From positions 5,333 to 69,332 of the forward strand of contig CAZCBX010000001.1 of assembly GCA_964497185.1 (NCBI GenBank): a stretch of DNA of 64,000 bases. The letters are read 5' to 3'. Origin of the DNA: an uncultured Bdellovibrionales bacterium (lineage in GTDB: Bacteria; Bdellovibrionota_G; JALEGL01; JAGRMV01). The notes under the pieces are model-generated. The model was not told where the DNA came from, made no database searches, and was given only the letters and a program-made list of their open reading frames with translations. Positions 1-64,000 of this stretch are shown piece by piece (the stretch's first letter is position 1; every line of letters begins with the position of its first letter). The translations under genes were made by a program, and so were the position numbers.

Positions 1-25
1 AAAAATTTTATCTCTTGGAAACCCT

Positions 26-1117
26 TTAATTTATTGAGTTTTGGCTTATCGGCTCCCATATTATTTTGCCTGACACCGTGGTTGGACCAAAGACCGTGGC
101 GCCGATTTTTTCCAATGCATTTGTGATATTGGGATCACAGGTGGTCAACAAAGTTTGATACTGGTGGGCGTTGATTTTATCAAAAAGCTGTGCTCTTCGG
201 TGTTGATCCAACGTCATGCCAATGTCATCCAATAGAAACACGGGTTTTTTCTTGGTTTCGGTCATGGTGTAATCCAATTCGGACAATTTCAAGGCCAGCA
301 AGATGGAGGCTTTTTCCCCTTGGCTTGCATCTTTTTTGGCACCTTGACCTTCCAGCGCCAGCGCAAAGTCATCGCGTTGTGCGCCCAGAAGCACGCGCTT
401 GGCATAATATTCTCGGTCTTTGAGCGTGTCGGTCCACTGGTCGGCATCGCGTGCAATTTGGTAAGTTATGTCAATGCGCTGGGAGGTTTGAGCAATGCTT
501 TGATAGTGGTGGGCCAACATGGGGGCCATGGCTTGGATCATGGGCTGTCGCACCTGACGAATTTGGGCGGATAAAAGCTGTTGTTGTTCGGTCCACGGTT
601 CTGCACGGTCTAAATAAACGGCCTTGGGCAACTCTTGATTGAGCAACGCCTTTTTTTGAGCGGTTACTTTGTGCAAGTCTTTGCGCCACTGAAGATAGGG
701 GGGATGAACCAAGGTGGCAACGTGGTCCATCCATTGTTGGCGAACGGTTTTGCTGCCTTGAATCAACTGATCATGTTCAGGGGCCAGGGTGATCACGTGG
801 TATTGACCCACAAAATCACTTTGTTTGGCCACTTTGTCTTGGTTGATGGCAAAATCATTTTTTCTGGGAGCCATGGTTAAAGACAATTGTTGGTCGGCGG
901 TTTCGAGCACCATTTTTCCAGCGGGTTGTCCGTTTTGCACCAGATCCATCAAACGCGCTGTACGGTAAGATCGGGTCATGGAAAGGGTATGAACTGCTTC
1001 CAAAATGGTGGTTTTGCCCACCCCATTTCGGCCGGTTAGCACGTTCATGCCCGGTGCCAGTGTGATTTTGCCGTGTCGGTACGGCCGTATGCAGCGCAGG
1101 TCTACGCTATGAATCAT
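26..1117 (-). CDS. recF: DNA replication/repair protein RecF
   Basis: 363 aa ORF with N-terminal Walker A (GRNGVGKTTILEA); lies just downstream of dnaN in the conserved dnaA-dnaN-recF order. Confidence 0.88.
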   Translation of the reverse strand: MIHSVDLRCIRPYRHGKITLAPGMNVLTGRNGVGKTTILEAVHTLSMTRSYRTARLMDLVQNGQPAGKMVLETADQQLSLTMAPRKNDFAINQDKVAKQSDFVGQYHVITLAPEHDQLIQGSKTVRQQWMDHVATLVHPPYLQWRKDLHKVTAQKKALLNQELPKAVYLDRAEPWTEQQQLLSAQIRQVRQPMIQAMAPMLAHHYQSIAQTSQRIDITYQIARDADQWTDTLKDREYYAKRVLLGAQRDDFALALEGQGAKKDASQGEKASILLALKLSELDYTMTETKKKPVFLLDDIGMTLDQHRRAQLFDKINAHQYQTLLTTCDPNITNALEKIGATVFGPTTVSGKIIWEPISQNSIN

Positions 1118-1124
1118 ACGGTCG

Positions 1125-2249
1125 TCAAATTCTCATGGGCATGACCACACCAAAAAAACTTGGGTCATCTGGAATGCGAAACACGCCGGGGCTCTGTTCA
1201 TGATTGAGTTCCAACACGATCTCTTCGCTGTGCACGTTGGATAAAATGTCCATCACATACTTGGCATTGAACCCAATTTGCAATTGACCGCCGTCAAATT
1301 CGCCCAGCACTTCTTCTTCGGCCTCGCCCAACTCGGGTGAATTGGCTTTGAGTAAGACGCCTTTGCCATGAATGCCAAATTTGACACACTTGGACTTTCC
1401 TTCGGATAAAAGTGAAACCCGTTTGAGTGAATTGGTGAAAACCTGACGATCGATTTTAAGCCGTTTGTCGTTGTTTTTGGGAATAACGGCCGTGTAGTCT
1501 GGAAACTCGCCCACCACCAGTTTCATGGACAAAAACACATCCCCCACCATAAAGGCGGCTGTTCCTTGATCAACCGAAACGGAAAGTTCTTTGGCGGTGG
1601 TGTCTGCGATGATTTTTTTGATTTCCATAATGCCCTTGCGCGGCAAGATCACGCCTTTGCCCAGCTCTAGGGTTTCTTCTTCTTCAAGGGGAATGTGATA
1701 GTACGCCAAACGGTGGCCATCGGTGGAAACCATTTTAAAATTGCGCTTGCCCGATGGGCTGTCCTCGGTTTCAATCAAAGAGCCATTGAGGTTGTAGCGC
1801 ATTTCGTCGGTGCAAATGGCGTAGGATGTTTTGTCCATGGCGCCTTTGAACGTTTGTGTTTGAATTTTTTGAAAGGAGAAATCTTCTTGTTTGGCAATCT
1901 TGGGAAACTCTTCTCCCGACAACGCCGCGATTCGAAACTGCGCTTTGCCACTTGAAATTTTTACCCAGGATTGGTCTTCGGTTTCCATCGTGACTTCACT
2001 GCGGGGCAGCTCTTTCATGATGTTCATTAAATGTTGGCCTGGAATGCAGATTTGCCCTGGCTCAGAAACCGTGGCTTCTACTTTGGTGCGAATGCCAATT
2101 TCTAAATCGGTTGCGCTAAGGCTGACATGGTCTTGCTCTGCCACCCAAAGCACGTTGCCCAAGATGGGCATGGTGGTTTTCTTTTCAGCGACACCCACAC
2201 AGCGTTGTAAACTTTTTAACATGGTTTGTTTATCAAACTGAATTTTCAT
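1125..2249 (-). CDS. dnaN: DNA polymerase III beta sliding clamp
   Basis: 374 aa ORF of sliding-clamp length; three-domain clamp-like sequence; sits between dnaA and recF. Confidence 0.9.
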   Translation of the reverse strand: MKIQFDKQTMLKSLQRCVGVAEKKTTMPILGNVLWVAEQDHVSLSATDLEIGIRTKVEATVSEPGQICIPGQHLMNIMKELPRSEVTMETEDQSWVKISSGKAQFRIAALSGEEFPKIAKQEDFSFQKIQTQTFKGAMDKTSYAICTDEMRYNLNGSLIETEDSPSGKRNFKMVSTDGHRLAYYHIPLEEEETLELGKGVILPRKGIMEIKKIIADTTAKELSVSVDQGTAAFMVGDVFLSMKLVVGEFPDYTAVIPKNNDKRLKIDRQVFTNSLKRVSLLSEGKSKCVKFGIHGKGVLLKANSPELGEAEEEVLGEFDGGQLQIGFNAKYVMDILSNVHSEEIVLELNHEQSPGVFRIPDDPSFFGVVMPMRI

Positions 2250-2493
2250 GGGTGACCTCTTTGCTGGTGGCTAAAATTTTTATCAACAACCCCTATATAT
2301 TACATAAAGCTTTTATAAAATAGTAGTTGTAGTAGGGCGTGTGCATAACCCAAACACTTCCCTAAAGACGAATCCAGACAGTGGTTTCGTTTAAAATCGT
2401 CTTGTGTATAACTAGTGGTTTACCCACCGAAGATCAAGGGAAAAAAGCCAAGTTTTTTTGATTCAAACCCACATGTTTGCATGAAAAGCGAGT

Positions 2494-2502
2494 TTATCCA
2501 CA
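2494..2502. promoter_or_regulatory. DnaA box (TTATCCACA, perfect) in the dnaN-dnaA intergenic region
   Basis: Exact match to the 9-mer DnaA box consensus read directly from the sequence. Confidence 0.6.
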
Positions 2503-2583
2503 ATGGCCTGTGGACGCATGAAAAAACGCAGTCCATGGTTGGCTGACATGCCTTGAAAAATTGCAAAAAGGATAAGAAAAAAA

Positions 2584-3936
2584 CTAGGCGCTTGTGTCGC
2601 GCGCGATGTTTTGTTGCAAGGCTTCTACTGAGGATAAAAGCGCAGGGTCTTGGGTCAGCAATTTTTCAATTTTGCCCACACCGTGCATGATGGTGGTGTG
2701 GTCTTTGCCGCCAAACGCGCTTCCAATCTCAGGAAATGAAAGCTGGGTCAGTTTGCGCGCCAAATACATGGCAATCTGTCGCGGTTGAGACACAGTTTTG
2801 ACCCGCTTGGCCGATTTTAAATCACTGACCTTGATGTGATAAAAGGTCGCCACCCGTTTCATGATGTCTTCCACCGTGATTCTTTTTTCAACCGTGGTCA
2901 ATGTGGCCACCACAGACTGCGCCAATGGCAGTGTAATGGCGTGACCACGCAAAGAAGCCATGGCTCCCAAACGAATCAAGGAACCTTCCAAAATTCGAAT
3001 GTTGGATTCAATGTGTTTGGCCATAAACAAACAAACATCTTCAGGCAGATCAATTTGCTCCGAAACAGCTTTTTTCTGCAGAATGGCCACCCGCGTTTCA
3101 AAGTCGGGCCGTTGTATATCGCAGAACAATCCGGCCTGAAACCGAGACCGAAGTCGGTTGTCAAGCTCGGGTATGTCCGATGGCATGCGGTCGGAGGTTA
3201 GCACGATTTGCTTGCCCTCTTGTTGCAAGACATTGAAAGTATGGAAAAATTCTTCTTGGGTGCGTTCTTTGCCAGAAAAGAACTGAATGTCATCAATTAA
3301 CAGCACGTCACACGCGTTTCGATACGTGGTGCGAAACGAATCCATTTTTTGAAAGCGAATGCTTTCAATCAAATCATTCATAAACTGTTCAGAGGTTCGG
3401 TACACCACCCGTTTGTTGGCAAACCGTTGTTGAATTTGATTGCCAATGGCGTGAAGCAAGTGGGTTTTGCCCAGACCCACACCGCCATAAATAAGCAGTG
3501 GGTTGAATTTTTGGCCAGGTTCCCTGGACACTGCTTCCGATGCGGCGTGGGCCAGATGGTTGTTGCCCCCCACCACAAAAGCATCAAAGGTATAGGCTTG
3601 TTGAAACGTGCTGGGCGCCGGTGCATTGTTTTTTGGCTTTTCAGGCTGACGTTCCACGGGTTGGGGTGGAGATTGGACCGGTTTTCTTTTTTGTAGGGCC
3701 AAAGAAACTTTTACTTTTTGGCTGCCCACATGGGCTTGAACCGCTTCTTCTAAAAATGGAAGATAGAATTTTTTGATTTTATCCCGATAGACGCTATTGG
3801 GCACATGAAGGCAGACATTGCCATCTTCATCACTGGTGACTTCCAGTGGTTTAATCCATGTGTTGAAAACATGGGTCGAAAACTCATTTCGACAGCTTTC
3901 CAATGTTTGAGCCCAAAAATTCAAAGGTAAAACCAA
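2584..3936 (-). CDS. dnaA: Chromosomal replication initiator DnaA
   Basis: 450 aa ORF; AAA+ Walker A (GGVGLGKTHLLHAIG); C-terminal DNA-binding domain (SFPEIGSAFGGKDHTTIMHGVGKIEKL). Confidence 0.95.
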   Translation of the reverse strand: MVLPLNFWAQTLESCRNEFSTHVFNTWIKPLEVTSDEDGNVCLHVPNSVYRDKIKKFYLPFLEEAVQAHVGSQKVKVSLALQKRKPVQSPPQPVERQPEKPKNNAPAPSTFQQAYTFDAFVVGGNNHLAHAASEAVSREPGQKFNPLLIYGGVGLGKTHLLHAIGNQIQQRFANKRVVYRTSEQFMNDLIESIRFQKMDSFRTTYRNACDVLLIDDIQFFSGKERTQEEFFHTFNVLQQEGKQIVLTSDRMPSDIPELDNRLRSRFQAGLFCDIQRPDFETRVAILQKKAVSEQIDLPEDVCLFMAKHIESNIRILEGSLIRLGAMASLRGHAITLPLAQSVVATLTTVEKRITVEDIMKRVATFYHIKVSDLKSAKRVKTVSQPRQIAMYLARKLTQLSFPEIGSAFGGKDHTTIMHGVGKIEKLLTQDPALLSSVEALQQNIARDTSA

Positions 3937-4705
3937 CTTTCGTAAAAAAACAGTAAAGAGGTCTTAAAAAGAACAACGCATGTCCGTCAAGCAAGAAATC
4001 CAAAAATTTATTTTTGATGCCCATCTTTTTGCCTCTTGATCACTTGGAAAAAAAAACCGTTTGAAGAATTAAGGGTTTAGAAAAAATTTTTTTTAGGATT
4101 TGAAATAAATTTTTTTTTATGCCGACCCTGTTTCAAAACCAGAAAAACACCCTTTGAAAAAAGTTATCCACAAGTGCCTCTGAAAACCTTTATGGTTAAG
4201 GGTTTTAGAGAAACATATTTTTTTTATCCACAGGCGAGCCATTTCAATCATGCACTTGCACGAATGCAAGTAAAAAAATCGAAAACCACTTTTTGATAAT
4301 TCTTTGTTTTTATCCTGTGATTTTACCCACATTGATCAAGGCACGCATCTTGTGGTCGATCGGTGGGTCGGAGCCAAAACGTTTAAAATGTTTTTGGATG
4401 TTTATGAATGCAAATGCAAATCAAGTAAAGTTATGCAAACACCGTTTTTTTTAACCGGGTTGTTCAGTGTATGGTGATCAATGAGGTAAAATGGTCTAAA
4501 GGTGGTCAAAAACAGGTGAATTAAACAAAAAACACCAGTTGACTTAAAAGCCAAAATATGATGTAACATTGCGAATTGTTTTTAGATCTCAGGACGTAGG
4601 GCAACCACTCTCATTGCTATTTTCTCAGGTTTCCCCACGTCATAACAAGGCGGCCTGTCACCCCATGCAAGGTGATCATATAAAAAAGGCCCACAGGAAA
4701 ACATT
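3937..4705. other. Candidate oriC (dnaA-rpmH intergenic region)
   Basis: 769 bp non-coding; perfect DnaA boxes TTATCCACA at 4164-4172 and 4224-4232; A/T-only tracts at 4081-4130 (aaaaaattttttttaggatttgaaataaatttttttttat) could serve as a DNA unwinding element. Confidence 0.6.
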
Positions 4706-4855
4706 ATGAAAAGAACCTATCAACCCAGTAACACCAGCCGTCGTCGTTCTCACGGCTTTCGTAAACGTATGAGCACCAAAGCAGGTCGCGCTGTGATTAA
4801 CCGTCGTCGCGCCAAAGGCCGTAAACGCTTGGCTGTGAGCATCGCCTCGAAGTAA
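4706..4855 (+). CDS. rpmH: 50S ribosomal protein L34
   Basis: 49 aa [48 protein letters not shown]; below the ORF-track size cut-off so found by eye; immediately upstream of rnpA. Confidence 0.9.
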
Positions 4856-4884
4856 TTGTAGACCCCAACGCTGCTGTTATTATT

Positions 4885-5232
4885 TTGTCTTTGTCTCAGG
4901 CCTTTCCTGTGTCGGAGCGTGTACACCAACCCAAGCAGTTTCAAGCTTTTCGTGAAAAAGGCAAGAAACACCACAGCCGTACGTTCGTGTATGTGACGCT
5001 ACCCAACGATCTAACCCATCCACGCATGGGCTGCATTGTTACGAAAAAAACGGGCTCTGCGGTGGTGCGAAACCGATGGAAACGGTGGTTGCGAAACTTT
5101 TACCGTCAAAACAAAGCGTTGTATGCAGCTCAAACCGATCACTTGGTGATTGTTAAATCGGCCCATATGGGCCCGCCTGTTGCCAAACACACCCGTGAAT
5201 TGACCCATCTATTGGAGAAACACACCCCATGA
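4885..5232 (+). CDS. rnpA: Ribonuclease P protein component
   Basis: 115 aa basic protein in the conserved rpmH-rnpA-yidD-yidC arrangement. Confidence 0.85.
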   Translation: MSLSQAFPVSERVHQPKQFQAFREKGKKHHSRTFVYVTLPNDLTHPRMGCIVTKKTGSAVVRNRWKRWLRNFYRQNKALYAAQTDHLVIVKSAHMGPPVAKHTRELTHLLEKHTP

Positions 5233-5471
5233 AACATTTTCTTTTGTTCATGATTGGCGTTTATCAAAAAGCCCTCTCACCGCTTAAAGCGCAAAGCTCT
5301 TGCCGGTTTTACCCCAGTTGTTCTGCCTATGCTTCGGATGCGCTAAAAAAACATGGTTTGTTTCGGGCGTTGACAATGATTGGGCATCGTTTGGTTCGTT
5401 GTCATCCATTTCATCCGGGGGGTGTGGACCTTGTGCCATGTGCCTCTTCCAAGAAAGCAAATAGAGAATGA
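5229..5471 (+). CDS. yidD: Membrane protein insertion efficiency factor YidD
   Basis: 80 aa; conserved cysteine motif (CRFYPSCSAYA); 4-nt overlap with rnpA. Confidence 0.8.
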   Translation: MKHFLLFMIGVYQKALSPLKAQSSCRFYPSCSAYASDALKKHGLFRALTMIGHRLVRCHPFHPGGVDLVPCASSKKANRE

Positions 5472-7123
5472 ATGGTTCAAAAAATATGATCATGGCGCTG
5501 GGCGCCAGCTTTTTGTTTTTAATGTTTTGGTCCAACTACATTGCGCCAAAACCAGCGGTGGTTCCCATGGATGCGCCAGTGGAACAACAGCAACCCATTG
5601 AAAAATCTGCTTCCAGCCCTGGAGCTTCCGCGCCAACCCCCAACCCTTCACCCGACTCCCCCTCCCCTTCGGTTGAGCAAACAGAACAACCTGCACCCGA
5701 AACCGTACAAATTGATTTGCCCGCGATGGATGCGACTTTAACCAATGCCTATGGTGGCACGGTGTCGGTTCAGACGTTGCACACCTACAAAAAGTCTTTG
5801 GCGGATGGGGCACCCGGACAAACCGTCATTCCTTTTGCTTTGGAGGATCAACCACCGCTTGTGTGGATGTGGGAAGCCCAGAGCACCGATGGTCAATGGA
5901 CCAAGCAATGGAATGAGGCCGATGTTGTGGCCCAGTGGAGTCAAACCACGTCTCCTTACCGCTTTGCGTATCAACAGGGGCCGTTGCGCATTGAAAAACA
6001 GTACACCTTTTTAGAGGATTCCTATCAGTGGATGGTGCAGGTGGATGTGATCAATCAAGGCAATCAATCGTTGACCCTAAAAGGCCATCCCATGTTGGAC
6101 TCCACGCAAGATCCTACTACGCAAAACAAGGGTGGTTTTTTGTCCATGTTTCAGGCCAAAAAACAACCGGTCCGTGCCATTTCCTACATGCGAGAAGATG
6201 TGGAACGTTGGACGTTTGATGATTTGACCGAAGAGCCTGTGCATGAAGAAGGTGGCTTGATGGAATGGGCGGGTTTTAGCAATCAGTATTTTTTAATGGC
6301 TTTGCGCCCGGTTCAAAGCACCTGGGTATCCATTGACGGGACGGCCACTGAGGATCAGGCACGATTGACCATGGCTTATGCACCCCGCACATTGAACGCG
6401 GGTGGACGATTGTCGTATGGCCTGGCTTTGTATGCTGGCCCCAAAGACATTGATGTGTTGGAAGCGGTGACCCCGTCGATGAAGTACGCCATTGATTTGG
6501 GTGGCTGGCTCGGTGGCATCTCGCGGTTTATCCTACGTGCGCTTCGCGCTCTGTATGGTGTGCTTGGCAATTATGGGGTGGCGATTTTGGTGCTGACGGT
6601 GGTGGTGCGGTTGCTTCTGTTTCCTTTGGCGCATCGCCAAGCCAAATCCATGAAAAAAATGCAGCTGCATAAACCAGCCATGGATGCGCTTAAAGAAAAG
6701 CATGGCGATGATCGGGAAGCGTATTCGCGTGAACTGATGGGGTACATGCGCGAAAATAAAATCAACCCCGCTGGCGGGTGTTTGCCACTGTTGTTTCAAT
6801 TTCCGATTTTTATCGCGTTGTATCGTGTGCTTTACAACTCCATCGAGCTGCGCCATGCGCCTTTTGTGGGATGGATTCAAGATCTTTCCGCGCACGATCC
6901 TTATTTTGTTTTGCCGGTGTTGGTCGGCATCACGTTTTTCTTCCAGACACGGTTGAATCCCACTCCGGTGAGTGATCCAGCCCAACAAATGGTGATGAAA
7001 ATCATGCCGGTGTTATTTTCGGTGTTGATGATTTTCTTGCCGGCTGGATTAAATTTATACATTTTTGTTAGTACGCTTTGGGGAATCGCACAGCAGGCGT
7101 GGGTTCAAAAGGCCAAAGCTTAA
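5468..7123 (+). CDS. yidC: Membrane protein insertase YidC
   Basis: 551 aa; N-terminal TM helix, large periplasmic domain, conserved C-terminal 5-TM insertase core. Confidence 0.92.
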   Translation: MNGSKNMIMALGASFLFLMFWSNYIAPKPAVVPMDAPVEQQQPIEKSASSPGASAPTPNPSPDSPSPSVEQTEQPAPETVQIDLPAMDATLTNAYGGTVSVQTLHTYKKSLADGAPGQTVIPFALEDQPPLVWMWEAQSTDGQWTKQWNEADVVAQWSQTTSPYRFAYQQGPLRIEKQYTFLEDSYQWMVQVDVINQGNQSLTLKGHPMLDSTQDPTTQNKGGFLSMFQAKKQPVRAISYMREDVERWTFDDLTEEPVHEEGGLMEWAGFSNQYFLMALRPVQSTWVSIDGTATEDQARLTMAYAPRTLNAGGRLSYGLALYAGPKDIDVLEAVTPSMKYAIDLGGWLGGISRFILRALRALYGVLGNYGVAILVLTVVVRLLLFPLAHRQAKSMKKMQLHKPAMDALKEKHGDDREAYSRELMGYMRENKINPAGGCLPLLFQFPIFIALYRVLYNSIELRHAPFVGWIQDLSAHDPYFVLPVLVGITFFFQTRLNPTPVSDPAQQMVMKIMPVLFSVLMIFLPAGLNLYIFVSTLWGIAQQAWVQKAKA

Positions 7124-7144
7124 AAAAAGAAAGAGGACAATATC

Positions 7145-8344
7145 ATGGGTATTTTTAATATCTTTAAAGGATCCGACAAAAAAGGTGGTAAAGGGCATCA
7201 AACCAAAGCCAATTTTATTGATGATGAATGGGTCGAAGTTTCAGCTGCTAGCCGTGAAGAGGCTGTTGAACGTGCATGCACGGCGCTTAATGCAACCGAA
7301 TCTCATTTGGAAATCAAATGGTTGAGCAAGGACGGAAAAAAACTCCGCGCACGCAAAGGCTCAGGCCAAAGCCAGAGCAAAGCTGCGTCGGGTGGTGAGA
7401 AAAAAACGGGCAACCGCAAACGCAAAAACAGCCCCAAGAAACAAACCCAAGGCGGACGCCGTGGCAACAAGCGCAATGAGCGTGACGATGACCGTGATGG
7501 TAATTCTCGCGGCGGTGCTCGCAAAGCGCGCGGCTCGCAAAACAAAAACAATTCGAAACAGAGTTCATCGCGTGATGCGCAAAACCGCAGAGATGAATAC
7601 GATGATGCCGATGATTTCAATGACAATCAAGACAACGATTACCGTGATGACGATCGCCATGATTCGCGACGGGATGAAGGCTATGAAAGCAAAGATTCCG
7701 TTCGTGACGATCATGAAGTGTTTGAGGAAGAGTTTGAAGAGGAAACCAATCTTGGTTTGGATGCGCGTGATTTCTTGACCAAACTGGTTCAGTTTATTGA
7801 TCAACCTGCCACGGTAGAGTTGTACGAAACCAATAAAACCATTCGTTTGGAAATTGAAAGTGAAGAGTCAGGTTTGTTTATTGGCAAACATGGTCAAACG
7901 TTGGATTCCATTCAGCATGTGATGATGAAAATCTTCAAAGAAGACGACAATCCCAAATTTATGGTGGTGGACGCGGAAGATTACCGTGTGCGTCGGGAAG
8001 AAAATTTGGAAAACAAAGCCCGCAAATTGGCCAAAAAGGCCCGCAAAGAGCGTCGGCCCGTGGGTGTAGAGCCCATGAATGCCATTGATCGTCGCATTGT
8101 TCACATGGCCCTGCGTGGTGAGCCTGGTGTGGAAACCAAAAGCATTGGCGAAGGCTCTAGCCGTCGCGTATTGATTGTGCCCAAAGGCATGGATCAACGT
8201 CGCGGTGGTCGGGGTGGTGGACGCCATCAGGGACGCCGAGGCAATGGTGACCGTGATGGCAACCAAGCGCCACGACGTGAAAAAGAATATGAAGGTCCTT
8301 CCCGTGGCGGCAACGATCGCGGGTACGATGATTATGATTATTAA
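7145..8344 (+). CDS. jag: Jag/KhpB-like RNA-binding protein (KH + R3H) with long charged low-complexity insert and RGG-rich tail
   Basis: C-terminal KH (LFIGKHGQTLDSIQHV) and R3H (IDRRIVHMALRGEPGVETKSIGEG) modules; position after yidC; ~190 aa Arg/Asp/Asn/Lys-rich internal region. Confidence 0.72.
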   Translation: MGIFNIFKGSDKKGGKGHQTKANFIDDEWVEVSAASREEAVERACTALNATESHLEIKWLSKDGKKLRARKGSGQSQSKAASGGEKKTGNRKRKNSPKKQTQGGRRGNKRNERDDDRDGNSRGGARKARGSQNKNNSKQSSSRDAQNRRDEYDDADDFNDNQDNDYRDDDRHDSRRDEGYESKDSVRDDHEVFEEEFEEETNLGLDARDFLTKLVQFIDQPATVELYETNKTIRLEIESEESGLFIGKHGQTLDSIQHVMMKIFKEDDNPKFMVVDAEDYRVRREENLENKARKLAKKARKERRPVGVEPMNAIDRRIVHMALRGEPGVETKSIGEGSSRRVLIVPKGMDQRRGGRGGGRHQGRRGNGDRDGNQAPRREKEYEGPSRGGNDRGYDDYDY

Positions 8345-8353
8345 CGTTTTGAG

Positions 8354-9745
8354 TTGGGGGCGCCTTTGAGTTCGCTTCCAAGTTTGGACGACACCATTGT
8401 TGCGATTGCCACGCCACCCGGTCAAGGTGGCGTGGGCATCATCCGCTTATCTGGCCCGTGCGCTCTAACGATCGCACAGGCCATTTTTTTTCCTAAACAA
8501 GCTTCGGCGCCGTGGACACCGGCTTTCATGTTGTACGGTGATGTACGACAAGACAATGAAGTGTTGGACGATGGGTTGGCGGTGTATTTTCAAAACCCAC
8601 ATTCCTTTACGGGTCAAGATGTAGTTGAGCTACAGCTGCACGGCAGTCCGTATGTTTTGTCCAAAGTGGTGGGCCTGTGTCAGACCCATGGTGCGCGGTT
8701 GGCGCAGCCGGGAGAGTTTACGCAGCGTGCATTTCTTTTGGGAAAAATGGATTTGCTTCAAGCCGAAGCGGTTTCCGAATTAATTCATGCCCAATCGGAA
8801 GAAGAAGCCAGACGAAGTCGCATGCGCCTGGATGGCAAACTTTCGGATCATGTTGAACAACTGCGCGCATCGGTGATTGATGTGTTGGCACAACTGGAAG
8901 CCGATGTGGATTTTCCAGAGGAAGTGCTGCCCATCGAACAACAAACGGTCACCTTGCAAAAAATTAAGACCATTGAAGAAAAAGCGTTGGCGCTGCTGGA
9001 GACGTACCAAGCCAATGCACAAGTGCGCGATGGCGTACGCATTGCGCTGATGGGCGCACCCAATGTGGGAAAATCTTCCTTCTTTAATCAAGTTTTGGGT
9101 CAAGACCGCGCCATTGTCACCGATCAAGCTGGCACGACCCGCGACGTGTTGCGTGAAGAAGTGCATCGTCTGGGGCGTCGCATTCATTTTATTGATACAG
9201 CTGGTTTGCGCGAAAACACCGAAGATTTGATTGAAAAAGAAGGTATGACGCGTGCGCGTCATGAGGTGCTGCAAGCCGACAAAGTTTGTCTGTTGGTGAG
9301 CCACGGTGAACCCAGCACCCCCTATATGCAAGAACTTTTTGAACAAGTGCCGGTTGAGCGTCGTTGGATCATCGCCACCAAAGCGGATTTGACGCCGATG
9401 GACGAAAAAGCCATAAAATGGCCCAGAGAGCGGTTTTTTTCGGTTTCCAATAGCACGGGTAAGGGTTTTTCGGAATTTTGGACGGCATTGGATGACTACC
9501 TTGAAGCCATGCCCATGCAAGCTTGGGGTGGGGGAATTTCAAATGATCGGCAAAAAGAGCGTTTGCTTCAAGTGGTGGAGGCATGCAAACAAGCGCATCG
9601 GGCCTTGTCCAATCAAACTTCTCCCGATTTGGTGGCTTTTGAGTGCCGTCAGATTTATCGCGCGGTCAGCGAAATGTTGGGGTTGGAAGCCGATTTTGAA
9701 GATGTGTTTGATCAAATATTTTCGACTTTTTGCATCGGCAAATAA
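8354..9745 (+). CDS. mnmE: tRNA modification GTPase MnmE
   Basis: 463 aa; G-domain motifs (GAPNVGKSS, DTAG); C-terminal CIGK tetrapeptide. Confidence 0.92.
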   Translation: MGAPLSSLPSLDDTIVAIATPPGQGGVGIIRLSGPCALTIAQAIFFPKQASAPWTPAFMLYGDVRQDNEVLDDGLAVYFQNPHSFTGQDVVELQLHGSPYVLSKVVGLCQTHGARLAQPGEFTQRAFLLGKMDLLQAEAVSELIHAQSEEEARRSRMRLDGKLSDHVEQLRASVIDVLAQLEADVDFPEEVLPIEQQTVTLQKIKTIEEKALALLETYQANAQVRDGVRIALMGAPNVGKSSFFNQVLGQDRAIVTDQAGTTRDVLREEVHRLGRRIHFIDTAGLRENTEDLIEKEGMTRARHEVLQADKVCLLVSHGEPSTPYMQELFEQVPVERRWIIATKADLTPMDEKAIKWPRERFFSVSNSTGKGFSEFWTALDDYLEAMPMQAWGGGISNDRQKERLLQVVEACKQAHRALSNQTSPDLVAFECRQIYRAVSEMLGLEADFEDVFDQIFSTFCIGK

Positions 9746-9764
9746 GCTTTTCAAGATAGCCCAA

Positions 9765-9780
9765 CGTTCCACGTGGAACA
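9765..9780. other. parS centromere-like site (cGTTCCACGTGGAACA)
   Basis: 15/16 match to the symmetric parS variant; one of four copies within 1 kb upstream of mnmG-parAB. Confidence 0.65.
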
Positions 9781-9871
9781 TGATGCCATCCTTTGATCAA
9801 CCCGACGGCCATCCCAATCCAACACCGATATTTCAAAAATATTCCTAGGCAAGCGTGGCAATCCAGGCATA

Positions 9872-10618
9872 ATGGACGGCATGGAAGAAAAACTGATTGA
9901 ATGGTCCATTGACACCTATTTGTCCACCGAAGCCCTGTGGTTTGCCTCAATTTTTCCCAAGGGCTCACCTTTTACGGCCATCCTAAAACCCAAAGAAAAA
10001 GAACAATGGATTCAAACCCACATTCAAAGCAATGCATCGCAAATTGAAACGCGCGATGGGTGGGTGACGCATTATCAACGGGTAAATGTTCCACGTGGAA
10101 CATTTGAGGTGCATCCAGGGGTTTTTATTGCCGATGCGCACATTGAAATTCGGGAAGGATGTGTCATTGAATCGGGGGCTTATTTGGCTGGACCCACGAT
10201 ATTGGGTGCAGGCACCACGGTACGACATGGTGCCTATGTGCGCGGTGGGGTGATCACCGGCGAAAAAGCCATGATAGGACACGCCACAGAAATCAAATCG
10301 GCCATTCTTGGCAATGAAGCCAAAGCAGCGCATTTTGCTTATGTGGGTGATTGCATTTTGGGCTCAGAGGTCAATTTGGGTGCAGGCACCAAACTATCCA
10401 ATCTAACCATTGGCGGTCGAGAGATCAGTGTGCGCATTCATGCACAACGGGTGCCGACGGGCTTGAGAAAATTTGGCGGTATTTTGGGTGATCGGGTTCA
10501 AACCGGTTGCAATGCAGTGATCAACCCTGGAGCACTGTTGGGGCCGGGCTGTATGGTTTTTCCATGCGCATCGGTTAAAAATCAATATTATCCTGCCAAA
10601 AGCATTATTCGCGCTTAA
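9872..10618 (+). CDS. Left-handed beta-helix (hexapeptide-repeat) transferase-family protein
   Basis: 248 aa with repeated [LIV]-G-x-x-x-x hexapeptide pattern from about residue 85; unusual position between mnmE and mnmG. Confidence 0.55.
   Translation: MDGMEEKLIEWSIDTYLSTEALWFASIFPKGSPFTAILKPKEKEQWIQTHIQSNASQIETRDGWVTHYQRVNVPRGTFEVHPGVFIADAHIEIREGCVIESGAYLAGPTILGAGTTVRHGAYVRGGVITGEKAMIGHATEIKSAILGNEAKAAHFAYVGDCILGSEVNLGAGTKLSNLTIGGREISVRIHAQRVPTGLRKFGGILGDRVQTGCNAVINPGALLGPGCMVFPCASVKNQYYPAKSIIRA
10087..10102. other. parS site (TGTTCCACGTGGAACA), inside the hexapeptide-protein coding sequence
   Basis: Perfect 16-bp palindrome within a perfect 22-bp palindrome AAATGTTCCACGTGGAACATTT. Confidence 0.72.
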
Positions 10619-10640
10619 AAAGACGCACCTCTTCACATAA

Positions 10641-10656
10641 TGTTCCACGTGAAACA
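10641..10656. other. parS site (TGTTCCACGTGAAACA)
   Basis: Exact match to the Bacillus subtilis-type parS 16-mer as I recall it (Lin and Grossman). Confidence 0.75.
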
Positions 10657-10709
10657 TTTATGATGTTTTGGGGACAAACAATTGAGGTTTCTGTCCCCAA
10701 AAGCGGTTG

Positions 10710-10725
10710 TGTTCCACGTGGAACA
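10710..10725. other. parS site (TGTTCCACGTGGAACA)
   Basis: Perfect 16-bp palindrome about 85 bp upstream of mnmG. Confidence 0.72.
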
Positions 10726-10805
10726 TTGGAGATGGAAAATGTTCATGGCCAGCCGTAAGGGCCTGCTTTCTTCTTTCGATAAAATGACCAATGTGGTAAG
10801 AACGG

Positions 10806-12689
10806 GTGATGAAAAAAGACGTGTTGGTCATAGGGGCAGGCCATGCTGGTTTAGAAGCAGCCATGGCAGCAGCGCGAATGGGTGCACAAACCTGTTTGCT
10901 TACTGGCAATTTGGATCGCATTGGCCATATGTCCTGCAACCCAGCCATTGGCGGGTTGGGAAAATCCCATTTGGTCAAAGAAATTGATGCCATGGGCGGT
11001 GCCATGGCCCGGGCCATTGATGCCACCGGCATACAGTTCCGAAAACTCAACACCCGAAAAGGCCCGGCCGTTTGGGCCACCCGTGGTCAAGCCGATAAAT
11101 ACCAATATGCCGCTTACATGAAAAATGCCGCAGAGTATCATGATGGCCTGCTGGTCAAAGAAGGCATGGCTGCGTCCTTGTTGATTGAAGACGGCCGCTG
11201 TGTGGGCGTAGAAACTGGCACGGGTGAAATCATTGAAGCGGGCAGCGTGGTGTTGGCCACGGGCACGTTTTTAAATGGCCTTATGCACATTGGCACCCAT
11301 ACAGAAGCGGGCGGTCGGGCCGGAGATGCCGCCTCCACGTCTTTAAGTCAGTCGTTGCTGCGCATTGGTTTTCGCATGGGCCGCATGAAAACAGGCACCG
11401 TGCCTCGGCTGGATGCCAACACCATTGACTACACCCATTTGGAAGTGCAGCCCGGCGATACGCCCACCCCTTATTTTTCATTTTTTCACCGCGCGACGCG
11501 ATTGCCCCAAGTGTCTTGTCACATGACCTACACCAATGAAAAAACCCATGATTTGATTCGCGCACATTTGCATGAATCAGCCATGTACAGCGGCAAAATA
11601 CAAAGCGTGGGACCCCGGTACTGCCCTTGCATTGAAGACAAAATCGTTCGTTTTGCAGACAAAGACCAGCATCAGATTTTTCTCGAGCCCGAAGGGCTTA
11701 ACACCAGTGAAGTGTATCCCAATGGACTGTCCAACTCTTTGCCTTTGGCCGTGCAGCTGGCCTTTTTGCGCACGATTGCGGGTCTGGAAAAAGTGGAAGT
11801 AATGCGACCTGGCTACGCCATTGAATACGATTATGTGGATCCCACAGAGCTTCATCCCTGGTTGGAAACAAAAAAAGTCAAAGGGTTGTTTCTTGCAGGG
11901 CAAATCAACGGCACCACGGGGTACGAGGAAGCCGGCGCGCAAGGCCTGCTGGCAGGAGTTAATGCCGTACTAAGCCTTCAGCAGCAAACGGATTATTATG
12001 TGCCTTCGCGCGCGCAAAGTTACATGGGTGTGTTGGTGGACGATTTGGTCACCAAAGGCACCACCGAGCCATACAGAATGTTTACTTCACGCGCCGAACA
12101 TCGTTTGCACTTGCGCGAAGACAATGCTGACCAGCGGCTGTTGCCCGATGCGCACCGCCTGGGCTTGATCGATGCACAAACCCATCAAGCTTTTGAGGAA
12201 AAAATGGCCAACCTTCAAACGTTGCAACATGCATTAACCCAAAAACAATTTACGCCCACCCCAGCGTTTAATGAAAAGTTGCAAAGCATGGGCCTCAGCG
12301 CTTTGCAAGGGCCCAACACGGCCAAGGTTTTTTTACGCCGGCCGGAGGTCACCTGGTCGACGTTGCAAACACTGGTGCCCGAATGGCAATCGGTGGATCC
12401 GGCCTTGGGTGAGGTGATTCAAATTGACACCAAGTATGAAGGGTACATTCAAAAAGAACAAATCGAAGTGCGCCGCAGTCTGCAGGAAGAAAAAATGACC
12501 ATTCCGCAAGGTTTTGATTACAACGCGCTGCCAAGCTTATCCAACGAAATCAAAGAAAAACTATCCACCATTCAACCCCGAACATTGGGCCAAGCAGCCC
12601 GTATTTCAGGCGTAACGCCGGCGGCCATTGGTATTTTATCGGTGTATGTCAAAAAAGAATTTGGATCGACAACAAAGGAAACGGTATGA
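10806..12689 (+). CDS. mnmG: tRNA uridine 5-carboxymethylaminomethyl modification enzyme MnmG (GidA)
   Basis: 627 aa; N-terminal FAD-binding fold ([15 protein letters not shown]). Confidence 0.93.
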
Positions 12690-13528
12690 AAAAAGCCCAC
12701 TGTGTAGCCATCTCCAATCAAAAGGGTGGGGTCGGCAAAACCACCACCGCCATTAATTTATCGGCATCGCTGGCCGCATTGGAACACAAAACGTTATTGG
12801 TGGATATGGATCCGCAAGCCAACGCCACCAGCGGGGTTGGCATATTTGATATTCCCACCGATACACCCAGCGTGTACGAAGCGCTATTGGGCCAAGCCCA
12901 AACCTCAGCGCTCATCATGAACACCGCCGTGCCCATGTTGGACCTTTTGCCGGCCACCACCGATTTGGTGGGTTTTGAAGTCGAAGGACTGGAATTGCCC
13001 GAACGCCAAGCCCGCTTGGCCCAAGCGCTTTCCAGCGTGGCCAACCAATATGATTACATCGTCATTGATTGCCCACCTTCCCTGAGTTTGCTGACCCTTA
13101 ATGCACTGTGCGCAGCCGACGGTGTGCTGGTGCCGCTGCAATCGGAATATTACGCGTTGGAGGGATTGTCCCGGTTAACGCAAACCATTTCGCGCATCCA
13201 GCAAGTCTACAATCCGACCCTCCAGTTGGAGGCCATTTTGTTGACCATGTTTGACCGCCGCAACAGTTTGTCTTTTCAAGTGGAAAAAGAAGTGCTGACC
13301 CACTTTCCCGACGTGGTCATGAAAACCAAAATCCCGCGCAACGTACGCTTGTCGGAGGCGCCCAGTTTTGGCAAACCTATTGTCACCTACGACATTCGTA
13401 GCGCGGGCGCGCAAAGCTACCTTGCGTGCGCTGCGGAATACCACACACTGGCATCCAAAACCAAACAACCTGAAACCGTGGTTGCACCCCAGCCTTTGGT
13501 TTCAACCAACCCTGAGGTTCAACCATGA
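12686..13528 (+). CDS. parA: Chromosome partitioning ATPase ParA/Soj
   Basis: 280 aa; deviant Walker A (KGGVGKTTT); 4-nt overlap with mnmG, with no rsmG in between. Confidence 0.92.
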
Positions 13529-14409
13529 AAGAAACCAATCGACTGGGCCGAGGCATTTCCTCGCTGATTCCCAACAAACCCGCCGAGCCACAAACCACCG
13601 CGGCCAACGCGTCTGCCACCACGGCGTCCACGGGCCAGCCCATGCAAGAAATTGCCATCGACCAACTTAAAGTCAATCCACGCCAACCGCGTAAATCATT
13701 TGATGAAACTGCCATGCAAGAGCTGGCCAGCTCCATCAAAGAAAAAGGCGTGCTGGTCCCCATTTTGGTGCGTCGGGTGGGCCATCACTTTGAAATCATT
13801 GCCGGCGAACGACGGTATCGAGCCAGCAAACAAGCCGGCTTGAAAAAAATGCCAGCTCATGTGGTCACCATGTCCGACCAAGAACAGTTGGAAGCCGCTT
13901 TGATCGAAAACATCATTCGCGAAGACCTATCGGCTTGTGAAACCGCGCGCGCTTTTGAGCAGCTCCAAAAACAATTTAATTTAACCCAAGAAGACATTGC
14001 CACCCGTACCGGCAAAGACCGAAGCACCGTGGCCAATTTTTTGCGCTTGTTGCAATTGCCCAAAAGCATTCAAACCCTGGTGGATCAGAAAAAAATCACC
14101 ATGGGTCATGCCCGCGCGCTTTTGCGTTTTGACAATCCAGTCCACCAAGACCTGCTGTCCACCATGATCGTGGAAAAAGGTTTAAGCGTTCGCCAAGTCG
14201 AGCAGTGGAGTTTTAACCCTAAGAAAAAGAAGGTCAAACCGCAAGCCAAGGCTGTTTCGCCCAATTTGCGCGACACGGTCGAGACCATCCAACGCAAGCT
14301 GGGGGCCAAAGTACACATTCAGGCCAAAACCGATGAAAAAGGGGAAATCCGCATCCCTTATTACCATCCCCAAGAGCTGCAGAAAATTTTAAGCCAATTG
14401 CTTAAATAG
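13525..14409 (+). CDS. parB: Chromosome partitioning protein ParB/Spo0J
   Basis: 294 aa; ParB box (GERRYRA); HTH region; 4-nt overlap with parA. Confidence 0.92.
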   Translation: MKETNRLGRGISSLIPNKPAEPQTTAANASATTASTGQPMQEIAIDQLKVNPRQPRKSFDETAMQELASSIKEKGVLVPILVRRVGHHFEIIAGERRYRASKQAGLKKMPAHVVTMSDQEQLEAALIENIIREDLSACETARAFEQLQKQFNLTQEDIATRTGKDRSTVANFLRLLQLPKSIQTLVDQKKITMGHARALLRFDNPVHQDLLSTMIVEKGLSVRQVEQWSFNPKKKKVKPQAKAVSPNLRDTVETIQRKLGAKVHIQAKTDEKGEIRIPYYHPQELQKILSQLLK

Positions 14410-14434
14410 CCTTTTGCTTCCAAGCACTTGGCTT

Positions 14435-14488
14435 TTGACAAACAATGTCAAAATGCCATTGACACGCAGGGGCCAAACTTCGTATAAT
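14435..14488 (+). promoter_or_regulatory. Consensus sigma-70 promoter overlapped by a TTGACA/TGTCAA inverted repeat, upstream of the VWA gene
   Basis: TTGACA (14459-14464), 18-bp spacer, TATAAT (14483-14488); inverted repeat TTGACAaacaaTGTCAA at 14435-14451. Confidence 0.45.
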
Positions 14489-14595
14489 GATGGGTAACAA
14501 AGCATGTCAACCCACCCAAAACATTGGTTTGGTTGATATGCGCAGGGATGATTAAGGAAGCGGCGCACCCATTGAAAACAAAAGAAACCATATTT

Positions 14596-15873
14596 ATGTT
14601 GTCCATTGTGGCCTTTCTGGCCCTTTTTGCTACCTACAACAACTGTGGGCTGCAAATTCCGGGTCAAGATGTGAAACAAAACACCACACCCGCCACCAAC
14701 ACCCAAGGCAACTTGGTTACCGACACATGGACTCAACCCGCCGCCGATCAACCCCCCATGAAGCCAGAAGTTATTTTTGTCATGGACACCTCGGGTTCCA
14801 TGTCCCCCAAAGTCACGGCCTTGAGTGATTCCATTGAAGGTTGGTTGGATCAACTGTCCAGCCGAAACCTGGACGAACTTTGCTTGGGCGTCATTCGTGC
14901 GCATACCAGCTCGCTGACCAGCGGAAAACTGGTGGCCAAAGCCGGCAATCAGCTCTGTTATTGCACCTTTGGTGAAAACGCCGTGGCGGTGGAGCAGGCC
15001 GTGGATCGATTTCGAGAAAACTTGGACGAAGCCCTCATGTCGCCCACCGGCAGCGCCAATGAAGAGGCCGGCATTTATAGCATGCAAAAAGCCTTAACGG
15101 ATGACGCGCTTTTGGACACCCATCAAAATGCAGGTTGTTTTCGGGACGACACCGCGCTGATCCCCATCTTGGTGAGCGACGAAAACGACATGAGTGCCGC
15201 CATGGACAGCGATACACTGATGTTTGACAATGACAATTTGATTGGCCAGGGCAACAGCTTTTCCACCACCCCTGGCGACCCCTTTTATCACAGCCAGCTG
15301 CCTACAGCTTTGCCCAGCGAGGCCTTGGCCCGTCGCAATTATTATACGCGCAAAATGGAGGGGGGTCCTTACATCACCGATGCCAGCGGCCGGTATGTCA
15401 ATCAAATTACGCACGTCACCTTGGCCCAGGCGGTCAAAGAGTTCAATCAAGCGTTTCCAAGCTTCGGTGCGGCCATTGGCTTTTATCCCGATCGTCTACC
15501 CACCAATCTAGAGCAAAATGCGCCTTACTGGGGTGGGCAGCAGTTTGCCCAAGAATTCAACAATCCCATGGTTGACATGCGCGAAGCGCTCAACAGCGAC
15601 CAAACCGCATTTCAAAACGAAATGAACCAGATGGCCGAAGCATTGGCCAACAGTTTGCAGTACTTTTATACGTTTGACCTCACGCAAAGCATTTGTGATC
15701 AAAATCAAAACGGCATGATCAACGACGAACCCGTGCAAGTAAGCGTCAATGGCCAAGTGGTGGAAGCCGACCAATACACCATCGAGCGCGCCGATCGATT
15801 GGCTTTTGCATCAAGTTTTGCATGGAGTCCTTCAGACCAGATCAGCATTGCCTACACCGTTTGCACCCCCTAA
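14596..15873 (+). CDS. Secreted von Willebrand factor A (VWA) domain protein
   Basis: N-terminal hydrophobic signal; MIDAS motif (VIFVMDTSGSMS); start adjusted to internal Met (MLSIVAF). Confidence 0.55.
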   Translation: MLSIVAFLALFATYNNCGLQIPGQDVKQNTTPATNTQGNLVTDTWTQPAADQPPMKPEVIFVMDTSGSMSPKVTALSDSIEGWLDQLSSRNLDELCLGVIRAHTSSLTSGKLVAKAGNQLCYCTFGENAVAVEQAVDRFRENLDEALMSPTGSANEEAGIYSMQKALTDDALLDTHQNAGCFRDDTALIPILVSDENDMSAAMDSDTLMFDNDNLIGQGNSFSTTPGDPFYHSQLPTALPSEALARRNYYTRKMEGGPYITDASGRYVNQITHVTLAQAVKEFNQAFPSFGAAIGFYPDRLPTNLEQNAPYWGGQQFAQEFNNPMVDMREALNSDQTAFQNEMNQMAEALANSLQYFYTFDLTQSICDQNQNGMINDEPVQVSVNGQVVEADQYTIERADRLAFASSFAWSPSDQISIAYTVCTP

Positions 15874-16026
15874 CTTTCGGTTAATTTTACCAACAAATAT
15901 TGCCTGCAGAGCCTTTTATGATAAGGGTTTGCAGGCAATACCGCATTGACACACGTCATCATTTGCTGTACGTAATGGGCAGCCCGTGGTCCATGAACCG
16001 TTTGACCCCGGCTGGAGGATGACACT

Positions 16027-17658
16027 GTGAAAAAAATAACCACTTTATGCATGACCCTTTTGATGTTGCAAGCTTGCGGTTTGCAATTGCTCGATCCAGC
16101 AGCGCGCAACAACACCTCGCCTGCGGTGCCCAATCCGGATGACACCACCTACACCGTGGGTGGAACCGTGGTGGGTCTGCCCATGGGTAAAAATGTCGAC
16201 GTGGCCATCAACGAAAATGCCTACACCCTCGACACCAATGGCACTTTTACCTTTCCGGAAACTTTTGACTTCAACCAATCCTATGACGTGCAAGTGGCCC
16301 AAGGCCCTGGTGGCGCCTACATTTGCAGCGTGGATCAAGGTCAAGGCGTGGTTCAAAACGATGTAGACAATGTGCTCATTGAGTGCACGTGCGATGTGGA
16401 CAGTCTTGGCCCTGGCAAAGGCACCCAAACCGATCCGTACAAAGTGTACACCGCCGAACAATTTGATGCTTGGGCCGTGGCCGGCAATTCGCCCGTCAAC
16501 GATGCGCAACATTTTTTGCAAGTGTGTGAACTTGATTTTCAAAACATCGACGCGCCAACCCCCATGGGTACGCGCAATCAACCGTTTAACGGCATTTATG
16601 ACGGCAATGAATTTTTTATGATCAATTACACCTCCGACGCGCAAGCACCCAGCAGCAAAGGTTCGGGGCAAACAGCCAAAGGAATTTTTGGTTACACTTA
16701 TGACGCCTTTGTCACCCGCGTTCGTTTGGCCCAGATTTACATTCAAGGGTCAGCCGACTTAACCAATGCCCGCGTGGGCGGTTTGATTGGCCAGGCCGGC
16801 CTGACCGCGCTGGAAGACATCTATGCCACCAACATTCGCCTGGAGTTGGATGAAGGCACCTACAATGGTGTGGGCGGTTTGGTGGGCCGTCAATTGTATG
16901 TGGTGCAAACCAGCGCCACCCCCGAACAGCGCGCTGCACGCGCCATTCATTTAGATCAAATCACCATTGTTCGAAATCACCCCACCCCCCAATTGGTGGA
17001 GTTGTCCATTGATGCCTGCAACGATGGCAGCATTGCCTGCAACATCGGCGGTGTATTTGGTTTAGTGGAAGGTGTGACCGAAAACATCATGGCCCGTCAA
17101 GTGAATATGATGGGATGTGATGTGAACTGCGGCGGCTTGGCCGGTCGTTACAATGAATTGGAAGACGCCAACGGTGTGCTCGATGTTGACATGAAAGACG
17201 TGACCATCACCGATGGGTACATTGATGGTGGCTACATTGTGGGCGGCTTGGTGGGCTTGCATTATGCCAAAGCCAAGCGCGTGTCTTTTGATGGAACCGT
17301 GTATGCCTCGCGCACAGGTTCTGGCTGTGTGGGCGGTCTGATTGGTTATGCCACGCCGGCCAAAGGCACATTGGAAGATGCCTACGTATCGGCAGATATT
17401 CAGGCTTTGATTGCCAATCCGCTGGAAGTCGGCTTTGTGGCTGGTCATTTGATGGAAACGCTTAATGTCAGCTATGATGCCAACCGAACCTGCACCTTTT
17501 GTGAAGTGATCAACGATGTTTCCTCTCAGGCCAATGTGGCGGCATTTTACGATGCCACCGACAGCGCCATGCAATCATGGGACACGCAAAACACATGGTG
17601 TCTGTTGGCAAATGATTTTGCCCAGCTGCGCGAGGTGCCGTTTTCTTCATGTGAATAG
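16027..17658 (+). CDS. Large lipoprotein with GLUG-type glycine-rich repeats
   Basis: Lipobox MLQAC-G; repeated GGL[IV]G motifs (GGLIGQ, GGLVGR, GGLAGR, GGLVGL, GGLIGY). Confidence 0.5.
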   Translation: MKKITTLCMTLLMLQACGLQLLDPAARNNTSPAVPNPDDTTYTVGGTVVGLPMGKNVDVAINENAYTLDTNGTFTFPETFDFNQSYDVQVAQGPGGAYICSVDQGQGVVQNDVDNVLIECTCDVDSLGPGKGTQTDPYKVYTAEQFDAWAVAGNSPVNDAQHFLQVCELDFQNIDAPTPMGTRNQPFNGIYDGNEFFMINYTSDAQAPSSKGSGQTAKGIFGYTYDAFVTRVRLAQIYIQGSADLTNARVGGLIGQAGLTALEDIYATNIRLELDEGTYNGVGGLVGRQLYVVQTSATPEQRAARAIHLDQITIVRNHPTPQLVELSIDACNDGSIACNIGGVFGLVEGVTENIMARQVNMMGCDVNCGGLAGRYNELEDANGVLDVDMKDVTITDGYIDGGYIVGGLVGLHYAKAKRVSFDGTVYASRTGSGCVGGLIGYATPAKGTLEDAYVSADIQALIANPLEVGFVAGHLMETLNVSYDANRTCTFCEVINDVSSQANVAAFYDATDSAMQSWDTQNTWCLLANDFAQLREVPFSSCE

Positions 17659-17813
17659 GGGAAGGTTTACGGGGCGCAAGCCGTTGAAAAAAGAGGCTTT
17701 GACGTTCAAATAACTTGACAGATAGGGGCTATTTTAATATCCCCTACCCATGTTCCATGGCTGTTTTTTTAAGCCATGCAACCACACCAGCAACGCCTAC
17801 CAGGAGAGCCACC

Positions 17814-18272
17814 ATGGGAATTCTTAAAAACGAAGACATGCCCCGAAGTCTAGCCCAAACCCCGACCAATGTGGGCGGCTTTAATGCCATTTTGGATCGT
17901 GGCAGTGAGTTTGAAGGCAAACTTACGTTTCAGGGCACGGTACGCATTGATGGTAAATTTAAAGGCGAAGTTTTTTCCAAAAGTCATATTGTCATTGGGG
18001 AAAGTGGTGAAGTCGAAGGTTCTGCCAACATTGGCTCCATTTCCATCAGCGGTCATTTTAAAGGCGACATCACCGCCAAAGAAAAAGTAGAGCTTCACCC
18101 TTCAGCCGTGGTCGATGGCGACATCACCACACCATCCCTGATTATTGAAGAAGGCGTAACATTTAATGGACGCGCCATCATGGAAACCGGTAAAACAAAA
18201 AAAATACAGAGCAGTGATCCTTTGGCACAAAAAACGGATGCCAAACCGGCCATCACGCCTGCCAACGCATAG
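17814..18272 (+). CDS. Bactofilin (CcmA-like polymer-forming cytoskeletal protein)
   Basis: DUF583-type beta-helical repeat pattern (FEGKLTFQGTVRIDGKFKGEV...GEVEGSANIGSISISGHFKGDI); start adjusted to MGILKNE. Confidence 0.75.
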   Translation: MGILKNEDMPRSLAQTPTNVGGFNAILDRGSEFEGKLTFQGTVRIDGKFKGEVFSKSHIVIGESGEVEGSANIGSISISGHFKGDITAKEKVELHPSAVVDGDITTPSLIIEEGVTFNGRAIMETGKTKKIQSSDPLAQKTDAKPAITPANA

Positions 18273-18854
18273 TTGATTGTAAGGAAAAATCACTTGAAAC
18301 AAACTGTGGACATCATTGTTATTGGCGCCCTGTTTTTGGTATTGGGCTTTGCATTGAATCATTTTGGTTTTTGGCAAGCCATCGATATGGATACCCCCCA
18401 TGGGTTGATCGTACAAGGGTGCATGTTTTTGGTGCTTTGGTTTGTGCTGTCCAAATTTTTATTTGTCCCCTTTGTACAGCTTTCACAAGAACGCGTGGCG
18501 CAAACCGATGGCCGCAAAGAAGATGCGCTTGCACAGCAAAAGCAAGCCGAAGAAATGTTTTCACAATACAAAGCGCAGCTGCAAGAAAGCAAAATTAAAG
18601 CGGCCACCATGGTCCAAACGTTAGCCTTGGAAGCCGAAAAAGAAGAAAAAGAAATTTTGGACCAAGCGCGCGCGCAAGCCAAAGATCATTTGCAAGCGCA
18701 AATTCAAAGCCTGGAAGAACAGCAAGCGCAAGCCAAACAAACATTGGAAAAACAAATCCCCGCCATTGTGGATGACATTGTGGCCCAAACCCTTGGCTTT
18801 TCAACGGCCCAAAACAGTTCATCCGCGCAACCAGAAATGAGTCAAACTTCATGA
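18273..18854 (+). CDS. atpF2: F0F1 ATP synthase subunit b'
   Basis: 193 aa; single N-terminal TM helix then long Ala/Gln/Glu/Lys-rich coiled coil; immediately precedes a second b-type subunit. Confidence 0.68.
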   Translation: MIVRKNHLKQTVDIIVIGALFLVLGFALNHFGFWQAIDMDTPHGLIVQGCMFLVLWFVLSKFLFVPFVQLSQERVAQTDGRKEDALAQQKQAEEMFSQYKAQLQESKIKAATMVQTLALEAEKEEKEILDQARAQAKDHLQAQIQSLEEQQAQAKQTLEKQIPAIVDDIVAQTLGFSTAQNSSSAQPEMSQTS

Positions 18855-19345
18855 CCCATCTACCCGCTCTTTCTAGTTTTATTAATTTTGCAGTGTTGAT
18901 GGGTTTGCTCATTTTCTTGCTGCGCAAACCGGTCACGGCTTTTTTGCAAGATCGAAGTCAAACGTTGTCCAAAGAGCTCACCGAAAGTGAAAAGCTACGC
19001 GCGCAAGCGCAGGCAATGCTGGCGCAATACCAAGAAAAAATGAATCAGCTGGATGCGGAAGTCGAAACCATTTTAACCAAAGCCAAACAAGACGGACAAA
19101 AACTCCGAGACGAAATTTTGCAACAAGCACAGCGACAAGCCGCCCAGACCATGGAAAACGCCAAACTTGCAGCCAACAATCAAGCCGATGTGATGATTGA
19201 AAATTTGCAAAAAGAAATCATGGCAGCGGCCCTTGCGCAAGCTTCACAAAAGGTGGCCAAAAAGGCCGATACTTCGGACCACCAGCAATACGTCAACCAA
19301 TTTATGGAAGAACTACAAGGGGGATTTGATGGCCGTATCCGCTGA
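18851..19345 (+). CDS. atpF: F0F1 ATP synthase subunit b
   Basis: 164 aa; N-terminal TM helix plus coiled coil; 4-nt overlap with the preceding b' gene. Confidence 0.75.
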   Translation: MTHLPALSSFINFAVLMGLLIFLLRKPVTAFLQDRSQTLSKELTESEKLRAQAQAMLAQYQEKMNQLDAEVETILTKAKQDGQKLRDEILQQAQRQAAQTMENAKLAANNQADVMIENLQKEIMAAALAQASQKVAKKADTSDHQQYVNQFMEELQGGFDGRIR

Positions 19346-19889
19346 CATTCTTGCCAAAAAATATGCACAAGCTTTTTTAAGTTTATTGACCGAAGGCAAA
19401 CAAACATCTTCTTTGGACCAATTTGCGCAAGAGCTTGATGCATTGGGCGTGCTGGGCCATGGAGAGATTCAAGACTTTTTTCAAAATCCCTTGTTCACCA
19501 TGGAAGAAAAAGCCAAGGTGCTCAGCCATGCATTGGAACAAGTCAATGCTTCACCCTTGACCCATCAGTTTTTATTGGCTGTCAATCAAGCAGGGCACGC
19601 TGAGCTGATCCACGACATCGCGCAAGAATTTGGCAAAGCGCTTTTGGCACAAAATAAAACGGTTCGTGTATTGGTCACCAGCGCCAAAGAACTGGATGAC
19701 TCGGTACAAAAAGCACTGACCCAAAGTTTTACCAAGCAGCTGGGTCAAGACATCCTTTTGGAAACGCAGGTTGATCCATCCTTGTTGGGCGGTCTTCGGG
19801 CAACGGTGGGTGGCGTGGTTTTTGATTCCACCATCACCGGCTATTTGGATCGACTTGGCAAACAATTTTCAACCAACAACGTGCGATAG
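19329..19889 (+). CDS. atpH: F0F1 ATP synthase subunit delta (OSCP)
   Basis: Start adjusted to [16 protein letters not shown]; about 186 aa; position between b and alpha. Confidence 0.8.
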
Positions 19890-20031
19890 ACAGCAAAGGA
19901 TTGAAAGGTATGGATATCGGCGTACAAAAGATTTTAGACAGACTTTTCTCAAAGGCCGGTATTCACCAGCCTGGAGAAAAAAGAGTACGCGTCTTAGGGC
20001 GTGTATAAAATATGAAGGAGAAATCATTAGC

Positions 20032-21549
20032 ATGAACATCAGAGCGGAAGAAATTTCACAATTCATACGCAGCCAAGTGCGTGATTACGATACACGCATG
20101 GAAGTTAGCGAAACGGGCACGGTGGTCAGTGTCGGGGACGGCATTGCCCGTATTTACGGCCTTGAAAACGTGATGGCCGGTGAGCTGCTTAAGTTCCCCC
20201 ATGACGTATACGGCATCGCACTCAACCTTGAAGAAAACAATGTGGGTGCCACCCTGCTGGGCAATGATGTGGCCATTCGTGAAGGCGACAGCGTAGAGCG
20301 CACCGGCAACATTGCGGAAGTACCCGTGGGCAAAGAACTTTTGGGCCGCGTGGTCAACGCGCTGGGTATGCCCATTGATGGCAAAGGCGACATCAACGCG
20401 ACCCAAAAAAGCCGAATTGAAGTCAAAGCACCCGGCATTGTGACCCGTAAATCAGTGCATGAACCATTGCAAACAGGTATCAAAGCCATCGATGCCATGG
20501 TTCCCATTGGACGCGGTCAGCGTGAGTTGATCATTGGTGACCGTCAAACGGGTAAAACAGCCGTGGCCCTGGACACCATCATCAACCAAAAAGGGAAAAA
20601 CGTTCATTGTATTTATGTAGCGGTGGGTCAGAAACAATCCACGGTGGCACAAGTGGTGAACAAACTAGAAAAATTTGGCGCCATGGAATACACCACGGTT
20701 GTAGCAGCCAGTGCTTCAGAATCCGCACCCATGCAATTTTTGGCACCCTACACCGGCGCATCCATTGGTGAATATTATCGGGACAATGGCATGCACGCAT
20801 TGATTGTGTATGATGACTTAACCAAGCACGCCGTGGCGTATCGACAACTCTCGCTTTTGCTTCGTCGTCCACCGGGCCGTGAAGCTTATCCGGGCGATGT
20901 GTTTTATGTTCATTCCCGATTGTTGGAACGTGCAGCCAAACTCAACGATGACTTGGGCGGCGGATCACTCACAGCACTGCCCATCATTGAAACCCAAGCG
21001 GGCGATGTATCGGCGTATGTGCCCACCAACGTGATCTCCATCACCGATGGTCAAATTTACCTTGAATCCGATTTGTTTTACTCTGGGGTGCGTCCGGCCA
21101 TCAACGTGGGCTTGTCAGTATCTCGGGTAGGCGGTAGCGCACAAATCAAGGCCATGAAAAAAGTTGCCGGTACCTTGCGTTTGGAATTGGCGCAGTATCG
21201 TGAGCTGGCTGCGTTTGCACAGTTTAGTTCAGACCTGGATGCAGCCACTCAAAAGCAATTGGCGCGAGGTCAACGTTTGGTAGAAGTATTGAAGCAAGGT
21301 CAATACGTACCCTATCCAGTTGAAAACCAAGTGGTGGTCATTTATGCGGCCATCAACGGATACCTGGATGACTATGAAATCTGGGCCATCAAACAGTACG
21401 AAGATGCATTGCTTTCATTTATGCAAGACAAGCATCCTGAAGTATTGCGCTTGATTCGCGAAGAAGAAAAAATGACCGATGAGTTAACGGCCATGTTGAA
21501 AAAAGCATTGGGCGAAATGAAAGAACAATTTCAACCGGTCACCCAATAA
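20032..21549 (+). CDS. atpA: F0F1 ATP synthase subunit alpha
   Basis: Start at MNIRAEEIS preceded by AAGGAG RBS; P-loop [11 protein letters not shown]; about 505 aa. Confidence 0.96.
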
Positions 21550-21552
21550 CCC

Positions 21553-22410
21553 ATGGCGAATTTAAGAGACATACGCAATCGCATCAAAAGCGTAAAATCA
21601 ACGGAGAAAATCACGCGCGCCATGAAAATGGTGGCTGCGGCCAAACTTCGTAAAGCGCAAGATGCCGCCACGGCAAGCACGCCTTATCAAACCAAGATAG
21701 AAGCACTGCTCGCACGTTTGGCAACCAACGCGCAAGAGGACGTTCATCCTTTTTTGGAAAAGCGGGACGTGCAAAAAAAATTGTTGGTGGTTTTTACATC
21801 GGACCGCGGACTTTGCGGCGGGTTTAACAACAACTTGCTTAAAAAAGTTGTGCAGTATCTAAAAGCCCAAACCGTGGAAACCACGGTGCTGGCCATTGGT
21901 AAAAAAGGCATCAGCTTTTTTAGACAGCGCCCTTACCCCACCGACGATCGGGGAACAGGATACTGGGAAGATTTTTCGCACGCCAAAGCCAAAGCACTGA
22001 TGGATCAAATCAGCGATGACTTTTTGGCCGGCCGTGTGGATCAAGTGGACATCTACTTTAACGAGTTTGTAACGGTGATGAGTCAAGTGCCGATGCTCAA
22101 AACACTCTTGCCCATGCAGCCGCCCAAACAACAAGACAGCGGTGCAGATTCAGTGGAGTACACCTTTGAGCCAGACCCGCAAACCATTTTGCAAACACTC
22201 ATTCCGCGCAGCGTGATGGGCACTTGGTACGGCGCCAGTCTCCACTCGTTGGCTGGTGAATTTGGCGCGCGTATGGCAGCCATGGACAGTGCTTCACGCA
22301 ATGCCGGCGAAATGATTGACAGTCTTACGTTAAACATGAACCGCATCCGTCAAGCGGCCATTACCAGCGAATTGGTTGAAATCATTTCGGGTGCAGAGGC
22401 CATTAAATAA
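21553..22410 (+). CDS. atpG: F0F1 ATP synthase subunit gamma
   Basis: 285 aa; MANLRDIRNRIKSVKST N-terminus typical of gamma. Confidence 0.92.
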   Translation: MANLRDIRNRIKSVKSTEKITRAMKMVAAAKLRKAQDAATASTPYQTKIEALLARLATNAQEDVHPFLEKRDVQKKLLVVFTSDRGLCGGFNNNLLKKVVQYLKAQTVETTVLAIGKKGISFFRQRPYPTDDRGTGYWEDFSHAKAKALMDQISDDFLAGRVDQVDIYFNEFVTVMSQVPMLKTLLPMQPPKQQDSGADSVEYTFEPDPQTILQTLIPRSVMGTWYGASLHSLAGEFGARMAAMDSASRNAGEMIDSLTLNMNRIRQAAITSELVEIISGAEAIK

Positions 22411-22413
22411 TGA

Positions 22414-23958
<1,545 letters not shown>

Positions 23959-23963
23959 GCACC

Positions 23964-24359
23964 ATGGCCCAAGGCTTACAGCTAGACATACTGACGCCAT
24001 CGCGCAGCGTGTTTTCAGATACGTGCCAAGACGTGTACGTGCCTACCCAAGCGGGTGAAATTGGCGTGCTGGAAGCCCACGAAAATTTCGTCACGCTGCT
24101 TGGCATGGGACCGGTTCGCATTCAAGGCAGCAAGGCCCCTGCGCTTTGCATTCGGGGTGGCTTTTTGGAAATCATCCAAGACAACGTCACGCTGCTGGCC
24201 GATGAAGTTTGTTTTCAAAAAGAAATCGACCCCGCTGCGCTGGATGCGCAAGAAGCGCAAATCAAAGAAAAGCTAACCGATGCCTCCTTGGATGTTCACA
24301 CCCAACAGCGGTTGCGCGACGATTTGCGTTGGATCGAAACCCAAAGAAATCTTGTATAA
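23964..24359 (+). CDS. atpC: F0F1 ATP synthase subunit epsilon
   Basis: 131 aa; last gene of the F1 cluster. Confidence 0.88.
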   Translation: MAQGLQLDILTPSRSVFSDTCQDVYVPTQAGEIGVLEAHENFVTLLGMGPVRIQGSKAPALCIRGGFLEIIQDNVTLLADEVCFQKEIDPAALDAQEAQIKEKLTDASLDVHTQQRLRDDLRWIETQRNLV

Positions 24360-24365
24360 AATCAT

Positions 24366-24394
24366 GGGGACAGACACCAAAGGTGTCTGTCCCC
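24366..24394. terminator. Perfect 13-bp stem hairpin between convergent atpC and lipoprotein genes (bidirectional terminator candidate)
   Basis: GGGGACAGACACC-aaa-GGTGTCTGTCCCC; T-rich run follows on the minus strand. Confidence 0.5.
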
Positions 24395-24423
24395 AAAATC
24401 GCTGTGGTACCGATGGGGAACGC

Positions 24424-25452
24424 TTAGTTGCGACTACGAACAAAAGCAGCCATGGTAAAGCTGGGCTCATGTTCTTGACGCTCGCGCCCCGCGCCATAAA
24501 TGGTCATGATGCCTTGACCCATGGTGGGGGTGCCGTTGTGGTACTGGCTGTAGTTGACCATAAAGTCCACCAACGTGACCCCAAAAATGCTCATGGTGCT
24601 GGGTTGTGGCATGACATAAGGCGCCCAGCCCGTTTGTGAAAAATCAACCTGCTCACTTAACTCGGTGGGCAATTGGAACGCTGCCGTTTGAGGGCGTTTC
24701 CACACAAGGTTCATTTCATCTTCAATGGCATCGGTAAATGGAATGACATCGTAAACGGTGCCACCCACATTGATGGTGCTGTCTTTCCAAGGCTCCACTT
24801 TGACAGAAATTTTACCCCGTCGGCTGGGTGAACAATGCACATTGTCCGACACGGGTTGACCAATGTATACGCGTTCGTGCGGATGGGTTAAACGGGTTTT
24901 GTATTTACCCCGCGTGGCCAGTTTTTGGGTGCGCAACGTCGAACCCTGAAAGGCAATGTTGCTTTCACCGCGGTCGTAACAACCACTGACGGTCACCAAC
25001 ACCACTTTGGACGGTTGGGGAATCATAATGGGATCGGAAGCTGCAATGGTATCAAACGCATCAAATATCCCTTCAAAAATATCGCACTGCTCGTTGCAGG
25101 CAGTTTGAGCGGCAGGACACGAATTAACTGCATCAAAGGGATCGATGCATCCTTCATCAATTAAACAACTGCCCATGCACGTGTCATACAAAGTGGTGGC
25201 TTCCAGCTCGGTGGAAGGCACAGAATCCACAATGTTGTCATCTTCAAAATCCAAATAACAATCCAGCGTGCCATCATCACATACTTTGATGCAGTCTTCG
25301 CATTCATTTTCAATGAAGGTCGTGGTTGTCGTTGACGAACCATCGGTTTCAGCCGGCATGGGAACCTGCTGACACGCGGCCAGTGCAAAAAATAGGGGCA
25401 TTAGGGCCCAGGTTAAAAAAGATGGTTGGGTGTGTTTTTTCATCATAGTCAT
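24424..25452 (-). CDS. Cysteine-rich secreted lipoprotein, function unknown
   Basis: Signal peptide with lipobox (FALAAC); about 20 Cys in the mature part. Confidence 0.5.
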   Translation of the reverse strand: MTMMKKHTQPSFLTWALMPLFFALAACQQVPMPAETDGSSTTTTTFIENECEDCIKVCDDGTLDCYLDFEDDNIVDSVPSTELEATTLYDTCMGSCLIDEGCIDPFDAVNSCPAAQTACNEQCDIFEGIFDAFDTIAASDPIMIPQPSKVVLVTVSGCYDRGESNIAFQGSTLRTQKLATRGKYKTRLTHPHERVYIGQPVSDNVHCSPSRRGKISVKVEPWKDSTINVGGTVYDVIPFTDAIEDEMNLVWKRPQTAAFQLPTELSEQVDFSQTGWAPYVMPQPSTMSIFGVTLVDFMVNYSQYHNGTPTMGQGIMTIYGAGRERQEHEPSFTMAAFVRSRN

Positions 25453-25611
25453 ATCCTCACCCCTATACCTATCAAGTTTTATGCCAAGATTATGTCATCT
25501 AACCCATGAATTTTACTGGATAAAAAGAAACACCCGTTGTGCAATATATCAGCAACGGGTGTTTGGCATGGGACAAGTATCTCCGCTACCATGCGAAAAT
25601 GCATGGTTTGG

Positions 25612-26064
25612 CTACTTGCTTTTAATGGCAATGCGCGTTTGTTTGGGGGCAGCCGATTTGTGCAATTGGATGGTCAGCACCCCTTTTTCAAAGGTGGCAT
25701 CCACTTTGTCCGGATCGACATCGCTGGGCAAGGCCACGCTGCGGTGAAAACTGCCATAAGCACGTTCCACACGAAGATGGGTTTCGCCTTCTTCTTTGGT
25801 CTCAAGCTTTTTTTCGCCTTTGATGTGCAGCTGTCCATCTTTTAATGACAAATCAATGTCTTTCTCATCCATGCCAGGCAGTTCAGAGATGATGGTATAA
25901 AGTTTGTCGGTTTCTTTGACGTCCATGGCGGGCAAAAAGTCGGGCTGATCCTGTGGGTTGAATCGCTGTGGAAAATCCTCAAAAAGGCGATTCATCTCAT
26001 TCCAAATGGACATAGGATGATCATTTCGACTGGCCCGAAATGGACTAAGGGTAAATTTTGTCAT
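25612..26064 (-). CDS. Hsp20/alpha-crystallin family small heat-shock protein
   Basis: Alpha-crystallin domain; start adjusted to MTKFTLSPF; about 150 aa. Confidence 0.85.
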   Translation of the reverse strand: MTKFTLSPFRASRNDHPMSIWNEMNRLFEDFPQRFNPQDQPDFLPAMDVKETDKLYTIISELPGMDEKDIDLSLKDGQLHIKGEKKLETKEEGETHLRVERAYGSFHRSVALPSDVDPDKVDATFEKGVLTIQLHKSAAPKQTRIAIKSK

Positions 26065-26339
26065 GGCGCAATCTCCTTTCATTTGTTTTGTTGGTTGCGG
26101 GGCATGATATTTTTTCTACAACCTCAATGTAAACACCACCTTGAGCCTGTCAATGGCGTGCACTGAAGGCTTATACAAATTGTTTTAAGGTAAAAAACCA
26201 CCGTTTAAAAAAATTGGTCGGGTGCGTACCGTCTGCTACGGATTCATGTTTGTAAAAAGAAAGAATCTTAAACGCGCAGGGCCACATTTATCCATGAAAA
26301 AAATGGTCACTTGCCTAAATCTATGAAAAAAATAAAGTT

Positions 26340-27320
26340 ATGAGCAAAACCTCGGCCCAGCACATCATTGACATCGCAGGTTTGTCTGTTTATCCCGGCG
26401 AAAACAAGCGAATCGAGATTCCCGTCGCACGCTTGCCCACGCAAACGTGGGTTTCGGTACCGGTGCAAGTCATTCACGGCGCACACCCTGGCCCTACGTT
26501 GGCCTTGATTTCAGGCATCCATGGTGACGAGATCAATGGCATGGAAGTCATACGCGAACTGCTGCCCAAAATTGACGCCCAAAAACTCCATGGCACGCTG
26601 CTATTGGTGCCGGTGGTCAATGTGTTTGGCTTTTTGAATGGGTCGCGTTATTTGCCCGACCGCCGAGATTTAAATCGTTGTTTTCCCGGCAGCGACGGGG
26701 GCTCCATGGCATCGCGCTTGGCGCATTTGTTTACGCAAGAAATTATCAAAAAGGCTGACTACGCCATCGATTTTCATACTGCAGCGACAGGACGCATCAA
26801 CGAGCCGCAAATTCGCGCCAACATCAAAAGCAAAAAAATTGTATCGTTTGTAAACATGTTTGGCCAAGTTCCCGTTGTGCATTCCAGTGAAATTGATGGC
26901 TCGCTGCGTGCCACCGCGCGAAAACATCGCTGCACCATGATGGTGTTTGAGGGGGGCGAAGCCAACCGCTTTAACAACCAAGTGATTCAAGAAGCGCTGG
27001 AAGGTACGGTGCATGTATTGAAAAAACTAAACATGATCAAAGTGCCGGGCCGTTGGGGCAAACGGAAAAATAATACCATTTGTAAAAAATCCAAATGGCT
27101 TCGCGCTTCCAGAAGCGGTTTGTTTCGTTTATTTCCAAACTTGGGTGATGCTGTGAAAGCCAAACAGAAAATTGGTGTGATCTCAAACATTTTTGGCGAT
27201 CCCATTCGCAGCGTAAAAGCGCCCTTTGATGGGCTCATCATTGGTGTATCCACAGACCCTAAAGTGAATCAAGGTGACGGTATGATTCATCTCGCTCAGC
27301 TGGAAGCCGATCGCGTTTAA
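26340..27320 (+). CDS. Succinylglutamate desuccinylase/aspartoacylase (AstE/AspA) family zinc hydrolase
   Basis: 326 aa; HGDEINGMEV zinc-binding motif typical of the family. Confidence 0.7.
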   Translation: MSKTSAQHIIDIAGLSVYPGENKRIEIPVARLPTQTWVSVPVQVIHGAHPGPTLALISGIHGDEINGMEVIRELLPKIDAQKLHGTLLLVPVVNVFGFLNGSRYLPDRRDLNRCFPGSDGGSMASRLAHLFTQEIIKKADYAIDFHTAATGRINEPQIRANIKSKKIVSFVNMFGQVPVVHSSEIDGSLRATARKHRCTMMVFEGGEANRFNNQVIQEALEGTVHVLKKLNMIKVPGRWGKRKNNTICKKSKWLRASRSGLFRLFPNLGDAVKAKQKIGVISNIFGDPIRSVKAPFDGLIIGVSTDPKVNQGDGMIHLAQLEADRV

Positions 27321-28632
27321 GCAAATGCACAATGCGAAAACAGTGCAGCAAGCTGGCTGCAAACAAAGCCAGGGTTAAACCATACCAAACGCCCCGATAA
27401 TGCAAGGGGGTGTAAATGCCCAAGACCAACGAAACCGGCGCACCCACAAGCCAAAACGCCAGCATAATATTGATAAAGGGAATCAGCGTATCTTTTAAGC
27501 CACGGCATATGTTCATACCCAGCGATTGCAGTCCATCCACAATTTGAAACACCCCGGCCATCATCACCAATTGAACGCCGATGGTCACCACATCCGGATC
27601 CGACGTGTACAGGCCCACGAGGGCAGCAGGCATGGATAAAAACACCACCATAAAACAGGTCATGCTGACGCAAACCATTTGAAAGCCCGTGATAATGTAC
27701 AACCGTACCGCACCTCGATCTTGTTTGGCCGCGGCTTCTGAAACCAAAATGGACACCGCCTGCGCCGTGCCGAAGGCCACCATAAAGGTTAACGAAATGA
27801 TGTTTAACGTCACCTGATGTGCGGCCAGCTCCATGGTGCCCAATCGACCCATCAGCAGTGCCGTAAAAAGAAAAAAACCAATTTCGGCCATGATCATTCC
27901 CGCCAAGGGAAGGCCCAGCGCAATCATGTGTCGAAAAATTTGGGGACGGAACCGGCCCAACCCGCGGAAAAAATGATAACTTTGATAGGCCGGCTGTCGA
28001 TACACATACACCCACGCCACAATGGCCATGATCCAGCCCACCAGAGAGGTGGCCAGTCCCGAACCTGGCAGGCCCATGGCCGGAAAAAAACCAGGGCCAT
28101 AAATAAAGCCATAGTTGAGCACAACATTCAAGCCAAGGCCAAACACCATGATCCACATGGCCGGCTTAGGGTGCTGCAAGGCCTCAGTGCTGTAGCGCAT
28201 GACCAAAAACAACAAATGGCCCAACACCCCAAACGAAAAATAAAAAAGATACGCGCGTGTATCGGCGATGAGGCTCGGATCTTGTCCTGCCATGCGCAAA
28301 AGCCACGGCGATAGATAAAACATCAGCCACGCCAACAAGGTGACACCCAGGGCAATCCAAAGGGCATGTTGCACCAGAAGTCGAATACGGATTTTTTTGT
28401 TTTGCGAAAGGGCATCATTGAGCAGCGGTGATAAAGCCGAAAACAAACCGATGGCAAAAATTACCACCAACACCCAAAGCAGATGGGCCAAGGTCATGGA
28501 GGCCAGTGCTTGGGGTCCCAGGCGGCCAACCATCAGCGTATCGATGGTGGTCATGAGACTGGAGGCCAACTGGTTTAGCACGATGGGCCAGGCTAGGGTT
28601 TTTATTTTTTTTACGGTTTGGATGGAAAGCAT
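27259..28632 (-). CDS. MATE family multidrug/metabolite efflux transporter
   Basis: 457 aa, about 12 TM segments, MATE-like N-terminus; 3' end overlaps the convergent AstE/AspA gene by 62 nt. Confidence 0.8.
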   Translation of the reverse strand: MLSIQTVKKIKTLAWPIVLNQLASSLMTTIDTLMVGRLGPQALASMTLAHLLWVLVVIFAIGLFSALSPLLNDALSQNKKIRIRLLVQHALWIALGVTLLAWLMFYLSPWLLRMAGQDPSLIADTRAYLFYFSFGVLGHLLFLVMRYSTEALQHPKPAMWIMVFGLGLNVVLNYGFIYGPGFFPAMGLPGSGLATSLVGWIMAIVAWVYVYRQPAYQSYHFFRGLGRFRPQIFRHMIALGLPLAGMIMAEIGFFLFTALLMGRLGTMELAAHQVTLNIISLTFMVAFGTAQAVSILVSEAAAKQDRGAVRLYIITGFQMVCVSMTCFMVVFLSMPAALVGLYTSDPDVVTIGVQLVMMAGVFQIVDGLQSLGMNICRGLKDTLIPFINIMLAFWLVGAPVSLVLGIYTPLHYRGVWYGLTLALFAASLLHCFRIVHLLKRDRLPAERDESYRHLDSL

Positions 28633-28799
28633 GGGTGTTGGTAGTGTTATAGATATGTAGCGTTGTATTGGGAAATTTTTTTTCTTTTTTTAATGAAGAT
28701 TTGTGGGACTTGGGGCAAGCCCAAAGCTCCCCTGTGCATTTGGATGGGTGGGGGTTTGAAAGCGGATGCAGTCAAACGCTTTTGGGCGTTTGGTCTTTT

Positions 28800-29372
28800 T
28801 TAGGTTTTCTTTTTTTTGGCGACGGGTTTGATTTTGACTTTGCCGTTTTCGGTTTCGATTTTGAAGGAGATGTCGTGGCCTTTGTGTTTTTGTTCGATGG
28901 CGCGTCTTTTTTGGGTAAGCTGGGCTTGAAATTTTTTATAGGAAACGTTATCCAGCTTTTGTTTCAAACCATCTTTGGCTTCTTGATACTGGTGGTAAAG
29001 GTCAAACATGCTGTCGGTGGCGGTGCCCATTTCGCCGTGCTCGTGGGCTTTTAAATTCAGATTGGCGCGAAACACATCGCGCTCATAAGTGCCTTCTTCT
29101 ATTTTTCGCAAGGTCCGGTCCCAATAGGTGCAGTAGGTGTTGTAACGCGCGACGCTTTGCTGAAACCGAAATTTAAGCCGCGCATTTTGAATGGGCACAC
29201 CGTGATGCTGCCGAATGATGCGATTGACGCGCTCACGGCGGGGTTCCGGATTTTCTTTGATCAGACCCATAAAATATTGCTCGTACATGACGCGCAGTCG
29301 TTCAATTTCTTTGACCAAAAAATCCACATCTTGGTCCATGCCTTCGGTGTCTTGAAATCGGGTTAATGCCAT
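28800..29372 (-). CDS. Hypothetical charged cytoplasmic protein
   Basis: 190 aa ORF with good coding periodicity; no recognisable motif. Confidence 0.4.
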   Translation of the reverse strand: MALTRFQDTEGMDQDVDFLVKEIERLRVMYEQYFMGLIKENPEPRRERVNRIIRQHHGVPIQNARLKFRFQQSVARYNTYCTYWDRTLRKIEEGTYERDVFRANLNLKAHEHGEMGTATDSMFDLYHQYQEAKDGLKQKLDNVSYKKFQAQLTQKRRAIEQKHKGHDISFKIETENGKVKIKPVAKKKKT

Positions 29373-29402
29373 AAGTAATGGTTTGATTATATCATAAATG
29401 GC

Positions 29403-31148
29403 TCAGCGATTCATGGGCGTGCTCAACCGTGTGCCCGGATAGTAAGCTTGCAAAATCTGCCAATAGTTCTGGCCGCGCTCTGCTCGCCCAATGGCGCCCA
29501 CCTGGCTTAAGCCCACGCCGTGTCCCTGGCCCCGACCAAAAATATGCAGGCTGGTGATGCGGTTGCCTTGTTTTTTGATGTCAAACACCATCATGGACGA
29601 GGGCAAATTGCCCAGCGCACGACGGATGGCCAATTCAGAATAAAGGACCTTGCGCTGGGTGCCCGCATAAAACGCCATTTTGGTCACCCGACCCGACACC
29701 CCTCGGCTTAACACTTCAATGCGGTCGATGGGTGTGGCCAACCCCCATTGTTTGGCCAGCCTCGAAAGCGCCGGTTTTGAAACGGTGCGCTGCCAAAATT
29801 GGCCAGGGCCGCCCATGGACGAAGCGCTGCAATAGGTGGGTGCCTTTTGCAAAATATGCAATCGAAGCTGCGCTTCATCTTGAAGGTTGGTGGGAGCAGA
29901 CAGGCCCAAAAAATCAGAAGTGCCATGCAAATAGGATTTGGCCACGCCACCAAACGCGTATCGATTGGTTTCGGTTCGCCCACCCGAGCTGGCGTGATAA
30001 AAAGTTTGGGCAAAGTCGCCCTGTGGTTCGCGAAGCACCATGTTTTGGGTTTGAACCACAGCCTTGCGCACGTTGGGAAAAAATTGTTTTTGCCCATGGT
30101 AGGCTTGACAAGCCGTGGTGATGCACATTTGAAAAGGCTCCAAAGGTTTGGTTGTACTTCGATGATCCAACGCCGACGCGCTGGACTGCGCATACACATA
30201 AGTGCGCGCAATGATGGCTTGCGTTTTGAGTGCCTGCAAGGGCGCACTTGGATAGGTTTCTTCGGGGATCAAACTTTCAAGGTACTGTTGCATATCAATG
30301 GACTGCACCACCGAAAGTTGCTGTTGCATGTTGGGTAACACATACACGCTTTGGGTCAGTGGAATGTCTTGAGGGTTGCCACCCAACAGTTCGGTGGGTA
30401 CGTTTTCAATGATCACCGTGCGCTGGGGTGCGGGCACAATTTCAACCAAACCGGTAAAGCTTTTTTCATAATTGCCCTGCACCGACCTGAGCGTGGCGCT
30501 GCCCAGCATGGGCAATTCAATGCGTGCAATCACATGGCATTTGTTCTTGTATTGCGCGGTGACTTTTTTGCAGTAGTTTTCTGCTTCCTGTTCAGACTCC
30601 ATAAAATCCAATGCAAGAAAATGACGGTACAAAAGTTGATCGTAGGCTTTCCACGCATCCATTTTGGGTGGCCCCACCCAACCAGCACGCACAAAACCGC
30701 GTGTGATCCAAGGGCGTACGGCTTCAAACGAAGGCTTTTGTCGCGCAGGCATGAGCGTGTCCTGAACTGTTGGGTAATACCGCACAATGGCCGGTCGGAC
30801 CACGGCATCAAACGCAATTTTCCATTGAACACGGGCCGGAGAATAAACATCCCAGGTGCGGTGTTCTTCAAACACGCGAATTTTAAAATCATGATCGGAG
30901 CGGACCGACACTTCCTGCGCGCTGGGAACAATGCCCAGTTGAATATGCGCTTTGTCGTCGGCAGGCAGCGCCCAGAAACTTCGATTGAGGTGTCGGGATA
31001 TCCAACCGCCCTGCGCCAGGGGTTTGTTTTCAATGGTGACCACCGGTTTTTCCACAATGGGCGCCACAGTACTGGGCGTCATCTCGCAACCAGCCAGCGT
31101 AAGGGTGACCAAACATGTGGCCACAATATGCAACCCAAGACAGCGCAT
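29403..31148 (-). CDS. SpoIID/LytB-domain lipoprotein (peptidoglycan remodelling / amidase enhancer)
   Basis: Lipobox LTLAGC; C-terminal SpoIID signature GHGVGLSQVGA; adjacent to PBP1A. Confidence 0.7.
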   Translation of the reverse strand: MRCLGLHIVATCLVTLTLAGCEMTPSTVAPIVEKPVVTIENKPLAQGGWISRHLNRSFWALPADDKAHIQLGIVPSAQEVSVRSDHDFKIRVFEEHRTWDVYSPARVQWKIAFDAVVRPAIVRYYPTVQDTLMPARQKPSFEAVRPWITRGFVRAGWVGPPKMDAWKAYDQLLYRHFLALDFMESEQEAENYCKKVTAQYKNKCHVIARIELPMLGSATLRSVQGNYEKSFTGLVEIVPAPQRTVIIENVPTELLGGNPQDIPLTQSVYVLPNMQQQLSVVQSIDMQQYLESLIPEETYPSAPLQALKTQAIIARTYVYAQSSASALDHRSTTKPLEPFQMCITTACQAYHGQKQFFPNVRKAVVQTQNMVLREPQGDFAQTFYHASSGGRTETNRYAFGGVAKSYLHGTSDFLGLSAPTNLQDEAQLRLHILQKAPTYCSASSMGGPGQFWQRTVSKPALSRLAKQWGLATPIDRIEVLSRGVSGRVTKMAFYAGTQRKVLYSELAIRRALGNLPSSMMVFDIKKQGNRITSLHIFGRGQGHGVGLSQVGAIGRAERGQNYWQILQAYYPGTRLSTPMNR

Positions 31149-33632
31149 TTATTCTTGCATAAAAAATTCTTGGGTTTGATTGCTGCGTTTGTTGCGGTCG
31201 GTGTATTCGGTGGGCTCTGTGCCCTCACGGAATACTTCAAAAATGGCGCGCTCGGTTTTGTCGGTGGCCAGTTTGCCTGTATCGGCATCGATTTGTGCAA
31301 ACACCAACCGAGGCGGAATATCAAAATCCAGAACAGGTTTGTCTTCAAGGGTGGTTTTCATGTAGTCCAACCACACCGGTGTTGCGGTTCGGCCCCCACC
31401 TTCACGATAGCTAAGGGGCTGTCGATCGTCGTAACCAAACCATACAGTGGTGACCAGCTGTGGGGTGTAGCCAGAAAACCAAGCATCCAAGTTGTCATTG
31501 GTGGTGCCAGTTTTGCCAGCAGCGGGGCGGCCCAGCGCTAAGGCGCGGCGGCCAGTGCCGGAAGTAATAACCTCTTTAAGTAAGTGCGTCATGATGTAAG
31601 AGGTTTGGGGTGTCAGTACATAAGGCTCCGGCAATTCGGCCAAAGGATCTTTACCCAGCTCGGCAACCTTGCGCACTTTTTGCGCTTCAAATTCCAAGTG
31701 ATCCAACTGAGCCAACTGATCCAGCAAAGGGGTCATGTAAGAGGTGCTTTCATTTTCTTCAATGATTTCTCCGTGCCGGTCGATGATGCGAATGATGGAA
31801 AAAGGTTCAATGCGTTTGCCGCCGGATGCAAAAACGGCGTAGCCACGCGCCAGCTCCATGGGCGAAACACTGCTGGAGCCTAGGGCCAATGAAAAGTTGC
31901 GTTGCAAGTCCGAAGCAATGCCCATTTTTTTGGCGTAGGCAATCACCGGATCAATGCCAATGTCTTGCACCATTTTGATGGTTGGAATGTTGCGAGAGTT
32001 GACCAAACTATCGCGAAAAATGGTGTCGCCATAAAATTTTCCGCTAAAGTTTTTGGGCTTCCAGCGAAACTCATTGGTGGGATCGTCATACACAATGGGC
32101 GCATCGTTGATAACGCTGCCCGGTGTATACCCATGGTCTAGCGCGGCAGCATACACAAACGGCTTAAAGGCTGAACCAGGCTGGCGCTTGGCTTGCAGCA
32201 CGCGATTGAATTCACTCAAATCAAAATCATACCCACCCACCATGGACACAATTTCGCCGGTGGATGGGTCCAAGGAAATCAAAGCGCCTTGCACTTCGGG
32301 CACTTGAAACAGTTCATAATTTGTGCGGGTTTTCAATGTTTCGGGCACTTCGATGTCTGAAGCCAGCGCATCCGAATTTTTACGCACCAATATCACATCG
32401 CCTTTGGACAAAGCCTCTGAGGGGCGTTTGATGAGGTTGGCTTCGGATGATAAATTGGTATTGGGCTTTCGGGCCCAGTTCATGGTGCTAATGTGAATTC
32501 TTCCTTGTTCCAGACCAGTATGGATGCTCACCCAGCCATTGGCATCATCGATATTTTCAACCAGCGCTTTCCAATAGCCCGATGGTGGATTTGATTTTTG
32601 CGAGGCCAACGTTTCTTGAATAAACGTTTCTTGTTGGTCTGATGTCAAGTTTTCCAAAGGGCCACGATAGCCTTGTCGACGATCAATTTCTTCAATGCCT
32701 CGCTTTACCGCATCTCTGCCGGCCAGCGCTGCTTTAATGCGCAAGGATGTGTACACTTGCAGGCCCTCTTTGAGCACGCGGTCTGCACCGTATTGATCCA
32801 TTAAAAAGGTTCGGATGTTTTCCACAAAATAAGGGGCTATGGTGGCATTTAAGTCGCTGAACGGCTCAATGTAAATCTCTTCGGCCAGGGCTTGCTCATA
32901 TTCTGCTTGGGTGATTTTGCTTTCGGCGAGCAAACGGCCCAGCACGTATTGTTGACGGCCGGTGGCTTTTTCAAAATCTTTTTTGGGATTGTCACGGCTG
33001 GGCGCTTTGGTTAAACCAGCCATCATGGCCATTTCAGCAATGGTGAGTTCCGACAAGTCTTTGCCGTAATACACTTCCGCAGCGGCTTGAACGCCGTACG
33101 CCGAGTTGCCCAAGTACACTTCATTTAAATACATTTCCAAAATTTCATTTTTGGTAAAAAAGCGTTCCATAAAAAACGCCAAAAAGATTTCTTTGACCTT
33201 TCGAGAATATTTTTTTTCGGGTGAAAGCAAAAGCGCGCGGGCCACTTGTTGGGTGATGGTGCTACCGCCCTGTTTTTTATAACCGGCTTGAATGTTTTTT
33301 ATAAACGCGCGGCCAATGGCCATGAAAGATACACCCCCGTGATCATAAAACTCGGCGTCTTCCGCGGCCAAAAATGAATGAATCAAGGTGGCAGGGATTT
33401 CATCAATGGGCACAAAAAAACGGCGCTGCTGATAAAACTCGCCAATTTTGATCATTTCTTTGGAATACACTTCGGTGGCCACATCGGGTTGATAGGGTTT
33501 GAGTGAGTCCACGCTGGGCAAGTCCCAGGCAATGACGAGCACCAGCACCACAACAGCCACAATGCCAGCCGCCACAGCACCGATAAGTCCTTTTAACCAC
33601 AAAGGAAAACGAGATTGTTTGTTTTTACTCAT
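31149..33632 (-). CDS. mrcA: Penicillin-binding protein 1A (bifunctional glycosyltransferase/transpeptidase)
   Basis: 827 aa; GT51 motif (AAEDAEFYDHGG); transpeptidase SxxK (GSAFKPF) and KTG (AGKTGTT). Confidence 0.92.
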   Translation of the reverse strand: MSKNKQSRFPLWLKGLIGAVAAGIVAVVVLVLVIAWDLPSVDSLKPYQPDVATEVYSKEMIKIGEFYQQRRFFVPIDEIPATLIHSFLAAEDAEFYDHGGVSFMAIGRAFIKNIQAGYKKQGGSTITQQVARALLLSPEKKYSRKVKEIFLAFFMERFFTKNEILEMYLNEVYLGNSAYGVQAAAEVYYGKDLSELTIAEMAMMAGLTKAPSRDNPKKDFEKATGRQQYVLGRLLAESKITQAEYEQALAEEIYIEPFSDLNATIAPYFVENIRTFLMDQYGADRVLKEGLQVYTSLRIKAALAGRDAVKRGIEEIDRRQGYRGPLENLTSDQQETFIQETLASQKSNPPSGYWKALVENIDDANGWVSIHTGLEQGRIHISTMNWARKPNTNLSSEANLIKRPSEALSKGDVILVRKNSDALASDIEVPETLKTRTNYELFQVPEVQGALISLDPSTGEIVSMVGGYDFDLSEFNRVLQAKRQPGSAFKPFVYAAALDHGYTPGSVINDAPIVYDDPTNEFRWKPKNFSGKFYGDTIFRDSLVNSRNIPTIKMVQDIGIDPVIAYAKKMGIASDLQRNFSLALGSSSVSPMELARGYAVFASGGKRIEPFSIIRIIDRHGEIIEENESTSYMTPLLDQLAQLDHLEFEAQKVRKVAELGKDPLAELPEPYVLTPQTSYIMTHLLKEVITSGTGRRALALGRPAAGKTGTTNDNLDAWFSGYTPQLVTTVWFGYDDRQPLSYREGGGRTATPVWLDYMKTTLEDKPVLDFDIPPRLVFAQIDADTGKLATDKTERAIFEVFREGTEPTEYTDRNKRSNQTQEFFMQE

Positions 33633-33773
33633 ATTGGCTCTTTATCATTGTTTTGGAGTATTCTATACTATAGAGGCCAACAAAAAAACCCACAAGCGAT
33701 CACGGGGTCTTTCAAATGTGTGAAAGGTTTTGGTGATCTTGCGGACTGTTTCAATCATAACCCTGGTGGATGT

Positions 33774-34136
33774 ATGACCCAAGCTGGAAACAATACAAAA
33801 GACGACAATCGACGAAAGTTTGCGCGGATCTCGCTGGCCACGCAAGTCAAAGTGGTGTTTCGTGAGATAAGCCAGCGCAATTCGATGATTTTAAGCAATT
33901 TGAGCGAAGGCGGTTTGTTTTTGGAATCGGACGTGCTTAAGCCCATCGGCACGGTATTGGAATTTGAATTTCGTGTGCAAGATGGCAGCGAGGCCATCAA
34001 GGGCAAAGGGGTGGTGCGTTGGCTGGAAGAAGACCCCATGCGTCGCAAAGGAATGGGCATTCAGTTTTTGGACCTCAATCATGTGGGCCGAGAGGTCATC
34101 ACCCAACTTTACCGAGAATACAAAAATAACGCATAG
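33774..34136 (+). CDS. PilZ domain protein (c-di-GMP receptor-like)
   Basis: RxxxR (RRKFARI) and DxSxxG-like (NLSEGGLFL) motifs; start adjusted to MTQAGNN. Confidence 0.65.
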   Translation: MTQAGNNTKDDNRRKFARISLATQVKVVFREISQRNSMILSNLSEGGLFLESDVLKPIGTVLEFEFRVQDGSEAIKGKGVVRWLEEDPMRRKGMGIQFLDLNHVGREVITQLYREYKNNA

Positions 34137-34377
34137 CTTCTAATTTTATACCGCAGTGCTAACCACCACGCACACTGACTTTGAAAAAAAGTTGCGTAGA
34201 CCGTCTTGACAACGTTTCAGCGGCCCTCTATACCTGCAAAGGTAAGTACCAACGTATGATGATCTTCAACCTGACACTTGCGCAGGGTTTTCGACCCTTG
34301 CACTGCTGCGACCACCACGCTTGCTTTTGTTCAAAGCGTTTGCGTCGCAACTTTCACCCTACAAAGGAGAATAAAGT

Positions 34378-35448
34378 ATGGTAGCTATCCGCATGGACGC
34401 TTCGGCCCCACGTATTCAAACGCTTCGCATTTCGATTACATCGCAAAGCAATATCAAGCCCTTTTATGCCACCAGCTTGGGCCTTGATTCAACTTGGACC
34501 ATGCGACCCCCCACGCTGCTTCATACGGATATCAATAAATTTGTTAAAATTGTGGGTGAGCAGGGGGTCACCAGGGTAGAAATTTGTGGCAATGAACCAT
34601 TGCTGCGCAAGGATGTATCTTCTTTTATCAAAGCCGCGCATGCTTACAAGGGCATCAAAGATGTTCGGGTGATCACCAACGGCACGCAGCTAAAAAATTA
34701 CGCCGATGGTTTGCGCAAAATGGGTTTGAAAAAAGTCGAAATCGAACAATGCGATACCTTGGATTTTAAAAAGTATCAAAAAATTACAGGCAAAGATGCA
34801 TTGTATCGGGTGCTCGATGGCATCGAAAAAGTTGAAAAGTTAAAATACAGCGAAATTGTCGTGAACATTTTGCTACTCAATCAAATCAACAACGACGAAC
34901 TGGTCGAAATGGCTCGCTGGACACGCGACCGAAAAATTCACATCCGCTTTAAAGAATTTGCCCCAGTTCAGGACCGCAATAACCCTTATGAAGACCGCCC
35001 AATTTTGACGGTGCGCCAAGCCAAGGACATCATTGAAAATTATCAAAAATTAGAAATGGAATACGATCTAGACCAAGATCAACCCACCCCCACCTTCCGC
35101 TTTGAAGGCGGTGTAGGCAAGATTTCTTTTGTTTCTGCCAAAGACATTCAGGCCGAGCGGGAAAAACCTTGTTTGTATATCAATGAAGAAGGCGTGGTGT
35201 ACAACAATGTACAACCAAAAAAAACATTGTCGGTGTTGTCGTCGCTGCGCAAAGATTCAAAAGATCCCAAATTTCGCAAAAGCATTGAAAAGTTTATCGT
35301 GCTGAAAAAACCGTCTTCGGGCAAAAAGGCCAAGACGAGCAGCAAAAGCGGCCGTAAAAAAGCAAGCAGCCAAGCCAAAACATCCACGCGCAAAACGGCT
35401 TCTACGCGAAGCAAAAGCAAACGCGCCACGGCCAGCGCTTCAAATTAA
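34378..35448 (+). CDS. MoaA-like radical-SAM-fold protein lacking the CX3CX2C cluster motif, with Lys/Ser-rich C-terminal tail
   Basis: LRISITSQSNIKPFYATS where MoaA has LRISVTDRCNxRCxYCMP; conserved GGEPLLR-like ICGNEPLLRKD; last ~60 aa resemble histone H1 tail (KKPSSGKKAKTSSKSGRKKASSQAKTSTRK). Confidence 0.55.
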   Translation: MVAIRMDASAPRIQTLRISITSQSNIKPFYATSLGLDSTWTMRPPTLLHTDINKFVKIVGEQGVTRVEICGNEPLLRKDVSSFIKAAHAYKGIKDVRVITNGTQLKNYADGLRKMGLKKVEIEQCDTLDFKKYQKITGKDALYRVLDGIEKVEKLKYSEIVVNILLLNQINNDELVEMARWTRDRKIHIRFKEFAPVQDRNNPYEDRPILTVRQAKDIIENYQKLEMEYDLDQDQPTPTFRFEGGVGKISFVSAKDIQAEREKPCLYINEEGVVYNNVQPKKTLSVLSSLRKDSKDPKFRKSIEKFIVLKKPSSGKKAKTSSKSGRKKASSQAKTSTRKTASTRSKSKRATASASN

Positions 35449-35531
35449 GCGTATCGCTTTGTGCACAAAGGCCCTAAGGTGTCGGGCTTTTTTTCGGGCA
35501 TCTTGAAGGGCTTTCCAGTACAATAAGTGCC

Positions 35532-35846
35532 ATGTTGGGCATTGGAACCCCAGAATTGTTGGTCATTGGCCTGGTATTATTAATGTTGTATGGTCCCGAT
35601 CGTTTGCCCAAAATGCTGGCCAAAGTAACCGGCTTTATGCGGGACGTAAAAGATGCCGGACAAGATGTAAGCCGAACCGTTCAAAAAGAGTTGTACAAAG
35701 TCGAAACGCAGGTACAAACCTTGGCCCAAGATGAACAAGCCCAACCACGCGTTTCCGATTCAGCGCCACCTTCACCCAAAAAAGACAACGACGCTGAAGA
35801 ACACCTCAGCGAAACGCAAGAAAAACCCAACGACGAGGCGCTTTGA
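35532..35846 (+). CDS. tatA: Twin-arginine translocase TatA/TatB-family protein
   Basis: N-terminal TM helix then hinge (MLYGPDRLPK) and amphipathic helix; 104 aa; 4-nt overlap with tatC. Confidence 0.72.
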   Translation: MLGIGTPELLVIGLVLLMLYGPDRLPKMLAKVTGFMRDVKDAGQDVSRTVQKELYKVETQVQTLAQDEQAQPRVSDSAPPSPKKDNDAEEHLSETQEKPNDEAL

Positions 35847-36592
35847 TGAACGACGGTTCGATGGATTTTTGGGCGCACTTTGGACAGCTTCGGCAATCCA
35901 TTTTGCGATCGGTGGCCAGTGTCCTGCTCGGCTTTATTGGCTGTTACGCATTTCGCAAAGACATTTTTGCATTACTTCGTGCCCCTTACGACCAAGCTTA
36001 TGAAACCGTATTGCAAAAAACACCAGTGTTGATTCAAACCGGACTGATGGAAGCTTTTTTGGTATACTTAAAATTGAGTTTGCTGGCTGGCTTGTTCATC
36101 GCATGCCCCTTTGTCTTTTATCAACTCTGGCGTTTTATTGCACCGGGCCTTAAAAAAAGTGAGCGCAAACATGTGGTGCCCTTTGTTGTTTTGGCCACCG
36201 CGTTTTTTTTGGGCGGCGCCCTGTTTGGTTATTTTATGGTTTTTCCCAAAGGCTTTGCATTTTTCTTGTCCATCACCCAAGGCGAAAACATTGAGCCACT
36301 GATTAAAATGCAGGATTATTACAAACTGGCATCCTGGATGCTTTTGGGCTTCGGCCTCTCTTTTGAAGCCCCCCTGGTGGCATTGTATTTGGTTAAATTC
36401 GGCATCATTACAGCCGATCAACTGCAACGCTCCTGGCGCGGCGTGATCATCGGTATTCTTATTTTTGCCGCCATTATTACACCCACGCCCGACCCAGGCA
36501 CCCTGCTTATGATGGCCGCACCGCTGATGGTTTTGTATGGATTAACCATTGTGGTCGCCCACATGATGCCCAAAGGCAAAAGCCGTGCATGA
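35843..36592 (+). CDS. tatC: Twin-arginine translocase subunit TatC
   Basis: 249 aa, 6 TM segments, TatC-family sequence. Confidence 0.88.
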   Translation: MMNDGSMDFWAHFGQLRQSILRSVASVLLGFIGCYAFRKDIFALLRAPYDQAYETVLQKTPVLIQTGLMEAFLVYLKLSLLAGLFIACPFVFYQLWRFIAPGLKKSERKHVVPFVVLATAFFLGGALFGYFMVFPKGFAFFLSITQGENIEPLIKMQDYYKLASWMLLGFGLSFEAPLVALYLVKFGIITADQLQRSWRGVIIGILIFAAIITPTPDPGTLLMMAAPLMVLYGLTIVVAHMMPKGKSRA

Positions 36593-36641
36593 TGCTTTCA
36601 GAGCATGCAATGCATTCATTGAAAAAAAAGAATATAAAGAC

Positions 36642-37808
36642 TCAGGGCGCTCGATCAAAAAGGGTGAAAGCCTCGGAAAAATGTAACAGTTTGGTGTTTT
36701 GTTGGGTGCGGGTGGGGCCGTTGTAGATTAAGGACCCATTGCAGTCGGGGATCCACTGCTGAACTTTTTTCACGGTTTTAAGCATGTCTGGGTGGAAAGT
36801 TGCGGCTGATTTAATTTCAATGGCGGTGAATTTTCTTCCTTGTTTGTACAATAAATCAACTTCGTTTTGGTTGTTGTCACGATAAAAATACAAATTGGGA
36901 TCTTTTCCTTGGTTTAATTTTGTTTTAACCGCATCCATCACCACCAAGTTTTCAAAAATTTGACCCACCAATGGATCGCGTTGAATGTGATCTGGTTTTT
37001 CAATGCCCAACAAATAAACCAACAGTCCTGTTTCAATAAAATAATATTTGGGGGCTTTGATCACGCGCTTGCCGAAGTTTTCATAATAGGGATTGAGCCG
37101 GTACAAAATAAATGAAGCTTCTAAAATGCTCAGCCAGCTTTTGATGGTGGGAATCGATGTGCCTACATCGTTGGCCAATGTTTGATACGCCAGGATTTGT
37201 CCCGCGCGCCCAGCCATAAGACGAATGAATTTTTCGAATAAGTGCAGTTGTTTGATCTGAATCAATTGTTGTACATCCCGTTCGACATACGTTTTATAAT
37301 AGCTTTGGTAAGCTGCATAAGGACGAATGGCTTGATCAAACACGCGTGGCAAAAATCCATGGAATGCACAATTTGAAAAGTCCCCCAGTTCACGGTGGGC
37401 TTTTTTTAGCTCTTGCACGCTCAGGGGCCAAAGTTTAAGAATGCCGGTTCGCCCTGCCAAAGATTGAGAAATGCCTTGCTGCAAATAAAGCTGATGAGAA
37501 CCTGTCAGAACAAACTGTCCATTGATTTTCTGCTCATCGACGATCACTTGAATGTAGCTGAGCAATTCAGGCACTCTTTGGATTTCATCCAAAATGACAT
37601 GGTCTCGGCCGATGTCTTTAAAAAAAGATTGAGGATCTTGCGCAGCATAAGCCCTTTGATCTGGATCTTCCAAATTAATGTAACGATAGCTGGGTAAAGC
37701 TTTACGTGTCAGGGTGGTCTTGCCCGATTGTCGTGGCCCCAAAATGCTTACGACAGGAAATTCATCCAGCATGGTGCGCAATTCTTTTTCGATCTGTCGG
37801 CCAATCAT
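36642..37808 (-). CDS. AAA-family ATPase with C-terminal DUF4143-type domain
   Basis: Walker A GPRQSGKTTL at the N-terminus; 388 aa. Confidence 0.72.
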   Translation of the reverse strand: MIGRQIEKELRTMLDEFPVVSILGPRQSGKTTLTRKALPSYRYINLEDPDQRAYAAQDPQSFFKDIGRDHVILDEIQRVPELLSYIQVIVDEQKINGQFVLTGSHQLYLQQGISQSLAGRTGILKLWPLSVQELKKAHRELGDFSNCAFHGFLPRVFDQAIRPYAAYQSYYKTYVERDVQQLIQIKQLHLFEKFIRLMAGRAGQILAYQTLANDVGTSIPTIKSWLSILEASFILYRLNPYYENFGKRVIKAPKYYFIETGLLVYLLGIEKPDHIQRDPLVGQIFENLVVMDAVKTKLNQGKDPNLYFYRDNNQNEVDLLYKQGRKFTAIEIKSAATFHPDMLKTVKKVQQWIPDCNGSLIYNGPTRTQQNTKLLHFSEAFTLFDRAP

Positions 37809-37825
37809 TTTATCTAGTTTAATCT

Positions 37826-37856
37826 ATACAATATTAAAGTTCAACTTTAATATTGT
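37826..37856. promoter_or_regulatory. Perfect 14-bp-arm AT-rich inverted repeat immediately upstream of the AAA ATPase gene
   Basis: TACAATATTAAAGTT-caa-AACTTTAATATTGTA read directly from the sequence. Confidence 0.45.
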
Positions 37857-37932
37857 ATAAATATATAAAAAGAAGATCTAAATCATTGAAATTATTTGAT
37901 AATATAGACTTATGCGCGACGAATAAGCTGTG

Positions 37933-39507
37933 TTAAGGCTGATAAAGACCAAACACGCCGCGCAGGGTATGGGCGATTTCGCCCAAGGTGGCGCGGGCAT
38001 TGGCCGCTTCAATGATGGCGGGCATGAGGTTTTCTTTGCCCGATGCGGCCGTTTTCAGCTGAGACAATGCTTGATCGGTGGCTTCTTGATTGCGGCTGGC
38101 GCGAAAGGCTTTGAGTCGATTGCATTGGTCTTGCTCCAAGGCTGAGTCCATTTTTAAAATATCGGGTGCTTGAAGGCTTTCGGTGGCGTACGCATTGACG
38201 CCCACAATTTTGCGCTCGCCTTTTTCCATTTCCATGGCAAACTCATACGCGCGTTCGGCGATGGCATTTTGAAAATACTGTTTTTCGATGGCTTCAATGC
38301 TGCCACCCATGCCGTCAATTTTCTCAATAAGCGCTAGGGCGCCATCGGCAATGCGCCGGGTTTCTTTTTCAATGGTGAAGCTGCCGGCCAACGGATCGAT
38401 GGTGTGGGTGACCCCGCTTTCATCGGCAATGATTTGCTGCGTGCGCAGGGCAATCATGGCTGATTCATCGGTGGGTAGACCCAAGGCTTCATCCCGTGAA
38501 TTGGTGTGCAAACTCTGTGTGCCGCCCAGCACTGCCGCCAACGCTTGTAAGGTGACACGCACAATGTTGTTGTTGGGCTGTTGCGCGGTGAGAGTGCTTC
38601 CAGCGGTTTGTGTGTGAAAGCGCATCAGTTTGGAGCGCTCCTTTTTTGCGCCAAAGCGCTTTGTGACAATCTGGCCCCATAGTTTTCGCGCGGCACGAAA
38701 TTTGGCAATCTCTTCGACAAAGTCATTGTGCCCGTTGAAGAAAAACGAAAGCTGACCGGCAAACGCATCCACGTCCAGTCCGCGAGCACAAGCATGCTGC
38801 GTGTAGGCGATGGCATTGCTTAAGGTAAACGCCACTTCTTGAATGGCATCGCTGCCGGCTTCGCGGATGTGGTAGCCTGAAATGGAAATGGGGTTCCACC
38901 GCGGGATATGCTGGGCGGTGTATTCAATGATATCGGTAACCAGTCGCATGGATGGCAAGGGGGGATAAATGTATGTGCCCCGCGCAATGTACTCTTTTAA
39001 AATATCATTTTGTAAGGTACCGCGCAGTTGATCCACGGCCACGCCTTGCTGCTGGGCCACCGCAATGTAGAACGCGAGTAAAATGCTGGCCGTTGAATTG
39101 ATGGTCATCGAGGTGGAGACTTGATCCAAACGAATTTGATCAAAGAGCCGATGCATATCATCAATGGTTGAAATGGACACGCCAACGCGGCCCACTTCAC
39201 CGCGGGCCATGGGCTCGTCGGCATCAAAACCCATTTGCGTGGGAAGATCAAAAGCGGTGGAAAGGCCCGTTTGGCCGCCTTTGAGTAAATAATGAAACCG
39301 CTCATTGGTTTTTTCGGCGGTGCCAAAACCAGAATATTGGCGCATGGTCCATAGGCGACCACGGTACATGGTGGGTTGTACGCCGCGTGTATAGGGTGCC
39401 TGGCCGGGAAAGCCGAGGTCTTGTTGGTAATCCAGCGGGGCCGATGTGTCGACGGTGCTTGCTTGGGATCCGTCGGATCGTTTGGTGGTGAAGGTGGGTT
39501 TGGTCAT
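37933..39507 (-). CDS. Methylmalonyl-CoA mutase catalytic (substrate-binding barrel) subunit, without a B12-binding domain
   Basis: 524 aa MCM-family N-terminal domain; no C-terminal cobalamin-binding domain in this ORF. Confidence 0.85.
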
Positions 39508-39831
39508 TGGGTTTTTTGTACGTGAAATTGTATAAAAACCAAAGGGTAAAAATTTTTTGAGTTTTCTATTCTTTTTTCAAATGAAGATCTTTGGCGAGGT
39601 ACACACCCCGGGGAAATGCTCCGCGGACTCGCGGAGGTGCTTACTTTTAAAGCAAACTACGAATTCATTGAAGAGTTTTTCTTTGTTTCGGTACATTGAA
39701 TTGCTCAAACAGCGCTGCGCATTGTCCCCGGGGTGGTACCTGCGGCCTGTGCATTTGGACGTTCATATAAGGCATTGGGCAAAGGGCTTGGGGTTTGTCT
39801 TGAAATTTTTGATGAGGGGTGGGGGTGGTTT

Positions 39832-40326
39832 TTATGGGGTGATTGAAATCATGCGTTGGCCGGCTTCGACGGAATCGCCTTGGTTTATGTCTATGGCAGT
39901 TATGTTTCCGGCGGTGGGGGCTTTGATGACGTTTTCCATTTTCATGGCTTCTAAAACCAAAAGGGGTTGACCTTCTTCCACGGTGTCACCGGATTGTACA
40001 TGAATGGCCAGTACGCGACCTGGCATCACAGCCGTGACTTCTCCAGCGCCCGCGCCGTCTCCAAGGCTATTACCCAACGCATAAGGATCTTCCACGGTGA
40101 TGTCCAGGGTGTGCTGGTTCACCATGACTTGGGTGGGGCCATTGGCTTTGCGGGTGAGGGTGTTGGTGTGAAATACCTGCCCGTCTTTTTGCAAAATCCA
40201 ACCACCGCTGGTGTGCTGATAAGAAAAAACATGTTTTTGATCATCGAGCGTAAGGGTGATGGTTTGATCGGTTCGCTCTACTTGAAGGTCGTGGCTTTGG
40301 TCTTGAAAATGCGCAGTGCGTTTCAT
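39832..40326 (-). CDS. accB: Biotin carboxyl carrier (biotinyl domain) protein of acyl-CoA carboxylase
   Basis: Biotinylation motif EAMKMEN; start placed at MKRTAHF, 4 nt after the stop of the upstream biotin carboxylase gene and preceded by GGAG. Confidence 0.7.
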   Translation of the reverse strand: MKRTAHFQDQSHDLQVERTDQTITLTLDDQKHVFSYQHTSGGWILQKDGQVFHTNTLTRKANGPTQVMVNQHTLDITVEDPYALGNSLGDGAGAGEVTAVMPGRVLAIHVQSGDTVEEGQPLLVLEAMKMENVIKAPTAGNITAIDINQGDSVEAGQRMISITP

Positions 40327-40330
40327 GGGG

Positions 40331-41827
40331 TTAGCTCCAGGGAAATCGAGGTAGACGTGAGTTCCACCATTGCGATGGTGCCATCGTCGGTGTGCTTTTG
40401 GGTTGGGTCGTGGGTTCATCCAAGAGGGCTGTGGCCACGGCGGCGAGCCACTCTTGGGTTGTGGCGGTGGTTTGGGCTTCAAAAGGCATGTTGTCTTCCA
40501 CAAAGGTCGTCGAGATTTGGCCTTGTTGATACGCAGGGTTGTCCAAAATGTTTTGCAGAAAAGTGGTGTTGGTGGTTAAGCCGCCCAAGCGCAATTCACG
40601 CAGTGCTTGCTGCGTTTTGGCAATGGCTTTGTCTCGGGTGTTGTCCCATACAGAAATTTTAGCAATCATTGGATCATAGAATAGCGTGATTTCACTGCCT
40701 TGTTCCACGCCTGAGTCGATGCGAATGCCTTTGCCAGTGGGCCACACCAGCTGGCTTAACGTGCCGGGGCTTGGAAAAAATTGATTGCTGGGATCTTCCG
40801 CATAAATACGCACTTCAATGGAATGGCCTAAAAATGCAATGGGCTCATCCAATTGAATTTCTTCACCAAAGGCAGCGCGAATTTGCAACGCCACCAAATC
40901 CAAACCGGTAATCCATTCGGTTACGGGATGCTCCACTTGTAGGCGTGTGTTCATTTCTAAAAAATAGAAATTTTCATCGGCATCCACCAAGTATTCAATG
41001 GTGCCAGCGCCTCGGTAAGATACGTTTTTACACAGCTGTTTGGATACGGCGGCCATGGCCTGTCGGGTTTCGTCTTTCAAACCCGGTGCCGGTGCTTCTT
41101 CGATGATTTTTTGATGGCGCCGCTGCAGCGAACACTCGCGGTCGCCCAATGTGTAAATGTGGCCATGGTGATCGCAAAACACTTGCACTTCAATGTGCCT
41201 TGGGTGCACCAAACATTTTTCAATGTAAATGCTGTCATCGCCAAAAGCATTGCGGGCTTCGCTTTGAGCCAAATCAAAAGCCTCTCGGACGTCTTCTTTG
41301 CGGGTCACACGGCGCATGCCTTTGCCACCCCCTCCCGCTTTGGCTTTTAAAAGTACAGGAAAGCCAATTTCCACAGCATAGGTTTCTGCTTCTTCTGCAT
41401 TTTTAACCTGATCGGTACCAGGGACCATGGGTACATTGGCCTTGGCGGCGGCTTGTCGCGCCAAAATTTTGTCGCCCATGGCAGCGATGGTTTCGGGCTT
41501 GGGGCCAATAAACACAATGTTGTTTTCACCACAGGCTTTGGCAAAAGCCTGATTTTCAGCCATAAAACCGTAGCCAGGATGAATGGCATCAATTTGATGC
41601 TTTTGGGCCAAAGCCAACAAACGATCCAGTTGCAAATAACTCTCGGCCGATGGCGCAGGTCCCACACAGTAAGCCTCATGGGCCAAACGTACGTGCGGTG
41701 CATTGGCATCGGCTTCGGAATAAATGGCAATGGGAAGGTGTCCCATTTCTCGAACGCTGCGTGCAATGCGCACAGCGATTTCACCGCGATTGGCAATGAG
41801 TATGCGTTTGGGAGGCGTCGCGCTCAT
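40331..41827 (-). CDS. accC: Acetyl/propionyl-CoA carboxylase biotin carboxylase subunit
   Basis: 498 aa ATP-grasp biotin carboxylase (ILIANRGEIAVRI N-terminus, full BC domains). Confidence 0.92.
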   Translation of the reverse strand: MSATPPKRILIANRGEIAVRIARSVREMGHLPIAIYSEADANAPHVRLAHEAYCVGPAPSAESYLQLDRLLALAQKHQIDAIHPGYGFMAENQAFAKACGENNIVFIGPKPETIAAMGDKILARQAAAKANVPMVPGTDQVKNAEEAETYAVEIGFPVLLKAKAGGGGKGMRRVTRKEDVREAFDLAQSEARNAFGDDSIYIEKCLVHPRHIEVQVFCDHHGHIYTLGDRECSLQRRHQKIIEEAPAPGLKDETRQAMAAVSKQLCKNVSYRGAGTIEYLVDADENFYFLEMNTRLQVEHPVTEWITGLDLVALQIRAAFGEEIQLDEPIAFLGHSIEVRIYAEDPSNQFFPSPGTLSQLVWPTGKGIRIDSGVEQGSEITLFYDPMIAKISVWDNTRDKAIAKTQQALRELRLGGLTTNTTFLQNILDNPAYQQGQISTTFVEDNMPFEAQTTATTQEWLAAVATALLDEPTTQPKSTPTMAPSQWWNSRLPRFPWS

Positions 41828-41863
41828 GCAAGCGGTATAAAACGGATTGGCGCAAAAGTACAG

Positions 41864-42886
41864 CTATAGTTGGACATCAAACACAGCCGAAACCGCATAG
41901 TGGTCACTGATGACTTGAGCATGTTGGGCGGTTGGGCCAGAGGACTCAGCGTAAAGAAAATCATCTAAATGATGGCAAAAATCCATCAGGCTGCTTGGAC
42001 CATCCACTTTATAAAAAATATGGTCAATGATGCCATGGTAGGGCACATCCCGGTTTTGTGTCCATAGGTCCACAAAAAAACCAACAAACCCTTCTGTCTG
42101 CCCCACCAATGGGTTTTGTTGATCATAGCTGCATATCGCGTTGCTGTTGGGGGCCAGCTGAAAATGCAAAGCAGCCAATGCTTCTACATATTGGTCCCAA
42201 AAATGATCAATGGCGGGTGCGGTCCATAGCCCTTTGCCGTTTTCAATTTCAATGACTTCGCCGGGCATCCGATCCATATCCACCCACCATTGGAGATGGC
42301 CCAAGTTGAAATCTCCTGCAACAATGGTCGTGGAAGTTTGTTTGGATATGTATTCAAGGAGCTGCTCAAGCTGAAGCTGGTGGGTGGCGTCCACACCATC
42401 GTAGGGTTGACTGGTGTAGGTCATGTGTACATTCACAAAACAGTATTCCTTTTCTTGCAAGTCTGTCTGCAGACACAAGGTGAGCATGCCCTTGTGGTAA
42501 TTCCATATTTGAAATGAATCTTGGTCCCATGGCACAAAGCTTTCCTCCACTTTCATGGATGGATGTCTGGGATCGATCAAATTGGTTAATATCACCAAAC
42601 CATGATGATGGGCGATGCCCTCATGGGTGCGGTGGTCTGCCAAAAAAACATGATGCTTGCGACTCAATTGTTTCAGCTGCTGCTGAAGCGCTTGAGAAAA
42701 AACCTCCTGCAAAAAAAACACAAAGTATTCGTTTTTCGCTTCCAGTGATTGGATGGTTTGATCCAACACATTGCCAAGGTGCTGTCCGCGGGTTTTGGCA
42801 TCCGATACAAAAAAAAGATCGGCCACATTGTAGGTGGTGACATACAACGGGGTGCCCTGCGCCAACATGGGCATAAAAAGAAACAT
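41864..42886 (-). CDS. Secreted endonuclease/exonuclease/phosphatase (EEP) family protein
   Basis: C-terminal SDHYAVSAVF EEP signature; signal peptide after adjusting start to MFLFMPMLAQG. Confidence 0.55.
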   Translation of the reverse strand: MFLFMPMLAQGTPLYVTTYNVADLFFVSDAKTRGQHLGNVLDQTIQSLEAKNEYFVFFLQEVFSQALQQQLKQLSRKHHVFLADHRTHEGIAHHHGLVILTNLIDPRHPSMKVEESFVPWDQDSFQIWNYHKGMLTLCLQTDLQEKEYCFVNVHMTYTSQPYDGVDATHQLQLEQLLEYISKQTSTTIVAGDFNLGHLQWWVDMDRMPGEVIEIENGKGLWTAPAIDHFWDQYVEALAALHFQLAPNSNAICSYDQQNPLVGQTEGFVGFFVDLWTQNRDVPYHGIIDHIFYKVDGPSSLMDFCHHLDDFLYAESSGPTAQHAQVISDHYAVSAVFDVQL

Positions 42887-43151
42887 GATGGTGAAAAAAA
42901 ACTTACTTTGCGCTTGGCTCACTGCTCCCCCAGTGCATACAGAATAGCAAAAGATTTTTAAACACCGTGTTAAGCATCTGTAAAATCCAATAAAAAAAAG
43001 GTTAAGAAGGTTGTAAAAAAAGTACAAGTCTGGAAGGCAACATTTGCGTCCATGCTTTTCAAGGCGCGCTCAGCATAAGCCATGAAGGCATTGCAATCGT
43101 GGTAAAGAGATCTTTTGTGTTTAAGCACTGACGTGATACCCATATAGAAGC

Positions 43152-44567
43152 ATGAATTCAATATTGCGATACTTAATGTGGGGTGTTGGTGCGATTGTGG
43201 TGCTGTACGCATTGTTTTTTATCGCCTTGGAGACGGTGGGGGATCATTACATTCAAAAAAACCTGACCCAAGCTGCGCAACAACCGTATCAATTCGACCT
43301 CTCCATTGGCACCATAAGCCACTCTTTCTTTAAGCCCACACGGACCAAGATCAAAAATGCAGCATTGACGTATCAAAAAAACAAAGTCGTTGAAATCGAG
43401 CGCATGAAAATTGATTTGAGTGTCTTGGCGTTGATGAAACAAAAACTAAAAATCACCACTTTTGATTTCAAAGTCGCATCCTTGACCTTGAAGCCATCCT
43501 TGCTGGATCATGTTCAACAAGTGCAACCACCCGCTGACAAAGCGACATCCAAACCAGCATTGCCATTGGGCATCAACCGCTTGGAGTTGGTAGACAGCAA
43601 GGTGGAAGTGGACAAAGCCACTTATCAAAAAATGGCGTTGTCATCCTTGGTGCTTGAAACAAAAGATCTGAAAGTTGCATCCATAACTTCCCTTCTGTCC
43701 ACGCTATCGTGGAAAGCCACCATGCAGTTTCAACAATGGTCCCATCCCTACGTCGCCCTTGAAAATTGTGACATGCATATCAAACTGCAAAGTCAAACAA
43801 TGGACATCCAAAACATCCAATGCAAAGCCGAGGGCCAAAACCTTCAAGCGCAAACCACGTTTCAACTCTCACCCCTGAGCGACATTCACTTAAAGCTTCA
43901 ATACGATCAAATCGATCTAAAAAAATGGTCCAGCCAAGTGGCGCCAGAGCTGGGCTATCCCATATCAGGCCAGCTCAACCTACACACGGATGTACGCGTA
44001 GCGGACCTCCAACAGTGGCAACAAGCGCAAGGTCAAGTGCGGGTTGAAGGGCAAAACATTGTAATTGAAAACATCAACATCGACCGGTTGATTGATGCCT
44101 ATGTGCAAAGCAATCAGACCAGTTTGCTCAACGTGGCTGGTTTTATGGCACTGGGCCCCGTCGGCATTTTGGCCACGCAGTCGGCTAAGCTGGGCAAAAA
44201 CATGCCGGGCCTTATGCAGGGGCAAACCAAAATGGAAACGTTGCACGTGGAATTGGAAATTGCAGACCAATTGGCCAAGACCCAAGATGTTGCATTCAAG
44301 ACGGCCAAACATCGGGTGGCGGCCCAAGGCGCCATTGATCTCAAAGAACAAACCTACCAAAATTTTGAAATTGGATTTTTGGATGCCCAAGGCTGTGCCA
44401 AGCTGGTGCAAACCATCGAAGGCTCGCTGACCCAACCTTCGTTTCGCATCACGCGTTCATTGATCAAAACCATCACCGCCCCGGTGACCAACATGACAAA
44501 TAGAGTAGAAAACATGCTGACAGGTGGCTGTGAAAAATTTTACCAAGGCACCGTTGCACATCCTTGA
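43152..44567 (+). CDS. AsmA-family (outer-membrane biogenesis) protein; 3' ~300 bp belongs to the island-flanking direct repeat
   Basis: N-terminal TM anchor then long beta-rich domain, AsmA-like C-terminus; last 294 bp duplicated at 60783-61079. Confidence 0.5.
   Translation: MNSILRYLMWGVGAIVVLYALFFIALETVGDHYIQKNLTQAAQQPYQFDLSIGTISHSFFKPTRTKIKNAALTYQKNKVVEIERMKIDLSVLALMKQKLKITTFDFKVASLTLKPSLLDHVQQVQPPADKATSKPALPLGINRLELVDSKVEVDKATYQKMALSSLVLETKDLKVASITSLLSTLSWKATMQFQQWSHPYVALENCDMHIKLQSQTMDIQNIQCKAEGQNLQAQTTFQLSPLSDIHLKLQYDQIDLKKWSSQVAPELGYPISGQLNLHTDVRVADLQQWQQAQGQVRVEGQNIVIENINIDRLIDAYVQSNQTSLLNVAGFMALGPVGILATQSAKLGKNMPGLMQGQTKMETLHVELEIADQLAKTQDVAFKTAKHRVAAQGAIDLKEQTYQNFEIGFLDAQGCAKLVQTIEGSLTQPSFRITRSLIKTITAPVTNMTNRVENMLTGGCEKFYQGTVAHP
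44274..44567 (+). repeat. Direct repeat A (AsmA 3' end; left island junction)
   Basis: About 97% identical to 60783-61007 over the first ~225 bp; the last ~70 bp diverge, and the two copies differ in base composition there. Confidence 0.8.
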
Positions 44568-44582
44568 TGTTTAGGTGTAAAA

Positions 44583-45956
44583 TTATTTCATCATTTGCAA
44601 ACGTTTCATACGTCGAATCAGAGAAGATCTCGAAATTCCTAACAAAGTGGAGGCTTTTTGTTTTTGCCCAAAAGCTTGATCCAGTGCTTTTTGAATGAGC
44701 TGTTTTTCATACGCGTCAAGGGCCTGCTCAAATTGATTCATTGGCTTGTTGGCAGTCGATGAAGCGGGGGATGTGTTTTCCAAAACATAGGCTGGAATAT
44801 CCTGTGACGTTAATTCGCGATGGTCGGATAACACCAACATGGCATCTATGACATTAAACAACTGTCGTGCATTGCCAGGCCAGTCCATGCTGGATAAGCG
44901 TGCTTTGGTTTCTGCATGGATGGTTTTGTTTTCTTGATTGTGCTCGGTTCGTTCAAGATAATAGTCTATTAAAAGCGGGATGTCCTCTCGGCGTTCACGC
45001 AGGGGCTCCAAATGAAGCTGCACTACCGATAAACGGTAATACAAATCTTCCCGAAAAGTGCCCTCTTGGATTTGGATGCGCAAATCTCGATTGGTTGCGG
45101 CAATGACCCGAAAATTGGACTGAATCATCTGATGGCCACCAACCCGCTCAAATTCTTTTTCTTGTAAGACCCGCAAAAGTTTGGACTGTAGATGCAAGGG
45201 CATCGAACCGATCTCATCCAGAAAAATATCTCCGCCGTTGGCCAATTCAAACTTTCCGATTTTTTGTCGATCGGCTCCCGTAAACGCACCCTTTTCATGG
45301 CCAAACATGATCGATTCCATAAGCTCAGATGGGATGGCTGCACAATTAAGTGCTACGAAGGGCCGTGAATTTTTTTTATGCATGGAGTGAATATATCGAG
45401 ACAGCACCTCTTTGCCTGTCCCGCTTTCACCAATGATCAATACATTCACTTCTGCGTTGGCTACTTTTTGACTGACGAGGCGAAGTTTTTGCACATTTTC
45501 AGATCGACCAATGTATTCTTTGGCCACAGGCTCTGAAGACGAATCATAAATTGGATCATCAAATTGCCAAGCGATTTTACGAATGGATTTTTCAACCGTC
45601 TTATGAAGGTCATCTTTTTCAAATGGTTTGGTGATGTAATCCACGGCGCCAATCTTAAGTGCTTTGGCAATGGATTGCGAGTCGCGATCTCCAGTGAGCA
45701 TCAAATATTGGACATGTTTTCGCTTTCGCTTAAGTTCAGACAAAAGTGCAATGCCGTCGTCCTGATCCAAATGAACATCCAGAATCACCAAATCAGGATG
45801 ATTTTTTTGAAATATTTGTTTTGCCTCATCTCCAGTTTGGGCAGTCCATAAATCGTATCGCTCAGAAAGCTCTAATTTCAATGAGGCGAGAATACCGGGA
45901 TCATCATCGACACAAAGAATAGAAGGCTTGGTACGCATGTTATTTTTCCCTTTCAT
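44583..45956 (-). CDS. Sigma-54-dependent response regulator (NtrC/LuxO-like bacterial enhancer-binding protein)
   Basis: Receiver domain; AAA+ sigma-54 activator domain with GAFTGA (EKGAFTGA); C-terminal Fis-type HTH. Confidence 0.88.
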   Translation of the reverse strand: MKGKNNMRTKPSILCVDDDPGILASLKLELSERYDLWTAQTGDEAKQIFQKNHPDLVILDVHLDQDDGIALLSELKRKRKHVQYLMLTGDRDSQSIAKALKIGAVDYITKPFEKDDLHKTVEKSIRKIAWQFDDPIYDSSSEPVAKEYIGRSENVQKLRLVSQKVANAEVNVLIIGESGTGKEVLSRYIHSMHKKNSRPFVALNCAAIPSELMESIMFGHEKGAFTGADRQKIGKFELANGGDIFLDEIGSMPLHLQSKLLRVLQEKEFERVGGHQMIQSNFRVIAATNRDLRIQIQEGTFREDLYYRLSVVQLHLEPLRERREDIPLLIDYYLERTEHNQENKTIHAETKARLSSMDWPGNARQLFNVIDAMLVLSDHRELTSQDIPAYVLENTSPASSTANKPMNQFEQALDAYEKQLIQKALDQAFGQKQKASTLLGISRSSLIRRMKRLQMMK

Positions 45957-46137
45957 CCATTTGGTCCACCAACGCTTCCAAACGATCCAACGCCTGACCC
46001 GTGAACTCGTAAAAATCCTTCATAAAAGCTTCATCTTCTTTTTTGCTCGGAAGATGCCGCATAAAAGTACGAAGGGTTGTCAGTGGTTGCCGAAGATCAT
46101 GTTGAAGATTTGAAAAAGCCATTGTAGAAGTCTCCAA
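45940..46137 (-). CDS. 65-aa standalone H-box (HisKA/DHp-like) protein, candidate phosphotransfer component
   Basis: NLQHDLRQPLTTL matches the histidine-kinase H-box consensus (hELRTPL); 17-nt overlap with the sigma-54 regulator start suggests translational coupling. Confidence 0.4.
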   Translation of the reverse strand: METSTMAFSNLQHDLRQPLTTLRTFMRHLPSKKEDEAFMKDFYEFTGQALDRLEALVDQMDEREK

Positions 46138-46220
46138 TGCGTATTAGCACAAGCCATGCCATATTTTTACACCACTGGGTGGTCCATAACACACCCATTT
46201 GAATCAATACAGTACACACC

Positions 46221-46235
46221 GTTCGATATCCGAAC
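46221..46235. promoter_or_regulatory. Palindromic operator candidate GTTCGATATCCGAAC in the divergent promoter region
   Basis: Perfect inverted repeat GTTCG-N5-CGAAC about 65 bp upstream of the receiver gene; related copy at 53062-53076. Confidence 0.4.
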
Positions 46236-46300
46236 ATCAATCATGGTCTGCACAAAGATAAACTTGCCATATAACGCCTAACAATAGTATAAAAAAATCA

Positions 46301-46651
46301 ATGAGCCATACGCATTCACTCAAACAAATCTTGGTTCTCATTGATGATGACCCACTGATTCACGCCACATGGTCCATGGTGGCTCAAGCAAAAGGCCATC
46401 AACTTCAATGCTTCACGTGCATTGAAGACTTTAATCAGGCAAGTATCCCCCTGGACGTGCCTGTCTATGTTGATTACCACTTGGGAGAAAAATCGGGCGC
46501 CGACATCATCAAACGCTTGGCTCAAAGAGGGTACGATCATTTATACATCACCACCGGTCGAAAACCCACTGACATCATCAAAGAACCTGAAATGAAAGGA
46601 GTATTTGGCAAAGACTATCCAGAGCAAATTCCTCATTCCAGCTCTTTTTGA
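46301..46651 (+). CDS. Single-domain response regulator (CheY-like receiver only)
   Basis: 116 aa; acidic pocket IDDD; phospho-acceptor in VYVDYHL; conserved Thr (YITTG) and Lys. Confidence 0.75.
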   Translation: MSHTHSLKQILVLIDDDPLIHATWSMVAQAKGHQLQCFTCIEDFNQASIPLDVPVYVDYHLGEKSGADIIKRLAQRGYDHLYITTGRKPTDIIKEPEMKGVFGKDYPEQIPHSSSF

Positions 46652-46677
46652 TAAAAATCGGATGAATACTACACCAA

Positions 46678-48453
46678 CTAAACAATCGGAATTTGCTGAG
46701 CTAAACTTTTAGGCAATATTTTTAATTCAGTTTTCATGGCCAAATCCAGAAGACTTTCGTCCGCATAATGACTCGAAACCAATATAGAATGGTTTTCTAA
46801 GACATTTCGGTGAATGATTTCTTGCCCGTTCACGGGGCTGCCCAGCAGCTCGTAATCAACAAGAAATAAATAGCCCGTTAGCGAAGGCAACACAGAAATC
46901 CAATTTTCAAAAGAAGTAGAATCATAAAAATGGTGCAATTTGATATGATGGCTGATTTTAAAGTTTTGGAGTCGGTTTTTCCAAACTTGGTGAATGGAAG
47001 AGTCGTCATCAAGAATAATGACATTGGTTATTTGATTCAACGCGATAGAAGAGGGAAACCATGCAGGCGTCCGGGTTAAAGGAAAAATCATTTCTACTTC
47101 CGTACCGCGCCCAGGAGTGCTGGTGATTTCAATGGAGGCACTTGCTTTGTGTAAGTTTTTAAAAGCATGATACAAACCCAGTCCTTTGCCAGAAATTTTT
47201 CTATAGCTAATTCTGTCTCTGCCAAGTTTTTCTAAAACATCAGAAGGAATGCCAACACCATTGTCAGTAATTTTTACACTTGCATGATGGTCTTTTTTGG
47301 TCAAAGATATTTCTACACGCCCCTTAGACGGGATAGACTCAATGGCATTGGATAAAATATTTGAAAAAACTCTTTTCAACTCAACACTGCTAAATTTTAC
47401 AAAAGTATCAAAGGAGTGATCGGAAACAATAAAATCAATGGTAACTTTATCAATTTCTTGATGCTGAATTCTTTTTTCAGCCAGCACATGTTCGATTAAA
47501 ACGACAAGCAGTACAGGTTTTAAATTTTGATCGGTATATTCATCTTCGCTAATATTCGTCAGCGTACTTACAATGCCGTCAATTCGGTTGGTTGCTTCAC
47601 GGATAAGTAAACGATAGTTTTCTGGAATCTCATTTAAAGAGCCCGTAACCACCTTCAAAGCAGTCAGGGGTGATCTAATATCATGAACAACTTGATTGGC
47701 GACGGAGATCACACCTTCTTCTCTAGATTTTTTAGCCAATTTTGCTTGGGTTTCTTCTATCATTCGATTGTATGCATTAAATGCTAAGCTAAGAGTTTGA
47801 ATTTCGCCTACGCCCCGAACTTCTTCAATATTTTTTGCTCTTTTCATGACATCTTGGGTAAGTTTTCTGATAGGTCTTTCAAGATTTTCTATGATCAAAA
47901 GCATAATGCCACTAAAAATGAAAAATACGGAGGTAAAATAAAGCAAATATTTATAAAATTCCTGTTTGAATTCTTGTAAAAAGGAACGGCTTGAAATTTT
48001 TGCAACTATATTTCCCCATTCAGTGCTGTATCGATCTATCAGTTTTATGTTTAACTCAAATTGTCTGGTATTAAAGAAATAATCAATGAATGACCATGTA
48101 TCTGTCAAACCATGTTCACTTCCAACTAAAAATTCCTCTGCCCCGTAGTTGAGCTTTACGTATTGAAAAGATCCATTTTTTACAAGATAGTCCATTTTTC
48201 TTTGAACCGAAGCATATTTGCCCACTTGGAGGTCACTTAAAAAAGATTGTGAGTAGACATTTAGCCATTGGTTTTGATTTTCTACAAAAGTAGAAACGTG
48301 GTCACGAAATGTGGTGAAAGTAAATATTCCAAAAATAAAAAAAAGAGATAAAAAAATCGCTCCCAGCGTAATCATTAATTTTTGTCTAAACAGCATGGAC
48401 TTACTCATTAAAATAAACACTTTCCCACTCAGCCAGGTAACCTTTGATGCCAA
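46678..48453 (-). CDS. Hybrid sensor histidine kinase (HisKA + HATPase_c + C-terminal receiver-like domain)
   Basis: H-box VHDIRSPLTAL; G-boxes (ITDNGVGIP, GKGLGLY); C-terminal ILDDDSSIHQVW...LVDYEL receiver paralogous to the standalone receiver. Confidence 0.82.
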   Translation of the reverse strand: MASKVTWLSGKVFILMSKSMLFRQKLMITLGAIFLSLFFIFGIFTFTTFRDHVSTFVENQNQWLNVYSQSFLSDLQVGKYASVQRKMDYLVKNGSFQYVKLNYGAEEFLVGSEHGLTDTWSFIDYFFNTRQFELNIKLIDRYSTEWGNIVAKISSRSFLQEFKQEFYKYLLYFTSVFFIFSGIMLLIIENLERPIRKLTQDVMKRAKNIEEVRGVGEIQTLSLAFNAYNRMIEETQAKLAKKSREEGVISVANQVVHDIRSPLTALKVVTGSLNEIPENYRLLIREATNRIDGIVSTLTNISEDEYTDQNLKPVLLVVLIEHVLAEKRIQHQEIDKVTIDFIVSDHSFDTFVKFSSVELKRVFSNILSNAIESIPSKGRVEISLTKKDHHASVKITDNGVGIPSDVLEKLGRDRISYRKISGKGLGLYHAFKNLHKASASIEITSTPGRGTEVEMIFPLTRTPAWFPSSIALNQITNVIILDDDSSIHQVWKNRLQNFKISHHIKLHHFYDSTSFENWISVLPSLTGYLFLVDYELLGSPVNGQEIIHRNVLENHSILVSSHYADESLLDLAMKTELKILPKSLAQQIPIV

Positions 48454-49954
48454 TAAATTTGATATTTTTTAGATTTTTACTGGTGACGATCTTGGATTGA
48501 TTATGAACAATCGGGTAAGCCAAACTCTTTTTAATAAGGTAATGATCAATCGATGAATAAAGCCTAAATTTTTCCTCTATGGTATTGGATTTTTTTAGAT
48601 TTTCAAAATAAGTGTCTAAATCGTCGTGTTTTCCACCGATAAGATATTCATTTGAATCTTTGTAAAAATATTGCAAGGCGGACATGGGGTCTTCATTTTT
48701 AAAATAAAGTTTTTCAATCCAGACTGGAAGTTTTTGATTTTCATACAATTTGAATATTTCTGAAAAGGGAAGTACGACGGTTTCAACGCCGATTTCCAGC
48801 AAAGGCTTCCTAACAATGTCCAAAATGCAGTCCACCTGCTGATCATCAGCGATATGGAAGACCAAATTGTTAAATTTTTTATTTTTCACAACAGTTTGTA
48901 TATCCTCCTTATAACTCTGCGAAGAACCAATTAATCCTTTTGGAATAATCGAACTGGCTACGTTTTGATTCCCGTAGCAAACCTCTCGAATTTTATGAAT
49001 GGGAATGTTTGACAGTAAATATTTTCTGTACTCAACATTTTTTAATTCATCAAAATGATCTGAATTGATGATAATTGTTTCCGTACTGTATTCAGCAATC
49101 TCTTGATACGCAAAGTGGTCCAATTTTTCGATCTCAGAAAAATCGTCAATGCTATAAAAAATAAGATCCGCAACCTCACCAAGCTTGTACTTTTCTATGG
49201 CAACAGACTTTGCCTGCTGTGAAATAACAATGGTTTTGATTTTGGGTGCGTCGCCATAGTAATACTGATTTCTAGAAAGCTTGATCTCACCTTTTTTTGT
49301 TTCCACGACTGCATAAGGACCAGAAGAAACCGGGTATGAAAAATACGCCTCTTTTGCCATGTCACTAAAATTGTGTGGATAAATACAAAACCGCGGAAGG
49401 GAAAGGTTCATCATAAATTGATCGTAAGAATGAATAAGCTCAATATCAAGTGTCCGGTTGTCAACAATGCGGATACCATTTATGAATGGATTTTTTTCTT
49501 CTCTATACTCTTTTGCACCCAAAATTTGTGTTAACACGCTGCTATCCAGAGCATCTTTGTCGACCCATTGATGGAAAGAGAAGGCAATATCTTTGGCATT
49601 GATTTTTTCGCCATTAGAAAACCGAACTTCATCACGAAGATGCAATCGATAAATTTTTTTATCGGTATCAAATTCCCATGATTTCAACAAATCAGGCTTA
49701 ATGCCAAATGAATCATCCACCTTCACCAAATGGCTATAGATTGGATACAGTAGAGCTTTTTGAATAGAATCAGGGACTTTTTGTGGATTGAGGTTGTCAG
49801 GACGGACCGGAACCAAAATATTCCATACTTTGCTTTGGCTTGAAATTCTTTTTTGGTTAATTCTAGATAATTTTCCGAGAGAAAACGAATAAACCAAAAT
49901 TAAAATTCCAGTAAAAATGAGTATGAATGGCGCATATTTTTTCGGCATAATCAT
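48401..49954 (-). CDS. Periplasmic solute-binding protein, family 5 (Opp/Dpp-like), encoded without an ABC permease or ATPase
   Basis: 517 aa with signal/anchor; SBP_bac_5-like sequence; 53-nt overlap with the downstream kinase gene. Confidence 0.68.
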   Translation of the reverse strand: MIMPKKYAPFILIFTGILILVYSFSLGKLSRINQKRISSQSKVWNILVPVRPDNLNPQKVPDSIQKALLYPIYSHLVKVDDSFGIKPDLLKSWEFDTDKKIYRLHLRDEVRFSNGEKINAKDIAFSFHQWVDKDALDSSVLTQILGAKEYREEKNPFINGIRIVDNRTLDIELIHSYDQFMMNLSLPRFCIYPHNFSDMAKEAYFSYPVSSGPYAVVETKKGEIKLSRNQYYYGDAPKIKTIVISQQAKSVAIEKYKLGEVADLIFYSIDDFSEIEKLDHFAYQEIAEYSTETIIINSDHFDELKNVEYRKYLLSNIPIHKIREVCYGNQNVASSIIPKGLIGSSQSYKEDIQTVVKNKKFNNLVFHIADDQQVDCILDIVRKPLLEIGVETVVLPFSEIFKLYENQKLPVWIEKLYFKNEDPMSALQYFYKDSNEYLIGGKHDDLDTYFENLKKSNTIEEKFRLYSSIDHYLIKKSLAYPIVHNQSKIVTSKNLKNIKFIGIKGYLAEWESVYFNE

Positions 49955-49956
49955 AT

Positions 49957-51816
49957 TTATAGTTTGTTTTCAAACATGATTCCAAAATTCATTGATTCTG
50001 GATCATCATAATAATCTTTGAGTAATCCCAAATCAGTTGCGCCTGAGCTTGTGGCGGCACGGTAGCCATATTCATTGTATTTGGATATTTTTAAACCAGA
50101 ATGATACTGATCGATGGAAATCCCAAGCTCATGCCAATAGGCAAAGTTAGGGATTCGTATTCCATAAAAAATAGATTTAATGGCCTCTTCTTTATAAAAG
50201 ATCTTTGCAGCACGAATAATTTCAACTGCTGTCCCTATGGGCGCGTCTGGTAAGACAGAAATGGAAACAATGTATCTAGAATCAAAGTTGGACAAGGTTT
50301 TTTTAGCATAATCAATGCATGCATAATGATGCCACTTATGTTTTTTCATGGCTTGACTTTGATTGCATGGTACTGAATAGATAAAACCCACTGGTTTTCC
50401 TTTATTTCGGCTATAAGCGATCAGAAAATTATCAGGCTTTATTTTTAGTCTTTCTCGAATGGTTTCTTTGCTGGCGGCATGTTTTTTGAGCCATGATCCA
50501 TCTTCAATGTTGGATAAAATATCTACATCGCTTTCAAGAGCTTGAAATACAGCAATTTGATCTTTGGTGCGTGTAGTTGTTTTAGAAATGTATTTTTGAA
50601 CAGAAAAAGAAAAATCATCCAATTTTTGATTGAAAGACGAAATTCTTTGGGCAATCCTGGGTTGCTCATTGGATTCATTGGTCCATAAAACTTCTTTGTT
50701 CCCAACCAGCAAGGTGAGTTGATTTTGCTGCGCTTTTTCTAAGTCCAAATCAAAAACTCTTCCTTCATATGGATTGGTTAAAAACTCCCCCGTCCACCGA
50801 CCGTTTAATTCTATATCACCATCTTTCAAGGGTTTGCCAAGGGCCGTGTGGATAAGAAGCTCACCTATGTTCTCGTTTATTAAAGTTCGATTGATAAGCT
50901 CAGGCATATAGTCACCGGCTATTCGTGCATTGACTTCAATGAGAACAGGCATTTCATTGACCAGCTTAAATTCAATATGTGTCCAAGAGTTTTGTATTTT
51001 TAATGTTGTGTGACATGCCTGCGCGAAATTTTGGATGGCCTCCAAAATTTTCTCATTTTGAATATTGGTTGGAAAAGTATCGGATAATTCATTGGTGCAG
51101 TGAGTTTTTTTATCCGTAATACCAATGACGTGCGTTTTTCCATTGAGCACCATAGACTCTACACTGTACTCGTTGCCATAGATGATCTCTTCAACGACAA
51201 TGTCTTGAGTAATGTTACCATAAATTTTTCGTAAATTCTCCTCATGAAAATCAATGGTTCTTAATTCTTGTATAGCACCAAACAGTTCTTTTTCATTGTT
51301 GATGATTTGAACGCCAAGGCTGGCCATCATTTGTGCAGGTTTGATGATGAATGGAAACGCTAAATTTTTTTCCTTTAATTCATCATAAGTCGGACTTGCA
51401 TCTGAAAAGTAATAAAAATTTGGATTATAATGTGAAAAGGAACTTTGAATTTTCTCTCGCACTAAGCCTTTGTGTCGATAACTTGCTTGCGGGTCTTGAC
51501 TAATTGAAGGCAATTGAAGATCCATTTGCAGTTGATTGCAAAATCCCACGGAGGTCTCAACCCAACACAACGCCCCACAGATTTTCAACTGATATTTGGA
51601 AGCATATTGTTTGGTTTGCTGGGTTAAGTCATGGTGGCTTTGATAATCAAATACAAAGCCTTTAATAGAATATTTTTCTTCCAACCAGGAATAGTCCATA
51701 AAGGCAAGACCCTGAGCGTAAATAAAATGATAATCGGTGTTTTGCTTTAGTTGTTCCACCAAGTAAGCTTTGGAAGATTGAAAACCAGGTTCGACAATGA
51801 TGATTGTTTCTTTCAT
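49957..51816 (-). CDS. ATP-grasp ligase fused to a ~220-aa C-terminal domain of unknown function
   Basis: 619 aa; N-terminal ~400 aa ATP-grasp fold (carboxylate-amine ligase-like); extra C-terminal domain. Confidence 0.6.
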   Translation of the reverse strand: MKETIIIVEPGFQSSKAYLVEQLKQNTDYHFIYAQGLAFMDYSWLEEKYSIKGFVFDYQSHHDLTQQTKQYASKYQLKICGALCWVETSVGFCNQLQMDLQLPSISQDPQASYRHKGLVREKIQSSFSHYNPNFYYFSDASPTYDELKEKNLAFPFIIKPAQMMASLGVQIINNEKELFGAIQELRTIDFHEENLRKIYGNITQDIVVEEIIYGNEYSVESMVLNGKTHVIGITDKKTHCTNELSDTFPTNIQNEKILEAIQNFAQACHTTLKIQNSWTHIEFKLVNEMPVLIEVNARIAGDYMPELINRTLINENIGELLIHTALGKPLKDGDIELNGRWTGEFLTNPYEGRVFDLDLEKAQQNQLTLLVGNKEVLWTNESNEQPRIAQRISSFNQKLDDFSFSVQKYISKTTTRTKDQIAVFQALESDVDILSNIEDGSWLKKHAASKETIRERLKIKPDNFLIAYSRNKGKPVGFIYSVPCNQSQAMKKHKWHHYACIDYAKKTLSNFDSRYIVSISVLPDAPIGTAVEIIRAAKIFYKEEAIKSIFYGIRIPNFAYWHELGISIDQYHSGLKISKYNEYGYRAATSSGATDLGLLKDYYDDPESMNFGIMFENKL

Positions 51817-51827
51817 TGATTCTCCGT

Positions 51828-52991
51828 TTAAAAAAAAGAATGGGGCCAGTTTGTAATCATGTTTTCAATAAAATTGGAAAGGGCTGGCATTGTCCAGAAT
51901 CCAATGTGAACTGAAGCAATATAAGGCCCAACCAAACAAATAAAAGCATCAAAAGCCAAAATGCGGTTGATGTAAGGTCCACTTAACTTTTTATAGGAAA
52001 ATAAATAATGGTCAATATTGGGCAGTTGATATGCTTCACAAACACTCCACACCACAAAAAATGGAATCCCAAGCCAGAAATTAGAAATGAGCAGCATGAT
52101 CGTGCAGAAAAAAGCAATTAAGCTAATAACATCATAGCGGCGCAAGGAAAATTCCAAAATTTTTGTCTTTATGGAAATAAGTTGAATCAAAATGACAGCA
52201 ATGGGGTTAAAACCCAATATTATTGCACTATACTTTGCTTCTAAATTGATGGCACTGGCTTTGATGGGTATGGCAGAAATCATAATGGCATAAGGAAGTA
52301 CAAACCCCAAAAAGCGTAAAACATCTTGCAAGACGTTGTGGATCGAAGCAATGCTTTCAACTTCTAAGTGGTTTGATTCCACTTGCTTGGTTTCTTTAGC
52401 AGAATCAAATGTGAATGGCTGATCCAGCCACCGCAAGATTTTCGAGGATATAACGGCGCCAGCGCTCCCTAGTAAAAAAACAACAAGAGTCGGAAAGGAC
52501 GCTTCCAACAGAAAAGCACCAACAAGCGGAAAAACAAGAAAAGCCAGATTGGTGGTGATGCCAAATAAAATGTATAAATTACCTTTTCCCTTGTAAAAAT
52601 TTACAAACTCACCCAGCAGATAACGACTTTTTTTGTAATAAATGGCCTGGGACAAACCAAAAGAAATAAAACTCACAATTTGCAATATCGGGACAGGTAC
52701 GAAAATAAGACAAAGGGCAGCCATTCTGGTGCAAAGCATCAAAGCAATGTGGGTTGTCCATTTTTCTCCGAAAAAGGAAATCAACCACACGCCCCCCACC
52801 TGCAGCCCAGCAAAAAGCCCCATGCCCAAGATGATGGCAGAGCGCAGCTTTGTTTCTTCAATGGGTAGATGCAAAAAAAGCGCATTCACGCCAATGTAGG
52901 CATAAGACCCAAAGAAGAAAAAATTCGAAAGGCCCAGAAGCCCAAGTTTTGAAAACAGTCTATTCATGAATAATGATTGCCTATAGAGCAT
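51828..52991 (-). CDS. Polytopic membrane protein (10-12 TM), possibly a transporter
   Basis: Hydrophobic helices throughout; start adjusted to ATG (MLYRQSL). Confidence 0.5.
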   Translation of the reverse strand: MLYRQSLFMNRLFSKLGLLGLSNFFFFGSYAYIGVNALFLHLPIEETKLRSAIILGMGLFAGLQVGGVWLISFFGEKWTTHIALMLCTRMAALCLIFVPVPILQIVSFISFGLSQAIYYKKSRYLLGEFVNFYKGKGNLYILFGITTNLAFLVFPLVGAFLLEASFPTLVVFLLGSAGAVISSKILRWLDQPFTFDSAKETKQVESNHLEVESIASIHNVLQDVLRFLGFVLPYAIMISAIPIKASAINLEAKYSAIILGFNPIAVILIQLISIKTKILEFSLRRYDVISLIAFFCTIMLLISNFWLGIPFFVVWSVCEAYQLPNIDHYLFSYKKLSGPYINRILAFDAFICLVGPYIASVHIGFWTMPALSNFIENMITNWPHSFF

Positions 52992-53061
52992 AAACCATAC
53001 CAACTTTTTAAGTTCTAGCCACTGGATTAGCTTATTTTAAACCATGTATTTGATTGAAGAT

Positions 53062-53076
53062 GTTCGGTATCCGAAC
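53062..53076. promoter_or_regulatory. Palindromic operator candidate GTTCGGTATCCGAAC (second copy)
   Basis: Extended palindrome ATGTTCGG-TAT-CCGAACAT in the divergent intergenic region. Confidence 0.4.
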
Positions 53077-53141
53077 ATAATGTGCAGACCGCTGAGATAT
53101 ACGTTCGTCAATTGATGCCAAACAAGAGTATAAAAAGATCA

Positions 53142-53345
53142 ATGAGCCATACGCATTCACCCAAACAAATCCTAGCCCTCATTGATGATGACCCACTGAT
53201 TCACGCCACATGGTCCATGGTGGCTCAAGCAAAAGGCCATCAACTTCAATGCTTCTATTCGCTAGACAAGTTTTGCACTGCATATGTCCTCATTTATACA
53301 TATATTTTTGTTGGCTATCATTTAAATGACAGAAAAGGCACCTAA
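53142..53345 (+). pseudogene. Truncated duplicate of the single-domain response regulator 5' end
   Basis: First 38 codons (MSHTHSPKQILALIDDDPLIHATWSMVAQAKGHQLQCF) near-identical to 46301-46414 (~77 bp identical at DNA level), then unrelated sequence and early stop. Confidence 0.6.
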
Positions 53346-53744
53346 GTTATAAAAAAGTTGGCCAGAAGCGGTTTTTCTTCGCTCTTTATTACAACTGGAC
53401 ATGACAAAAGCACCATTCATTCTTTTTCCCCAGCGAGAGCTGTTTTTGGAAAAAATTATCCTTAGTTCATATGAGTGAATATGTTGTCAGCCCCAAGATA
53501 AATATTTCAGTTGCTATCACTAAATCGAACAAATGTGATTGGAATCCAAACAAATCATTAATTTCTTTCCCATGGGTTTTGGCGGGTTTTCAGTCATCTT
53601 TATCTTTATTTTTTTGATTAACAGAACCTATCTAAAATCTTATAGCGTTTGGAAATAGAACGAACTTGTTCTGTTTCCAAATTATTTTTGTAGAAATAAT
53701 GCATCCTTTCCAGGATACGGTACGGTTTTTTTTACTTTAACCGT

Positions 53745-53760
53745 TGGCATACTCATTGCT
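53745..53760 (+). promoter_or_regulatory. Candidate sigma-54 (-24/-12) promoter for the biosynthetic operon
   Basis: TGGCAT-actca-TTGCT with GG-N10-GC spacing; imperfect palindrome TTTGGAAATAGAAC-gaac-TTGTTCTGTTTCCAAA at 53650-53684 about 90 bp upstream could be an enhancer-binding-protein site. Confidence 0.4.
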
Positions 53761-53772
53761 CTATGCCTTCAC

Positions 53773-55059
53773 ATGAAAATAAAAAATGTTGTACAAAGAA
53801 ACTGGCAAAAAGAGAAAATTAAAAAATCATCATTTCACCAAAATCTTTCCTTTAGCTCTGGCATTAACAACAAAAATGTCACTTCAAGAAAAGAGAAATG
53901 GATCGAACTTGCAGATGGAACCAGCGCCACAGAATTCATGTCTTGCTCATACCTGGGATTAGAAACTGACAACCGCCTTAAGAATGCCGCACTAAGTGCT
54001 ATCGATCAATATGGTGTGCAACTTGCTGTAGCTAGAACCAGAATCAAACCAATCATTTGTGAAGAGCTTGAAGAAAATCTACAAACCATTTTTCAAGGCC
54101 CTACGGTTACGTTTAGTACTGTAGGTCTAACTCACCTTGCCATCTTCCCTCTTCTAGGGGCTGGTGTTTTACCGTCGTATCCAGTGAGTGTCAATGGGCC
54201 GCTTTGGATCATGGATAAGACATCTCATGCTTCCATTCAGATTTTACGGGGTATCATGCAACAAAATGGTGAAGTGATTCGGGTATCATTCTCTGACCAT
54301 CAGGCACTTGCAGATGCATTTCAGTATGCACATAAAAGCCAAAGAACGCCTATCTCCATATCTGATGGTGTTGGTTCTATGGGAGGAGATGCTCCGGTTC
54401 GACTTCTAGTAGAACTTTCTTACAAATACAATGGATATGCATACATTGACGATGCCCATGGCACGTCAATTATGGGTAAATACGGAGGGGGATATGTCAT
54501 TCACGAGCTAAATGACACTCTCGATCCAAGAGTGATACTGGTCTCATCACTTTCGAAGGCATTTGGAGCCACTGGAGGCTGTGTAACGGTCCGAAGTCCT
54601 AACGATAAGGACACCATTCAACGATTTGGAACACCATATATCTTTGGCGGGCCTGTTTCACTTCCCGGTATCGCTGCAGCCCTTGCATCATCTGAAATTC
54701 ATATACAAGATGAAATCTATACGCTGCAAAATAAACTACAAGAAAACATAAAGCACTTTGATACCTTGGCTGGCAATAAGACAATTAACTTCAAAAAACG
54801 CATTCCCATTCGTGGTCTTGTTGTGGGGGATGAGGTGAAGTGCCTTAGCGTTTCAAAACAAATGTGGGAAAGAGGTTTTGGAACGACCGCTGCTATGTAC
54901 CCGACGGTACAAAAAGGCGAAGCCATGCTCCGCGTAGCGCTTTCCGTCCTCCATACAAAAAAACAAATAGAAAACCTCATTTATACGTTTCAGCATGCAA
55001 GACAAGGTTTGCATATTGTCACAGACACTCTCAAGGGATCCTCCAATGTACACGTATAA
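53773..55059 (+). CDS. PLP-dependent alpha-oxoamine synthase (BioF/Kbl/SPT/CqsA/LqsA family)
   Basis: 428 aa; N-terminal SYLGLETD motif; PLP-lysine motif SLSKAFGATGG; no bioA/B/D genes nearby. Confidence 0.75.
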   Translation: MKIKNVVQRNWQKEKIKKSSFHQNLSFSSGINNKNVTSRKEKWIELADGTSATEFMSCSYLGLETDNRLKNAALSAIDQYGVQLAVARTRIKPIICEELEENLQTIFQGPTVTFSTVGLTHLAIFPLLGAGVLPSYPVSVNGPLWIMDKTSHASIQILRGIMQQNGEVIRVSFSDHQALADAFQYAHKSQRTPISISDGVGSMGGDAPVRLLVELSYKYNGYAYIDDAHGTSIMGKYGGGYVIHELNDTLDPRVILVSSLSKAFGATGGCVTVRSPNDKDTIQRFGTPYIFGGPVSLPGIAAALASSEIHIQDEIYTLQNKLQENIKHFDTLAGNKTINFKKRIPIRGLVVGDEVKCLSVSKQMWERGFGTTAAMYPTVQKGEAMLRVALSVLHTKKQIENLIYTFQHARQGLHIVTDTLKGSSNVHV

Positions 55060-55909
55060 ATGTAAGACCGGATCCTCATCAATCCTACCTAATGGTAATG
55101 ACGTGCGGGCAAAATTATCAAAACATGGAGCTGTACTCTTTCGGGGGTACCGAATCTGCGTGAAAAATTTTGATCAGTATACAAATCAATTTGGTAACGA
55201 ACACTTGATTCATGGATCTATAAGGAAAAAAATTAATGCCAAAGATACCATTCAAGATGTCACAAAAGGCCAGGGAAAAGTATTGCCCCATATAGAAATG
55301 GGAAGAATGCCTACAAAACCCAATCAAGTTTGGTTCTTGAGCGAAAAGCCGGCTCTTATCGGGGGCGAAAGTACACTCGTTGATGGTATCAAGGTTGCTG
55401 AAAGCCTACCTGATCATGTGCGTAATTTCTTTAGGGATAATCCTATTTCTTTTCAAGCAAAAGTTTCTAAATTCTCTTGGCAGAGACTTTGGGGTATCCA
55501 AACACTAAGCGAATTAAAAGATCGTATGGATATGCTTTCCGTAAATCCTAACATTTCATTTGAGATGAATAAAGAAGATGAATCATTTATTGGAAGATAC
55601 AGCACCAGCGCATTTATCACTCAACCTGATGGAAAATTAGCTTTTAGTAATAGTATCGTAGGACCTTATGAAGGCCCTAGTGGAGGAGAATGCAGAATGC
55701 TAAATGGCAATCCAATTCCATCATCAATAATCGAAACCATCTTGAATTGCTACCAATACAATATGAACACAATTACCATGGATCCCGGAGATTTTATGGT
55801 CGTTAACAATCATCGCTTTATGCATGGCAGAGAAGCGTTTCGAGTAAAACCAGGTGATACAAGAAAAATGTATGCAAAACTTATCAAAGGAGAATTTCAT
55901 GCAATCTAG
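55046..55909 (+). CDS. Fe(II)/2-oxoglutarate-dependent dioxygenase (TauD/TfdA / clavaminate-synthase-like)
   Basis: HxE-type motif (PHIEMG) and distal HRFMHGR; start adjusted to MYTYKCK, 14-nt overlap with the upstream gene. Confidence 0.58.
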   Translation: MYTYKCKTGSSSILPNGNDVRAKLSKHGAVLFRGYRICVKNFDQYTNQFGNEHLIHGSIRKKINAKDTIQDVTKGQGKVLPHIEMGRMPTKPNQVWFLSEKPALIGGESTLVDGIKVAESLPDHVRNFFRDNPISFQAKVSKFSWQRLWGIQTLSELKDRMDMLSVNPNISFEMNKEDESFIGRYSTSAFITQPDGKLAFSNSIVGPYEGPSGGECRMLNGNPIPSSIIETILNCYQYNMNTITMDPGDFMVVNNHRFMHGREAFRVKPGDTRKMYAKLIKGEFHAI

Positions 55910-56951
55910 TCTAAAAGTGAATCAAATGATTCAACACGATACAAAACCTACACTTCAAGACCGCTCATTGGTTCAAATTATTACTTCTTATAGAAGCGCC
56001 AGCGCTTTGTATGCTTTTGTGAAGCTCGACCTCCCTACATTCATTCACAACAATTCTTCACCAACACTGAAGAAAGCTGCTTTTTACTCTGGTGTTCCCA
56101 TCGAAAAACTATCTCGACTCATGGATGTCATTGCCATGGAACAAATCGTAGCGATCGAAAATTCTTGTTTACACCTAACAACCAAAGGCAAACAATTGGC
56201 TACAGATAAGAGCCTAAGAGACTGGATTTTATGCGAGCTTAGCCCTACCTATTGGAATGTCTGGGCCAACCTAACAGACGCCCTCCAACAAAACATAGAC
56301 TGTGCTTTCGACTCTACACACAACCAGTCCTTTTTTCCCTACCTAAAAGAGAATGAGAATTTTCATAAACTATTTCAAAGCGTCATGACAAATTACTCGA
56401 TTCGAGCAGGGGCAGAAGTCGCGAAAGCAATCAACTTTGAGGATGATAAAAAAATCGTAGATGTGGGTGGAGGCCACGGCCACATGCTTTTTAGCATCCT
56501 CAAAGCCAATCAACACCTTCATGGATGCGTATTCGAGCTGCATGAGAATTATAAAGGATTTCAGATTGAAAAACAAAAAACCGGGCTTCTTGATCAAAGA
56601 GCAACTTTCCAATCCGGCAATTTCATGCATGAAGCTATTCCAAGGTGTGACACAATCATCATGAAAAATATTATTCATGATTGGGACGATGAAAATGCCG
56701 TTCATATACTTTCAGCATGTAGACAATCCCTGAAAAACAACGGCCGTATCATCCTGGCGGAAATTTTGAAATCTGAGGATCCACTTGACTCTTTAGGTAA
56801 AAGTTTGGATCTGCTTATGATGCTGCTATTCAATGGGAAAGAGCGAAATTATTCGCAATATCAATCTTTGGCTGAACAATCAGGCCTAACCATCAGCAAC
56901 ATCTACCCAACTAGAGGACCGCTTTCGTTGATTGAACTGAGAAAGGCATGA
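55899..56951 (+). CDS. Class I SAM-dependent O-methyltransferase (dimerisation domain + Rossmann fold)
   Basis: SAM motif VDVGGGHGH; start MQSSLKV preceded by AAAGGAGAA; 11-nt overlap with the dioxygenase gene. Confidence 0.75.
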   Translation: MQSSLKVNQMIQHDTKPTLQDRSLVQIITSYRSASALYAFVKLDLPTFIHNNSSPTLKKAAFYSGVPIEKLSRLMDVIAMEQIVAIENSCLHLTTKGKQLATDKSLRDWILCELSPTYWNVWANLTDALQQNIDCAFDSTHNQSFFPYLKENENFHKLFQSVMTNYSIRAGAEVAKAINFEDDKKIVDVGGGHGHMLFSILKANQHLHGCVFELHENYKGFQIEKQKTGLLDQRATFQSGNFMHEAIPRCDTIIMKNIIHDWDDENAVHILSACRQSLKNNGRIILAEILKSEDPLDSLGKSLDLLMMLLFNGKERNYSQYQSLAEQSGLTISNIYPTRGPLSLIELRKA

Positions 56952-57910
56952 ATATGCGTTGCTATTGGGTAGTTTGTTACAAAGATTTTGACGAGCAAAC
57001 GAGAAAAAAAATTGAAAACAAGTACCACAAGATGTTTCAAGAAGCATCAGAAAAGCACGGAATATCATTTTCGTTCATCGATAGTGAGGATCTCTCCATA
57101 ACATGTGATCATAAAACGAATATATGCTTGGGTAATCAGAATATTGCAACCGAAGATACAGCGTTTTTGATTTCAAATTTTAGTATGGACCCAAAAAGAA
57201 AGCGATACTTAGATCAGCTTTATTATGCTTTCCTTGAAAGCGACAGTACACTCCTTAACAAAACATTCTATCATGGGGCGCACCTTGAGAAAAATAAGTT
57301 TTCTATGACGCAACTCATAACTCAGCTTGGAATACCTAATATACCTACACACTTCATGAAACCCTCAGGTGATCTAAAACACGCAGAATTATTTTATCAG
57401 AACCACTGCATTGATCATGGCGCAATGCTAAAACCCAATGAAATGGGCATGGGCATTGGTATTTCTCATTGCAAATCCTGGCAAGATACCAAAGATACCT
57501 GGCAGCGTGATGGAAAAGACGTTGATTATATTTTGCAGCCCTATATTCCGCATATAGGAGATCTAAGATTATACCTTTACAACCACAGTGTTGTTGAGGG
57601 TCAATTTCGCATTGTTCCGAATGGACGACATCAAGCCAATATCTCTCAGGGTGCAATGAGCAAAGATGTTGAGTTCCCACAAGCATTACGAACTTTAGCA
57701 AAAAATATAAGTAGACACGTCGGTGCTGAGCAGTGCTGCATTGATTGGCTCATCACAGAAAAATCATTTTTCTTTAACGAAATCACAACAACACTAGGTG
57801 GGTTCACTGGGCTAAAGGAGAGCAAGCAAAAAGTGCTTGCAGACAGACTATTTAATTACATCCAATACCGTATAACATCGAACAAAGAAAAGAGAAACGT
57901 ATGGCCCTAA
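56948..57910 (+). CDS. ATP-grasp family ligase (RimK/GshB-like)
   Basis: 320 aa; ATP-grasp C-terminal half (DYILQPYIPHIGDLRLYLY...EITTTLGGFTGL). Confidence 0.6.
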   Translation: MNMRCYWVVCYKDFDEQTRKKIENKYHKMFQEASEKHGISFSFIDSEDLSITCDHKTNICLGNQNIATEDTAFLISNFSMDPKRKRYLDQLYYAFLESDSTLLNKTFYHGAHLEKNKFSMTQLITQLGIPNIPTHFMKPSGDLKHAELFYQNHCIDHGAMLKPNEMGMGIGISHCKSWQDTKDTWQRDGKDVDYILQPYIPHIGDLRLYLYNHSVVEGQFRIVPNGRHQANISQGAMSKDVEFPQALRTLAKNISRHVGAEQCCIDWLITEKSFFFNEITTTLGGFTGLKESKQKVLADRLFNYIQYRITSNKEKRNVWP

Positions 57911-59208
57911 CCTTACTTGAAAATTCTTACCTCACGTCCATCAAAGACATCTATGCACTTCAACATCAAAATGCACTCGCAACAATCCAAAGGCTTTCAA
58001 AGATTGATGCATATAAAGACAAATTAATTGGAATTGATCAAAATAATTGGAAAAATGATTGGTTCAAGGTTCAACAAATGAAAGCTCTGGACGTTGAAGC
58101 AACGCAAAAACAAGATGAAGCAAGAACAGCAGGCCCAGTCCTTCGGTCAGGTGGAACTAGCAGTCTTCGTAAGGTTATTCATCATTCTTGGAGATTTAAT
58201 GACCAAGTTACTCACCTTGGTGTGCGTTCATTTCAGGCAATTACAAACAAGACGAATTTTCGCATTGCCAATTGTTATAGCAGTGGTGATATGTTGGGGG
58301 CTTATTTTTTTGCAGAATCTATCGCTAGAGAGTTACGTTTACCCTACTACCCGATTGGAAGCTCGGTTCCTCTTGAAGAGACCCTCAATATAATCTCAGA
58401 CCACAAGATTGATATACTTATGGCAACGCCATCATACGCACAAAGCCTGTATCATCATGCCTCTATCAGAAATCAAAAAGAAAAATTATCATCTATATCG
58501 ATCATTCTGTATTTAGGAGAGATGTTTCCAAAAACATTTTATGAAAAAATTTGTAGCCTTCACCCGAATGTTTGCATCCATAATTTATCCTATACAACGA
58601 CCGAAACGGGACCGATTGGATATCAATGCACCTCATTGCCAAATGATTGTTTTCACATTCATGAGGACGCGATTTGGGTTGAAGTTATTGAGCCAATCAC
58701 AAAGCAGCCTATTATGGATGTGCCAGGCAATATTATCGTAACCCCCTTTTCAAGCACAGGTATCCCACTTCTTCGATATGACACAGGTGATAAAGGAATA
58801 TTGCGGTCGGTATCATGTCAATGTGGGCACAAAACAAGAGTGATTCAACTATTGGGAAGAAGTCAACAATCCATTAAAATTTGCGGTGCCATTATACAAA
58901 AGAGTTATATTATCGACTCTATTAGAAGTATATGTAAAGAAGCTCTCGTTAATGAAACCAATATTCAAGTCCAACAAATTCAGAACCATGATGGCATTCA
59001 AGTCAAAATATTGCTCAATAAGAAAAATTGGACGTGTATTTCAGCCAGACGAATTGAGGATAGACTGAGACAAGATCATCACTTCTCGTTTATTGTATCT
59101 CACCCTGCTTGTAGGCTCTTTGGTGTTTCGTCGGTTCCCTTCACTGAGTTTGCAATGACAAAAAGCGGAAAAACACCGTTTTTTATTACGATCCATGAGA
59201 AGCAATAA
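57901..59208 (+). CDS. Adenylate-forming enzyme of the PaaK / coenzyme F390 synthetase-like family
   Basis: P-loop-like RSGGTSSLRKV where PaaK has SSGTTGKP; 435 aa. Confidence 0.6.
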   Translation: MALTLLENSYLTSIKDIYALQHQNALATIQRLSKIDAYKDKLIGIDQNNWKNDWFKVQQMKALDVEATQKQDEARTAGPVLRSGGTSSLRKVIHHSWRFNDQVTHLGVRSFQAITNKTNFRIANCYSSGDMLGAYFFAESIARELRLPYYPIGSSVPLEETLNIISDHKIDILMATPSYAQSLYHHASIRNQKEKLSSISIILYLGEMFPKTFYEKICSLHPNVCIHNLSYTTTETGPIGYQCTSLPNDCFHIHEDAIWVEVIEPITKQPIMDVPGNIIVTPFSSTGIPLLRYDTGDKGILRSVSCQCGHKTRVIQLLGRSQQSIKICGAIIQKSYIIDSIRSICKEALVNETNIQVQQIQNHDGIQVKILLNKKNWTCISARRIEDRLRQDHHFSFIVSHPACRLFGVSSVPFTEFAMTKSGKTPFFITIHEKQ

Positions 59209-60414
59209 ATGAAAAACAACAATCCAAACCTAATTCCTCGCTGCACGATAACGTATGTTCTACTGACAAATATAGATTTTTTGATCATATTGCCTCTCAT
59301 TCCAGTGCTCGTAGGGGCTGAACATGGAAATGTAGCCACGAAAGTTGCATCAATTTTGTCGATGCGCATCTTTTTTTCAATGGGGTCTTCACTTTTTTCG
59401 TCGATCCTATTCAAAAAAACAAGCTATGGGACACTCCTTGCTATTGCGGCTATTTCTCGAGCCATTGCGTTTTTCATGCTGTTTCGATTCGATCTAACCA
59501 GTTTGTACTTATTTGCAGGCATTGCTGGTTCTGCCACAGGTCTTATTCGCCCAAGTGTTCGGGCTCTTTTGGCAGACACAACATCAGGAACGACAAAAAC
59601 ACTGTATTTTCAGTTTCTTTTCATTGCTATGAACGCTGCATTTGTCATTGGCCCTACAATATCTCGTTGGATCATGAAAAAAGACATCCTTGCAACAATA
59701 ATTGCTTACTTGATCACCATCGAGATCGCGCTTGCTCTAATGATGATCATGGTTGGTCGCCATGTAAAACCTCAGCATAATGAAACCAGCCAAGACAAAC
59801 CTTCGCTCCTGTCTATTGAAAGATACAGGCATTTTTTTTCTCCATTGCTCCAAATAGCTCTTTTCTATGAATTTCTTGCCTTTTTTGGCATTGGTTTCAT
59901 GATCGCTTGTTTTGTTTTATATAATAAAATCATTCCTGAACTTGGTGATTTTCGGCATTTTCTCCTAAGTTTTGAAGGATTTGCCATGATTGTAATGCAG
60001 TTGGTACTGCTACCCTTATTTACAAAGTTACGGGGAACAATTAAAATGCTACTTGTCAGCATATGTTTTGGAACAGGTGTGTACCTTGCATTTACACCTC
60101 CGTTATGGGTCGTTATTGTTGGATTAGTTGTTTTTGCTCTGGCAGAGTCTATTCTCTTGCCGCATATACAATTACTCATGTCAAAGGCATCAACCTCAGC
60201 CAACAGAAGACAAATCTATGCACTTGCAACATGCATCGCTGCATTGGGTGAAATTTGTGGTAACTTTTGCGCTGGCTTTATAATTGATGCACCATACTTT
60301 TCTCACCAACCCGCTACCAATGGACAAATTGTTGGGGTGCTGTTTCTTTTTGCCTTTGTTGCTTTGACCTTACATTATAGGCAACAAGAAAATATCATGA
60401 ATGATTCCATATAG
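59209..60414 (+). CDS. MFS transporter (probable product exporter)
   Basis: 401 aa, 12 predicted TM helices; start codon abuts the upstream gene's stop. Confidence 0.72.
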   Translation: MKNNNPNLIPRCTITYVLLTNIDFLIILPLIPVLVGAEHGNVATKVASILSMRIFFSMGSSLFSSILFKKTSYGTLLAIAAISRAIAFFMLFRFDLTSLYLFAGIAGSATGLIRPSVRALLADTTSGTTKTLYFQFLFIAMNAAFVIGPTISRWIMKKDILATIIAYLITIEIALALMMIMVGRHVKPQHNETSQDKPSLLSIERYRHFFSPLLQIALFYEFLAFFGIGFMIACFVLYNKIIPELGDFRHFLLSFEGFAMIVMQLVLLPLFTKLRGTIKMLLVSICFGTGVYLAFTPPLWVVIVGLVVFALAESILLPHIQLLMSKASTSANRRQIYALATCIAALGEICGNFCAGFIIDAPYFSHQPATNGQIVGVLFLFAFVALTLHYRQQENIMNDSI

Positions 60415-60782
60415 TGAAAACAGGAGTATTTGATAGAATTATCTTTGGATAACTGATTACTGACTCGAAATGAAATGAACACTAGGTTGCATTCTTTTTA
60501 GTACAATAGAAAAAGTCACCAGAAAGAGCATCATGTTATCGCATTTATAGACTCTGAATTTATTCCATATACTGCCCCAGGCTCGTAGATCGCCCCAGAT
60601 TTATTGAACGAGTAAAATAATTTAACCAACAAGACTTCTACTTCGAGAATCACAGGCTTGTAGTGTGTCTTCTATTTTTTTGGGCAGCTCGGTAAGCTGG
60701 TGTCCATGAATGCCATCGACCAAGGCATGGTGGGCAGACACGTTAAAGAAAAAAGAAAATCTATTTGGGCTGCGTTGGTATC

Positions 60783-61079
60783 TTGGCCAAGACCCAAGAT
60801 GTTGCATTCAAGACGGCCAAACATCGGGTGGCGGCCAAAGGCGCCATTGATCTCAAAGAACAAACCTACCAAAATTTTGAAATTGGATTTTTGGATGCCC
60901 AAGGCTGTGCCAAGCTGGTGCAAACCATCGAAGGCCCGCTGACCCAACCCTCGTTTCGCATCACGCGATCATTGATCAAAACCATCACCGCTCCGGTGAC
61001 CAACATGTCCGACCGCGTAGAAAACTTGCTGACCGGGGGCTGTGACGTTTTTTATCAGGGCACCGTTTCGCACCCCTAA
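60783..61079 (+). repeat. Direct repeat B: orphan AsmA 3' fragment (right island junction)
   Basis: Encodes ...LAKTQDVAFKTAKHRVAAKGAIDL...CDVFYQGTVSHP, near-identical to the C-terminus of the full AsmA gene but with no upstream coding context. Confidence 0.8.
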
Positions 61080-61133
61080 GGCCTATTGGCCACATCCATG
61101 CGCCCCATCAAAAGGCCCAGTCCCAAACGTGAG

Positions 61134-62690
61134 TTATAGCGGAATGTTGCCGTGTTTTTTGGGTGGGTTTTGATCGCGTTTGTTGGCCAGTAGGTCTAAC
61201 GCGGCGTTGATTTTTTTTCGGGTTTGGGCGGGTTCGATCACTTCATCAATGTAGCCCAGTTCGGCGGCTCGGTAAGGTGTGGCAAAGGTTTCTTTGTAAT
61301 GGTCGATGAGCTCTTTGCGTTTGGCTTCAACGTCTTTGGCTTGCTTAAGCTCATTGCGGAAGATGATGTTGACCGCGCCTTCTGCGCCCATTACGGCGAT
61401 TTCAGCGGTGGGGTAGGCAAAGTTCATGTCGCCACGCAAATGTTTGGAGCTCATCACGTCATACGCGCCACCATAAGCTTTGCGGGTGATGATGGTGATT
61501 TTGGGTACCGTGGCTTCTGCATAAGCAAAAAGCAACTTGGCGCCATGGCGAATGATGCCCCCAAATTCTTGCTGGGTGCCGGGTAAAAAGCCGGGCACAT
61601 CAACAAACGTCACCAAAGGAATATGAAAGCAGTCGCAAAAGCGGATAAAACGTGCGGCCTTGACCGATGCGTCAATGTCCAAACAGCCAGCCAACACGGC
61701 AGGTTGATTGGCCACAATGCCGACACTGCGTCCATTCATTCTGGCAAAGCCCACAATCATGTTTTGCGCATATTGCGCCTGGACTTCAAAAAAATCTTGG
61801 CTGTCCACCACTTTGCCGATGACGTCGCGAATGTCGTACGGCTGTGAGGATGAGGTGGGTACGATGCTGTTAAGACTGGAGTCGGCCCGATCCCATGGGT
61901 CTTGGGTTTCAACCACAGGCGGTTTTTCCATGTTGTTAAGTGGAAGATACGATAAAAGTTTGCGAACGGCCCGCAAACAGTCTTCGTCCGAGTCAAAAGC
62001 AAAGTGGGCCACGCCCGATTTTTGGTTGTGGGTGGCGCTGCCGCCCAGCTCTTCTTTGGTGATGTCTTCATGGGTGACGGTTTTGATGACATCTGGCCCT
62101 GTAATAAAAAGGTAGCTGCTTTGTTTTACCATGAGGATAAAATCGGTGATGGCCGGTGAATACACAGCCCCGCCCGCACAAGGGCCCATGATGGCGGAAA
62201 TTTGAGGAATCACGCCCGAGGCAAGCGTGTTGCGTAAAAAGATATCGGCGTATCCGCCCAAACTCGCCACGCCTTCTTGAATGCGCGCACCACCCGAGTC
62301 GTTTAATCCAATGACCGGGCAGCCAACTTTCATGGCCATATCCATGATTTTGCAAATTTTCTGCGCATTGGATTTGGAAAGCGACCCGCCAAATACGGTA
62401 AAGTCTTGCGCAAAAACAAACACTTTTCGGCCTTCTACCCGGCCATGACCTGCCACCACGCCATCGCCGGGGTAATGCTGCTTGTCCATGCCAAAGTCAC
62501 GACACTGATGACGAACCAACGCATCGACCTCATGAAAGCTACCGTCGTCGAGAAAAAAATCGATGCGCTGGCGAGCCGTCAGTTTGCCAGCATCATGTTG
62601 CTTGGCAATGCGTTTTTCACCACCACCTGCGGAAGCCTGGGCCAATTTTTCTTGAAGAATTTTAAGCTGAGTCTGCGCTGTTGTTTCCAT
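61134..62690 (-). CDS. pccB: Propionyl-CoA / methylmalonyl-CoA carboxyltransferase beta subunit
   Basis: 518 aa carboxyltransferase; N- and C-terminal crotonase-like CT domains. Confidence 0.9.
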
Positions 62691-62904
62691 GGTACCGTCT
62701 TAAACGCCTTTGGCCCAAAAGTCGAGAAGAACAAGGCAGTGCCGTTTTTTGAGCGCACCATCAAAATAACGAGCAATTTCCATTTTTACCACGCTTCGGC
62801 TGTACGTTTCACGCTACTTTCATCAAACGCTTGATCTTTGGCATTTCCAGCTGATTTGTTGGAAAAAACTTTCAAAAAGTACATTCCTACCCGGTGATTC
62901 GGTT

Positions 62905-64000
62905 TTAAAAACGCACGTTTGTGCTTAAATAGACCTCGTGTAAATTGACGGTTTGGTCCAAGTTGACCGCATCGACTTGCTTGTAGTACGCATACATCAA
63001 GTACCAAGCAATTTTGAGCGAAGGCTGATAAATCAAATTCACGCGGCCTACGCCTTCTTGGTCACGCTGAACACGGTCGGTGGGGGCAAAGTCTTCAAAC
63101 ACTTCCCGTTCGTTGGCCGACAGCGTACCACCCAGCTCCATGCGCAGCTGAGAGGCAATGACATCAAAGCCCAAAAGCAGATCAAAGTTGGTATGAAAAC
63201 TGCGGAAATTGTCGATGATGGTGGTTTTAATCGTCATGTCCACTTCGCTGTTGCCAATCTCGGGGTCGCGGTAGCCGATAACGTAATCTTTGCGCGTGCG
63301 CTGATCAAACTCTCGGTAGGTATGAGAAAAGCGCGTGAAAAAATAATTTTTCTTCAGCTTAAATTTCGTGTGGTTGGAAATGCGGCGATAGTAAGTGTTC
63401 TGCACTTCATCGCCCAAATCAAAATTGGGATTGATGTCGGTGGGCACCGAGATGCCCGAGGCATCGGAAGCGGCAAAAAAAATGGATTGATAGCGATAGT
63501 ACGATAAATCATTGGTGATTTTGGGGCTCAGCTGCGTTTGCACAAAAAGTTGCAGCTGTTGTAAACCAGGGTCGCCCGCAACGCCGGCATCCACCAATCC
63601 TGAAAACCGCCAACGATCGTTGAGCCGGTAAAGCGCTTGGGTAAACACATTGATGCGATCAATTTCCATTTCAAATAAGAGACTGTTGACCGCAACATTG
63701 AATTGCAGTCGCTCATTGCGCCAGGAGGCAAAAGCACCGCCGGTTTGAAAGTCTGGATTGATGAATTCCTCGCGAAAGTTGGGTCCAATGTAACCGGTAA
63801 ATTGTCTCGGGTCGACGCCCAAGCCCGCGTACAAACCAATCTCCAAAGGGTCTTTGGGAGAAATCACAGCGGTTAAGCCATCCACACCAATGCCGCCAGT
63901 CTGCCAATTCGATTTACGACCGACAAACAAAGACGTGTTTTTAAAAAGTTTGGCCCATTCGATGTTGAGCTCGTCAAACTGATAGCGATAGCGTTCGTTG
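62905..64000 (-). CDS. Outer-membrane beta-barrel protein (5' end beyond the window)
   Basis: Alternating beta-strand pattern; C-terminal Phe (NVRF); reading frame stays open to the window edge with no start or signal peptide, so N-terminally partial. Confidence 0.55.
   Translation of the reverse strand, partial: NERYRYQFDELNIEWAKLFKNTSLFVGRKSNWQTGGIGVDGLTAVISPKDPLEIGLYAGLGVDPRQFTGYIGPNFREEFINPDFQTGGAFASWRNERLQFNVAVNSLLFEMEIDRINVFTQALYRLNDRWRFSGLVDAGVAGDPGLQQLQLFVQTQLSPKITNDLSYYRYQSIFFAASDASGISVPTDINPNFDLGDEVQNTYYRRISNHTKFKLKKNYFFTRFSHTYREFDQRTRKDYVIGYRDPEIGNSEVDMTIKTTIIDNFRSFHTNFDLLLGFDVIASQLRMELGGTLSANEREVFEDFAPTDRVQRDQEGVGRVNLIYQPSLKIAWYLMYAYYKQVDAVNLDQTVNLHEVYLSTNVRF

Follow-up and report, generated by a model that had tools for sequence, protein, structure and literature searches.

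The window analysed here is a stretch of 64,000 nucleotides from an uncultured Bdellovibrionales bacterium, in which an AsmA-like gene borders a block of low-G+C DNA and a second copy of its 3' end lies at the far side of that block, next to pccB. The two borders are made up as follows:

43152-44567, + strand: AsmA-like gene, intact and chimeric (Pfam AsmA and DUF748)
44271-44567, + strand: left copy of a direct repeat, the 3' end of the intact AsmA-like gene
44496-44567, + strand: island-borne replacement tail of that gene (last 23 codons and stop codon)
60415-60782: AT-rich non-coding right end of the island, with the orphan junction at 60782/60783
60783-61079, + strand: orphan, the displaced native 3' end of the AsmA-like gene
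61134-62690, - strand: pccB, propionyl-CoA carboxylase beta subunit, in the host flank (Pfam Carboxyl_trans 3e-209)

The AsmA-like open reading frame has 471 codons for amino acids (463 in the JGI call), and alignment of 44271-44567 with 60783-61079 bears out the original prediction that its 3' end recurs as an orphan fragment. Both copies are 297 bp long, stop codon included, and their starts are 16,512 bp apart. The left edge of the repeat is sharp (TTGGCCAAGACCC), and beyond the stop codon the copies are 35% identical, which is the random level. In between, mismatches increase stepwise from 1 of 153 positions at offsets 0-152 through 4 of 72 at offsets 153-224 to 20 of 72 at offsets 225-296, and the four mismatches of the middle segment lie in a cluster (about p = 0.01), such as a heteroduplex or crossover junction would leave. 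The reading frame is kept in both copies and the tail differences are mostly synonymous or conservative, with 17 of 24 residues shared by the two tails as counted from the translation. The last 72 bp have a GC of 0.42 and a GC3 of 0.29 in the left copy, as compared to 0.56 and 0.67 in the orphan. Similarly, the codon-usage score of the AsmA-like gene is +0.10 in its 5' part, +0.25 at 44271-44495 and -0.16 at 44496-44567, whereas the orphan is host-type throughout (scores of +0.23 and +0.27, GC3 of 0.60 and 0.67). Since the 24 codons that complete the gene are island-type and the orphan tail is host-type, we conclude, in agreement with the earlier proposal, that the incoming DNA brought its own homologous gene end. 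Between the orphan and the pccB stop codon lie 54 bp. The propionate gene set proposed to have been split by the insertion was not otherwise contiguous, as accC and pccB are already kept apart by an Exo_endo_phos gene and by the AsmA-like gene itself.

The DNA between the repeats (44568-60782; 16,215 bp) has a G+C content of 38.7%, and the island core (46652-60782) one of 38.1%, as compared to 48.8% at positions 1-44270 and 49.9% at 60783-64000. In 1-kb windows the mean G+C is 0.380 inside (maximum 0.414) and 0.488 outside (sd 0.030; Mann-Whitney p = 2e-8), and all 2-kb windows between 45 and 61 kb are nearer in tetranucleotide composition to the island centroid, all others to the host centroid, which confirms the predicted drop in G+C and shows the composition to be foreign. 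The codon-usage log-likelihood separates 28 of 28 host genes (+0.06 to +0.22) from 10 of 10 core island genes (-0.05 to -0.20) and breaks abruptly, inside one open reading frame at 44495/44496 and again at 60782/60783. Non-coding DNA within the island amounts to only about 0.7 kb. On the minus strand, 60672-60782 contains an HHxxxDG motif and may be the remnant of a gene, with a match that is not significant (E about 1).

While the foreign composition predicted for a single accessory island thus stands, its uniformity does not. Codon usage falls into three classes, the regulator block at 44583-46651 being a third, intermediate one, the strongly AT-rich core begins only at about 46.65 kb, and a nested internal repeat had been missed. 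The genes and repeats concerned are:

44583-45956, - strand: NtrC-type sigma-54-dependent response regulator (Pfam Sigma54_activat 7e-70, Response_reg, HTH_8)
45940-46122, - strand: 60-aa HisKA-only open reading frame with the H-box HDLRQPL (Pfam HisKA 4.5e-7)
46221-46414, + strand: internal repeat copy A, with the palindrome GTTCGATATCCGAAC, promoter region and first 38 receiver-like codons
46301-46651, + strand: stand-alone receiver-like gene, 116 aa (weak Pfam Response_reg match, E 0.07)
53062-53255, + strand: internal repeat copy B
53142-53462, + strand: receiver-like pseudogene with in-frame stops and with Gly in place of the putative acceptor Asp

The NtrC-type regulator consists of REC, AAA+ and HTH_8 domains, is convergent with the AsmA-like gene at 15 bp from the stop codon of the latter, and has an intermediate codon usage (score 0.00). 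The 60-aa HisKA frame, whose 3' end overlaps the regulator start and which the JGI contigs annotate as a gene, may be what is left of a kinase or else a small protein for phosphotransfer. Copies A and B of the internal repeat are 94% identical over 139 bp and 84% identical over 194 bp. The first 38 codons of the pseudogene are nearly identical to 46301-46414, whereas its remainder is about 35% identical and island-core-type (score of -0.23 at 53256-53462), with 56% identity between the receiver-like gene and the pseudogene copy. The internal repeat is hence built like the outer one, a near-identical block being followed by a strongly diverged homologous remainder.

The core of the island begins with four genes on the minus strand:

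46678-48453, - strand: sensor histidine kinase, 591 aa (Pfam HATPase_c and HisKA)
48401-49954, - strand: family-5 solute-binding protein, periplasmic, of peptide or opine type (Pfam SBP_bac_5 4e-39)
49957-51816, - strand: ATP-grasp enzyme, 619 aa (Pfam ATP-grasp_4)
51828-52967, - strand: MFS-fold 12-helix transporter of a rare family (no Pfam model)

The binding-protein gene, whose product gives NCBIfam matches to nikA, Opp and DppA types that are all below cutoff, lies directly upstream of the membrane histidine kinase gene and overlaps it, and no ABC permease genes are found near it. In this pairing of a binding protein with a kinase and without permease genes the island resembles the LuxP/LuxQ-type kinases, which sense through binding proteins; TorT/TorS, too, is a kinase that senses through a periplasmic binding protein. 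The C-terminal extension of the kinase carries an ILDDDxxIHxxW motif that weakly matches a similar one in the receiver-like gene. In the 619-aa enzyme the N-terminal ~340 aa are of the L-amino-acid-ligase type (PDB 3vot 4e-16; BacD), with a sub-cutoff NCBIfam match to DdaF; the likeness to the ligases BacD, DdaF and BL00235 is that of the N-terminal half, and the island ligase differs from them by an extra C-terminal domain of ~280 aa with an unassigned fold. The protein has only one full-length homologue (31%) among 5.8e9 proteins, and its structure model has a pLDDT of 40. The 12-helix transporter has 21 homologues among 1.8e9 representatives; its AlphaFold2 model (pLDDT 84) matches SLC15A4, NorA, VMAT2 and POT transporters in Foldseek (probability 1.0). 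The order transporter, ligase, binding protein, kinase recurs in one distant counterpart only, the locus L088, at 28-31% identity (30% over the full length of the kinase, 28% for the binding protein); the sensing function is predicted from the genes.

The remainder of the core is a plus-strand operon preceded by two candidate control elements:

53647-53682, + strand: palindrome with a 16-bp stem, followed by a T-run, 63 nt upstream of the sigma-54-like site
53745-53760, + strand: sigma-54 -24/-12 promoter-like site, TGGCATactcaTTGCT (exact motif match)
53773-55059, + strand: alpha-oxoamine synthase, AOS (NCBIfam PRK07505, 423 bits with a cutoff of 342; BioF/Kbl family)
55046-55909, + strand: Fe(II)/2-oxoglutarate dioxygenase of the TauD family (Pfam TauD 4e-19)
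55854-56951, + strand: small-molecule O-methyltransferase (Pfam Methyltransf_2 8e-40)
56948-57910, + strand: RimK-like ATP-grasp amide ligase (Pfam RimK 6e-10; NCBIfam rimK_fam sub-cutoff)
57901-59208, + strand: PaaK-like adenylating acyl/aryl-CoA ligase (NCBIfam PaaK and FlxY types)
59209-60414, + strand: MFS transporter, likely an exporter (Pfam MFS_1 2e-17)

The palindrome may be either a terminator or an activator-binding site. The motif TGGCAYN5TTGCW has a single exact match in the 64-kb window, both strands taken together (0.53 expected), and this match has the right orientation and ends 13 nt 5' of the start codon of the AOS gene. It is a single motif match that lies very near the start codon, and no rpoN was seen in the window. 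The best PDB match of the AOS is 8XHA (3e-40), which is Alb29 (PMC11906848), and the PaaK-like ligase matches phenylacetate-CoA ligases in the PDB at 2e-14. The first three genes recur in the same order in the locus L092, with 59% identity for the AOS, 38% for the TauD protein and 31% for the O-methyltransferase. The gene content listed in the original prediction holds except for three identities: the supposed aminotransferase is the alpha-oxoamine synthase, the protein labelled AMP-binding is the PaaK-like CoA ligase, and a 391-aa protein left as unknown is an MFS-fold transporter. The combination of an alpha-oxoamine synthase with an ATP-grasp ligase is that of NRPS-independent aminoketone and pseudopeptide pathways, represented by the ketomemicin ktm cluster and by Alb29 of albogrisin. 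Different from ktm, however, the island lacks aldolase, dehydratase, dehydrogenase and amidinotransferase genes, the partners of its AOS being instead the PaaK-like ligase, the TauD protein, the O-methyltransferase and the MFS pump, and its AOS has low identity with the solved AOS enzymes.

Judged from gene order and protein families, the cargo appears to form one self-contained regulated unit. The transporter, the L-amino-acid-ligase-type enzyme, the peptide-type binding protein and the histidine kinase would make, export and sense a compound, and this module would signal to the NtrC-type regulator, possibly through the 60-aa HisKA and receiver-like proteins. The regulator would in turn activate the putative sigma-54 promoter ahead of the biosynthetic operon. 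In the pathway predicted from the operon, the PaaK-like ligase would make an acyl-CoA which the alpha-oxoamine synthase condenses with an amino acid; TauD hydroxylation, O-methylation and RimK-like amide ligation would follow, and the MFS pump would export a product of aminoketone or pseudopeptide type.

How did this DNA enter the AsmA-like gene end? In keeping with the original prediction, domain searches detected no integrase or transposase in any open reading frame of at least 80 aa at 44.5-61.1 kb nor in the large open reading frames of the remaining window. No integrase, transposase, phage or plasmid genes are present in the island, nor in the 44 kb of the window to its left and the ~11.6 kb to its right (2.9 kb of the window and 8.7 kb beyond the window end in L083). 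The island contains no phage, conjugation or replication genes and no recognisable recombinase remnant, the AT-rich region 60415-60782 included, and at the DNA level it showed no similarity to plasmids or phages. Assemblies made independently from three JGI metagenomes all have this structure (3/3), and in two of them both junctions are spanned by sequence that is 99.97-100% identical to the window. At position 44325 a SNP distinguishes the strains: the window has C, whereas the strain in metagenome 3300040789 has A, like the orphan, and its repeat copies are identical over 153 bp. Searchable collections yielded no island-free relative, empty-site allele, close relative or circular junction, and because there is neither an empty site nor a close relative to compare with, the mechanism of integration has to be inferred.

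We consider it about an even chance that 44568-60782 is a horizontally acquired composite island, now immobile, that entered by recombination within the final ~300 bp of the AsmA-like gene. The incoming DNA would have supplied the AT-rich version of the last 24 codons that now terminates the reading frame, while the native last 297 bp would have been shifted 16.5 kb downstream to survive as the orphan beside pccB, an event that may be called 3'-end displacement. Entry would have relied on general homologous recombination of the host rather than on an element-encoded recombinase, by either of two routes. The first would be Campbell-type insertion-duplication, a single crossover with a circular intermediate that has a segment of homology resembling the host, in which direct repeats of that segment flank the entire insert and the target gene stays intact because the segment reaches the gene end. 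Such events have mainly been described for integrated plasmids or used as a laboratory tool, whereas the island has no replication or mobilisation gene, and the circle, like the recombination enzyme, is a proposed participant. Moreover, a circle with a near-identical 153-225-bp segment and a 72%-identical tail implies earlier recombination with the host lineage. The second would be homology-facilitated illegitimate recombination with the gene end as its anchor. Homologous or homology-facilitated illegitimate recombination has been held responsible for C-terminal displacement in rhs, cdiA and T6SS effector genes, where an incoming homologous anchor with a new 3' end captures the reading frame, no recombinase being needed, and the old 3' end is pushed downstream together with a piece of conserved upstream sequence (PMC5361080 and references cited therein). 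Those loci, however, code for polymorphic toxins, with immunity genes behind them, and the tips have different functions, whereas the two tails described here are near-equivalent peptides and the DNA carried along is a 16-kb island of regulatory and biosynthetic genes. Two general points weigh against a homologous route: a plain double crossover makes no direct repeats, and homologous recombination is inefficient across 72-76% identity.

The island has the same architecture as the integrase-mediated e14. The strongest competing explanation, possible though clearly less probable, is accordingly that a site-specific integrative element such as e14, phage 21 or SGI1 has decayed: a tyrosine recombinase would have acted on an attP carrying its own AsmA 3' end, with the crossover in the identical block, and later deletion of the integrase and excisionase genes would have grounded the island. 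As in e14 at E. coli icd with its icdC orphan (PMC13626634), and in phage 21, an intact gene has an element-borne, diverged end and the native orphan lies at the far end; the repeat likewise starts sharply and finishes at the stop codon. Low G+C and accessory cargo are in line with such an origin, and the AT-rich 368-bp non-coding right end could be the remnant of an attP arm. Then again, e14 encodes intE, xisE and phage genes, whereas the island has neither a recombinase gene or remnant nor phage, conjugation or replication genes, has only the above ~0.7 kb of non-coding DNA, and is a mosaic of three compositional classes. The repeats differ as well: that of icd and icdC, compared here, has 12 differences evenly spread over 165 bp, whereas the longer one in the AsmA-like gene (297 bp) has a 153-bp identical block followed by 94% and then 72% identity. 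This stepwise identity with its identical block fits homologous recombination better than a short att core. Of the two explanations, we prefer recombination that needed no dedicated recombinase to an integrase element that has decayed.

It is improbable that the segment is an old resident whose low G+C stems from a local bias, mutational or selective, acting on a secondary-metabolite locus, with the orphan a local partial duplication. The island occurs in 3/3 metagenome populations with no empty site known, and in a lineage without sequenced relatives its absence elsewhere is uninformative, but duplication in situ cannot explain 20 mostly synonymous AT-ward changes in 72 positions beside 153 identical bases, nor the abrupt codon-usage breaks at both junctions. 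Least probable is an assembly chimera, with the contig of a lower-G+C organism spliced in at shared AsmA-like sequence. Although the source is metagenomic and the 3300040789 assembly is interrupted precisely within the repeat, both junctions are crossed in two independent assemblies. At 60782/60783 unique DNA of the island meets the fragment start, a join that shared k-mers cannot produce, and the three contigs of the third sample overlap by 117 nt, as expected of a true 153-bp exact repeat in one genome.

Overall, the locus would represent a clear-cut if rather commonplace instance of horizontal gene acquisition, which is notable because no mobility gene is present.

The 3'-most 297 bp of the 471-codon AsmA/DUF748-like open reading frame (43152-44567, plus strand), stop codon included, recur further downstream, as pairwise alignment and ungapped comparison match 44271-44567 with 60783-61079; the recurrence of this gene end as an orphan fragment, put forward in the original prediction, is therefore real. 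On its left side the repeat has a sharp edge, with TTGGCCAAGACCC opening both copies and no shared sequence upstream, and similarity stops at the stop codon, beyond which the copies are only 35% identical. Counted from the repeat start, there is 1 mismatch at offsets 0-152, there are 4 at 153-224 and 20 at 225-296. The reading frame is kept in both copies and, over the last 24 codons, the majority of changes between the left copy and the orphan are synonymous or conservative; the peptides encoded by both tails are alike. Between the copies lie 16,215 bp (44568-60782, the island) with a G+C content of 38.7% as compared to 48.8% upstream and 49.9% downstream, and no 1-kb window of the insert exceeds 0.414, the mean outside being 0.488 (sd 0.030; Mann-Whitney p = 2e-8). 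By tetranucleotide distance, all 2-kb windows between 45 and 61 kb group with the island and all remaining ones with the host. Likewise, codon-usage log-likelihood ratios, calculated with leave-one-out training, are positive for 28 of 28 host genes (+0.06 to +0.22) and negative for 10 of 10 core island genes (-0.05 to -0.20). Sliding-window G+C and tetranucleotide analysis thus both bear out the predicted compositional shift. Only about 0.7 kb of the island is non-coding; its features are the following.

Features of the island (window coordinates)
44583-45956: sigma-54 response regulator, intermediate codon usage
45940-46122, minus strand: 60-aa HisKA-only ORF (dimerisation/phosphoacceptor domain) with the H-box HDLRQPL, its stop overlapping the start of the sigma-54 regulator
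46301-46651: 116-aa receiver-like gene, intermediate codon usage
Left arm, minus strand: rare-family MFS-fold transporter with 21 homologues in 1.8 billion representatives
Left arm, minus strand: 619-aa ATP-grasp enzyme, N-terminal half similar to L-amino-acid ligases (PDB 3vot, 4e-16; BacD)
49957-50850, minus strand: extra domain, the C-terminal 297 aa of the 619-aa ATP-grasp enzyme, without a family assignment and conserved in its single distant homologue P0008
Left arm, minus strand: peptide-type binding protein of family 5; ABC permease genes are absent from its vicinity
Left arm, minus strand: membrane histidine kinase
53773-55059, plus strand, right arm: alpha-oxoamine synthase (AOS; NCBIfam PRK07505, 423 bits; best solved relative 8XHA)
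Right arm, plus strand: TauD-family dioxygenase, then O-methyltransferase and RimK-like ATP-grasp ligase
Right arm, plus strand: PaaK-like CoA ligase and MFS pump
60672-60782, minus strand: short frame with an HHxxxDG acyltransferase-type motif, ending ...FFFNVSAHHALVDGIHGHQLTELPKK..., cut exactly at the orphan junction

The codon usage of the two gene ends indicates which of them is native. The 225-bp blocks of both repeat copies are host-like (scores of +0.25 and +0.23, GC3 0.60) and so are the last 72 bp of the orphan (+0.27, GC3 0.67), whereas the last 72 bp of the intact AsmA-like gene are island-like (-0.16, GC3 0.29). The orphan, which lies 54 bp from the pccB stop codon, thus consists of 225 bp of host-type upstream sequence and a native tail, and by this host-type codon usage and its position adjoining pccB it is the original end of the AsmA-like gene. 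Judged by its codons, the intact gene is a chimera with imported codons at its end. The central idea of the original prediction, that foreign DNA completes the reading frame with a homologous end of its own, is thereby supported, and its core interpretation holds in part. The island is not uniform, however, and the propionate gene set was not strictly contiguous, accC being already separated from pccB by the AsmA-like gene and an Exo_endo_phos gene.

With scores near 0, three ORFs (44583-45956, 45940-46122 and 46301-46651) make up a third class of codon usage, an intermediate one, and the strongly AT-rich core of the island starts only at about 46.65 kb. One of them, the HisKA-only ORF, could encode either a kinase that has been truncated or, as part of a relay, a small histidine phosphotransfer protein. 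In addition, the island contains a second direct repeat that was overlooked in the original prediction (46221-46414 and 53062-53255; 94% identity over 139 bp, 84% over 194 bp), comprising a palindrome, a promoter region and codons 1-38 of the receiver-like gene. The palindrome, GTTCG-N5-CGAAC, is found in the 64-kb window only at 46221-46235 and 53062-53076, each time within a divergent promoter region and 65-80 nt upstream of one copy of the receiver-like gene, an arrangement suggestive of a shared operator. The second copy of this repeat runs on as a full-length pseudogene with in-frame stops, which has the codon usage of the island core and past codon 38 retains only about 35% protein identity to the intact gene. 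Thus the motif of a near-identical block beside a strongly diverged homologous remainder occurs twice at the locus.

The locus is present in three JGI metagenomes, and all three populations carry the island. Two of the assemblies cross both junctions and are 99.97-100% identical to the window. In the third, 3300040789, the locus is divided among three contigs with a mutual overlap of 117 nt: the first runs from the host flank into the repeat and ends at offset 152, while the second and third, which carry the left end of the island and pccB with the orphan, respectively, both begin at offset 36. The left copy of this strain has an A at offset 54, matching the orphan, so that no difference remains between its repeat copies over 153 bp, and this accounts for the break in the assembly; by the same token, the C at 44325 of the window is a strain-specific SNP. 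As read from these alignments, the older pattern of the repeat is one of 100%, then 94%, then 72% identity. We rejected a uniform divergence of the 225-bp block with its five mismatches, as one is this SNP and the four differences of the 94% segment are clustered (about p = 0.01) beside the foreign tail.

A search of 5.8 billion proteins with the AsmA-like protein returned only identical copies and one 28% homologue, its search of genome contigs returned no related genome, and the best matches of pccB in GTDB representative genomes reach at most 72% identity and are scattered over many phyla. An island-free relative is hence not available, and on these searches the host lineage appears to be without a close sequenced relative. 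The 28% homologue (P0002/P0003) was rejected as a synteny reference for its unrelated gene contexts, and the empty-site pattern (AsmA upstream, a 207-nt gap, native tail) had 0 matches in JGI metagenome contigs. A TauD-alignment scan of metagenome contigs also gave 0 matches in a collection that may not hold the known JGI contigs, since these were missed as well. Exact-protein look-ups led to island-bearing contigs only; a 42-aa cluster member (P0157) that pointed to unrelated PKS contigs was discarded.

Some protein families of the cargo are very rare. AlphaFold2 models the MFS-fold transporter with a pLDDT of 84, and Foldseek matches it to SLC15A4, NorA and POT transporters. Among 5.8 billion proteins the 619-aa ligase has a single full-length homologue, a distant one; for its C-terminal domain, a weak resemblance to LPG_synthase_C (GNAT-like; E 0.02) is the sole clue, and an AlphaFold2 model based on a two-sequence alignment was unusable (pLDDT 40). 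The order transporter, ligase, binding protein, kinase is also found in one unrelated metagenome contig (L088), the last three proteins being 28-31% identical. Similarly, the AOS/TauD/O-methyltransferase order of the right arm is repeated in contig L092 (59, 38 and 31% identity), where a 113-aa ORF upstream of the AOS gene was considered as a relative of the receiver-like gene and rejected as unrelated. AOS homologues of Klebsiella and others were set aside as they lie in different gene contexts. An AOS-family gene is also borne by the small, mobilisable 6.7-kb E. coli plasmid CP057426.1, which shares with the island gene a 152-bp stretch at 75% identity. The best solved relative of the AOS, 8XHA, is Alb29 (PMC11906848), and the predicted island pathway would be similar in principle to ketomemicin or albogrisin chemistry. 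With the ketomemicin cluster the island shares an AOS and a RimK-like ATP-grasp ligase, at the family level only. The ktmA, C, F and E genes of that cluster encode an aldolase, a dehydratase, a dehydrogenase and an amidinotransferase (PMC11943689), none of which families is found among the island ORFs, and with four of its six genes absent the island is not a ketomemicin-type cluster.

How might the two arms be connected? The activator of the island combines REC, AAA+ sigma-54-interaction and HTH_8 domains and is thus of the NtrC type. The consensus TGGCAYN5TTGCW has a single exact match in the window, at 53745-53760; this site, a motif match only, is on the correct strand with 13 nt between it and the AOS start codon downstream, and a palindrome with a 16-bp stem is located 63 nt farther upstream. 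This stricter consensus was used because a loose sigma-54 pattern allowing up to 2 mismatches was uninformative (104 found, 105 expected). The homologous L092 operon has no site of this type, and rpoN is not among the annotated ORFs of the 64-kb window. From gene order and motifs we read the island as one self-contained, regulated unit, in which the left-arm module for synthesis, export and sensing would feed a phosphorelay, the phosphorelay would activate the sigma-54 promoter before the right-arm operon, and an NRPS-independent aminoketone or pseudopeptide pathway would be expressed from this promoter.

Pfam scans, which covered every ORF of at least 80 aa between 44.5 and 61.1 kb and the large ORFs of the remaining window, detected no Phage_integrase, Resolvase, rve or DDE domain, and in the same ORFs no phage, conjugation, replication or transposase domain, in agreement with the original prediction that no integrase or transposase is visible. 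The approximately 8.7 kb past the right end of the window contain no mobility domain either. DNA similarity to 72,556 plasmids and 50,697 phages was confined to generic sigma-54 AAA+ and AOS domain-level matches, and Rfam found no RNA family anywhere in the window. Six-frame reading of the AT-rich right end (60415-60782), proposed as a place to look for integrase remnants, gave none that was convincing and only a peptide with the motif HHALVDGIH, whose similarity to chloramphenicol acetyltransferase and WS/DGAT is non-significant (E 0.2-1.2) and is treated as a hint only.

In view of the lack of a recombinase, the 153-bp identical block, the stepwise decay of identity toward the foreign tail and the mosaic motif seen twice, we favour recombination by host machinery, a reading to which we give about even chances. 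The host's own machinery would have inserted the island at the end of the AsmA-like gene, either by a single crossover of a circular intermediate or by anchored illegitimate joining. The identical block and the stepwise identity profile would fit a Campbell-type circular donor and a RecA-dependent crossover. Any single-crossover model, however, implies that the donor was already a mosaic, in which 153-225 bp of host-like sequence were fused to a 72%-identical tail, and therefore an earlier exchange with this host lineage, which is a real weakness of such a model. The layout agrees, too, with C-terminal displacement at rhs, cdiA and T6SS effector loci, for which homologous or homology-facilitated illegitimate recombination is given as the cause and in which the orphaned 3' ends keep some upstream sequence (PMC5361080). 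Like the island, these loci show an orphaned 3' end with an upstream conserved part downstream of the new end; they differ in that a polymorphic toxin is involved and an immunity gene follows each tip, whereas here an AsmA/DUF748-like gene is followed by a sigma-54 regulator.

The main rival, an integrase-borne element of the e14 or SGI1 type that has decayed, appears possible but distinctly less probable. Direct repeats derived from the target gene, as found here, are required by an integrase-type island and by Campbell-type insertion-duplication alike, and the departure from the host chromosome in G+C, tetranucleotides and codon usage is as expected of an integrative element. Moreover, the layout resembles that of e14, the integrase-mediated cryptic prophage in E. 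coli icd, in its target-derived repeats, its imported, element-borne gene end, its native orphan on the far side, its sharp left edge and the end of similarity at the stop codon. Then again, e14 carries intE and xisE, whereas no site-specific recombinase of the tyrosine or serine type was found in the island, and by our measurement the stretch common to icd and icdC is 165 bp long and its 12 differences are spread evenly, unlike the stepwise decay of the island repeat.

Rather improbable, as a joint reading, is a recombinase-free 'homology-arm' cassette that combines a captured host gene end with an autoinducer-type circuit. Such a cassette would integrate by host recombination, and the divergent tail brought along by it would repair the target ORF. 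Its L-amino-acid ligase would make a peptide to be exported by the atypical MFS transporter, the family-5 binding protein and the kinase would sense this peptide outside the cell, and the sigma-54 activator would receive the signal and turn on the AOS-based aminoketone or pseudopeptide pathway. Finally, an assembly chimera is very unlikely as the source of the structure, since at the right junction unique island DNA directly meets the beginning of the orphan fragment, a join that cannot result from shared k-mers. Taken together, this is a genomic island of familiar architecture, without mobility genes, with a mosaic recombination signature and rare cargo.

The first part of the window (1-5500) is the region of the chromosomal replication origin, so that the island is only about 40 kb away from oriC. 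DnaA-box clusters lie at 2280-2637 and 4164-4331, the G+C content dips to 0.40 at 4-5 kb, and yidC, jag, mnmE, mnmG, parA and parB come next.

Host genes in the surroundings (window coordinates)
26-1117, minus strand: recF
1125-2249, minus strand: dnaN
2584-3936, minus strand: dnaA
36642-37808, minus strand: AAA_14/DUF4143 ATPase gene, between tatC and the methylmalonyl-CoA mutase gene

The ATPase gene has a GC3 of 0.45 and a codon-usage score of +0.05, below its neighbours, and may be another, smaller acquisition. Downstream of pccB, a JGI contig that reaches past the right end of the window (L083, 2825-9786) carries genes for a 667-aa multihaem cytochrome, which has MtrC/cytochrome c3-like matches, and for a cNMP-binding ferredoxin-domain protein; these genes hint at an extracellular-electron-transfer lifestyle of the host.

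The island does not overturn current understanding. It is a well-resolved natural case of a large accessory island that has no visible mobility gene and has left its target gene intact, and it is relevant to the spread of biosynthetic clusters among lineages without classical mobile elements. Owing to its direct repeats the island can be deleted reversibly, and its deletion would give back a native-like gene. With its rare protein families and plausible sense-and-respond wiring, the island is a reasonable target for natural-product and signalling studies in an uncultured lineage.

Follow-up and report, generated by a model that had tools for sequence, protein, structure and literature searches.

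A candidate phosphorelay with a DHp-only intermediary and a sigma-54 activator in an uncultured Bdellovibrionales lineage

RESULTS

Gene content of the locus

Coordinates are positions in the window, by which we mean the whole 64-kb stretch of a Bdellovibrionales metagenome contig that was analysed. Open reading frame, gene-caller and Pfam checks placed every gene of the list made in the first-pass annotation (44583-53003) where it had been drawn. The genes of the locus and its surroundings are as follows.

44583..45956, minus strand: NtrC-type sigma-54 activator (REC, AAA+ with GAFTGA, Fis-type HTH), from Pfam and residue positions
45940..46122, minus strand: mini-DHp gene, 60 aa, a HisKA-type helical hairpin alone with H8 in an invariant H-box, from Pfam, profile and structure model
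46301..46651, plus strand: REC*, a divergent receiver (116 aa, single domain) whose transcription diverges from that of the mini-DHp operon, from hhalign, PDB profile and AlphaFold2/Foldseek
46678..48408, minus strand: membrane histidine kinase, 576 aa, from Pfam and residue positions
48401..49954, minus strand: orphan family-5 solute-binding protein (SBP), Pfam SBP_bac_5 (PF00496), E 4e-39
49957..51816, minus strand: ATP-grasp ligase, 619 aa, L-amino-acid-ligase-like with an uncharacterised C-terminal domain, Pfam ATP-grasp_4, E 2e-24
51828..52967, minus strand: multi-pass membrane protein, 379 aa from the gene-caller start, first gene of the island operon
53142..53345, plus strand: decayed REC* paralogue, a truncated ORF, REC* HMM E 1.5e-22 over profile positions 1-64 only
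53773..60414, plus strand: divergent biosynthetic-looking operon, from Pfam

Between 49957 and 53003 there are no signalling genes; the ATP-grasp ligase and the membrane protein encoded there share a tight operon with the SBP and kinase. The ligase gives weak DdaF and BacD matches (NCBIfam), while the 379-aa membrane protein has about 7-8 hydrophobic segments and no family match in Pfam or NCBIfam. The divergent operon encodes an aminotransferase, a TauD-type dioxygenase, an O-methyltransferase, a RimK-type ATP-grasp protein, an AMP-binding-like protein and an MFS transporter.

The sigma-54 regulator

The sigma-54 activator with GAFTGA expected at the left end of the locus was borne out. Its Pfam matches (Response_reg, E 2.7e-26; Sigma54_activat, E 7e-70; AAA_lid_14; HTH_8) provide the receiver, sigma-54 AAA+ domain with GAFTGA and C-terminal HTH of an NtrC-family bacterial enhancer-binding protein. 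The likelier start is ATG 45938, one base past the mini-gene stop, giving a 451-aa form in which GAFTGA occupies residues 217-222 and D54 is the putative phospho-acceptor. Orthologues in Bdellovibrionota-like contigs are 47-69 % identical. The regulator scores under every NCBIfam equivalog cutoff; against the LuxO equivalog model NF041946 it reaches 327 bits where the cutoff is 800, and the NtrC, PEP-CTERM and AtoC models score higher.

The mini-DHp protein

The first-pass annotation described a 65-aa H-box ORF overlapping the regulator. It is a real gene with a HisKA hairpin, but its product is 60 aa long: the TTG start of the open reading frame (45940-46137, minus strand) is a mechanical boundary only, and the gene-caller start, ATG 46122, is preceded by a GGAG ribosome-binding site. 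A phosphorylatable histidine, set beforehand as the test of this ORF, is present as H8 and is invariant in the family alignment. HisKA (PF00512) is the sole Pfam match, at 30.3 bits against a gathering cutoff of 26.9 (E 4.5e-7), with no match to an Hpt family. The HATPase_c catalytic domain is missing (Pfam), so the JGI label 'signal transduction histidine kinase' is misleading. In a PDB profile search the whole family profile aligns with the DHp domains of ThkA (3a0r, E 3.7e-5) and WalK, with the phospho-histidine and H-box in register. The AlphaFold2 model is a two-helix hairpin (pLDDT 90.8). Kinase DHp domains account for all 12 of its best PDB matches in Foldseek, and the polypeptide stops after helix 2, with no C-terminal degenerate catalytic (alpha/beta) domain.

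The family comprises 14 clusters, every one of 58-95 aa, with an invariant GHDLKQPLTTLRTF H-box among 21 invariant columns that include H8. An exhaustive HMM scan of 1.84 billion representatives returned four family representatives at 83 bits or more, followed by a gap and then by full-length AtoS/ZraS-like kinases at 64 bits or less. Non-synonymous divergence is low (pN 0.09-0.38 per site) against saturated synonymous divergence (pS 0.65-0.96), and mini-DHp loci have kept both the GGAG ribosome-binding site and the stop/start junction that couples the gene to the regulator. As judged from these substitution patterns, the mini-DHp is under strong purifying selection and is a selected gene, not a relic.

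The stand-alone receiver and the conserved trio

The separate single-domain receiver of the first-pass annotation is likewise present, as the divergent REC*. At default thresholds it has no Pfam match (best E 0.07), but hhalign against canonical REC domains gave 96.5 % probability (E 8e-10), and all 50 of the 50 best PDB matches found by Foldseek with its AlphaFold2 model, which is of low confidence in the C-terminal third, are receiver domains. D15, D58 and K104 are invariant and the T/S after beta-4 is conserved; the corresponding residues of the window copy are D15-17, D58, T84/85 and K104. On profile, residue and model evidence REC* is a genuine receiver domain. The decayed paralogue is nearly identical to it over 38 N-terminal residues and has G in place of the phospho-acceptor D.

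The trio of REC*, mini-DHp and NtrC-type regulator was found at nine distinct Bdellovibrionota-like metagenome loci, with the mini-DHp translationally coupled to the regulator and REC* transcribed divergently. No complete locus with an H-box mini-DHp lacks REC*; treated as incidental in the first-pass annotation, REC* is in fact the partner to which the mini-protein is linked most consistently. In L007, a related locus that lacks REC*, the ORF that takes the place of the mini gene lacks an H-box and shows no detectable family homology, suggesting, from this single locus, that REC* and the H-box may be lost jointly. Seven of the nine complete loci have the trio with no kinase, SBP or biosynthetic genes nearby, the kinase being linked in the other two, and most trio loci have no kinase within 8-10 kb. 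The SBP-kinase pair is thus an accessory input outside the core.

Kinase and binding protein

The membrane kinase has transmembrane segments at 11-29 and 155-173, H242 and a CA domain (HATPase_c, E 4.8e-19). It had been annotated as a hybrid kinase; the kinase itself is confirmed, whereas its C-terminal receiver is weakly supported. The last ~120 residues contain receiver-like positions (DDD467-469, D518, S545/546 and K567), yet Pfam, a PDB profile search and the HMM of stand-alone REC* only did not detect a receiver there, and comparison with REC* gave a BLASTP E of 4e-4 and an hhalign probability of 17 %. A related kinase (E 3e-34; C-terminus alone, E 6e-10) is encoded 2.4 kb downstream of the regulator in locus L008, and the stand-alone REC* HMM matches its C-terminus (E 1.8e-4). 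One kinase subfamily with a like C-terminal domain adjoins the trio in two distant genomes. The hybrid label for the window kinase is tentative.

The family-5 binding protein was correctly described as coupled to the kinase, whose start its gene overlaps by 8 nt. Its N-terminus is a membrane anchor or signal sequence, and the nearest NCBIfam models (NikA, Opp, CntA and DppA) are all sub-threshold. Pfam found no ABC permease or ATPase families among ORFs of at least 150 aa between 41.8 and 63.9 kb, as expected of an SBP that is a dedicated sensor.

Promoters and palindromes

Candidate control elements are located as follows.

46146..46161, minus strand: sigma-54 promoter TGGCATGGCTTGTGCT, 23 nt upstream of the mini-DHp ATG, best PWM match in the window (20.5 bits)
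46220..46236, no strand assigned: palindrome CGTTCGATATCCGAACA, candidate upstream activator site for the sigma-54 regulator
52987..53002, minus strand: duplicated sigma-54 promoter TGGTATGGTTTATGCT, 19 nt upstream of the membrane-protein ATG (PWM 15.9 bits)
53061..53077, no strand assigned: perfect palindrome TGTTCGGTATCCGAACA, duplicated candidate activator site
53745..53760, plus strand: candidate sigma-54 promoter TGGCATACTCATTGCT, 12 nt upstream of the aminotransferase ATG, one mismatch to TGGCAC-N5-TTGCW

Overall, the window shows no excess of matches to the generic sigma-54 consensus (52, with 60.7 expected), and the argument for these promoters rests on position and homology. In each of the 11 loci examined, the mini gene is preceded by a TGGCAT-N5-RTGCT promoter. 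Farther upstream, 74-80 nt from this promoter, nine of the 11 have a GTTC[GT] motif, which in L008 is placed at 100 and 53 nt; L015 carries GTCCG where the other loci (10/11) have a GTTCG-type motif.

The upstream palindrome and sigma-54 promoter are duplicated before the transporter/ATP-grasp/SBP/kinase operon. The promoter at 52987-53002 is the second-best PWM match in the whole window and is homologous to that at 46146-46161. The two palindromes, both at left ends of repeat D2, are the only matches with two or fewer mismatches in the 64 kb, and the distance from palindrome to promoter is 59 nt in both copies while the spacer between the blocks has diverged. The link to neighbouring biosynthetic genes drawn in the first-pass annotation gains support from this copying. 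The promoter at 53745-53760 is the weakest of the three, since an mRNA starting there would have almost no leader. In 40-64 kb no Rfam family, Qrr included, reached its gathering score.

DISCUSSION

Proposed mechanism

Our results favour, by a slight preponderance, a His-Asp-His-Asp relay with a 60-residue DHp-only protein at its histidine-phosphotransfer step; the relay would feed a sigma-54 activator that regulates both its own operon and the island. Established directly are the identity of the domains, the conservation of the family, the order and coupling of the genes, and the conservation and duplication of promoter and palindrome; in the relay model we infer the regulon, the ligand, the binding to DNA, and every transfer of phosphate together with the direction in which it runs. 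That a DHp-like mini-protein could take the place of an HPt protein upstream of the sigma-54 regulator, as the first-pass annotation put forward, fits the data in view of the invariant H-box, complete DHp fold, coupling to the regulator and co-conservation of the receiver, the transfer itself being predicted. The putative phosphotransfer partners beside the mini-DHp retain intact catalytic residues, and we propose, by analogy, that the mini-DHp is a dimeric histidine phosphotransferase.

In such a relay a histidine kinase would autophosphorylate first; here this would be the membrane kinase, with input probably from the co-translated orphan family-5 binding protein, and in most relatives kinases unlinked to the trio. 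The phosphate would then pass to D58 of REC*, and possibly to D518 of the receiver-like domain of the kinase, from there to H8 of the mini-DHp, two copies of which presumably pair into a four-helix bundle of the kind at the N-terminus of Spo0B, ChpT or PhyT, and finally to D54 of the regulator. The phosphorylated regulator would bind the GTTCG-containing palindrome ~75 nt upstream and switch on the sigma-54 promoters of its own mini-DHp/regulator operon (positive autoregulation), of the membrane-protein/ATP-grasp/SBP/kinase operon in the window genome, and possibly of the divergent biosynthetic operon. With these promoters under the phosphorylated regulator, the circuit is proposed to be self-reinforcing.

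A reasonable guess is that the adjacent ATP-grasp pathway makes the SBP ligand, in the form of a small peptide-like molecule; a role of the region in cell-cell signalling is pure conjecture. The joint proposition, that ~60-residue DHp-only proteins are a minimal phosphotransferase class and that the relay couples a peptide/opine-type SBP to sigma-54 autoinduction of the ATP-grasp pathway, is tentative, and we hold it to be rather less probable than its opposite. If true, it would describe a previously undescribed class in which the four-helix-bundle hairpin of a kinase, with nothing added, suffices to carry phosphate from one receiver to another, and a quorum-sensing-like circuit in an uncultured Bdellovibrionota lineage, built by copying the relay enhancer and promoter before acquired natural-product genes.

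Other interpretations

Alternatively, the mini-DHp may be a negative modulator, speeding dephosphorylation of the regulator receiver or sequestering it, with REC* as a phosphate sink or competitor, which we consider unlikely. Precedents for such a role are the isolated EnvZ DHp domain, which retains phosphatase activity towards OmpR~P, and the Spo0E family, small helical hairpins that dephosphorylate Spo0A~P; co-transcription with the regulator from a presumably autoregulated promoter would also suit a built-in brake. However, HisKA phosphatase motifs have T or N at H+4, whereas this residue is an invariant Q in the mini-DHp family alignment; on its own the Q would neither prove nor exclude phosphatase activity. 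PhyT-type proteins were read in the same way at one time, having initially been interpreted as phosphatases or negative regulators (PMC5898713). Nevertheless, phosphotransfer is the simpler explanation of the invariant histidine, the H-box and the strict co-occurrence with an intact receiver.

It is also conceivable, but quite improbable, that the mini-DHp is one half of a split kinase, phosphorylated in trans by the catalytic domain of a nearby or unlinked kinase, for example via a heteromeric helix bundle, and then phosphorylating the regulator directly, with REC* as a side branch. Among full-length proteins, those most closely related to the mini-DHp are kinases of the AtoS/ZraS type, partners of NtrC-type regulators, which suggests that the hairpin descends from the former cognate kinase of the regulator and that docking specificity may persist. 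Against this, the window encodes no stand-alone catalytic-domain protein, its kinase owns an intact H-box (H242), no kinase lies within 8-10 kb at most loci, and the constant pairing with REC* would be left unexplained.

A functionless, decaying remnant of the regulator's former kinase gene would agree with a short ORF lying where a cognate kinase gene would end and with its AtoS/ZraS-like relatives, but this hardly credible reading is effectively refuted: at loci whose synonymous sites are saturated, the ORF is under strong purifying selection and keeps its length, its ribosome-binding site, its translational coupling to the regulator and a sigma-54 promoter of its own. Equally far-fetched is true homology to the Vibrio LuxPQ/CqsS-LuxU-LuxO cascade: the architecture is similar (binding protein and membrane kinase, intermediary, sigma-54 regulator with GAFTGA), but the SBP belongs to SBP_bac_5 (NikA/Opp/DppA-like) and does not have the LuxP ribose-binding-protein fold, the mini-protein has no HPt domain and no other small candidate is encoded in 44.5-53 kb, the regulator falls well under the LuxO cutoff, and the sigma-54 promoters precede protein-coding operons, with no Qrr RNA found in 40-64 kb. 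The resemblance seen in the first-pass annotation therefore does not extend to homology beyond the superfamily level.

Comparison with known systems

Returning to the relay, its likeness to LuxPQ/LuxN/CqsS-LuxU-LuxO lies in a probable hybrid kinase with a periplasmic partner, a histidine intermediary and an NtrC-type end point. LuxU, however, is a monomeric HPt four-helix bundle and the mini-protein a DHp, LuxP differs in fold from the family-5 SBP, and the direct targets of LuxO are Qrr small RNAs. With NtrB-NtrC, AtoS-AtoC and ZraS-ZraR the locus shares a REC-AAA+-HTH regulator, and the AtoS/ZraS-like kinases are the nearest full-length relatives of the mini-DHp, but the kinase partner is here reduced to a DHp hairpin that could not autophosphorylate. 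An SBP gene beside a membrane kinase, its product serving as the kinase's periplasmic ligand sensor, is also found in CBP-ChiS of Vibrio chitin sensing, TorT-TorS and AioX-AioS-AioR, and AioXSR ends in a sigma-54 regulator. In CBP-ChiS the solute-binding protein is the ligand sensor of the membrane kinase (PMC12704726, PMC10667598). These systems have no DHp-only intermediary, and the SBP here is generically of family 5, its sensing through the kinase being predicted.

The closest analogy of the core trio is Spo0F-Spo0B-Spo0A or SdrG-PhyT-PhyR rather than LuxU, because no other partner is linked to the mini-protein as consistently as the stand-alone receiver. Spo0B, ChpT and PhyT are dimeric, derive from degenerate kinases and connect a single-domain receiver to a terminal regulator (PMC5898713, PMC3433190, PMC9981736); phosphotransferases of this type evolved from a histidine kinase (PMC5898713, PMC3433190). 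The order proposed here, from a single-domain or kinase-fused receiver to the histidine of a kinase-derived hairpin to a terminal DNA-binding regulator, would be that of Spo0F-Spo0B-Spo0A, CckA-ChpT-CtrA and SdrG-PhyT-PhyR. The F/Y-I-T-T-G motif after beta-4 of REC* also recalls 'intermediary' receivers with the FATGUY motif (PMC9981736), which we take as a lead only.

The mini-DHp shares with Spo0B, ChpT and PhyT a helical hairpin with a conserved phosphorylatable histidine. Whereas those proteins keep a C-terminal pseudo-catalytic alpha/beta domain, as does each known DHp-type phosphotransferase in the literature searched, the mini-DHp is a bare 60-residue hairpin, for which we found no documented phosphotransferase precedent in that literature. 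Further differences are an H-box of ordinary HisKA type and, in place of a terminal regulator of the Spo0A, CtrA or PhyR type, a sigma-54 AAA+ activator; the three genes also form a fixed cassette that is predicted to be autoregulated. By analogy, the conserved core looks like a stripped-down sporulation-type phosphorelay whose control region was copied before a sensor/biosynthesis island. It would be a variant of an already-known relay type.

Gene content of the signalling region

All seven open reading frames (ORFs) of the signalling module described in the first-pass annotation are present, as judged from ORF and Pfam calls, and the gene caller applied to a 144-kb JGI metagenome contig spanning the window agrees, including a 60-aa gene labelled 'HisKA (weak)'. 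Pfam families were found in five of the seven, with none for the 116-aa ORF or the membrane protein.

Open reading frames of the signalling region and their Pfam families
44583-45956 (-), sigma-54 regulator, 457/451 aa: Response_reg, Sigma54_activat, AAA_lid_14, HTH_8
45940-46137 (-), mini ORF, 65/60 aa: HisKA only (30.3 bits, cutoff 26.9)
46301-46651 (+), REC* ORF, 116 aa: no match
46678-48453 (-), kinase, 591/576 aa: HisKA (weak), HATPase_c
48401-49954 (-), binding protein, 517 aa: SBP_bac_5
49957-51816 (-), ATP-grasp protein, 619 aa: ATP-grasp_4
51828-53003 (-), membrane protein, 391/379 aa: no match

On residue inspection the regulator, an NtrC-type sigma-54 activator, contains GAFTGA, Walker A and receiver residues D11-13, D54, T82 and K104. 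From the membrane-protein gene through to that of the kinase, the four genes follow one another with gaps of no more than 11 nt, and those for the binding protein (SBP) and kinase overlap by 8 nt, which upholds the translational pairing proposed for them earlier. In the source annotation the 60-aa protein (mini-DHp) appears as 'signal transduction histidine kinase', and the receiver of 116 aa (REC*) as 'FixJ family two-component response regulator'. Neither protein can be all that its name implies, since the former lacks a catalytic domain and the latter a DNA-binding domain.

A conserved DHp-only protein upstream of the regulator

The regulator belongs to a clear orthologue group (59-69 % identity), with more distant relatives at 47-55 % that carry the NCBI names Bdellovibrionales or Bdellovibrionota. 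Genomic contexts were read for the regulator orthologues, for loci from a family-motif search and for three family members, and a 58-95-aa ORF recurs across loci directly upstream of the regulator, joined to it by an ATGA overlap or separated by a gap of at most 8 nt. A single-sequence homology search with mini-DHp returned only itself; the family emerged only once the orthologous loci had been read and their alignment served as query. Searching 5.8 billion proteins in this way gave 14 clusters, every one of 58-95 aa, and the family alignment has 21 invariant columns, including G-H-D-L-K/R-Q-P-L-T-T-L-R-T-F and the putative phospho-acceptor H8, so that the 65-aa ORF does possess a phosphorylatable histidine. 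When 1.84 billion representatives were scanned exhaustively with an HMM, four family representatives scored at least 83 bits and were separated by a gap from full-length kinases of ∼540 aa at 64 bits or less, the top one being AtoS/ZraS-like.

From end to end the family profile matches the DHp domain of ThkA (3a0r, E 3.7e-5), and likewise that of WalK, with the phospho-histidine in register. The AlphaFold2 model is a two-helix hairpin (pLDDT 90.8) whose best 12 matches in a PDB structural search are all kinase DHp domains (query-normalised TM-scores 0.64-0.84). The gene thus encodes exactly one DHp domain and no ATP-binding domain, and because the latter is missing the protein cannot be a kinase. 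Between loci pS is 0.65-0.96 (saturated) against non-synonymous values of 0.09-0.38, and a GGAG ribosome-binding site is kept upstream. By these measures the mini ORF is a protein-coding gene under selection, and its conservation rules out a pseudogene remnant.

The family looks narrow. It consists of four 50 %-identity clusters whose members all come from metagenomic or MAG contigs; a family-motif scan of 185,579 GTDB species representatives gave spurious hits only (Natronomonas, Rhizobium, Mycoplana), and the corresponding metagenome scan added just three short loci. A more distant 69-aa protein from the representative library, P0146, has the same DHp-only layout (IIHDLRQPMATMRSF..., E 5e-10 against the family profile), and DHp-only proteins may occur beyond this clade. 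In the literature searched, the coverage of which is incomplete, no relevant description of DHp-only, stand-alone DHp or HisKA-only proteins was found, nor anything relevant that combined Bdellovibrio, phosphorelay and sigma-54.

A divergent receiver accompanies the hairpin

A gene for a 102-129-aa protein lies divergent from the mini gene in nine distinct loci, namely the window and the related metagenome loci L004, L005, L008, L012 (identical to L013), L014, L015, L016 and L017; L006 ends short of the REC* position. D15, W24, D58 and K104 are invariant in this family and a T or S follows beta-4. Pfam barely detects REC* (E 0.07), while comparison of the family profile with canonical receiver domains gives an hhalign probability of 96.5 % (E 8e-10), with the acidic pair, phospho-Asp and Thr all aligned. 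Receivers are also the top hits of a PDB profile search and exclusively make up the best 50 structural matches of the AlphaFold2 model, which is confident over residues 10-88 only.

The sole related locus without REC*, L007, has at the mini-gene position an ORF that lacks the H-box, while the receiver residues of its regulator are intact. This ORF was considered as a family member and rejected, hhalign detecting no similarity (probability 0.5 %). The joint absence of REC* and H-box, a single case, fits the histidine and REC* acting together.

Control regions of the trio and the island operon

Each of the 11 loci examined has a sigma-54-type promoter, TGGCAT-N5-RTGCT, 15-30 nt ahead of its mini gene (L014 has the variant TCGCAT). 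A GTTC[GT] motif is found 74-80 nt upstream of this promoter in nine of the 11; of the other two, L008 has it at 100 and 53 nt and L015 carries GTCCG in its place. The motif often falls within TGTTCG-N4/5-GATAC/CGAAC, and several loci contain two copies of it spaced 21 nt apart. The promoter and its upstream motif make it very likely that the mini-DHp/regulator operon is sigma-54-dependent and autoregulated. Matches to the generic sigma-54 consensus are not enriched in the window (52 found, 60.7 expected), and for this reason the promoter argument is built on homology and position rather than on match counts, using cross-locus conservation, a family-specific PWM built on the eight orthologous promoters known at that stage, and paralogous alignment.

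Predicted control elements in the window
46146-46161: highest PWM match, 20.5 bits
46220-46236: palindrome CGTTCGATATCCGAACA, control region of the trio (REC*, mini-DHp and regulator)
52987-53002: second PWM match, 15.9 bits, 19 nt upstream of the membrane-protein ATG
53061-53077: perfect palindrome copy TGTTCGGTATCCGAACA, control region of the island operon
53647-53682: 16-bp-stem hairpin GTTTGGAAATAGAAC...GTTCTGTTTCCAAAT, followed by a T-run
53745-53760: third, weaker promoter candidate TGGCATACTCATTGCT

The two palindromes are the only matches with two or fewer mismatches in 64 kb, and each lies exactly 59 nt from its promoter. When the trio and island control regions are aligned, the palindrome and promoter blocks are conserved and the ∼50-nt spacer has diverged. 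The shared blocks and equal spacing argue that the membrane-protein/ATP-grasp/SBP/kinase operon carries a duplicate of the trio control region.

The third promoter candidate has one mismatch to the general sigma-54 consensus and lies 12 nt upstream of the ATG of the aminotransferase gene at the head of the divergent operon. This ATG has no visible ribosome-binding site; a transcript from the candidate would have almost no leader, unless either the promoter or the start-codon call is mistaken. The hairpin, which lies between a decayed REC* copy and this candidate, has GAAC/GTTC half-sites; a terminator and a regulatory site are both conceivable roles. As a second activator site it was rejected, its half-sites being arranged oppositely to those of the palindrome and a T-run following the hairpin, and it is treated as a possible terminator. 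Among the relatives, intergenic matches to the family-type promoter occur at 5210-5225 (+) in L004 and 11350-11365 (-) in L005 (16.8 and 14.3 bits), one ahead of a gene for a WD40 beta-propeller protein, the other ahead of a 333-aa gene of no known function; these may mark further regulon members.

Origin of the island and its biosynthetic genes

At 60732-61076 there is a second copy, 82 % identical in amino-acid sequence, of the final 115 codons of the AsmA-like gene (43152-44567). The direct repeat has a 293-nt core (44271-44563 and 60783-61075, 92 % DNA identity) and encloses a 16.5-kb block in which the signalling and biosynthesis genes all lie. Of the two copies, the downstream one is a fragment of the gene, and its GC content of 0.52 resembles that of the flanking chromosome (flanks ∼0.5); within the block, GC is 0.42-0.45 for the regulator, mini gene and REC* and 0.35-0.42 from the kinase to the MFS transporter. 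On the grounds of the duplicated 3' end, the host-like GC of its downstream copy and the lower GC between the copies, the block as a whole, with the trio, appears to have been inserted together with an AsmA 3' end of its own that served as a replacement, possibly by homologous recombination with a related donor. Neither an integrase nor a tRNA is present at the block.

Inside the block, a further duplication (repeat D2) took in the control region together with the 5' portion of REC*. The decayed REC* copy (D2 copy B, 53062-53345; ORF 53082-53345) is nearly identical to intact REC* over its first 38 residues; further on, Gly stands in place of the phospho-acceptor Asp (VGYHL), and the reading frame ends after 68 residues. 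This copy marks the duplication by which the island operon acquired its palindrome and sigma-54 promoter.

The divergent operon at 53773-60414 encodes an aminotransferase, a TauD-type dioxygenase, an O-methyltransferase, a RimK-type ATP-grasp protein, an AMP-binding-like protein and an MFS transporter. The operon at 49957-52967 contributes an ATP-grasp ligase (weak DdaF/BacD similarity, with a ∼200-aa C-terminal domain lacking an assignment) and an unclassified multi-pass membrane protein. Between them the operons hold two ATP-grasp ligases, and together they resemble a small set of genes for making a modified amino acid or dipeptide.

Kinase and binding protein

No kinase is encoded within 8-10 kb in seven of the nine complete loci, and only the window and L008 have a linked one. 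The surroundings of the trio in the main clade are conserved and of housekeeping type, with glnA-like, FKBP, panD, SpoU methylase and oligoribonuclease genes on one side and an RDD protein on the other. The kinase and SBP are accessory to the trio in this genome. Transmitter core and C-terminal ∼120 residues place the two linked kinases in a single subfamily (E 3e-34; E 6e-10 for the C-terminus by itself), and their sensor regions differ. An HMM built from stand-alone REC* sequences only matches the C-terminus of the L008 kinase (E 1.8e-4). That of the window kinase shows a DDD/D/S/K pattern and a BLASTP match to REC* (E 4e-4), with no match to the same HMM, to Pfam (E up to 10) or in a PDB profile search. 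Of the hybrid kinase proposed earlier, the kinase itself is confirmed and the C-terminal receiver has mixed support; given the three negative searches, the protein is here downgraded to a probable hybrid kinase.

The SBP has an N-terminal hydrophobic segment and a generic family 5 assignment, and no ORF of at least 150 aa between 41.8 and 63.9 kb matches an ABC transporter family. An SBP with no transporter nearby would fit a sensory role, by analogy with CBP-ChiS (PMC12704726).

The two most distant genomes, L007 and L008, also encode, a few kb from the trio position, a large hybrid kinase (HisKA-HATPase-REC) with a second kinase-like core, as a single 1054-aa protein in L007 (1552-4716) and split into 782 + 296 aa in L008 (1337-4557). 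At 9415-11787 in L008, a 389-aa protein lies upstream of the 754-aa kinase and has the same N-terminal sensor region; out-of-frame fragments after it (11520-11722) match the C-terminal half of the REC* profile, and together they appear to be a decayed tandem kinase paralogue.

A phosphorelay model

The domain set comprises a kinase, a receiver that keeps its catalytic residues, a histidine-bearing DHp lacking a catalytic domain and, as the last member, a receiver-AAA+ regulator. A His-Asp-His-Asp relay of the kind formed by Spo0F, Spo0B and Spo0A has the same anatomy. Dimeric kinase-derived phosphotransferases are documented in Spo0B, ChpT and PhyT (PMC5898713, PMC3433190), as are intermediary receivers with degenerate C-terminal halves (PMC9981736). 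Because of this match and these precedents, we propose that mini-DHp may be a minimal phosphotransferase, passing phosphate from REC* and/or the receiver-like domain of the kinase to the sigma-54 regulator, which in this genome would activate its own operon and the island operon(s) in positive feedback. This is the reading towards which we lean; the phosphotransfer steps, the DNA binding and the ligand are what we infer in it.

The main rival, in which the hairpin is a phosphatase or a sequestering brake on the regulator, we consider unlikely. A split kinase, with the hairpin phosphorylated in trans, seems more doubtful still. That the mini ORF is a relic is contradicted by its conservation and highly improbable.

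If the hairpin does relay phosphate, its 60 residues would mark the smallest unit required for His-Asp phosphotransfer, known phosphorelay architectures would gain a compact, fixed three-gene cassette of receiver, hairpin and sigma-54 activator, and a very small, well-defined part would be at hand to study or engineer relay specificity. Database annotation would be mended where proteins unable to be kinases carry the label 'histidine kinase', and the duplicated enhancer-plus-promoter would provide a clear example of acquired biosynthetic genes wired to a pre-existing signalling module. All of these points are inferred from metagenomic sequence.

Comparison with known systems

The first-pass annotation likened the module to the Vibrio LuxPQ/CqsS-LuxU-LuxO cascade. 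What the two share is a phosphorelay ending in a sigma-54 regulator, but the binding protein of the Vibrio cascade is of another family than the SBP here, the module contains no HPt domain, its regulator reaches 327 bits on the LuxO model against a cutoff of 800, and an Rfam scan of 40-64 kb gave no Qrr-like or other RNAs. The resemblance does not hold in these defining features, and true Lux homology is highly improbable. Nearest in logic are Spo0F-Spo0B-Spo0A and SdrG-PhyT-PhyR. Spo0B, ChpT and PhyT all keep a dead (pseudo-catalytic) domain, whereas mini-DHp has none, and for this reason it is not classed with them.

Follow-up and report, generated by a model that had tools for sequence, protein, structure and literature searches.

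A conserved stand-alone HisKA hairpin encoded upstream of an NtrC-type sigma-54 activator is a candidate minimal histidine phosphotransferase

A short gene, referred to here as the mini-DHp gene, lies on the minus strand directly upstream of a gene for an NtrC-type sigma-54 activator in the window (the whole 64-kb stretch of DNA that was analyzed). A single-domain receiver, designated REC*, is encoded divergently from it, followed by a second operon (operon 2) that ends in a hybrid sensor kinase gene. The features of the region are as follows.

44583 to 45938, minus strand: NtrC-type sigma-54 activator (REC, AAA+ with GAFTGA, HTH_8); alternative start at 45956
45940 to 46122, minus strand: mini-DHp gene, 60 aa plus stop; HisKA only, with the phospho-acceptor His at residue 8 (H-D-L-R-Q-P)
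46123 to 46137, minus strand: 5' extension of the 65-aa ORF (TTG start), assessed by upstream comparison and by gene calls starting at the ATG
46146 to 46161, minus strand: predicted sigma-54 type -24/-12 promoter of the mini-DHp/activator operon, TGGCATGGCTTGTGCT
46221 to 46235, no strand assigned: palindromic upstream site, GTTCGGATATCGAAC on the minus strand, 60 nt upstream of the promoter
46301 to 46651, plus strand: divergently encoded single-domain receiver REC*, 116 aa, identified from its family profile and catalytic residues
46678 to 48453, minus strand: hybrid sensor kinase, last gene of operon 2; two TM segments, DHp (HDIRSP), CA, and C-terminal REC*-family receiver
48401 to 52967, minus strand: rest of operon 2, encoding a 379-aa membrane protein, a 619-aa ATP-grasp protein, and a 517-aa SBP_bac_5 solute-binding protein
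52987 to 53002, minus strand: second predicted sigma-54 type promoter, before operon 2, TGGTATGGTTTATGCT
53062 to 53076, no strand assigned: second palindromic upstream site, GTTCGGATACCGAAC on the minus strand, 60 nt upstream of the promoter
53142 to 53465, plus strand: decayed second copy of the REC* gene, which is almost the same as the intact one over the 5' ~115 nt

The ORF at 45940 to 46137 on the minus strand was confirmed, and its product includes NLQHDLRQPLTTLRTF. The original prediction gave this product a length of 65 aa, which would place the start at TTG 46137; the true start is probably the ATG at 46122, as a GGAG ribosome-binding site is located at 46135 to 46132, 9 nt before this codon. 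The same ATG is the start chosen by gene callers and the one present in all homologues, giving a protein of 60 aa. When the 65-aa version starting at the TTG was looked up as an exact sequence, no match was returned, which likewise pointed towards the 60-aa version, and a word-index search with it as the single query recovered only the mini-DHp itself. Given the -24/-12 element at 46161 to 46146, the transcript likely starts at about the position of the TTG, and 46123 to 46137 probably belongs to the 5' untranslated region.

The 17-nt overlap between the mini-DHp and activator genes that had been described holds only for an activator start at ATG 45956. Starting at ATG 45938, the start used in the NCBI/Logan gene call (451 aa) and a better fit to the N termini of the orthologs, the junction reads TAA-C-ATG, with a 1-nt spacer after the mini-DHp stop. 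Junctions at the orthologous loci include a 20-nt overlap, 4-nt ATGA overlaps, and 1- and 8-nt spacers, with 108 nt separating the genes in the most distant locus. From this spread it can be seen that tight coupling to the activator is the rule, as originally proposed, while the exact figure is uncertain. A frameshift fusion of the mini-DHp to the activator was considered and ruled out, as the two genes overlap by up to 20 nt in some loci and are up to 108 nt apart in others, with inconsistent relative frames.

Using Pfam, HisKA (PF00512) was matched by the ORF at 30.3 bits across residues 8 to 62 (gathering cutoff, 26.9), and no HATPase_c, HPt, or other Pfam domain was found in the product, with HPt (PF01627) giving no match at an E value of ≤1. 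Nor did the 60-aa protein have a Pfam match to Spo0B-type families or to an ATPase-derived C-terminal alpha/beta domain. The AlphaFold2 single-chain model consists of helices at residues 2 to 27 and 31 to 59, with a mean pLDDT of 92.4; there are thus two helices per chain, compared with the monomeric four-helix bundle of HPt proteins. The best Foldseek matches to this model were the DHp domains of HK853, WalK, EnvZ (chimera), and KinB, with query-normalized TM-scores of 0.63 to 0.83 and rmsd values of 1.4 to 2.6 Å among the top matches, and the ChpT structure 4qpk ranked only 27th. The H-box aligns with those of ThkA (3a0r), WalK, and KinB. The His is preceded by just 7 residues, a far shorter stretch than the helix-1 stalk found in kinases and in Spo0B/ChpT; at the other end, the chain terminates within 3 residues of the end of helix 2, and the codons that follow are those of the activator. 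The mini-DHp consists of a true HisKA/DHp domain and no further parts, which bears out the earlier description of a stand-alone H-box ORF with two helices and no ATPase domain.

Homologs of the mini-DHp form 16 clusters at 90% identity, with real lengths of 58 to 70 aa. All 16 match HisKA (E ≤ 0.01) and none match another family, HATPase_c included. The H-D-L-K/R-Q-P motif is kept in every cluster, with H8, D9, L10, Q12, P13, R18, F20, F33, A44, L45, and E49 invariant across the family. The helix-1 segment after the His, which contacts the receiver in solved kinase-regulator complexes, is also conserved. A metagenome scan with the family alignment matched at least four loci, one of which encodes a full-length 957-aa kinase (L019). 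When the activator was used to scan species-representative genomes, the only matches were two unrelated receivers (Flavobacterium and Gastranaerophilales), the lineage being absent from that collection.

Values of pN of 0.11 to 0.39 were obtained against pS values of 0.64 to 0.95, with synonymous sites saturated, and the mini-DHp is under purifying selection. With frame, length, and H-box preserved across the 16 clusters and pN much lower than pS, a truncated-kinase pseudogene, the outcome named in advance as refuting a functional protein, is excluded; conservation of the mini-ORF in homologous loci had been suggested as a check, and it held. A related explanation is that the ORF is a nonfunctional kinase remnant or an upstream ORF that serves only to couple translation of the activator. 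The mini-DHp gene does sit where ntrB lies in ntrBC operons, and at locus L013 an unrelated ORF of similar length, in the same place, also overlaps the activator start. However, the mini-DHp protein is conserved across loci whose activators are only 53 to 69% identical, an intact frame and H-box are retained throughout, and the AlphaFold2 model is highly confident. This explanation is essentially refuted by the conservation data already in hand, and we regard it as having almost no chance of being correct.

The divergent REC* receiver, the mini-DHp, and the NtrC-type activator were found together in nine distinct Bdellovibrionota-type loci (the window, L010/L011, L012, L014, L016, L018, L021, L022, and L023), and in all nine the mini-DHp gene is directly upstream of the orthologous activator gene. 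The activator in the window matches Response_reg (92 bits), Sigma54_activat (234 bits), and HTH_8 (41 bits), and its orthologs are 47 to 69% identical. At three related loci (L013, L015, and L020), the mini-DHp and the single-domain receiver are both missing; L013 and L014 are otherwise syntenic, and L015 has a paralogous activator together with a similar hybrid kinase operon. Since the activator orthologs at L013 and L020 work without a mini-DHp, the protein is not obligatory for such activators. The 84-aa ORF before the L013 activator gene was examined as a possible degenerate mini-DHp carrying Glu in place of His, and was rejected on a profile comparison probability of 1%, its alignment being confined to the tail that overlaps the activator start. 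As this ORF is not homologous, L013 was treated as a case of loss or replacement of the mini-DHp. No kinase was found to be consistently linked to the three-gene unit, with none within 7 to 8 kb in L010, L012, and L022, and the association with the adjacent hybrid kinase is not maintained from one genome to another.

Within the window, the connection between the mini-DHp and hybrid kinase operons is, judging from the sequence, regulatory, as they have a common upstream site and sigma-54 promoter. The predicted promoter TGGCATGGCTTGTGCT is a GG-N10-GC type element that matches TGGCAT-N5-RTGCT exactly, and the element before operon 2 is identical to it at 13 of 16 positions. Elements of the -24/-12 type were found 16 to 71 nt before the start in L009, L010, L012, L013, L014, and L016, and in L018 the GG is broken. 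A generic TGGCAC-N5-TTGC scan allowing 2 mismatches gave 104 matches against 105 expected, such that only the family-specific motif is informative. No sigma-70-like site was found on the minus strand of the mini-DHp intergenic region, and a search of the 64-kb window against Rfam gave no match. The palindromic site, with the motif GTTCGGATA(T/C)CGAAC, is a candidate binding site of the sigma-54 activator. GTTCG-N5-CGAAC has only two exact copies in the window, both with identical spacing between palindrome and promoter, and related GTTCG-containing elements are present at the same position in seven other loci.

REC* as a single sequence scores only 13.7 bits against Pfam, which is under the threshold, and its AlphaFold2 model is of low confidence (pLDDT, 66); the top Foldseek matches to that model are nevertheless receiver domains. 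All of its catalytic residues are retained, comprising D15/D16 as the acidic pair, D58 as the phospho-Asp, T84/85, and K104. Across the family D15, D16, D58, and K104 are invariant or nearly so, with Thr or Ser where expected, and the family profile matches receiver domains in the PDB (3kto; E value, 4e-6). In the decayed copy at 53142 to 53465, the phospho-Asp is replaced by Gly and an in-frame TAA is present. Hybrid kinases encoded near the three-gene loci end in receivers of the REC* family, and the C-terminal 121 aa of the hybrid kinase in the window align with the single-domain receiver family. This kinase matches HATPase_c (69 bits) and HisKA (21 bits) in Pfam; the identities of the operon 2 genes were taken from Pfam and from gene calls on an identical metagenome contig.

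The hybrid kinase contains the only other H-box in the window, and this aligns with the mini-DHp over just 11 residues, which tells against the earlier suggestion that the mini-DHp titrates a cognate kinase. More generally, the protein could be a dominant-negative "microprotein" whose hairpin pairs with the DHp of a complete kinase in a heterodimer and prevents its autophosphorylation. DHp domains do dimerize and the mini-DHp hairpin is complete, but no closely related full-length kinase was found, the best full-length matches being at most 45% identical to it and none being encoded on a mini-DHp contig, the other H-box of the window differs outside the H-box itself, and a pure dimerization blocker would need neither an invariant His nor invariant flanking residues. 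Such a role is very unlikely.

The nearest full-length relatives of the mini-DHp are NtrB-like kinases carrying AHEI(R/K)NPLT..KTF..LP.KKDDPEF. Even the best of these matches do not exceed 45% identity, and none lies on a contig that carries a mini-DHp. Given these relatives, the receiver-docking surface of the mini-DHp is likely of the kind that pairs with NtrC-type receivers. The family differs from them at the position 4 residues after the His, which is Gln in 16/16 mini-DHps, compared with Asn in 77/79 and Ser in 2/79 of the nearest full-length kinases; neither the Thr nor the Asn of phosphatase-competent HisKA domains occurs there in the mini-DHp family. In the NtrB-type kinase CrdS, which serves a sigma-54 activator, the equivalent N375 is required solely for phosphatase activity, and the N375Q variant has no measurable phosphatase activity (PMC3510030). 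The invariant Gln would therefore fit a relay protein that must not hydrolyze its partner, an argument drawn from one mutant of one kinase.

The residues linked to autophosphorylation (Asp at +1, Arg or Lys at +3, and Pro at +5 after the His) are also kept in the mini-DHp family, a pattern that trans phosphorylation of the His by an ATPase domain from another protein would predict equally well. In such a split-kinase arrangement, the ATPase domain, for example of the hybrid kinase family, would act on His8, the mini-DHp would pass the phosphate to the activator, and the small receiver would be a competing sink. The isolated EnvZ DHp is said to be phosphorylated in trans in vitro by a separate catalytic domain, and the hybrid kinase operon of the window has the same upstream site and promoter as the mini-DHp operon. 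Against this, an untethered ATPase domain is inefficient in trans phosphorylation, the hybrid kinases possess complete DHp domains of their own that align with the mini-DHp only over the 11-residue H-box, and the three-gene unit occurs without a consistently linked kinase. We consider this arrangement distinctly unlikely.

A negative regulatory role was also weighed, in which the free DHp docks on the activator receiver and dephosphorylates or sequesters the activator. Work from the Inouye laboratory is reported to have found that the isolated EnvZ DHp dephosphorylates OmpR~P, and this 67-aa domain is a stable dimer (PDB 1joy and 5b1n). In the mini-DHp, the receiver-contacting segment of helix 1 is conserved and the protein is cotranslated with the activator; being on the same autoregulated transcript, it would set the threshold for the feedback loop. 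PhyT, which sequesters and also phosphorylates PhyR (PMC5898713), was counted in favor of this role, and phosphatase roles have been proposed by Galperin et al. for archaeal HisKA proteins without an ATPase domain (PMC5847659). Opposing it are the Gln at +4 in 16/16 members, a change that abolishes phosphatase activity in CrdS, and the His itself, which is invariant in the mini-DHp yet largely dispensable for the CrdS phosphatase, as seen with H371A (PMC3510030). It also leaves the strict co-occurrence with the single-domain receiver unexplained. Negative regulation is an unlikely, if credible, alternative.

The reading that we prefer is that the mini-DHp is a minimal Spo0B/ChpT/PhyT-like dimeric histidine phosphotransferase acting between the small receiver and the sigma-54 regulator, to which we assign a probability of roughly 50%. 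The original prediction of a free hairpin that shuttles phosphate in place of an HPt protein receives considerable indirect support from the three-gene unit in nine loci, from the joint absence of the mini-DHp and the receiver in three, and from the invariant His, receiver-contacting helix-1 segment, and Gln. Under the phosphotransferase reading, an NtrB-like kinase ancestor would have lost its sensor and ATPase domains, giving a free-standing DHp, two hairpins of which would assemble into a four-helix bundle. His8 would take the phosphoryl group from the phospho-aspartate of a REC* receiver, the donor being the divergently encoded REC* itself, hybrid kinases like the adjacent one through their C-terminal receiver, or both. 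Transfer could also run in reverse, making the small receiver a phosphate sink. The phosphorylated activator would switch on its own sigma-54 promoter, generating positive feedback, and in this genome may also switch on the operon encoding the hybrid kinase, SBP_bac_5, ATP-grasp, and membrane proteins. The logic of such a relay would be that of Spo0F-Spo0B-Spo0A, CckA-ChpT-CtrA, and Pak-SdrG-PhyT-PhyR, here with a bare HisKA hairpin.

More tentatively, the mini-DHp family may represent the smallest natural histidine phosphotransferase (58 to 70 aa) and a living intermediate between a full kinase and a Spo0B/ChpT relay. Together with the atypical receiver, it might join REC*-bearing hybrid kinases to an autoregulated activator, with LuxU-LuxO-like positive feedback over the SBP_bac_5/ATP-grasp/transporter operon, perhaps as peptide-signal autoinduction.

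Phosphorelays are thought to require either an HPt domain or a Spo0B/ChpT-type protein with a relic of an ATPase domain, and to our knowledge the DHp hairpin has so far been found sufficient as an independent signaling component only in EnvZ laboratory fragments. A conserved natural protein consisting of the hairpin alone would show that it suffices for this purpose. If it is a relay, the mini-DHp would be a minimal, easily purified model for DHp-receiver specificity and for the direction of phosphotransfer, and the invariant Asn-to-Gln change at the phosphatase position would offer a testable natural example of the conversion of a bifunctional kinase surface to a pure transfer surface. Likewise, real pathway members could be hidden among very short ORFs that bear the annotation "histidine kinase" or "hypothetical protein" and are easily written off as fragments. 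A literature term search for DHp-only or HisKA-only proteins returned only unrelated uses of "DHP," and LvrB was rejected as a precedent as it is a full-length kinase.

Among known systems, Spo0B and ChpT are dimeric DHp-like hairpins with a phospho-His on helix 1 and no kinase activity that shuttle phosphate from receiver to receiver, as described for ChpT, a DHp-like dimer (PMC3433190). In both the mini-DHp locus and Spo0F-Spo0B-Spo0A, the partners of the hairpin are a single-domain receiver and an output regulator. However, Spo0B and ChpT are ~190 to 250 aa with an ATPase-derived C-terminal alpha/beta domain, whereas the mini-DHp has 60 aa and stops after helix 2, and it is a recognizable HisKA above the Pfam threshold, with no Spo0B-type match. 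Reverse Asp-to-His transfer onto kinase-like proteins without kinase activity has been described for PhyT (PMC5898713), RedE (PMC2755868), and ChpT (PMC3433190). In PhyT and RedE, a conserved His accepts phosphate from a receiver (SdrG and RedD, respectively) and the protein then acts on the output regulator, as would the mini-DHp; in the Pak-SdrG-PhyT-PhyR relay, phosphate travels via a single-domain receiver (PMC5898713). The initial description of PhyT was as a phosphatase (PMC5898713), and RedE dephosphorylates RedF (PMC2755868). Both retain an ATPase-like domain, and PhyT is membrane bound, whereas the mini-DHp is a soluble hairpin with a Gln at the phosphatase position.

In Vibrio quorum sensing, LuxU acts between hybrid kinases (kinase plus receiver) and LuxO, an NtrC-type sigma-54 activator, the same circuit position as that proposed for the mini-DHp. 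LuxU, however, is a monomeric four-helix-bundle HPt protein (PF01627) unrelated in sequence, while the mini-DHp has two helices per chain. The DHp fragment of EnvZ reportedly accepts phosphate in vitro and passes it to OmpR. This "domain A" (67 aa; 1joy and 5b1n) resembles the mini-DHp in size and domain boundaries and forms a stable homodimeric four-helix bundle with the His, but it is a laboratory fragment with Thr at +4 and about 20 residues before the His. Archaeal proteins with HisKA and no HATPase domain, classed in P2CS as "possible incomplete histidine kinases," also have the conserved His, and the roles suggested for them include phosphoacceptor, phosphotransfer, and phosphatase functions (PMC5847659). 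These proteins carry N-terminal PAS, GAF, or other sensors, whereas the mini-DHp is bacterial, consists of a single domain, and has a fixed gene neighborhood.

The minus-strand ORF at 45940..46137 encodes a product that includes NLQHDLRQPLTTLRTF. Its reading frame and Pfam, in which HisKA was the sole match (30.3 bits versus a gathering score of 26.9; residues 8 to 62 of the 65-aa version), confirmed the original prediction of a histidine kinase H-box with no ATPase domain. NCBIfam returned partial matches only, to the DHp segment of PhoR, WalK, AtoS, and similar kinases. No room is left for an ATPase domain, as the stop codon touches or overlaps the start of the following gene; lacking that domain, this protein, here mini-DHp, is not a histidine kinase. 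The surrounding genes are as follows.

44583..45938/45956, minus strand: activator, a complete NtrC-type regulator with REC, sigma-54 AAA+ (with GAFTGA), and HTH_8 domains (Pfam)
45940..46122/46137, minus strand: mini-DHp
46301..46651, plus strand: small receiver, 116 aa
46678..48453, minus strand: hybrid kinase, last gene of a second operon with a sigma-54-type promoter (operon 2)

The 65-aa version starts at a TTG (46137) that overlaps a ribosome-binding site, GGAG, located 9 nt upstream of an ATG at 46122. This ATG, which is used in public gene calls and in every mini-DHp homologue, is most likely the true start, giving 60 aa. The predicted 17-nt overlap with the activator holds only if the latter starts at 45956; the ATG at 45938, a better fit to orthologue N-termini, instead produces a TAA-C-ATG junction. 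The observation therefore stands, with small corrections to start codon and overlap.

When 1.84 billion representative proteins were searched exhaustively with HMMER, short relatives were identified (proteins P0123 to P0125, E values of 5e-16 to 5e-7, and the more distant P0142), with the other matches being full-length NtrB-like kinases sharing no more than 45% identity. A profile search of a larger collection returned 16 mini-DHp clusters at 90% identity, with no full-length kinases among the matches. As called, these are 58 to 95 aa, but the two longest (81 and 95 aa) carry N-terminal sequence before the conserved start, so the real lengths are 58 to 70 aa. Residues H8, D9, L10, Q12, P13, R18, F20, F33, A44, L45, and E49 are invariant across the 16 clusters. 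Pairwise comparison of 51 ungapped codons gave pN of 0.11 to 0.39 versus pS of 0.64 to 0.95, indicating that the gene is under strong purifying selection, with synonymous sites saturated. As the frame is kept and pN is far below pS, the truncated-kinase pseudogene considered in the original prediction is excluded, and the conservation data make it exceedingly improbable that the ORF is any remnant or a coupling uORF. Annotation of other members is inconsistent ("hypothetical protein" or "signal transduction histidine kinase"), and the mini-DHp ORF at L022 6816-6998, on one of the fetched contigs, was missed by the gene caller.

By sequence and predicted fold, mini-DHp belongs to the HisKA/DHp domain family; an identity as an HPt protein was rejected. 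An AlphaFold2 model built from a 25-row alignment has two helices (2-27 and 31-59; mean pLDDT, 92.4), and its best PDB matches in Foldseek were the DHp hairpins of HK853, WalK/YycG, an EnvZ chimera, and KinB (rmsd of 1.4 to 2.6 Å over 47 to 61 aligned columns), with Brucella ChpT (4qpk) at rank 27. The best solved relative of the family profile was the DHp of Thermotoga ThkA (3a0r).

Contigs were fetched by using activator orthologues (47 to 69% identity, the named ones from Bdellovibrionota/Bdellovibrionales MAGs) and mini-DHp itself. Nine distinct loci (the window, L010/L011, L012, L014, L016, L018, L021, L022, and L023) carry a three-gene unit consisting of the small receiver (divergently transcribed, 104 to 129 aa), mini-DHp, and the activator immediately downstream. 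L009 carries the mini-ORF and activator, and its contig ends just upstream. Junctions between mini-DHp and activator range from overlaps of 20 or 4 nt to spacers of 1 to 8 nt; in the most distant locus, 108 nt lie between the two genes. Three activator loci (L013, L015, and L020) are without mini-DHp, and all three are also missing the small receiver; L013 is otherwise syntenic with L014. At L013 1497-1751, an unrelated ORF of 67 to 84 aa occupies the mini-DHp position behind the same sigma-54 element and overlaps the start of the orthologous activator. It was rejected as a homologue, having no H-box and no detectable homology (hhalign probability, 1%).

The small receiver is very atypical, scoring only 13.7 bits against Pfam Response_reg. 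It retains the acidic pair, phospho-Asp, Thr/Ser, and Lys; its family profile matches PDB receiver domains (3kto, E value of 4e-6), which are also the best fold matches of a low-confidence structure model. The hybrid kinase in the window carries a receiver of this family at its C terminus, as do hybrid kinases near L013, L014, and L015.

46681-47043 (window), minus strand: atypical C-terminal receiver of the hybrid kinase
L013 3199-7778: hybrid kinases with such a receiver
L014 9787-12051: hybrid kinase with such a receiver
L015 64-1866: hybrid kinase with such a receiver

These receivers share the motifs (V/I)DD(D/E)...W...(F/V)D(Y/H/D)...K; at E ≤ 1, Pfam reported only HisKA/HATPase-type matches for the window hybrid kinase and not its C-terminal receiver. 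In L013, the activator is followed directly by two such hybrid kinases in tandem. SBP_bac_5 solute-binding proteins recur beside these signalling genes, at 48401-52967 (minus strand) in the window, with an ATP-grasp enzyme and a membrane protein; at L015 1850-5682, with radical-SAM/SPASM and MFS genes; and at L021 22-2662, in two copies. This neighbourhood hints that the circuit might produce, export, and sense a peptide-like signal; no gene for a precursor peptide was identified.

A sigma-54 -24/-12 signature, TGGCAT-N5-(G/A)TGCT (GG-N10-GC), lies at 46161..46146 in the window, and the element is located 16 to 71 nt upstream of the annotated start there and in L009, L010, L012, L013, L014, and L016. 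Its GG is broken in L018 and its arrangement differs in L021; no sigma-70-like site was found in the region upstream of mini-DHp. Approximately 60 nt upstream of the element is a palindrome, GTTCGGATATCGAAC in the window, with related GTTCG... elements in other loci. Exactly two exact copies of GTTCG-N5-CGAAC are present in the 64-kb window, each belonging to a cassette.

46146-46161 (promoter) and 46221-46235 (palindrome), minus strand: cassette 1, fronting the mini-DHp/activator operon
52987-53002 (promoter, TGGTATGGTTTATGCT) and 53062-53076 (palindrome), minus strand: cassette 2, fronting operon 2 (membrane protein, ATP-grasp enzyme, SBP_bac_5 binding protein, and hybrid kinase)
53142-53465, plus strand: decayed duplicate of the small receiver gene, divergent to the second promoter

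In both cassettes GTTCGGATA(T/C)CGAAC is exactly 60 nt upstream of TGG(C/T)ATGG(C/T)TT(G/A)TGCT, the two promoter elements being near-identical, and 66 nt separate the palindrome from the receiver gene. Over its leader and first ~115 nt, the decayed copy nearly matches the gene at 46301; beyond that it diverges, with Gly in place of the phospho-Asp and a TAA stop in frame. Given the matching spacing of promoter, palindrome, and decayed receiver, the whole cassette was duplicated. We infer that the activator may drive operon 2 as well as its own operon, with the two cassette copies suggesting autoregulation and a small regulon. At L015 5880-5990, two tandem GTTCGAATTCGAAC palindromes and TGGTAT-N5-TTGCT precede the start of a paralogous activator without mini-DHp or small receiver, so the autoregulatory layout also exists without mini-DHp.

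Conservation of the His and the helix-1 segment after it, together with strict pairing with a catalytically intact single-domain receiver, would be most simply explained by phosphotransfer through His8, and among the explanations considered the phosphate shuttle originally proposed appears best supported. The phosphoryl group would pass between the small-receiver family and the receiver of the activator in a relay like Spo0F-Spo0B-Spo0A that, as far as the sequence tells, could run in either direction. Among full-length proteins, mini-DHp is closest to NtrB-like kinases with AHEI(R/K)NPLT...KTF..LP.KKDDPEF, which makes it the type of hairpin that pairs with NtrC-type receivers; it is not a copy of the DHp of the neighbouring hybrid kinase, as alignment with it is limited to the 11-residue H-box. 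Weighing on the relay are the lack of a kinase linked to the three-gene unit, the related activators that manage without mini-DHp, and the short stretch of seven residues preceding the His. That mini-DHp instead restrains the activator, by docking on it or as a phosphatase, is unlikely: His+4 is Gln in 16/16 members versus Asn in 77/79 and Ser in 2/79 of the nearest kinases. In CrdS, the NtrB-type kinase of a sigma-54 activator, only the phosphatase activity depends on the equivalent residue; the N375Q mutant has no measurable phosphatase activity, and phosphatase-deficient mutants at this residue stay kinase competent (PMC3510030). An invariant Gln thus argues against a dedicated phosphatase and would fit a pure transfer protein, by analogy with one mutant of one kinase. 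Retention of Asp+1, Arg/Lys+3, and Pro+5 would also suit the acceptor half of a split kinase that receives its phosphate in trans from a foreign ATPase domain, but this is less probable still, as no kinase is linked to the three-gene unit and none was consistently adjacent to it across the loci compared. Lower again is the likelihood of a heterodimerising kinase titrator, the other role originally proposed, for which no candidate partner was found and only two H-boxes occur in the window.

The literature searched yielded no account of a conserved natural protein consisting of the DHp alone. Archaeal proteins with HisKA and no HATPase are on record, and the same functions have been suggested for them (PMC5847659); these carry sensor domains, whereas mini-DHp does not. 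Kinase-like proteins that have no kinase activity and accept phosphate by Asp-to-His transfer are known: ChpT (PMC3433190), PhyT (PMC5898713), and RedE (PMC2755868). In the proposed phosphotransfer mode mini-DHp would work like Spo0B, ChpT, and PhyT, yet membership of the Spo0B or ChpT family was rejected on sequence and architecture. Its proposed position in the circuit is that of LuxU upstream of LuxO, and its closest physical counterpart is the "domain A" laboratory fragment of EnvZ.
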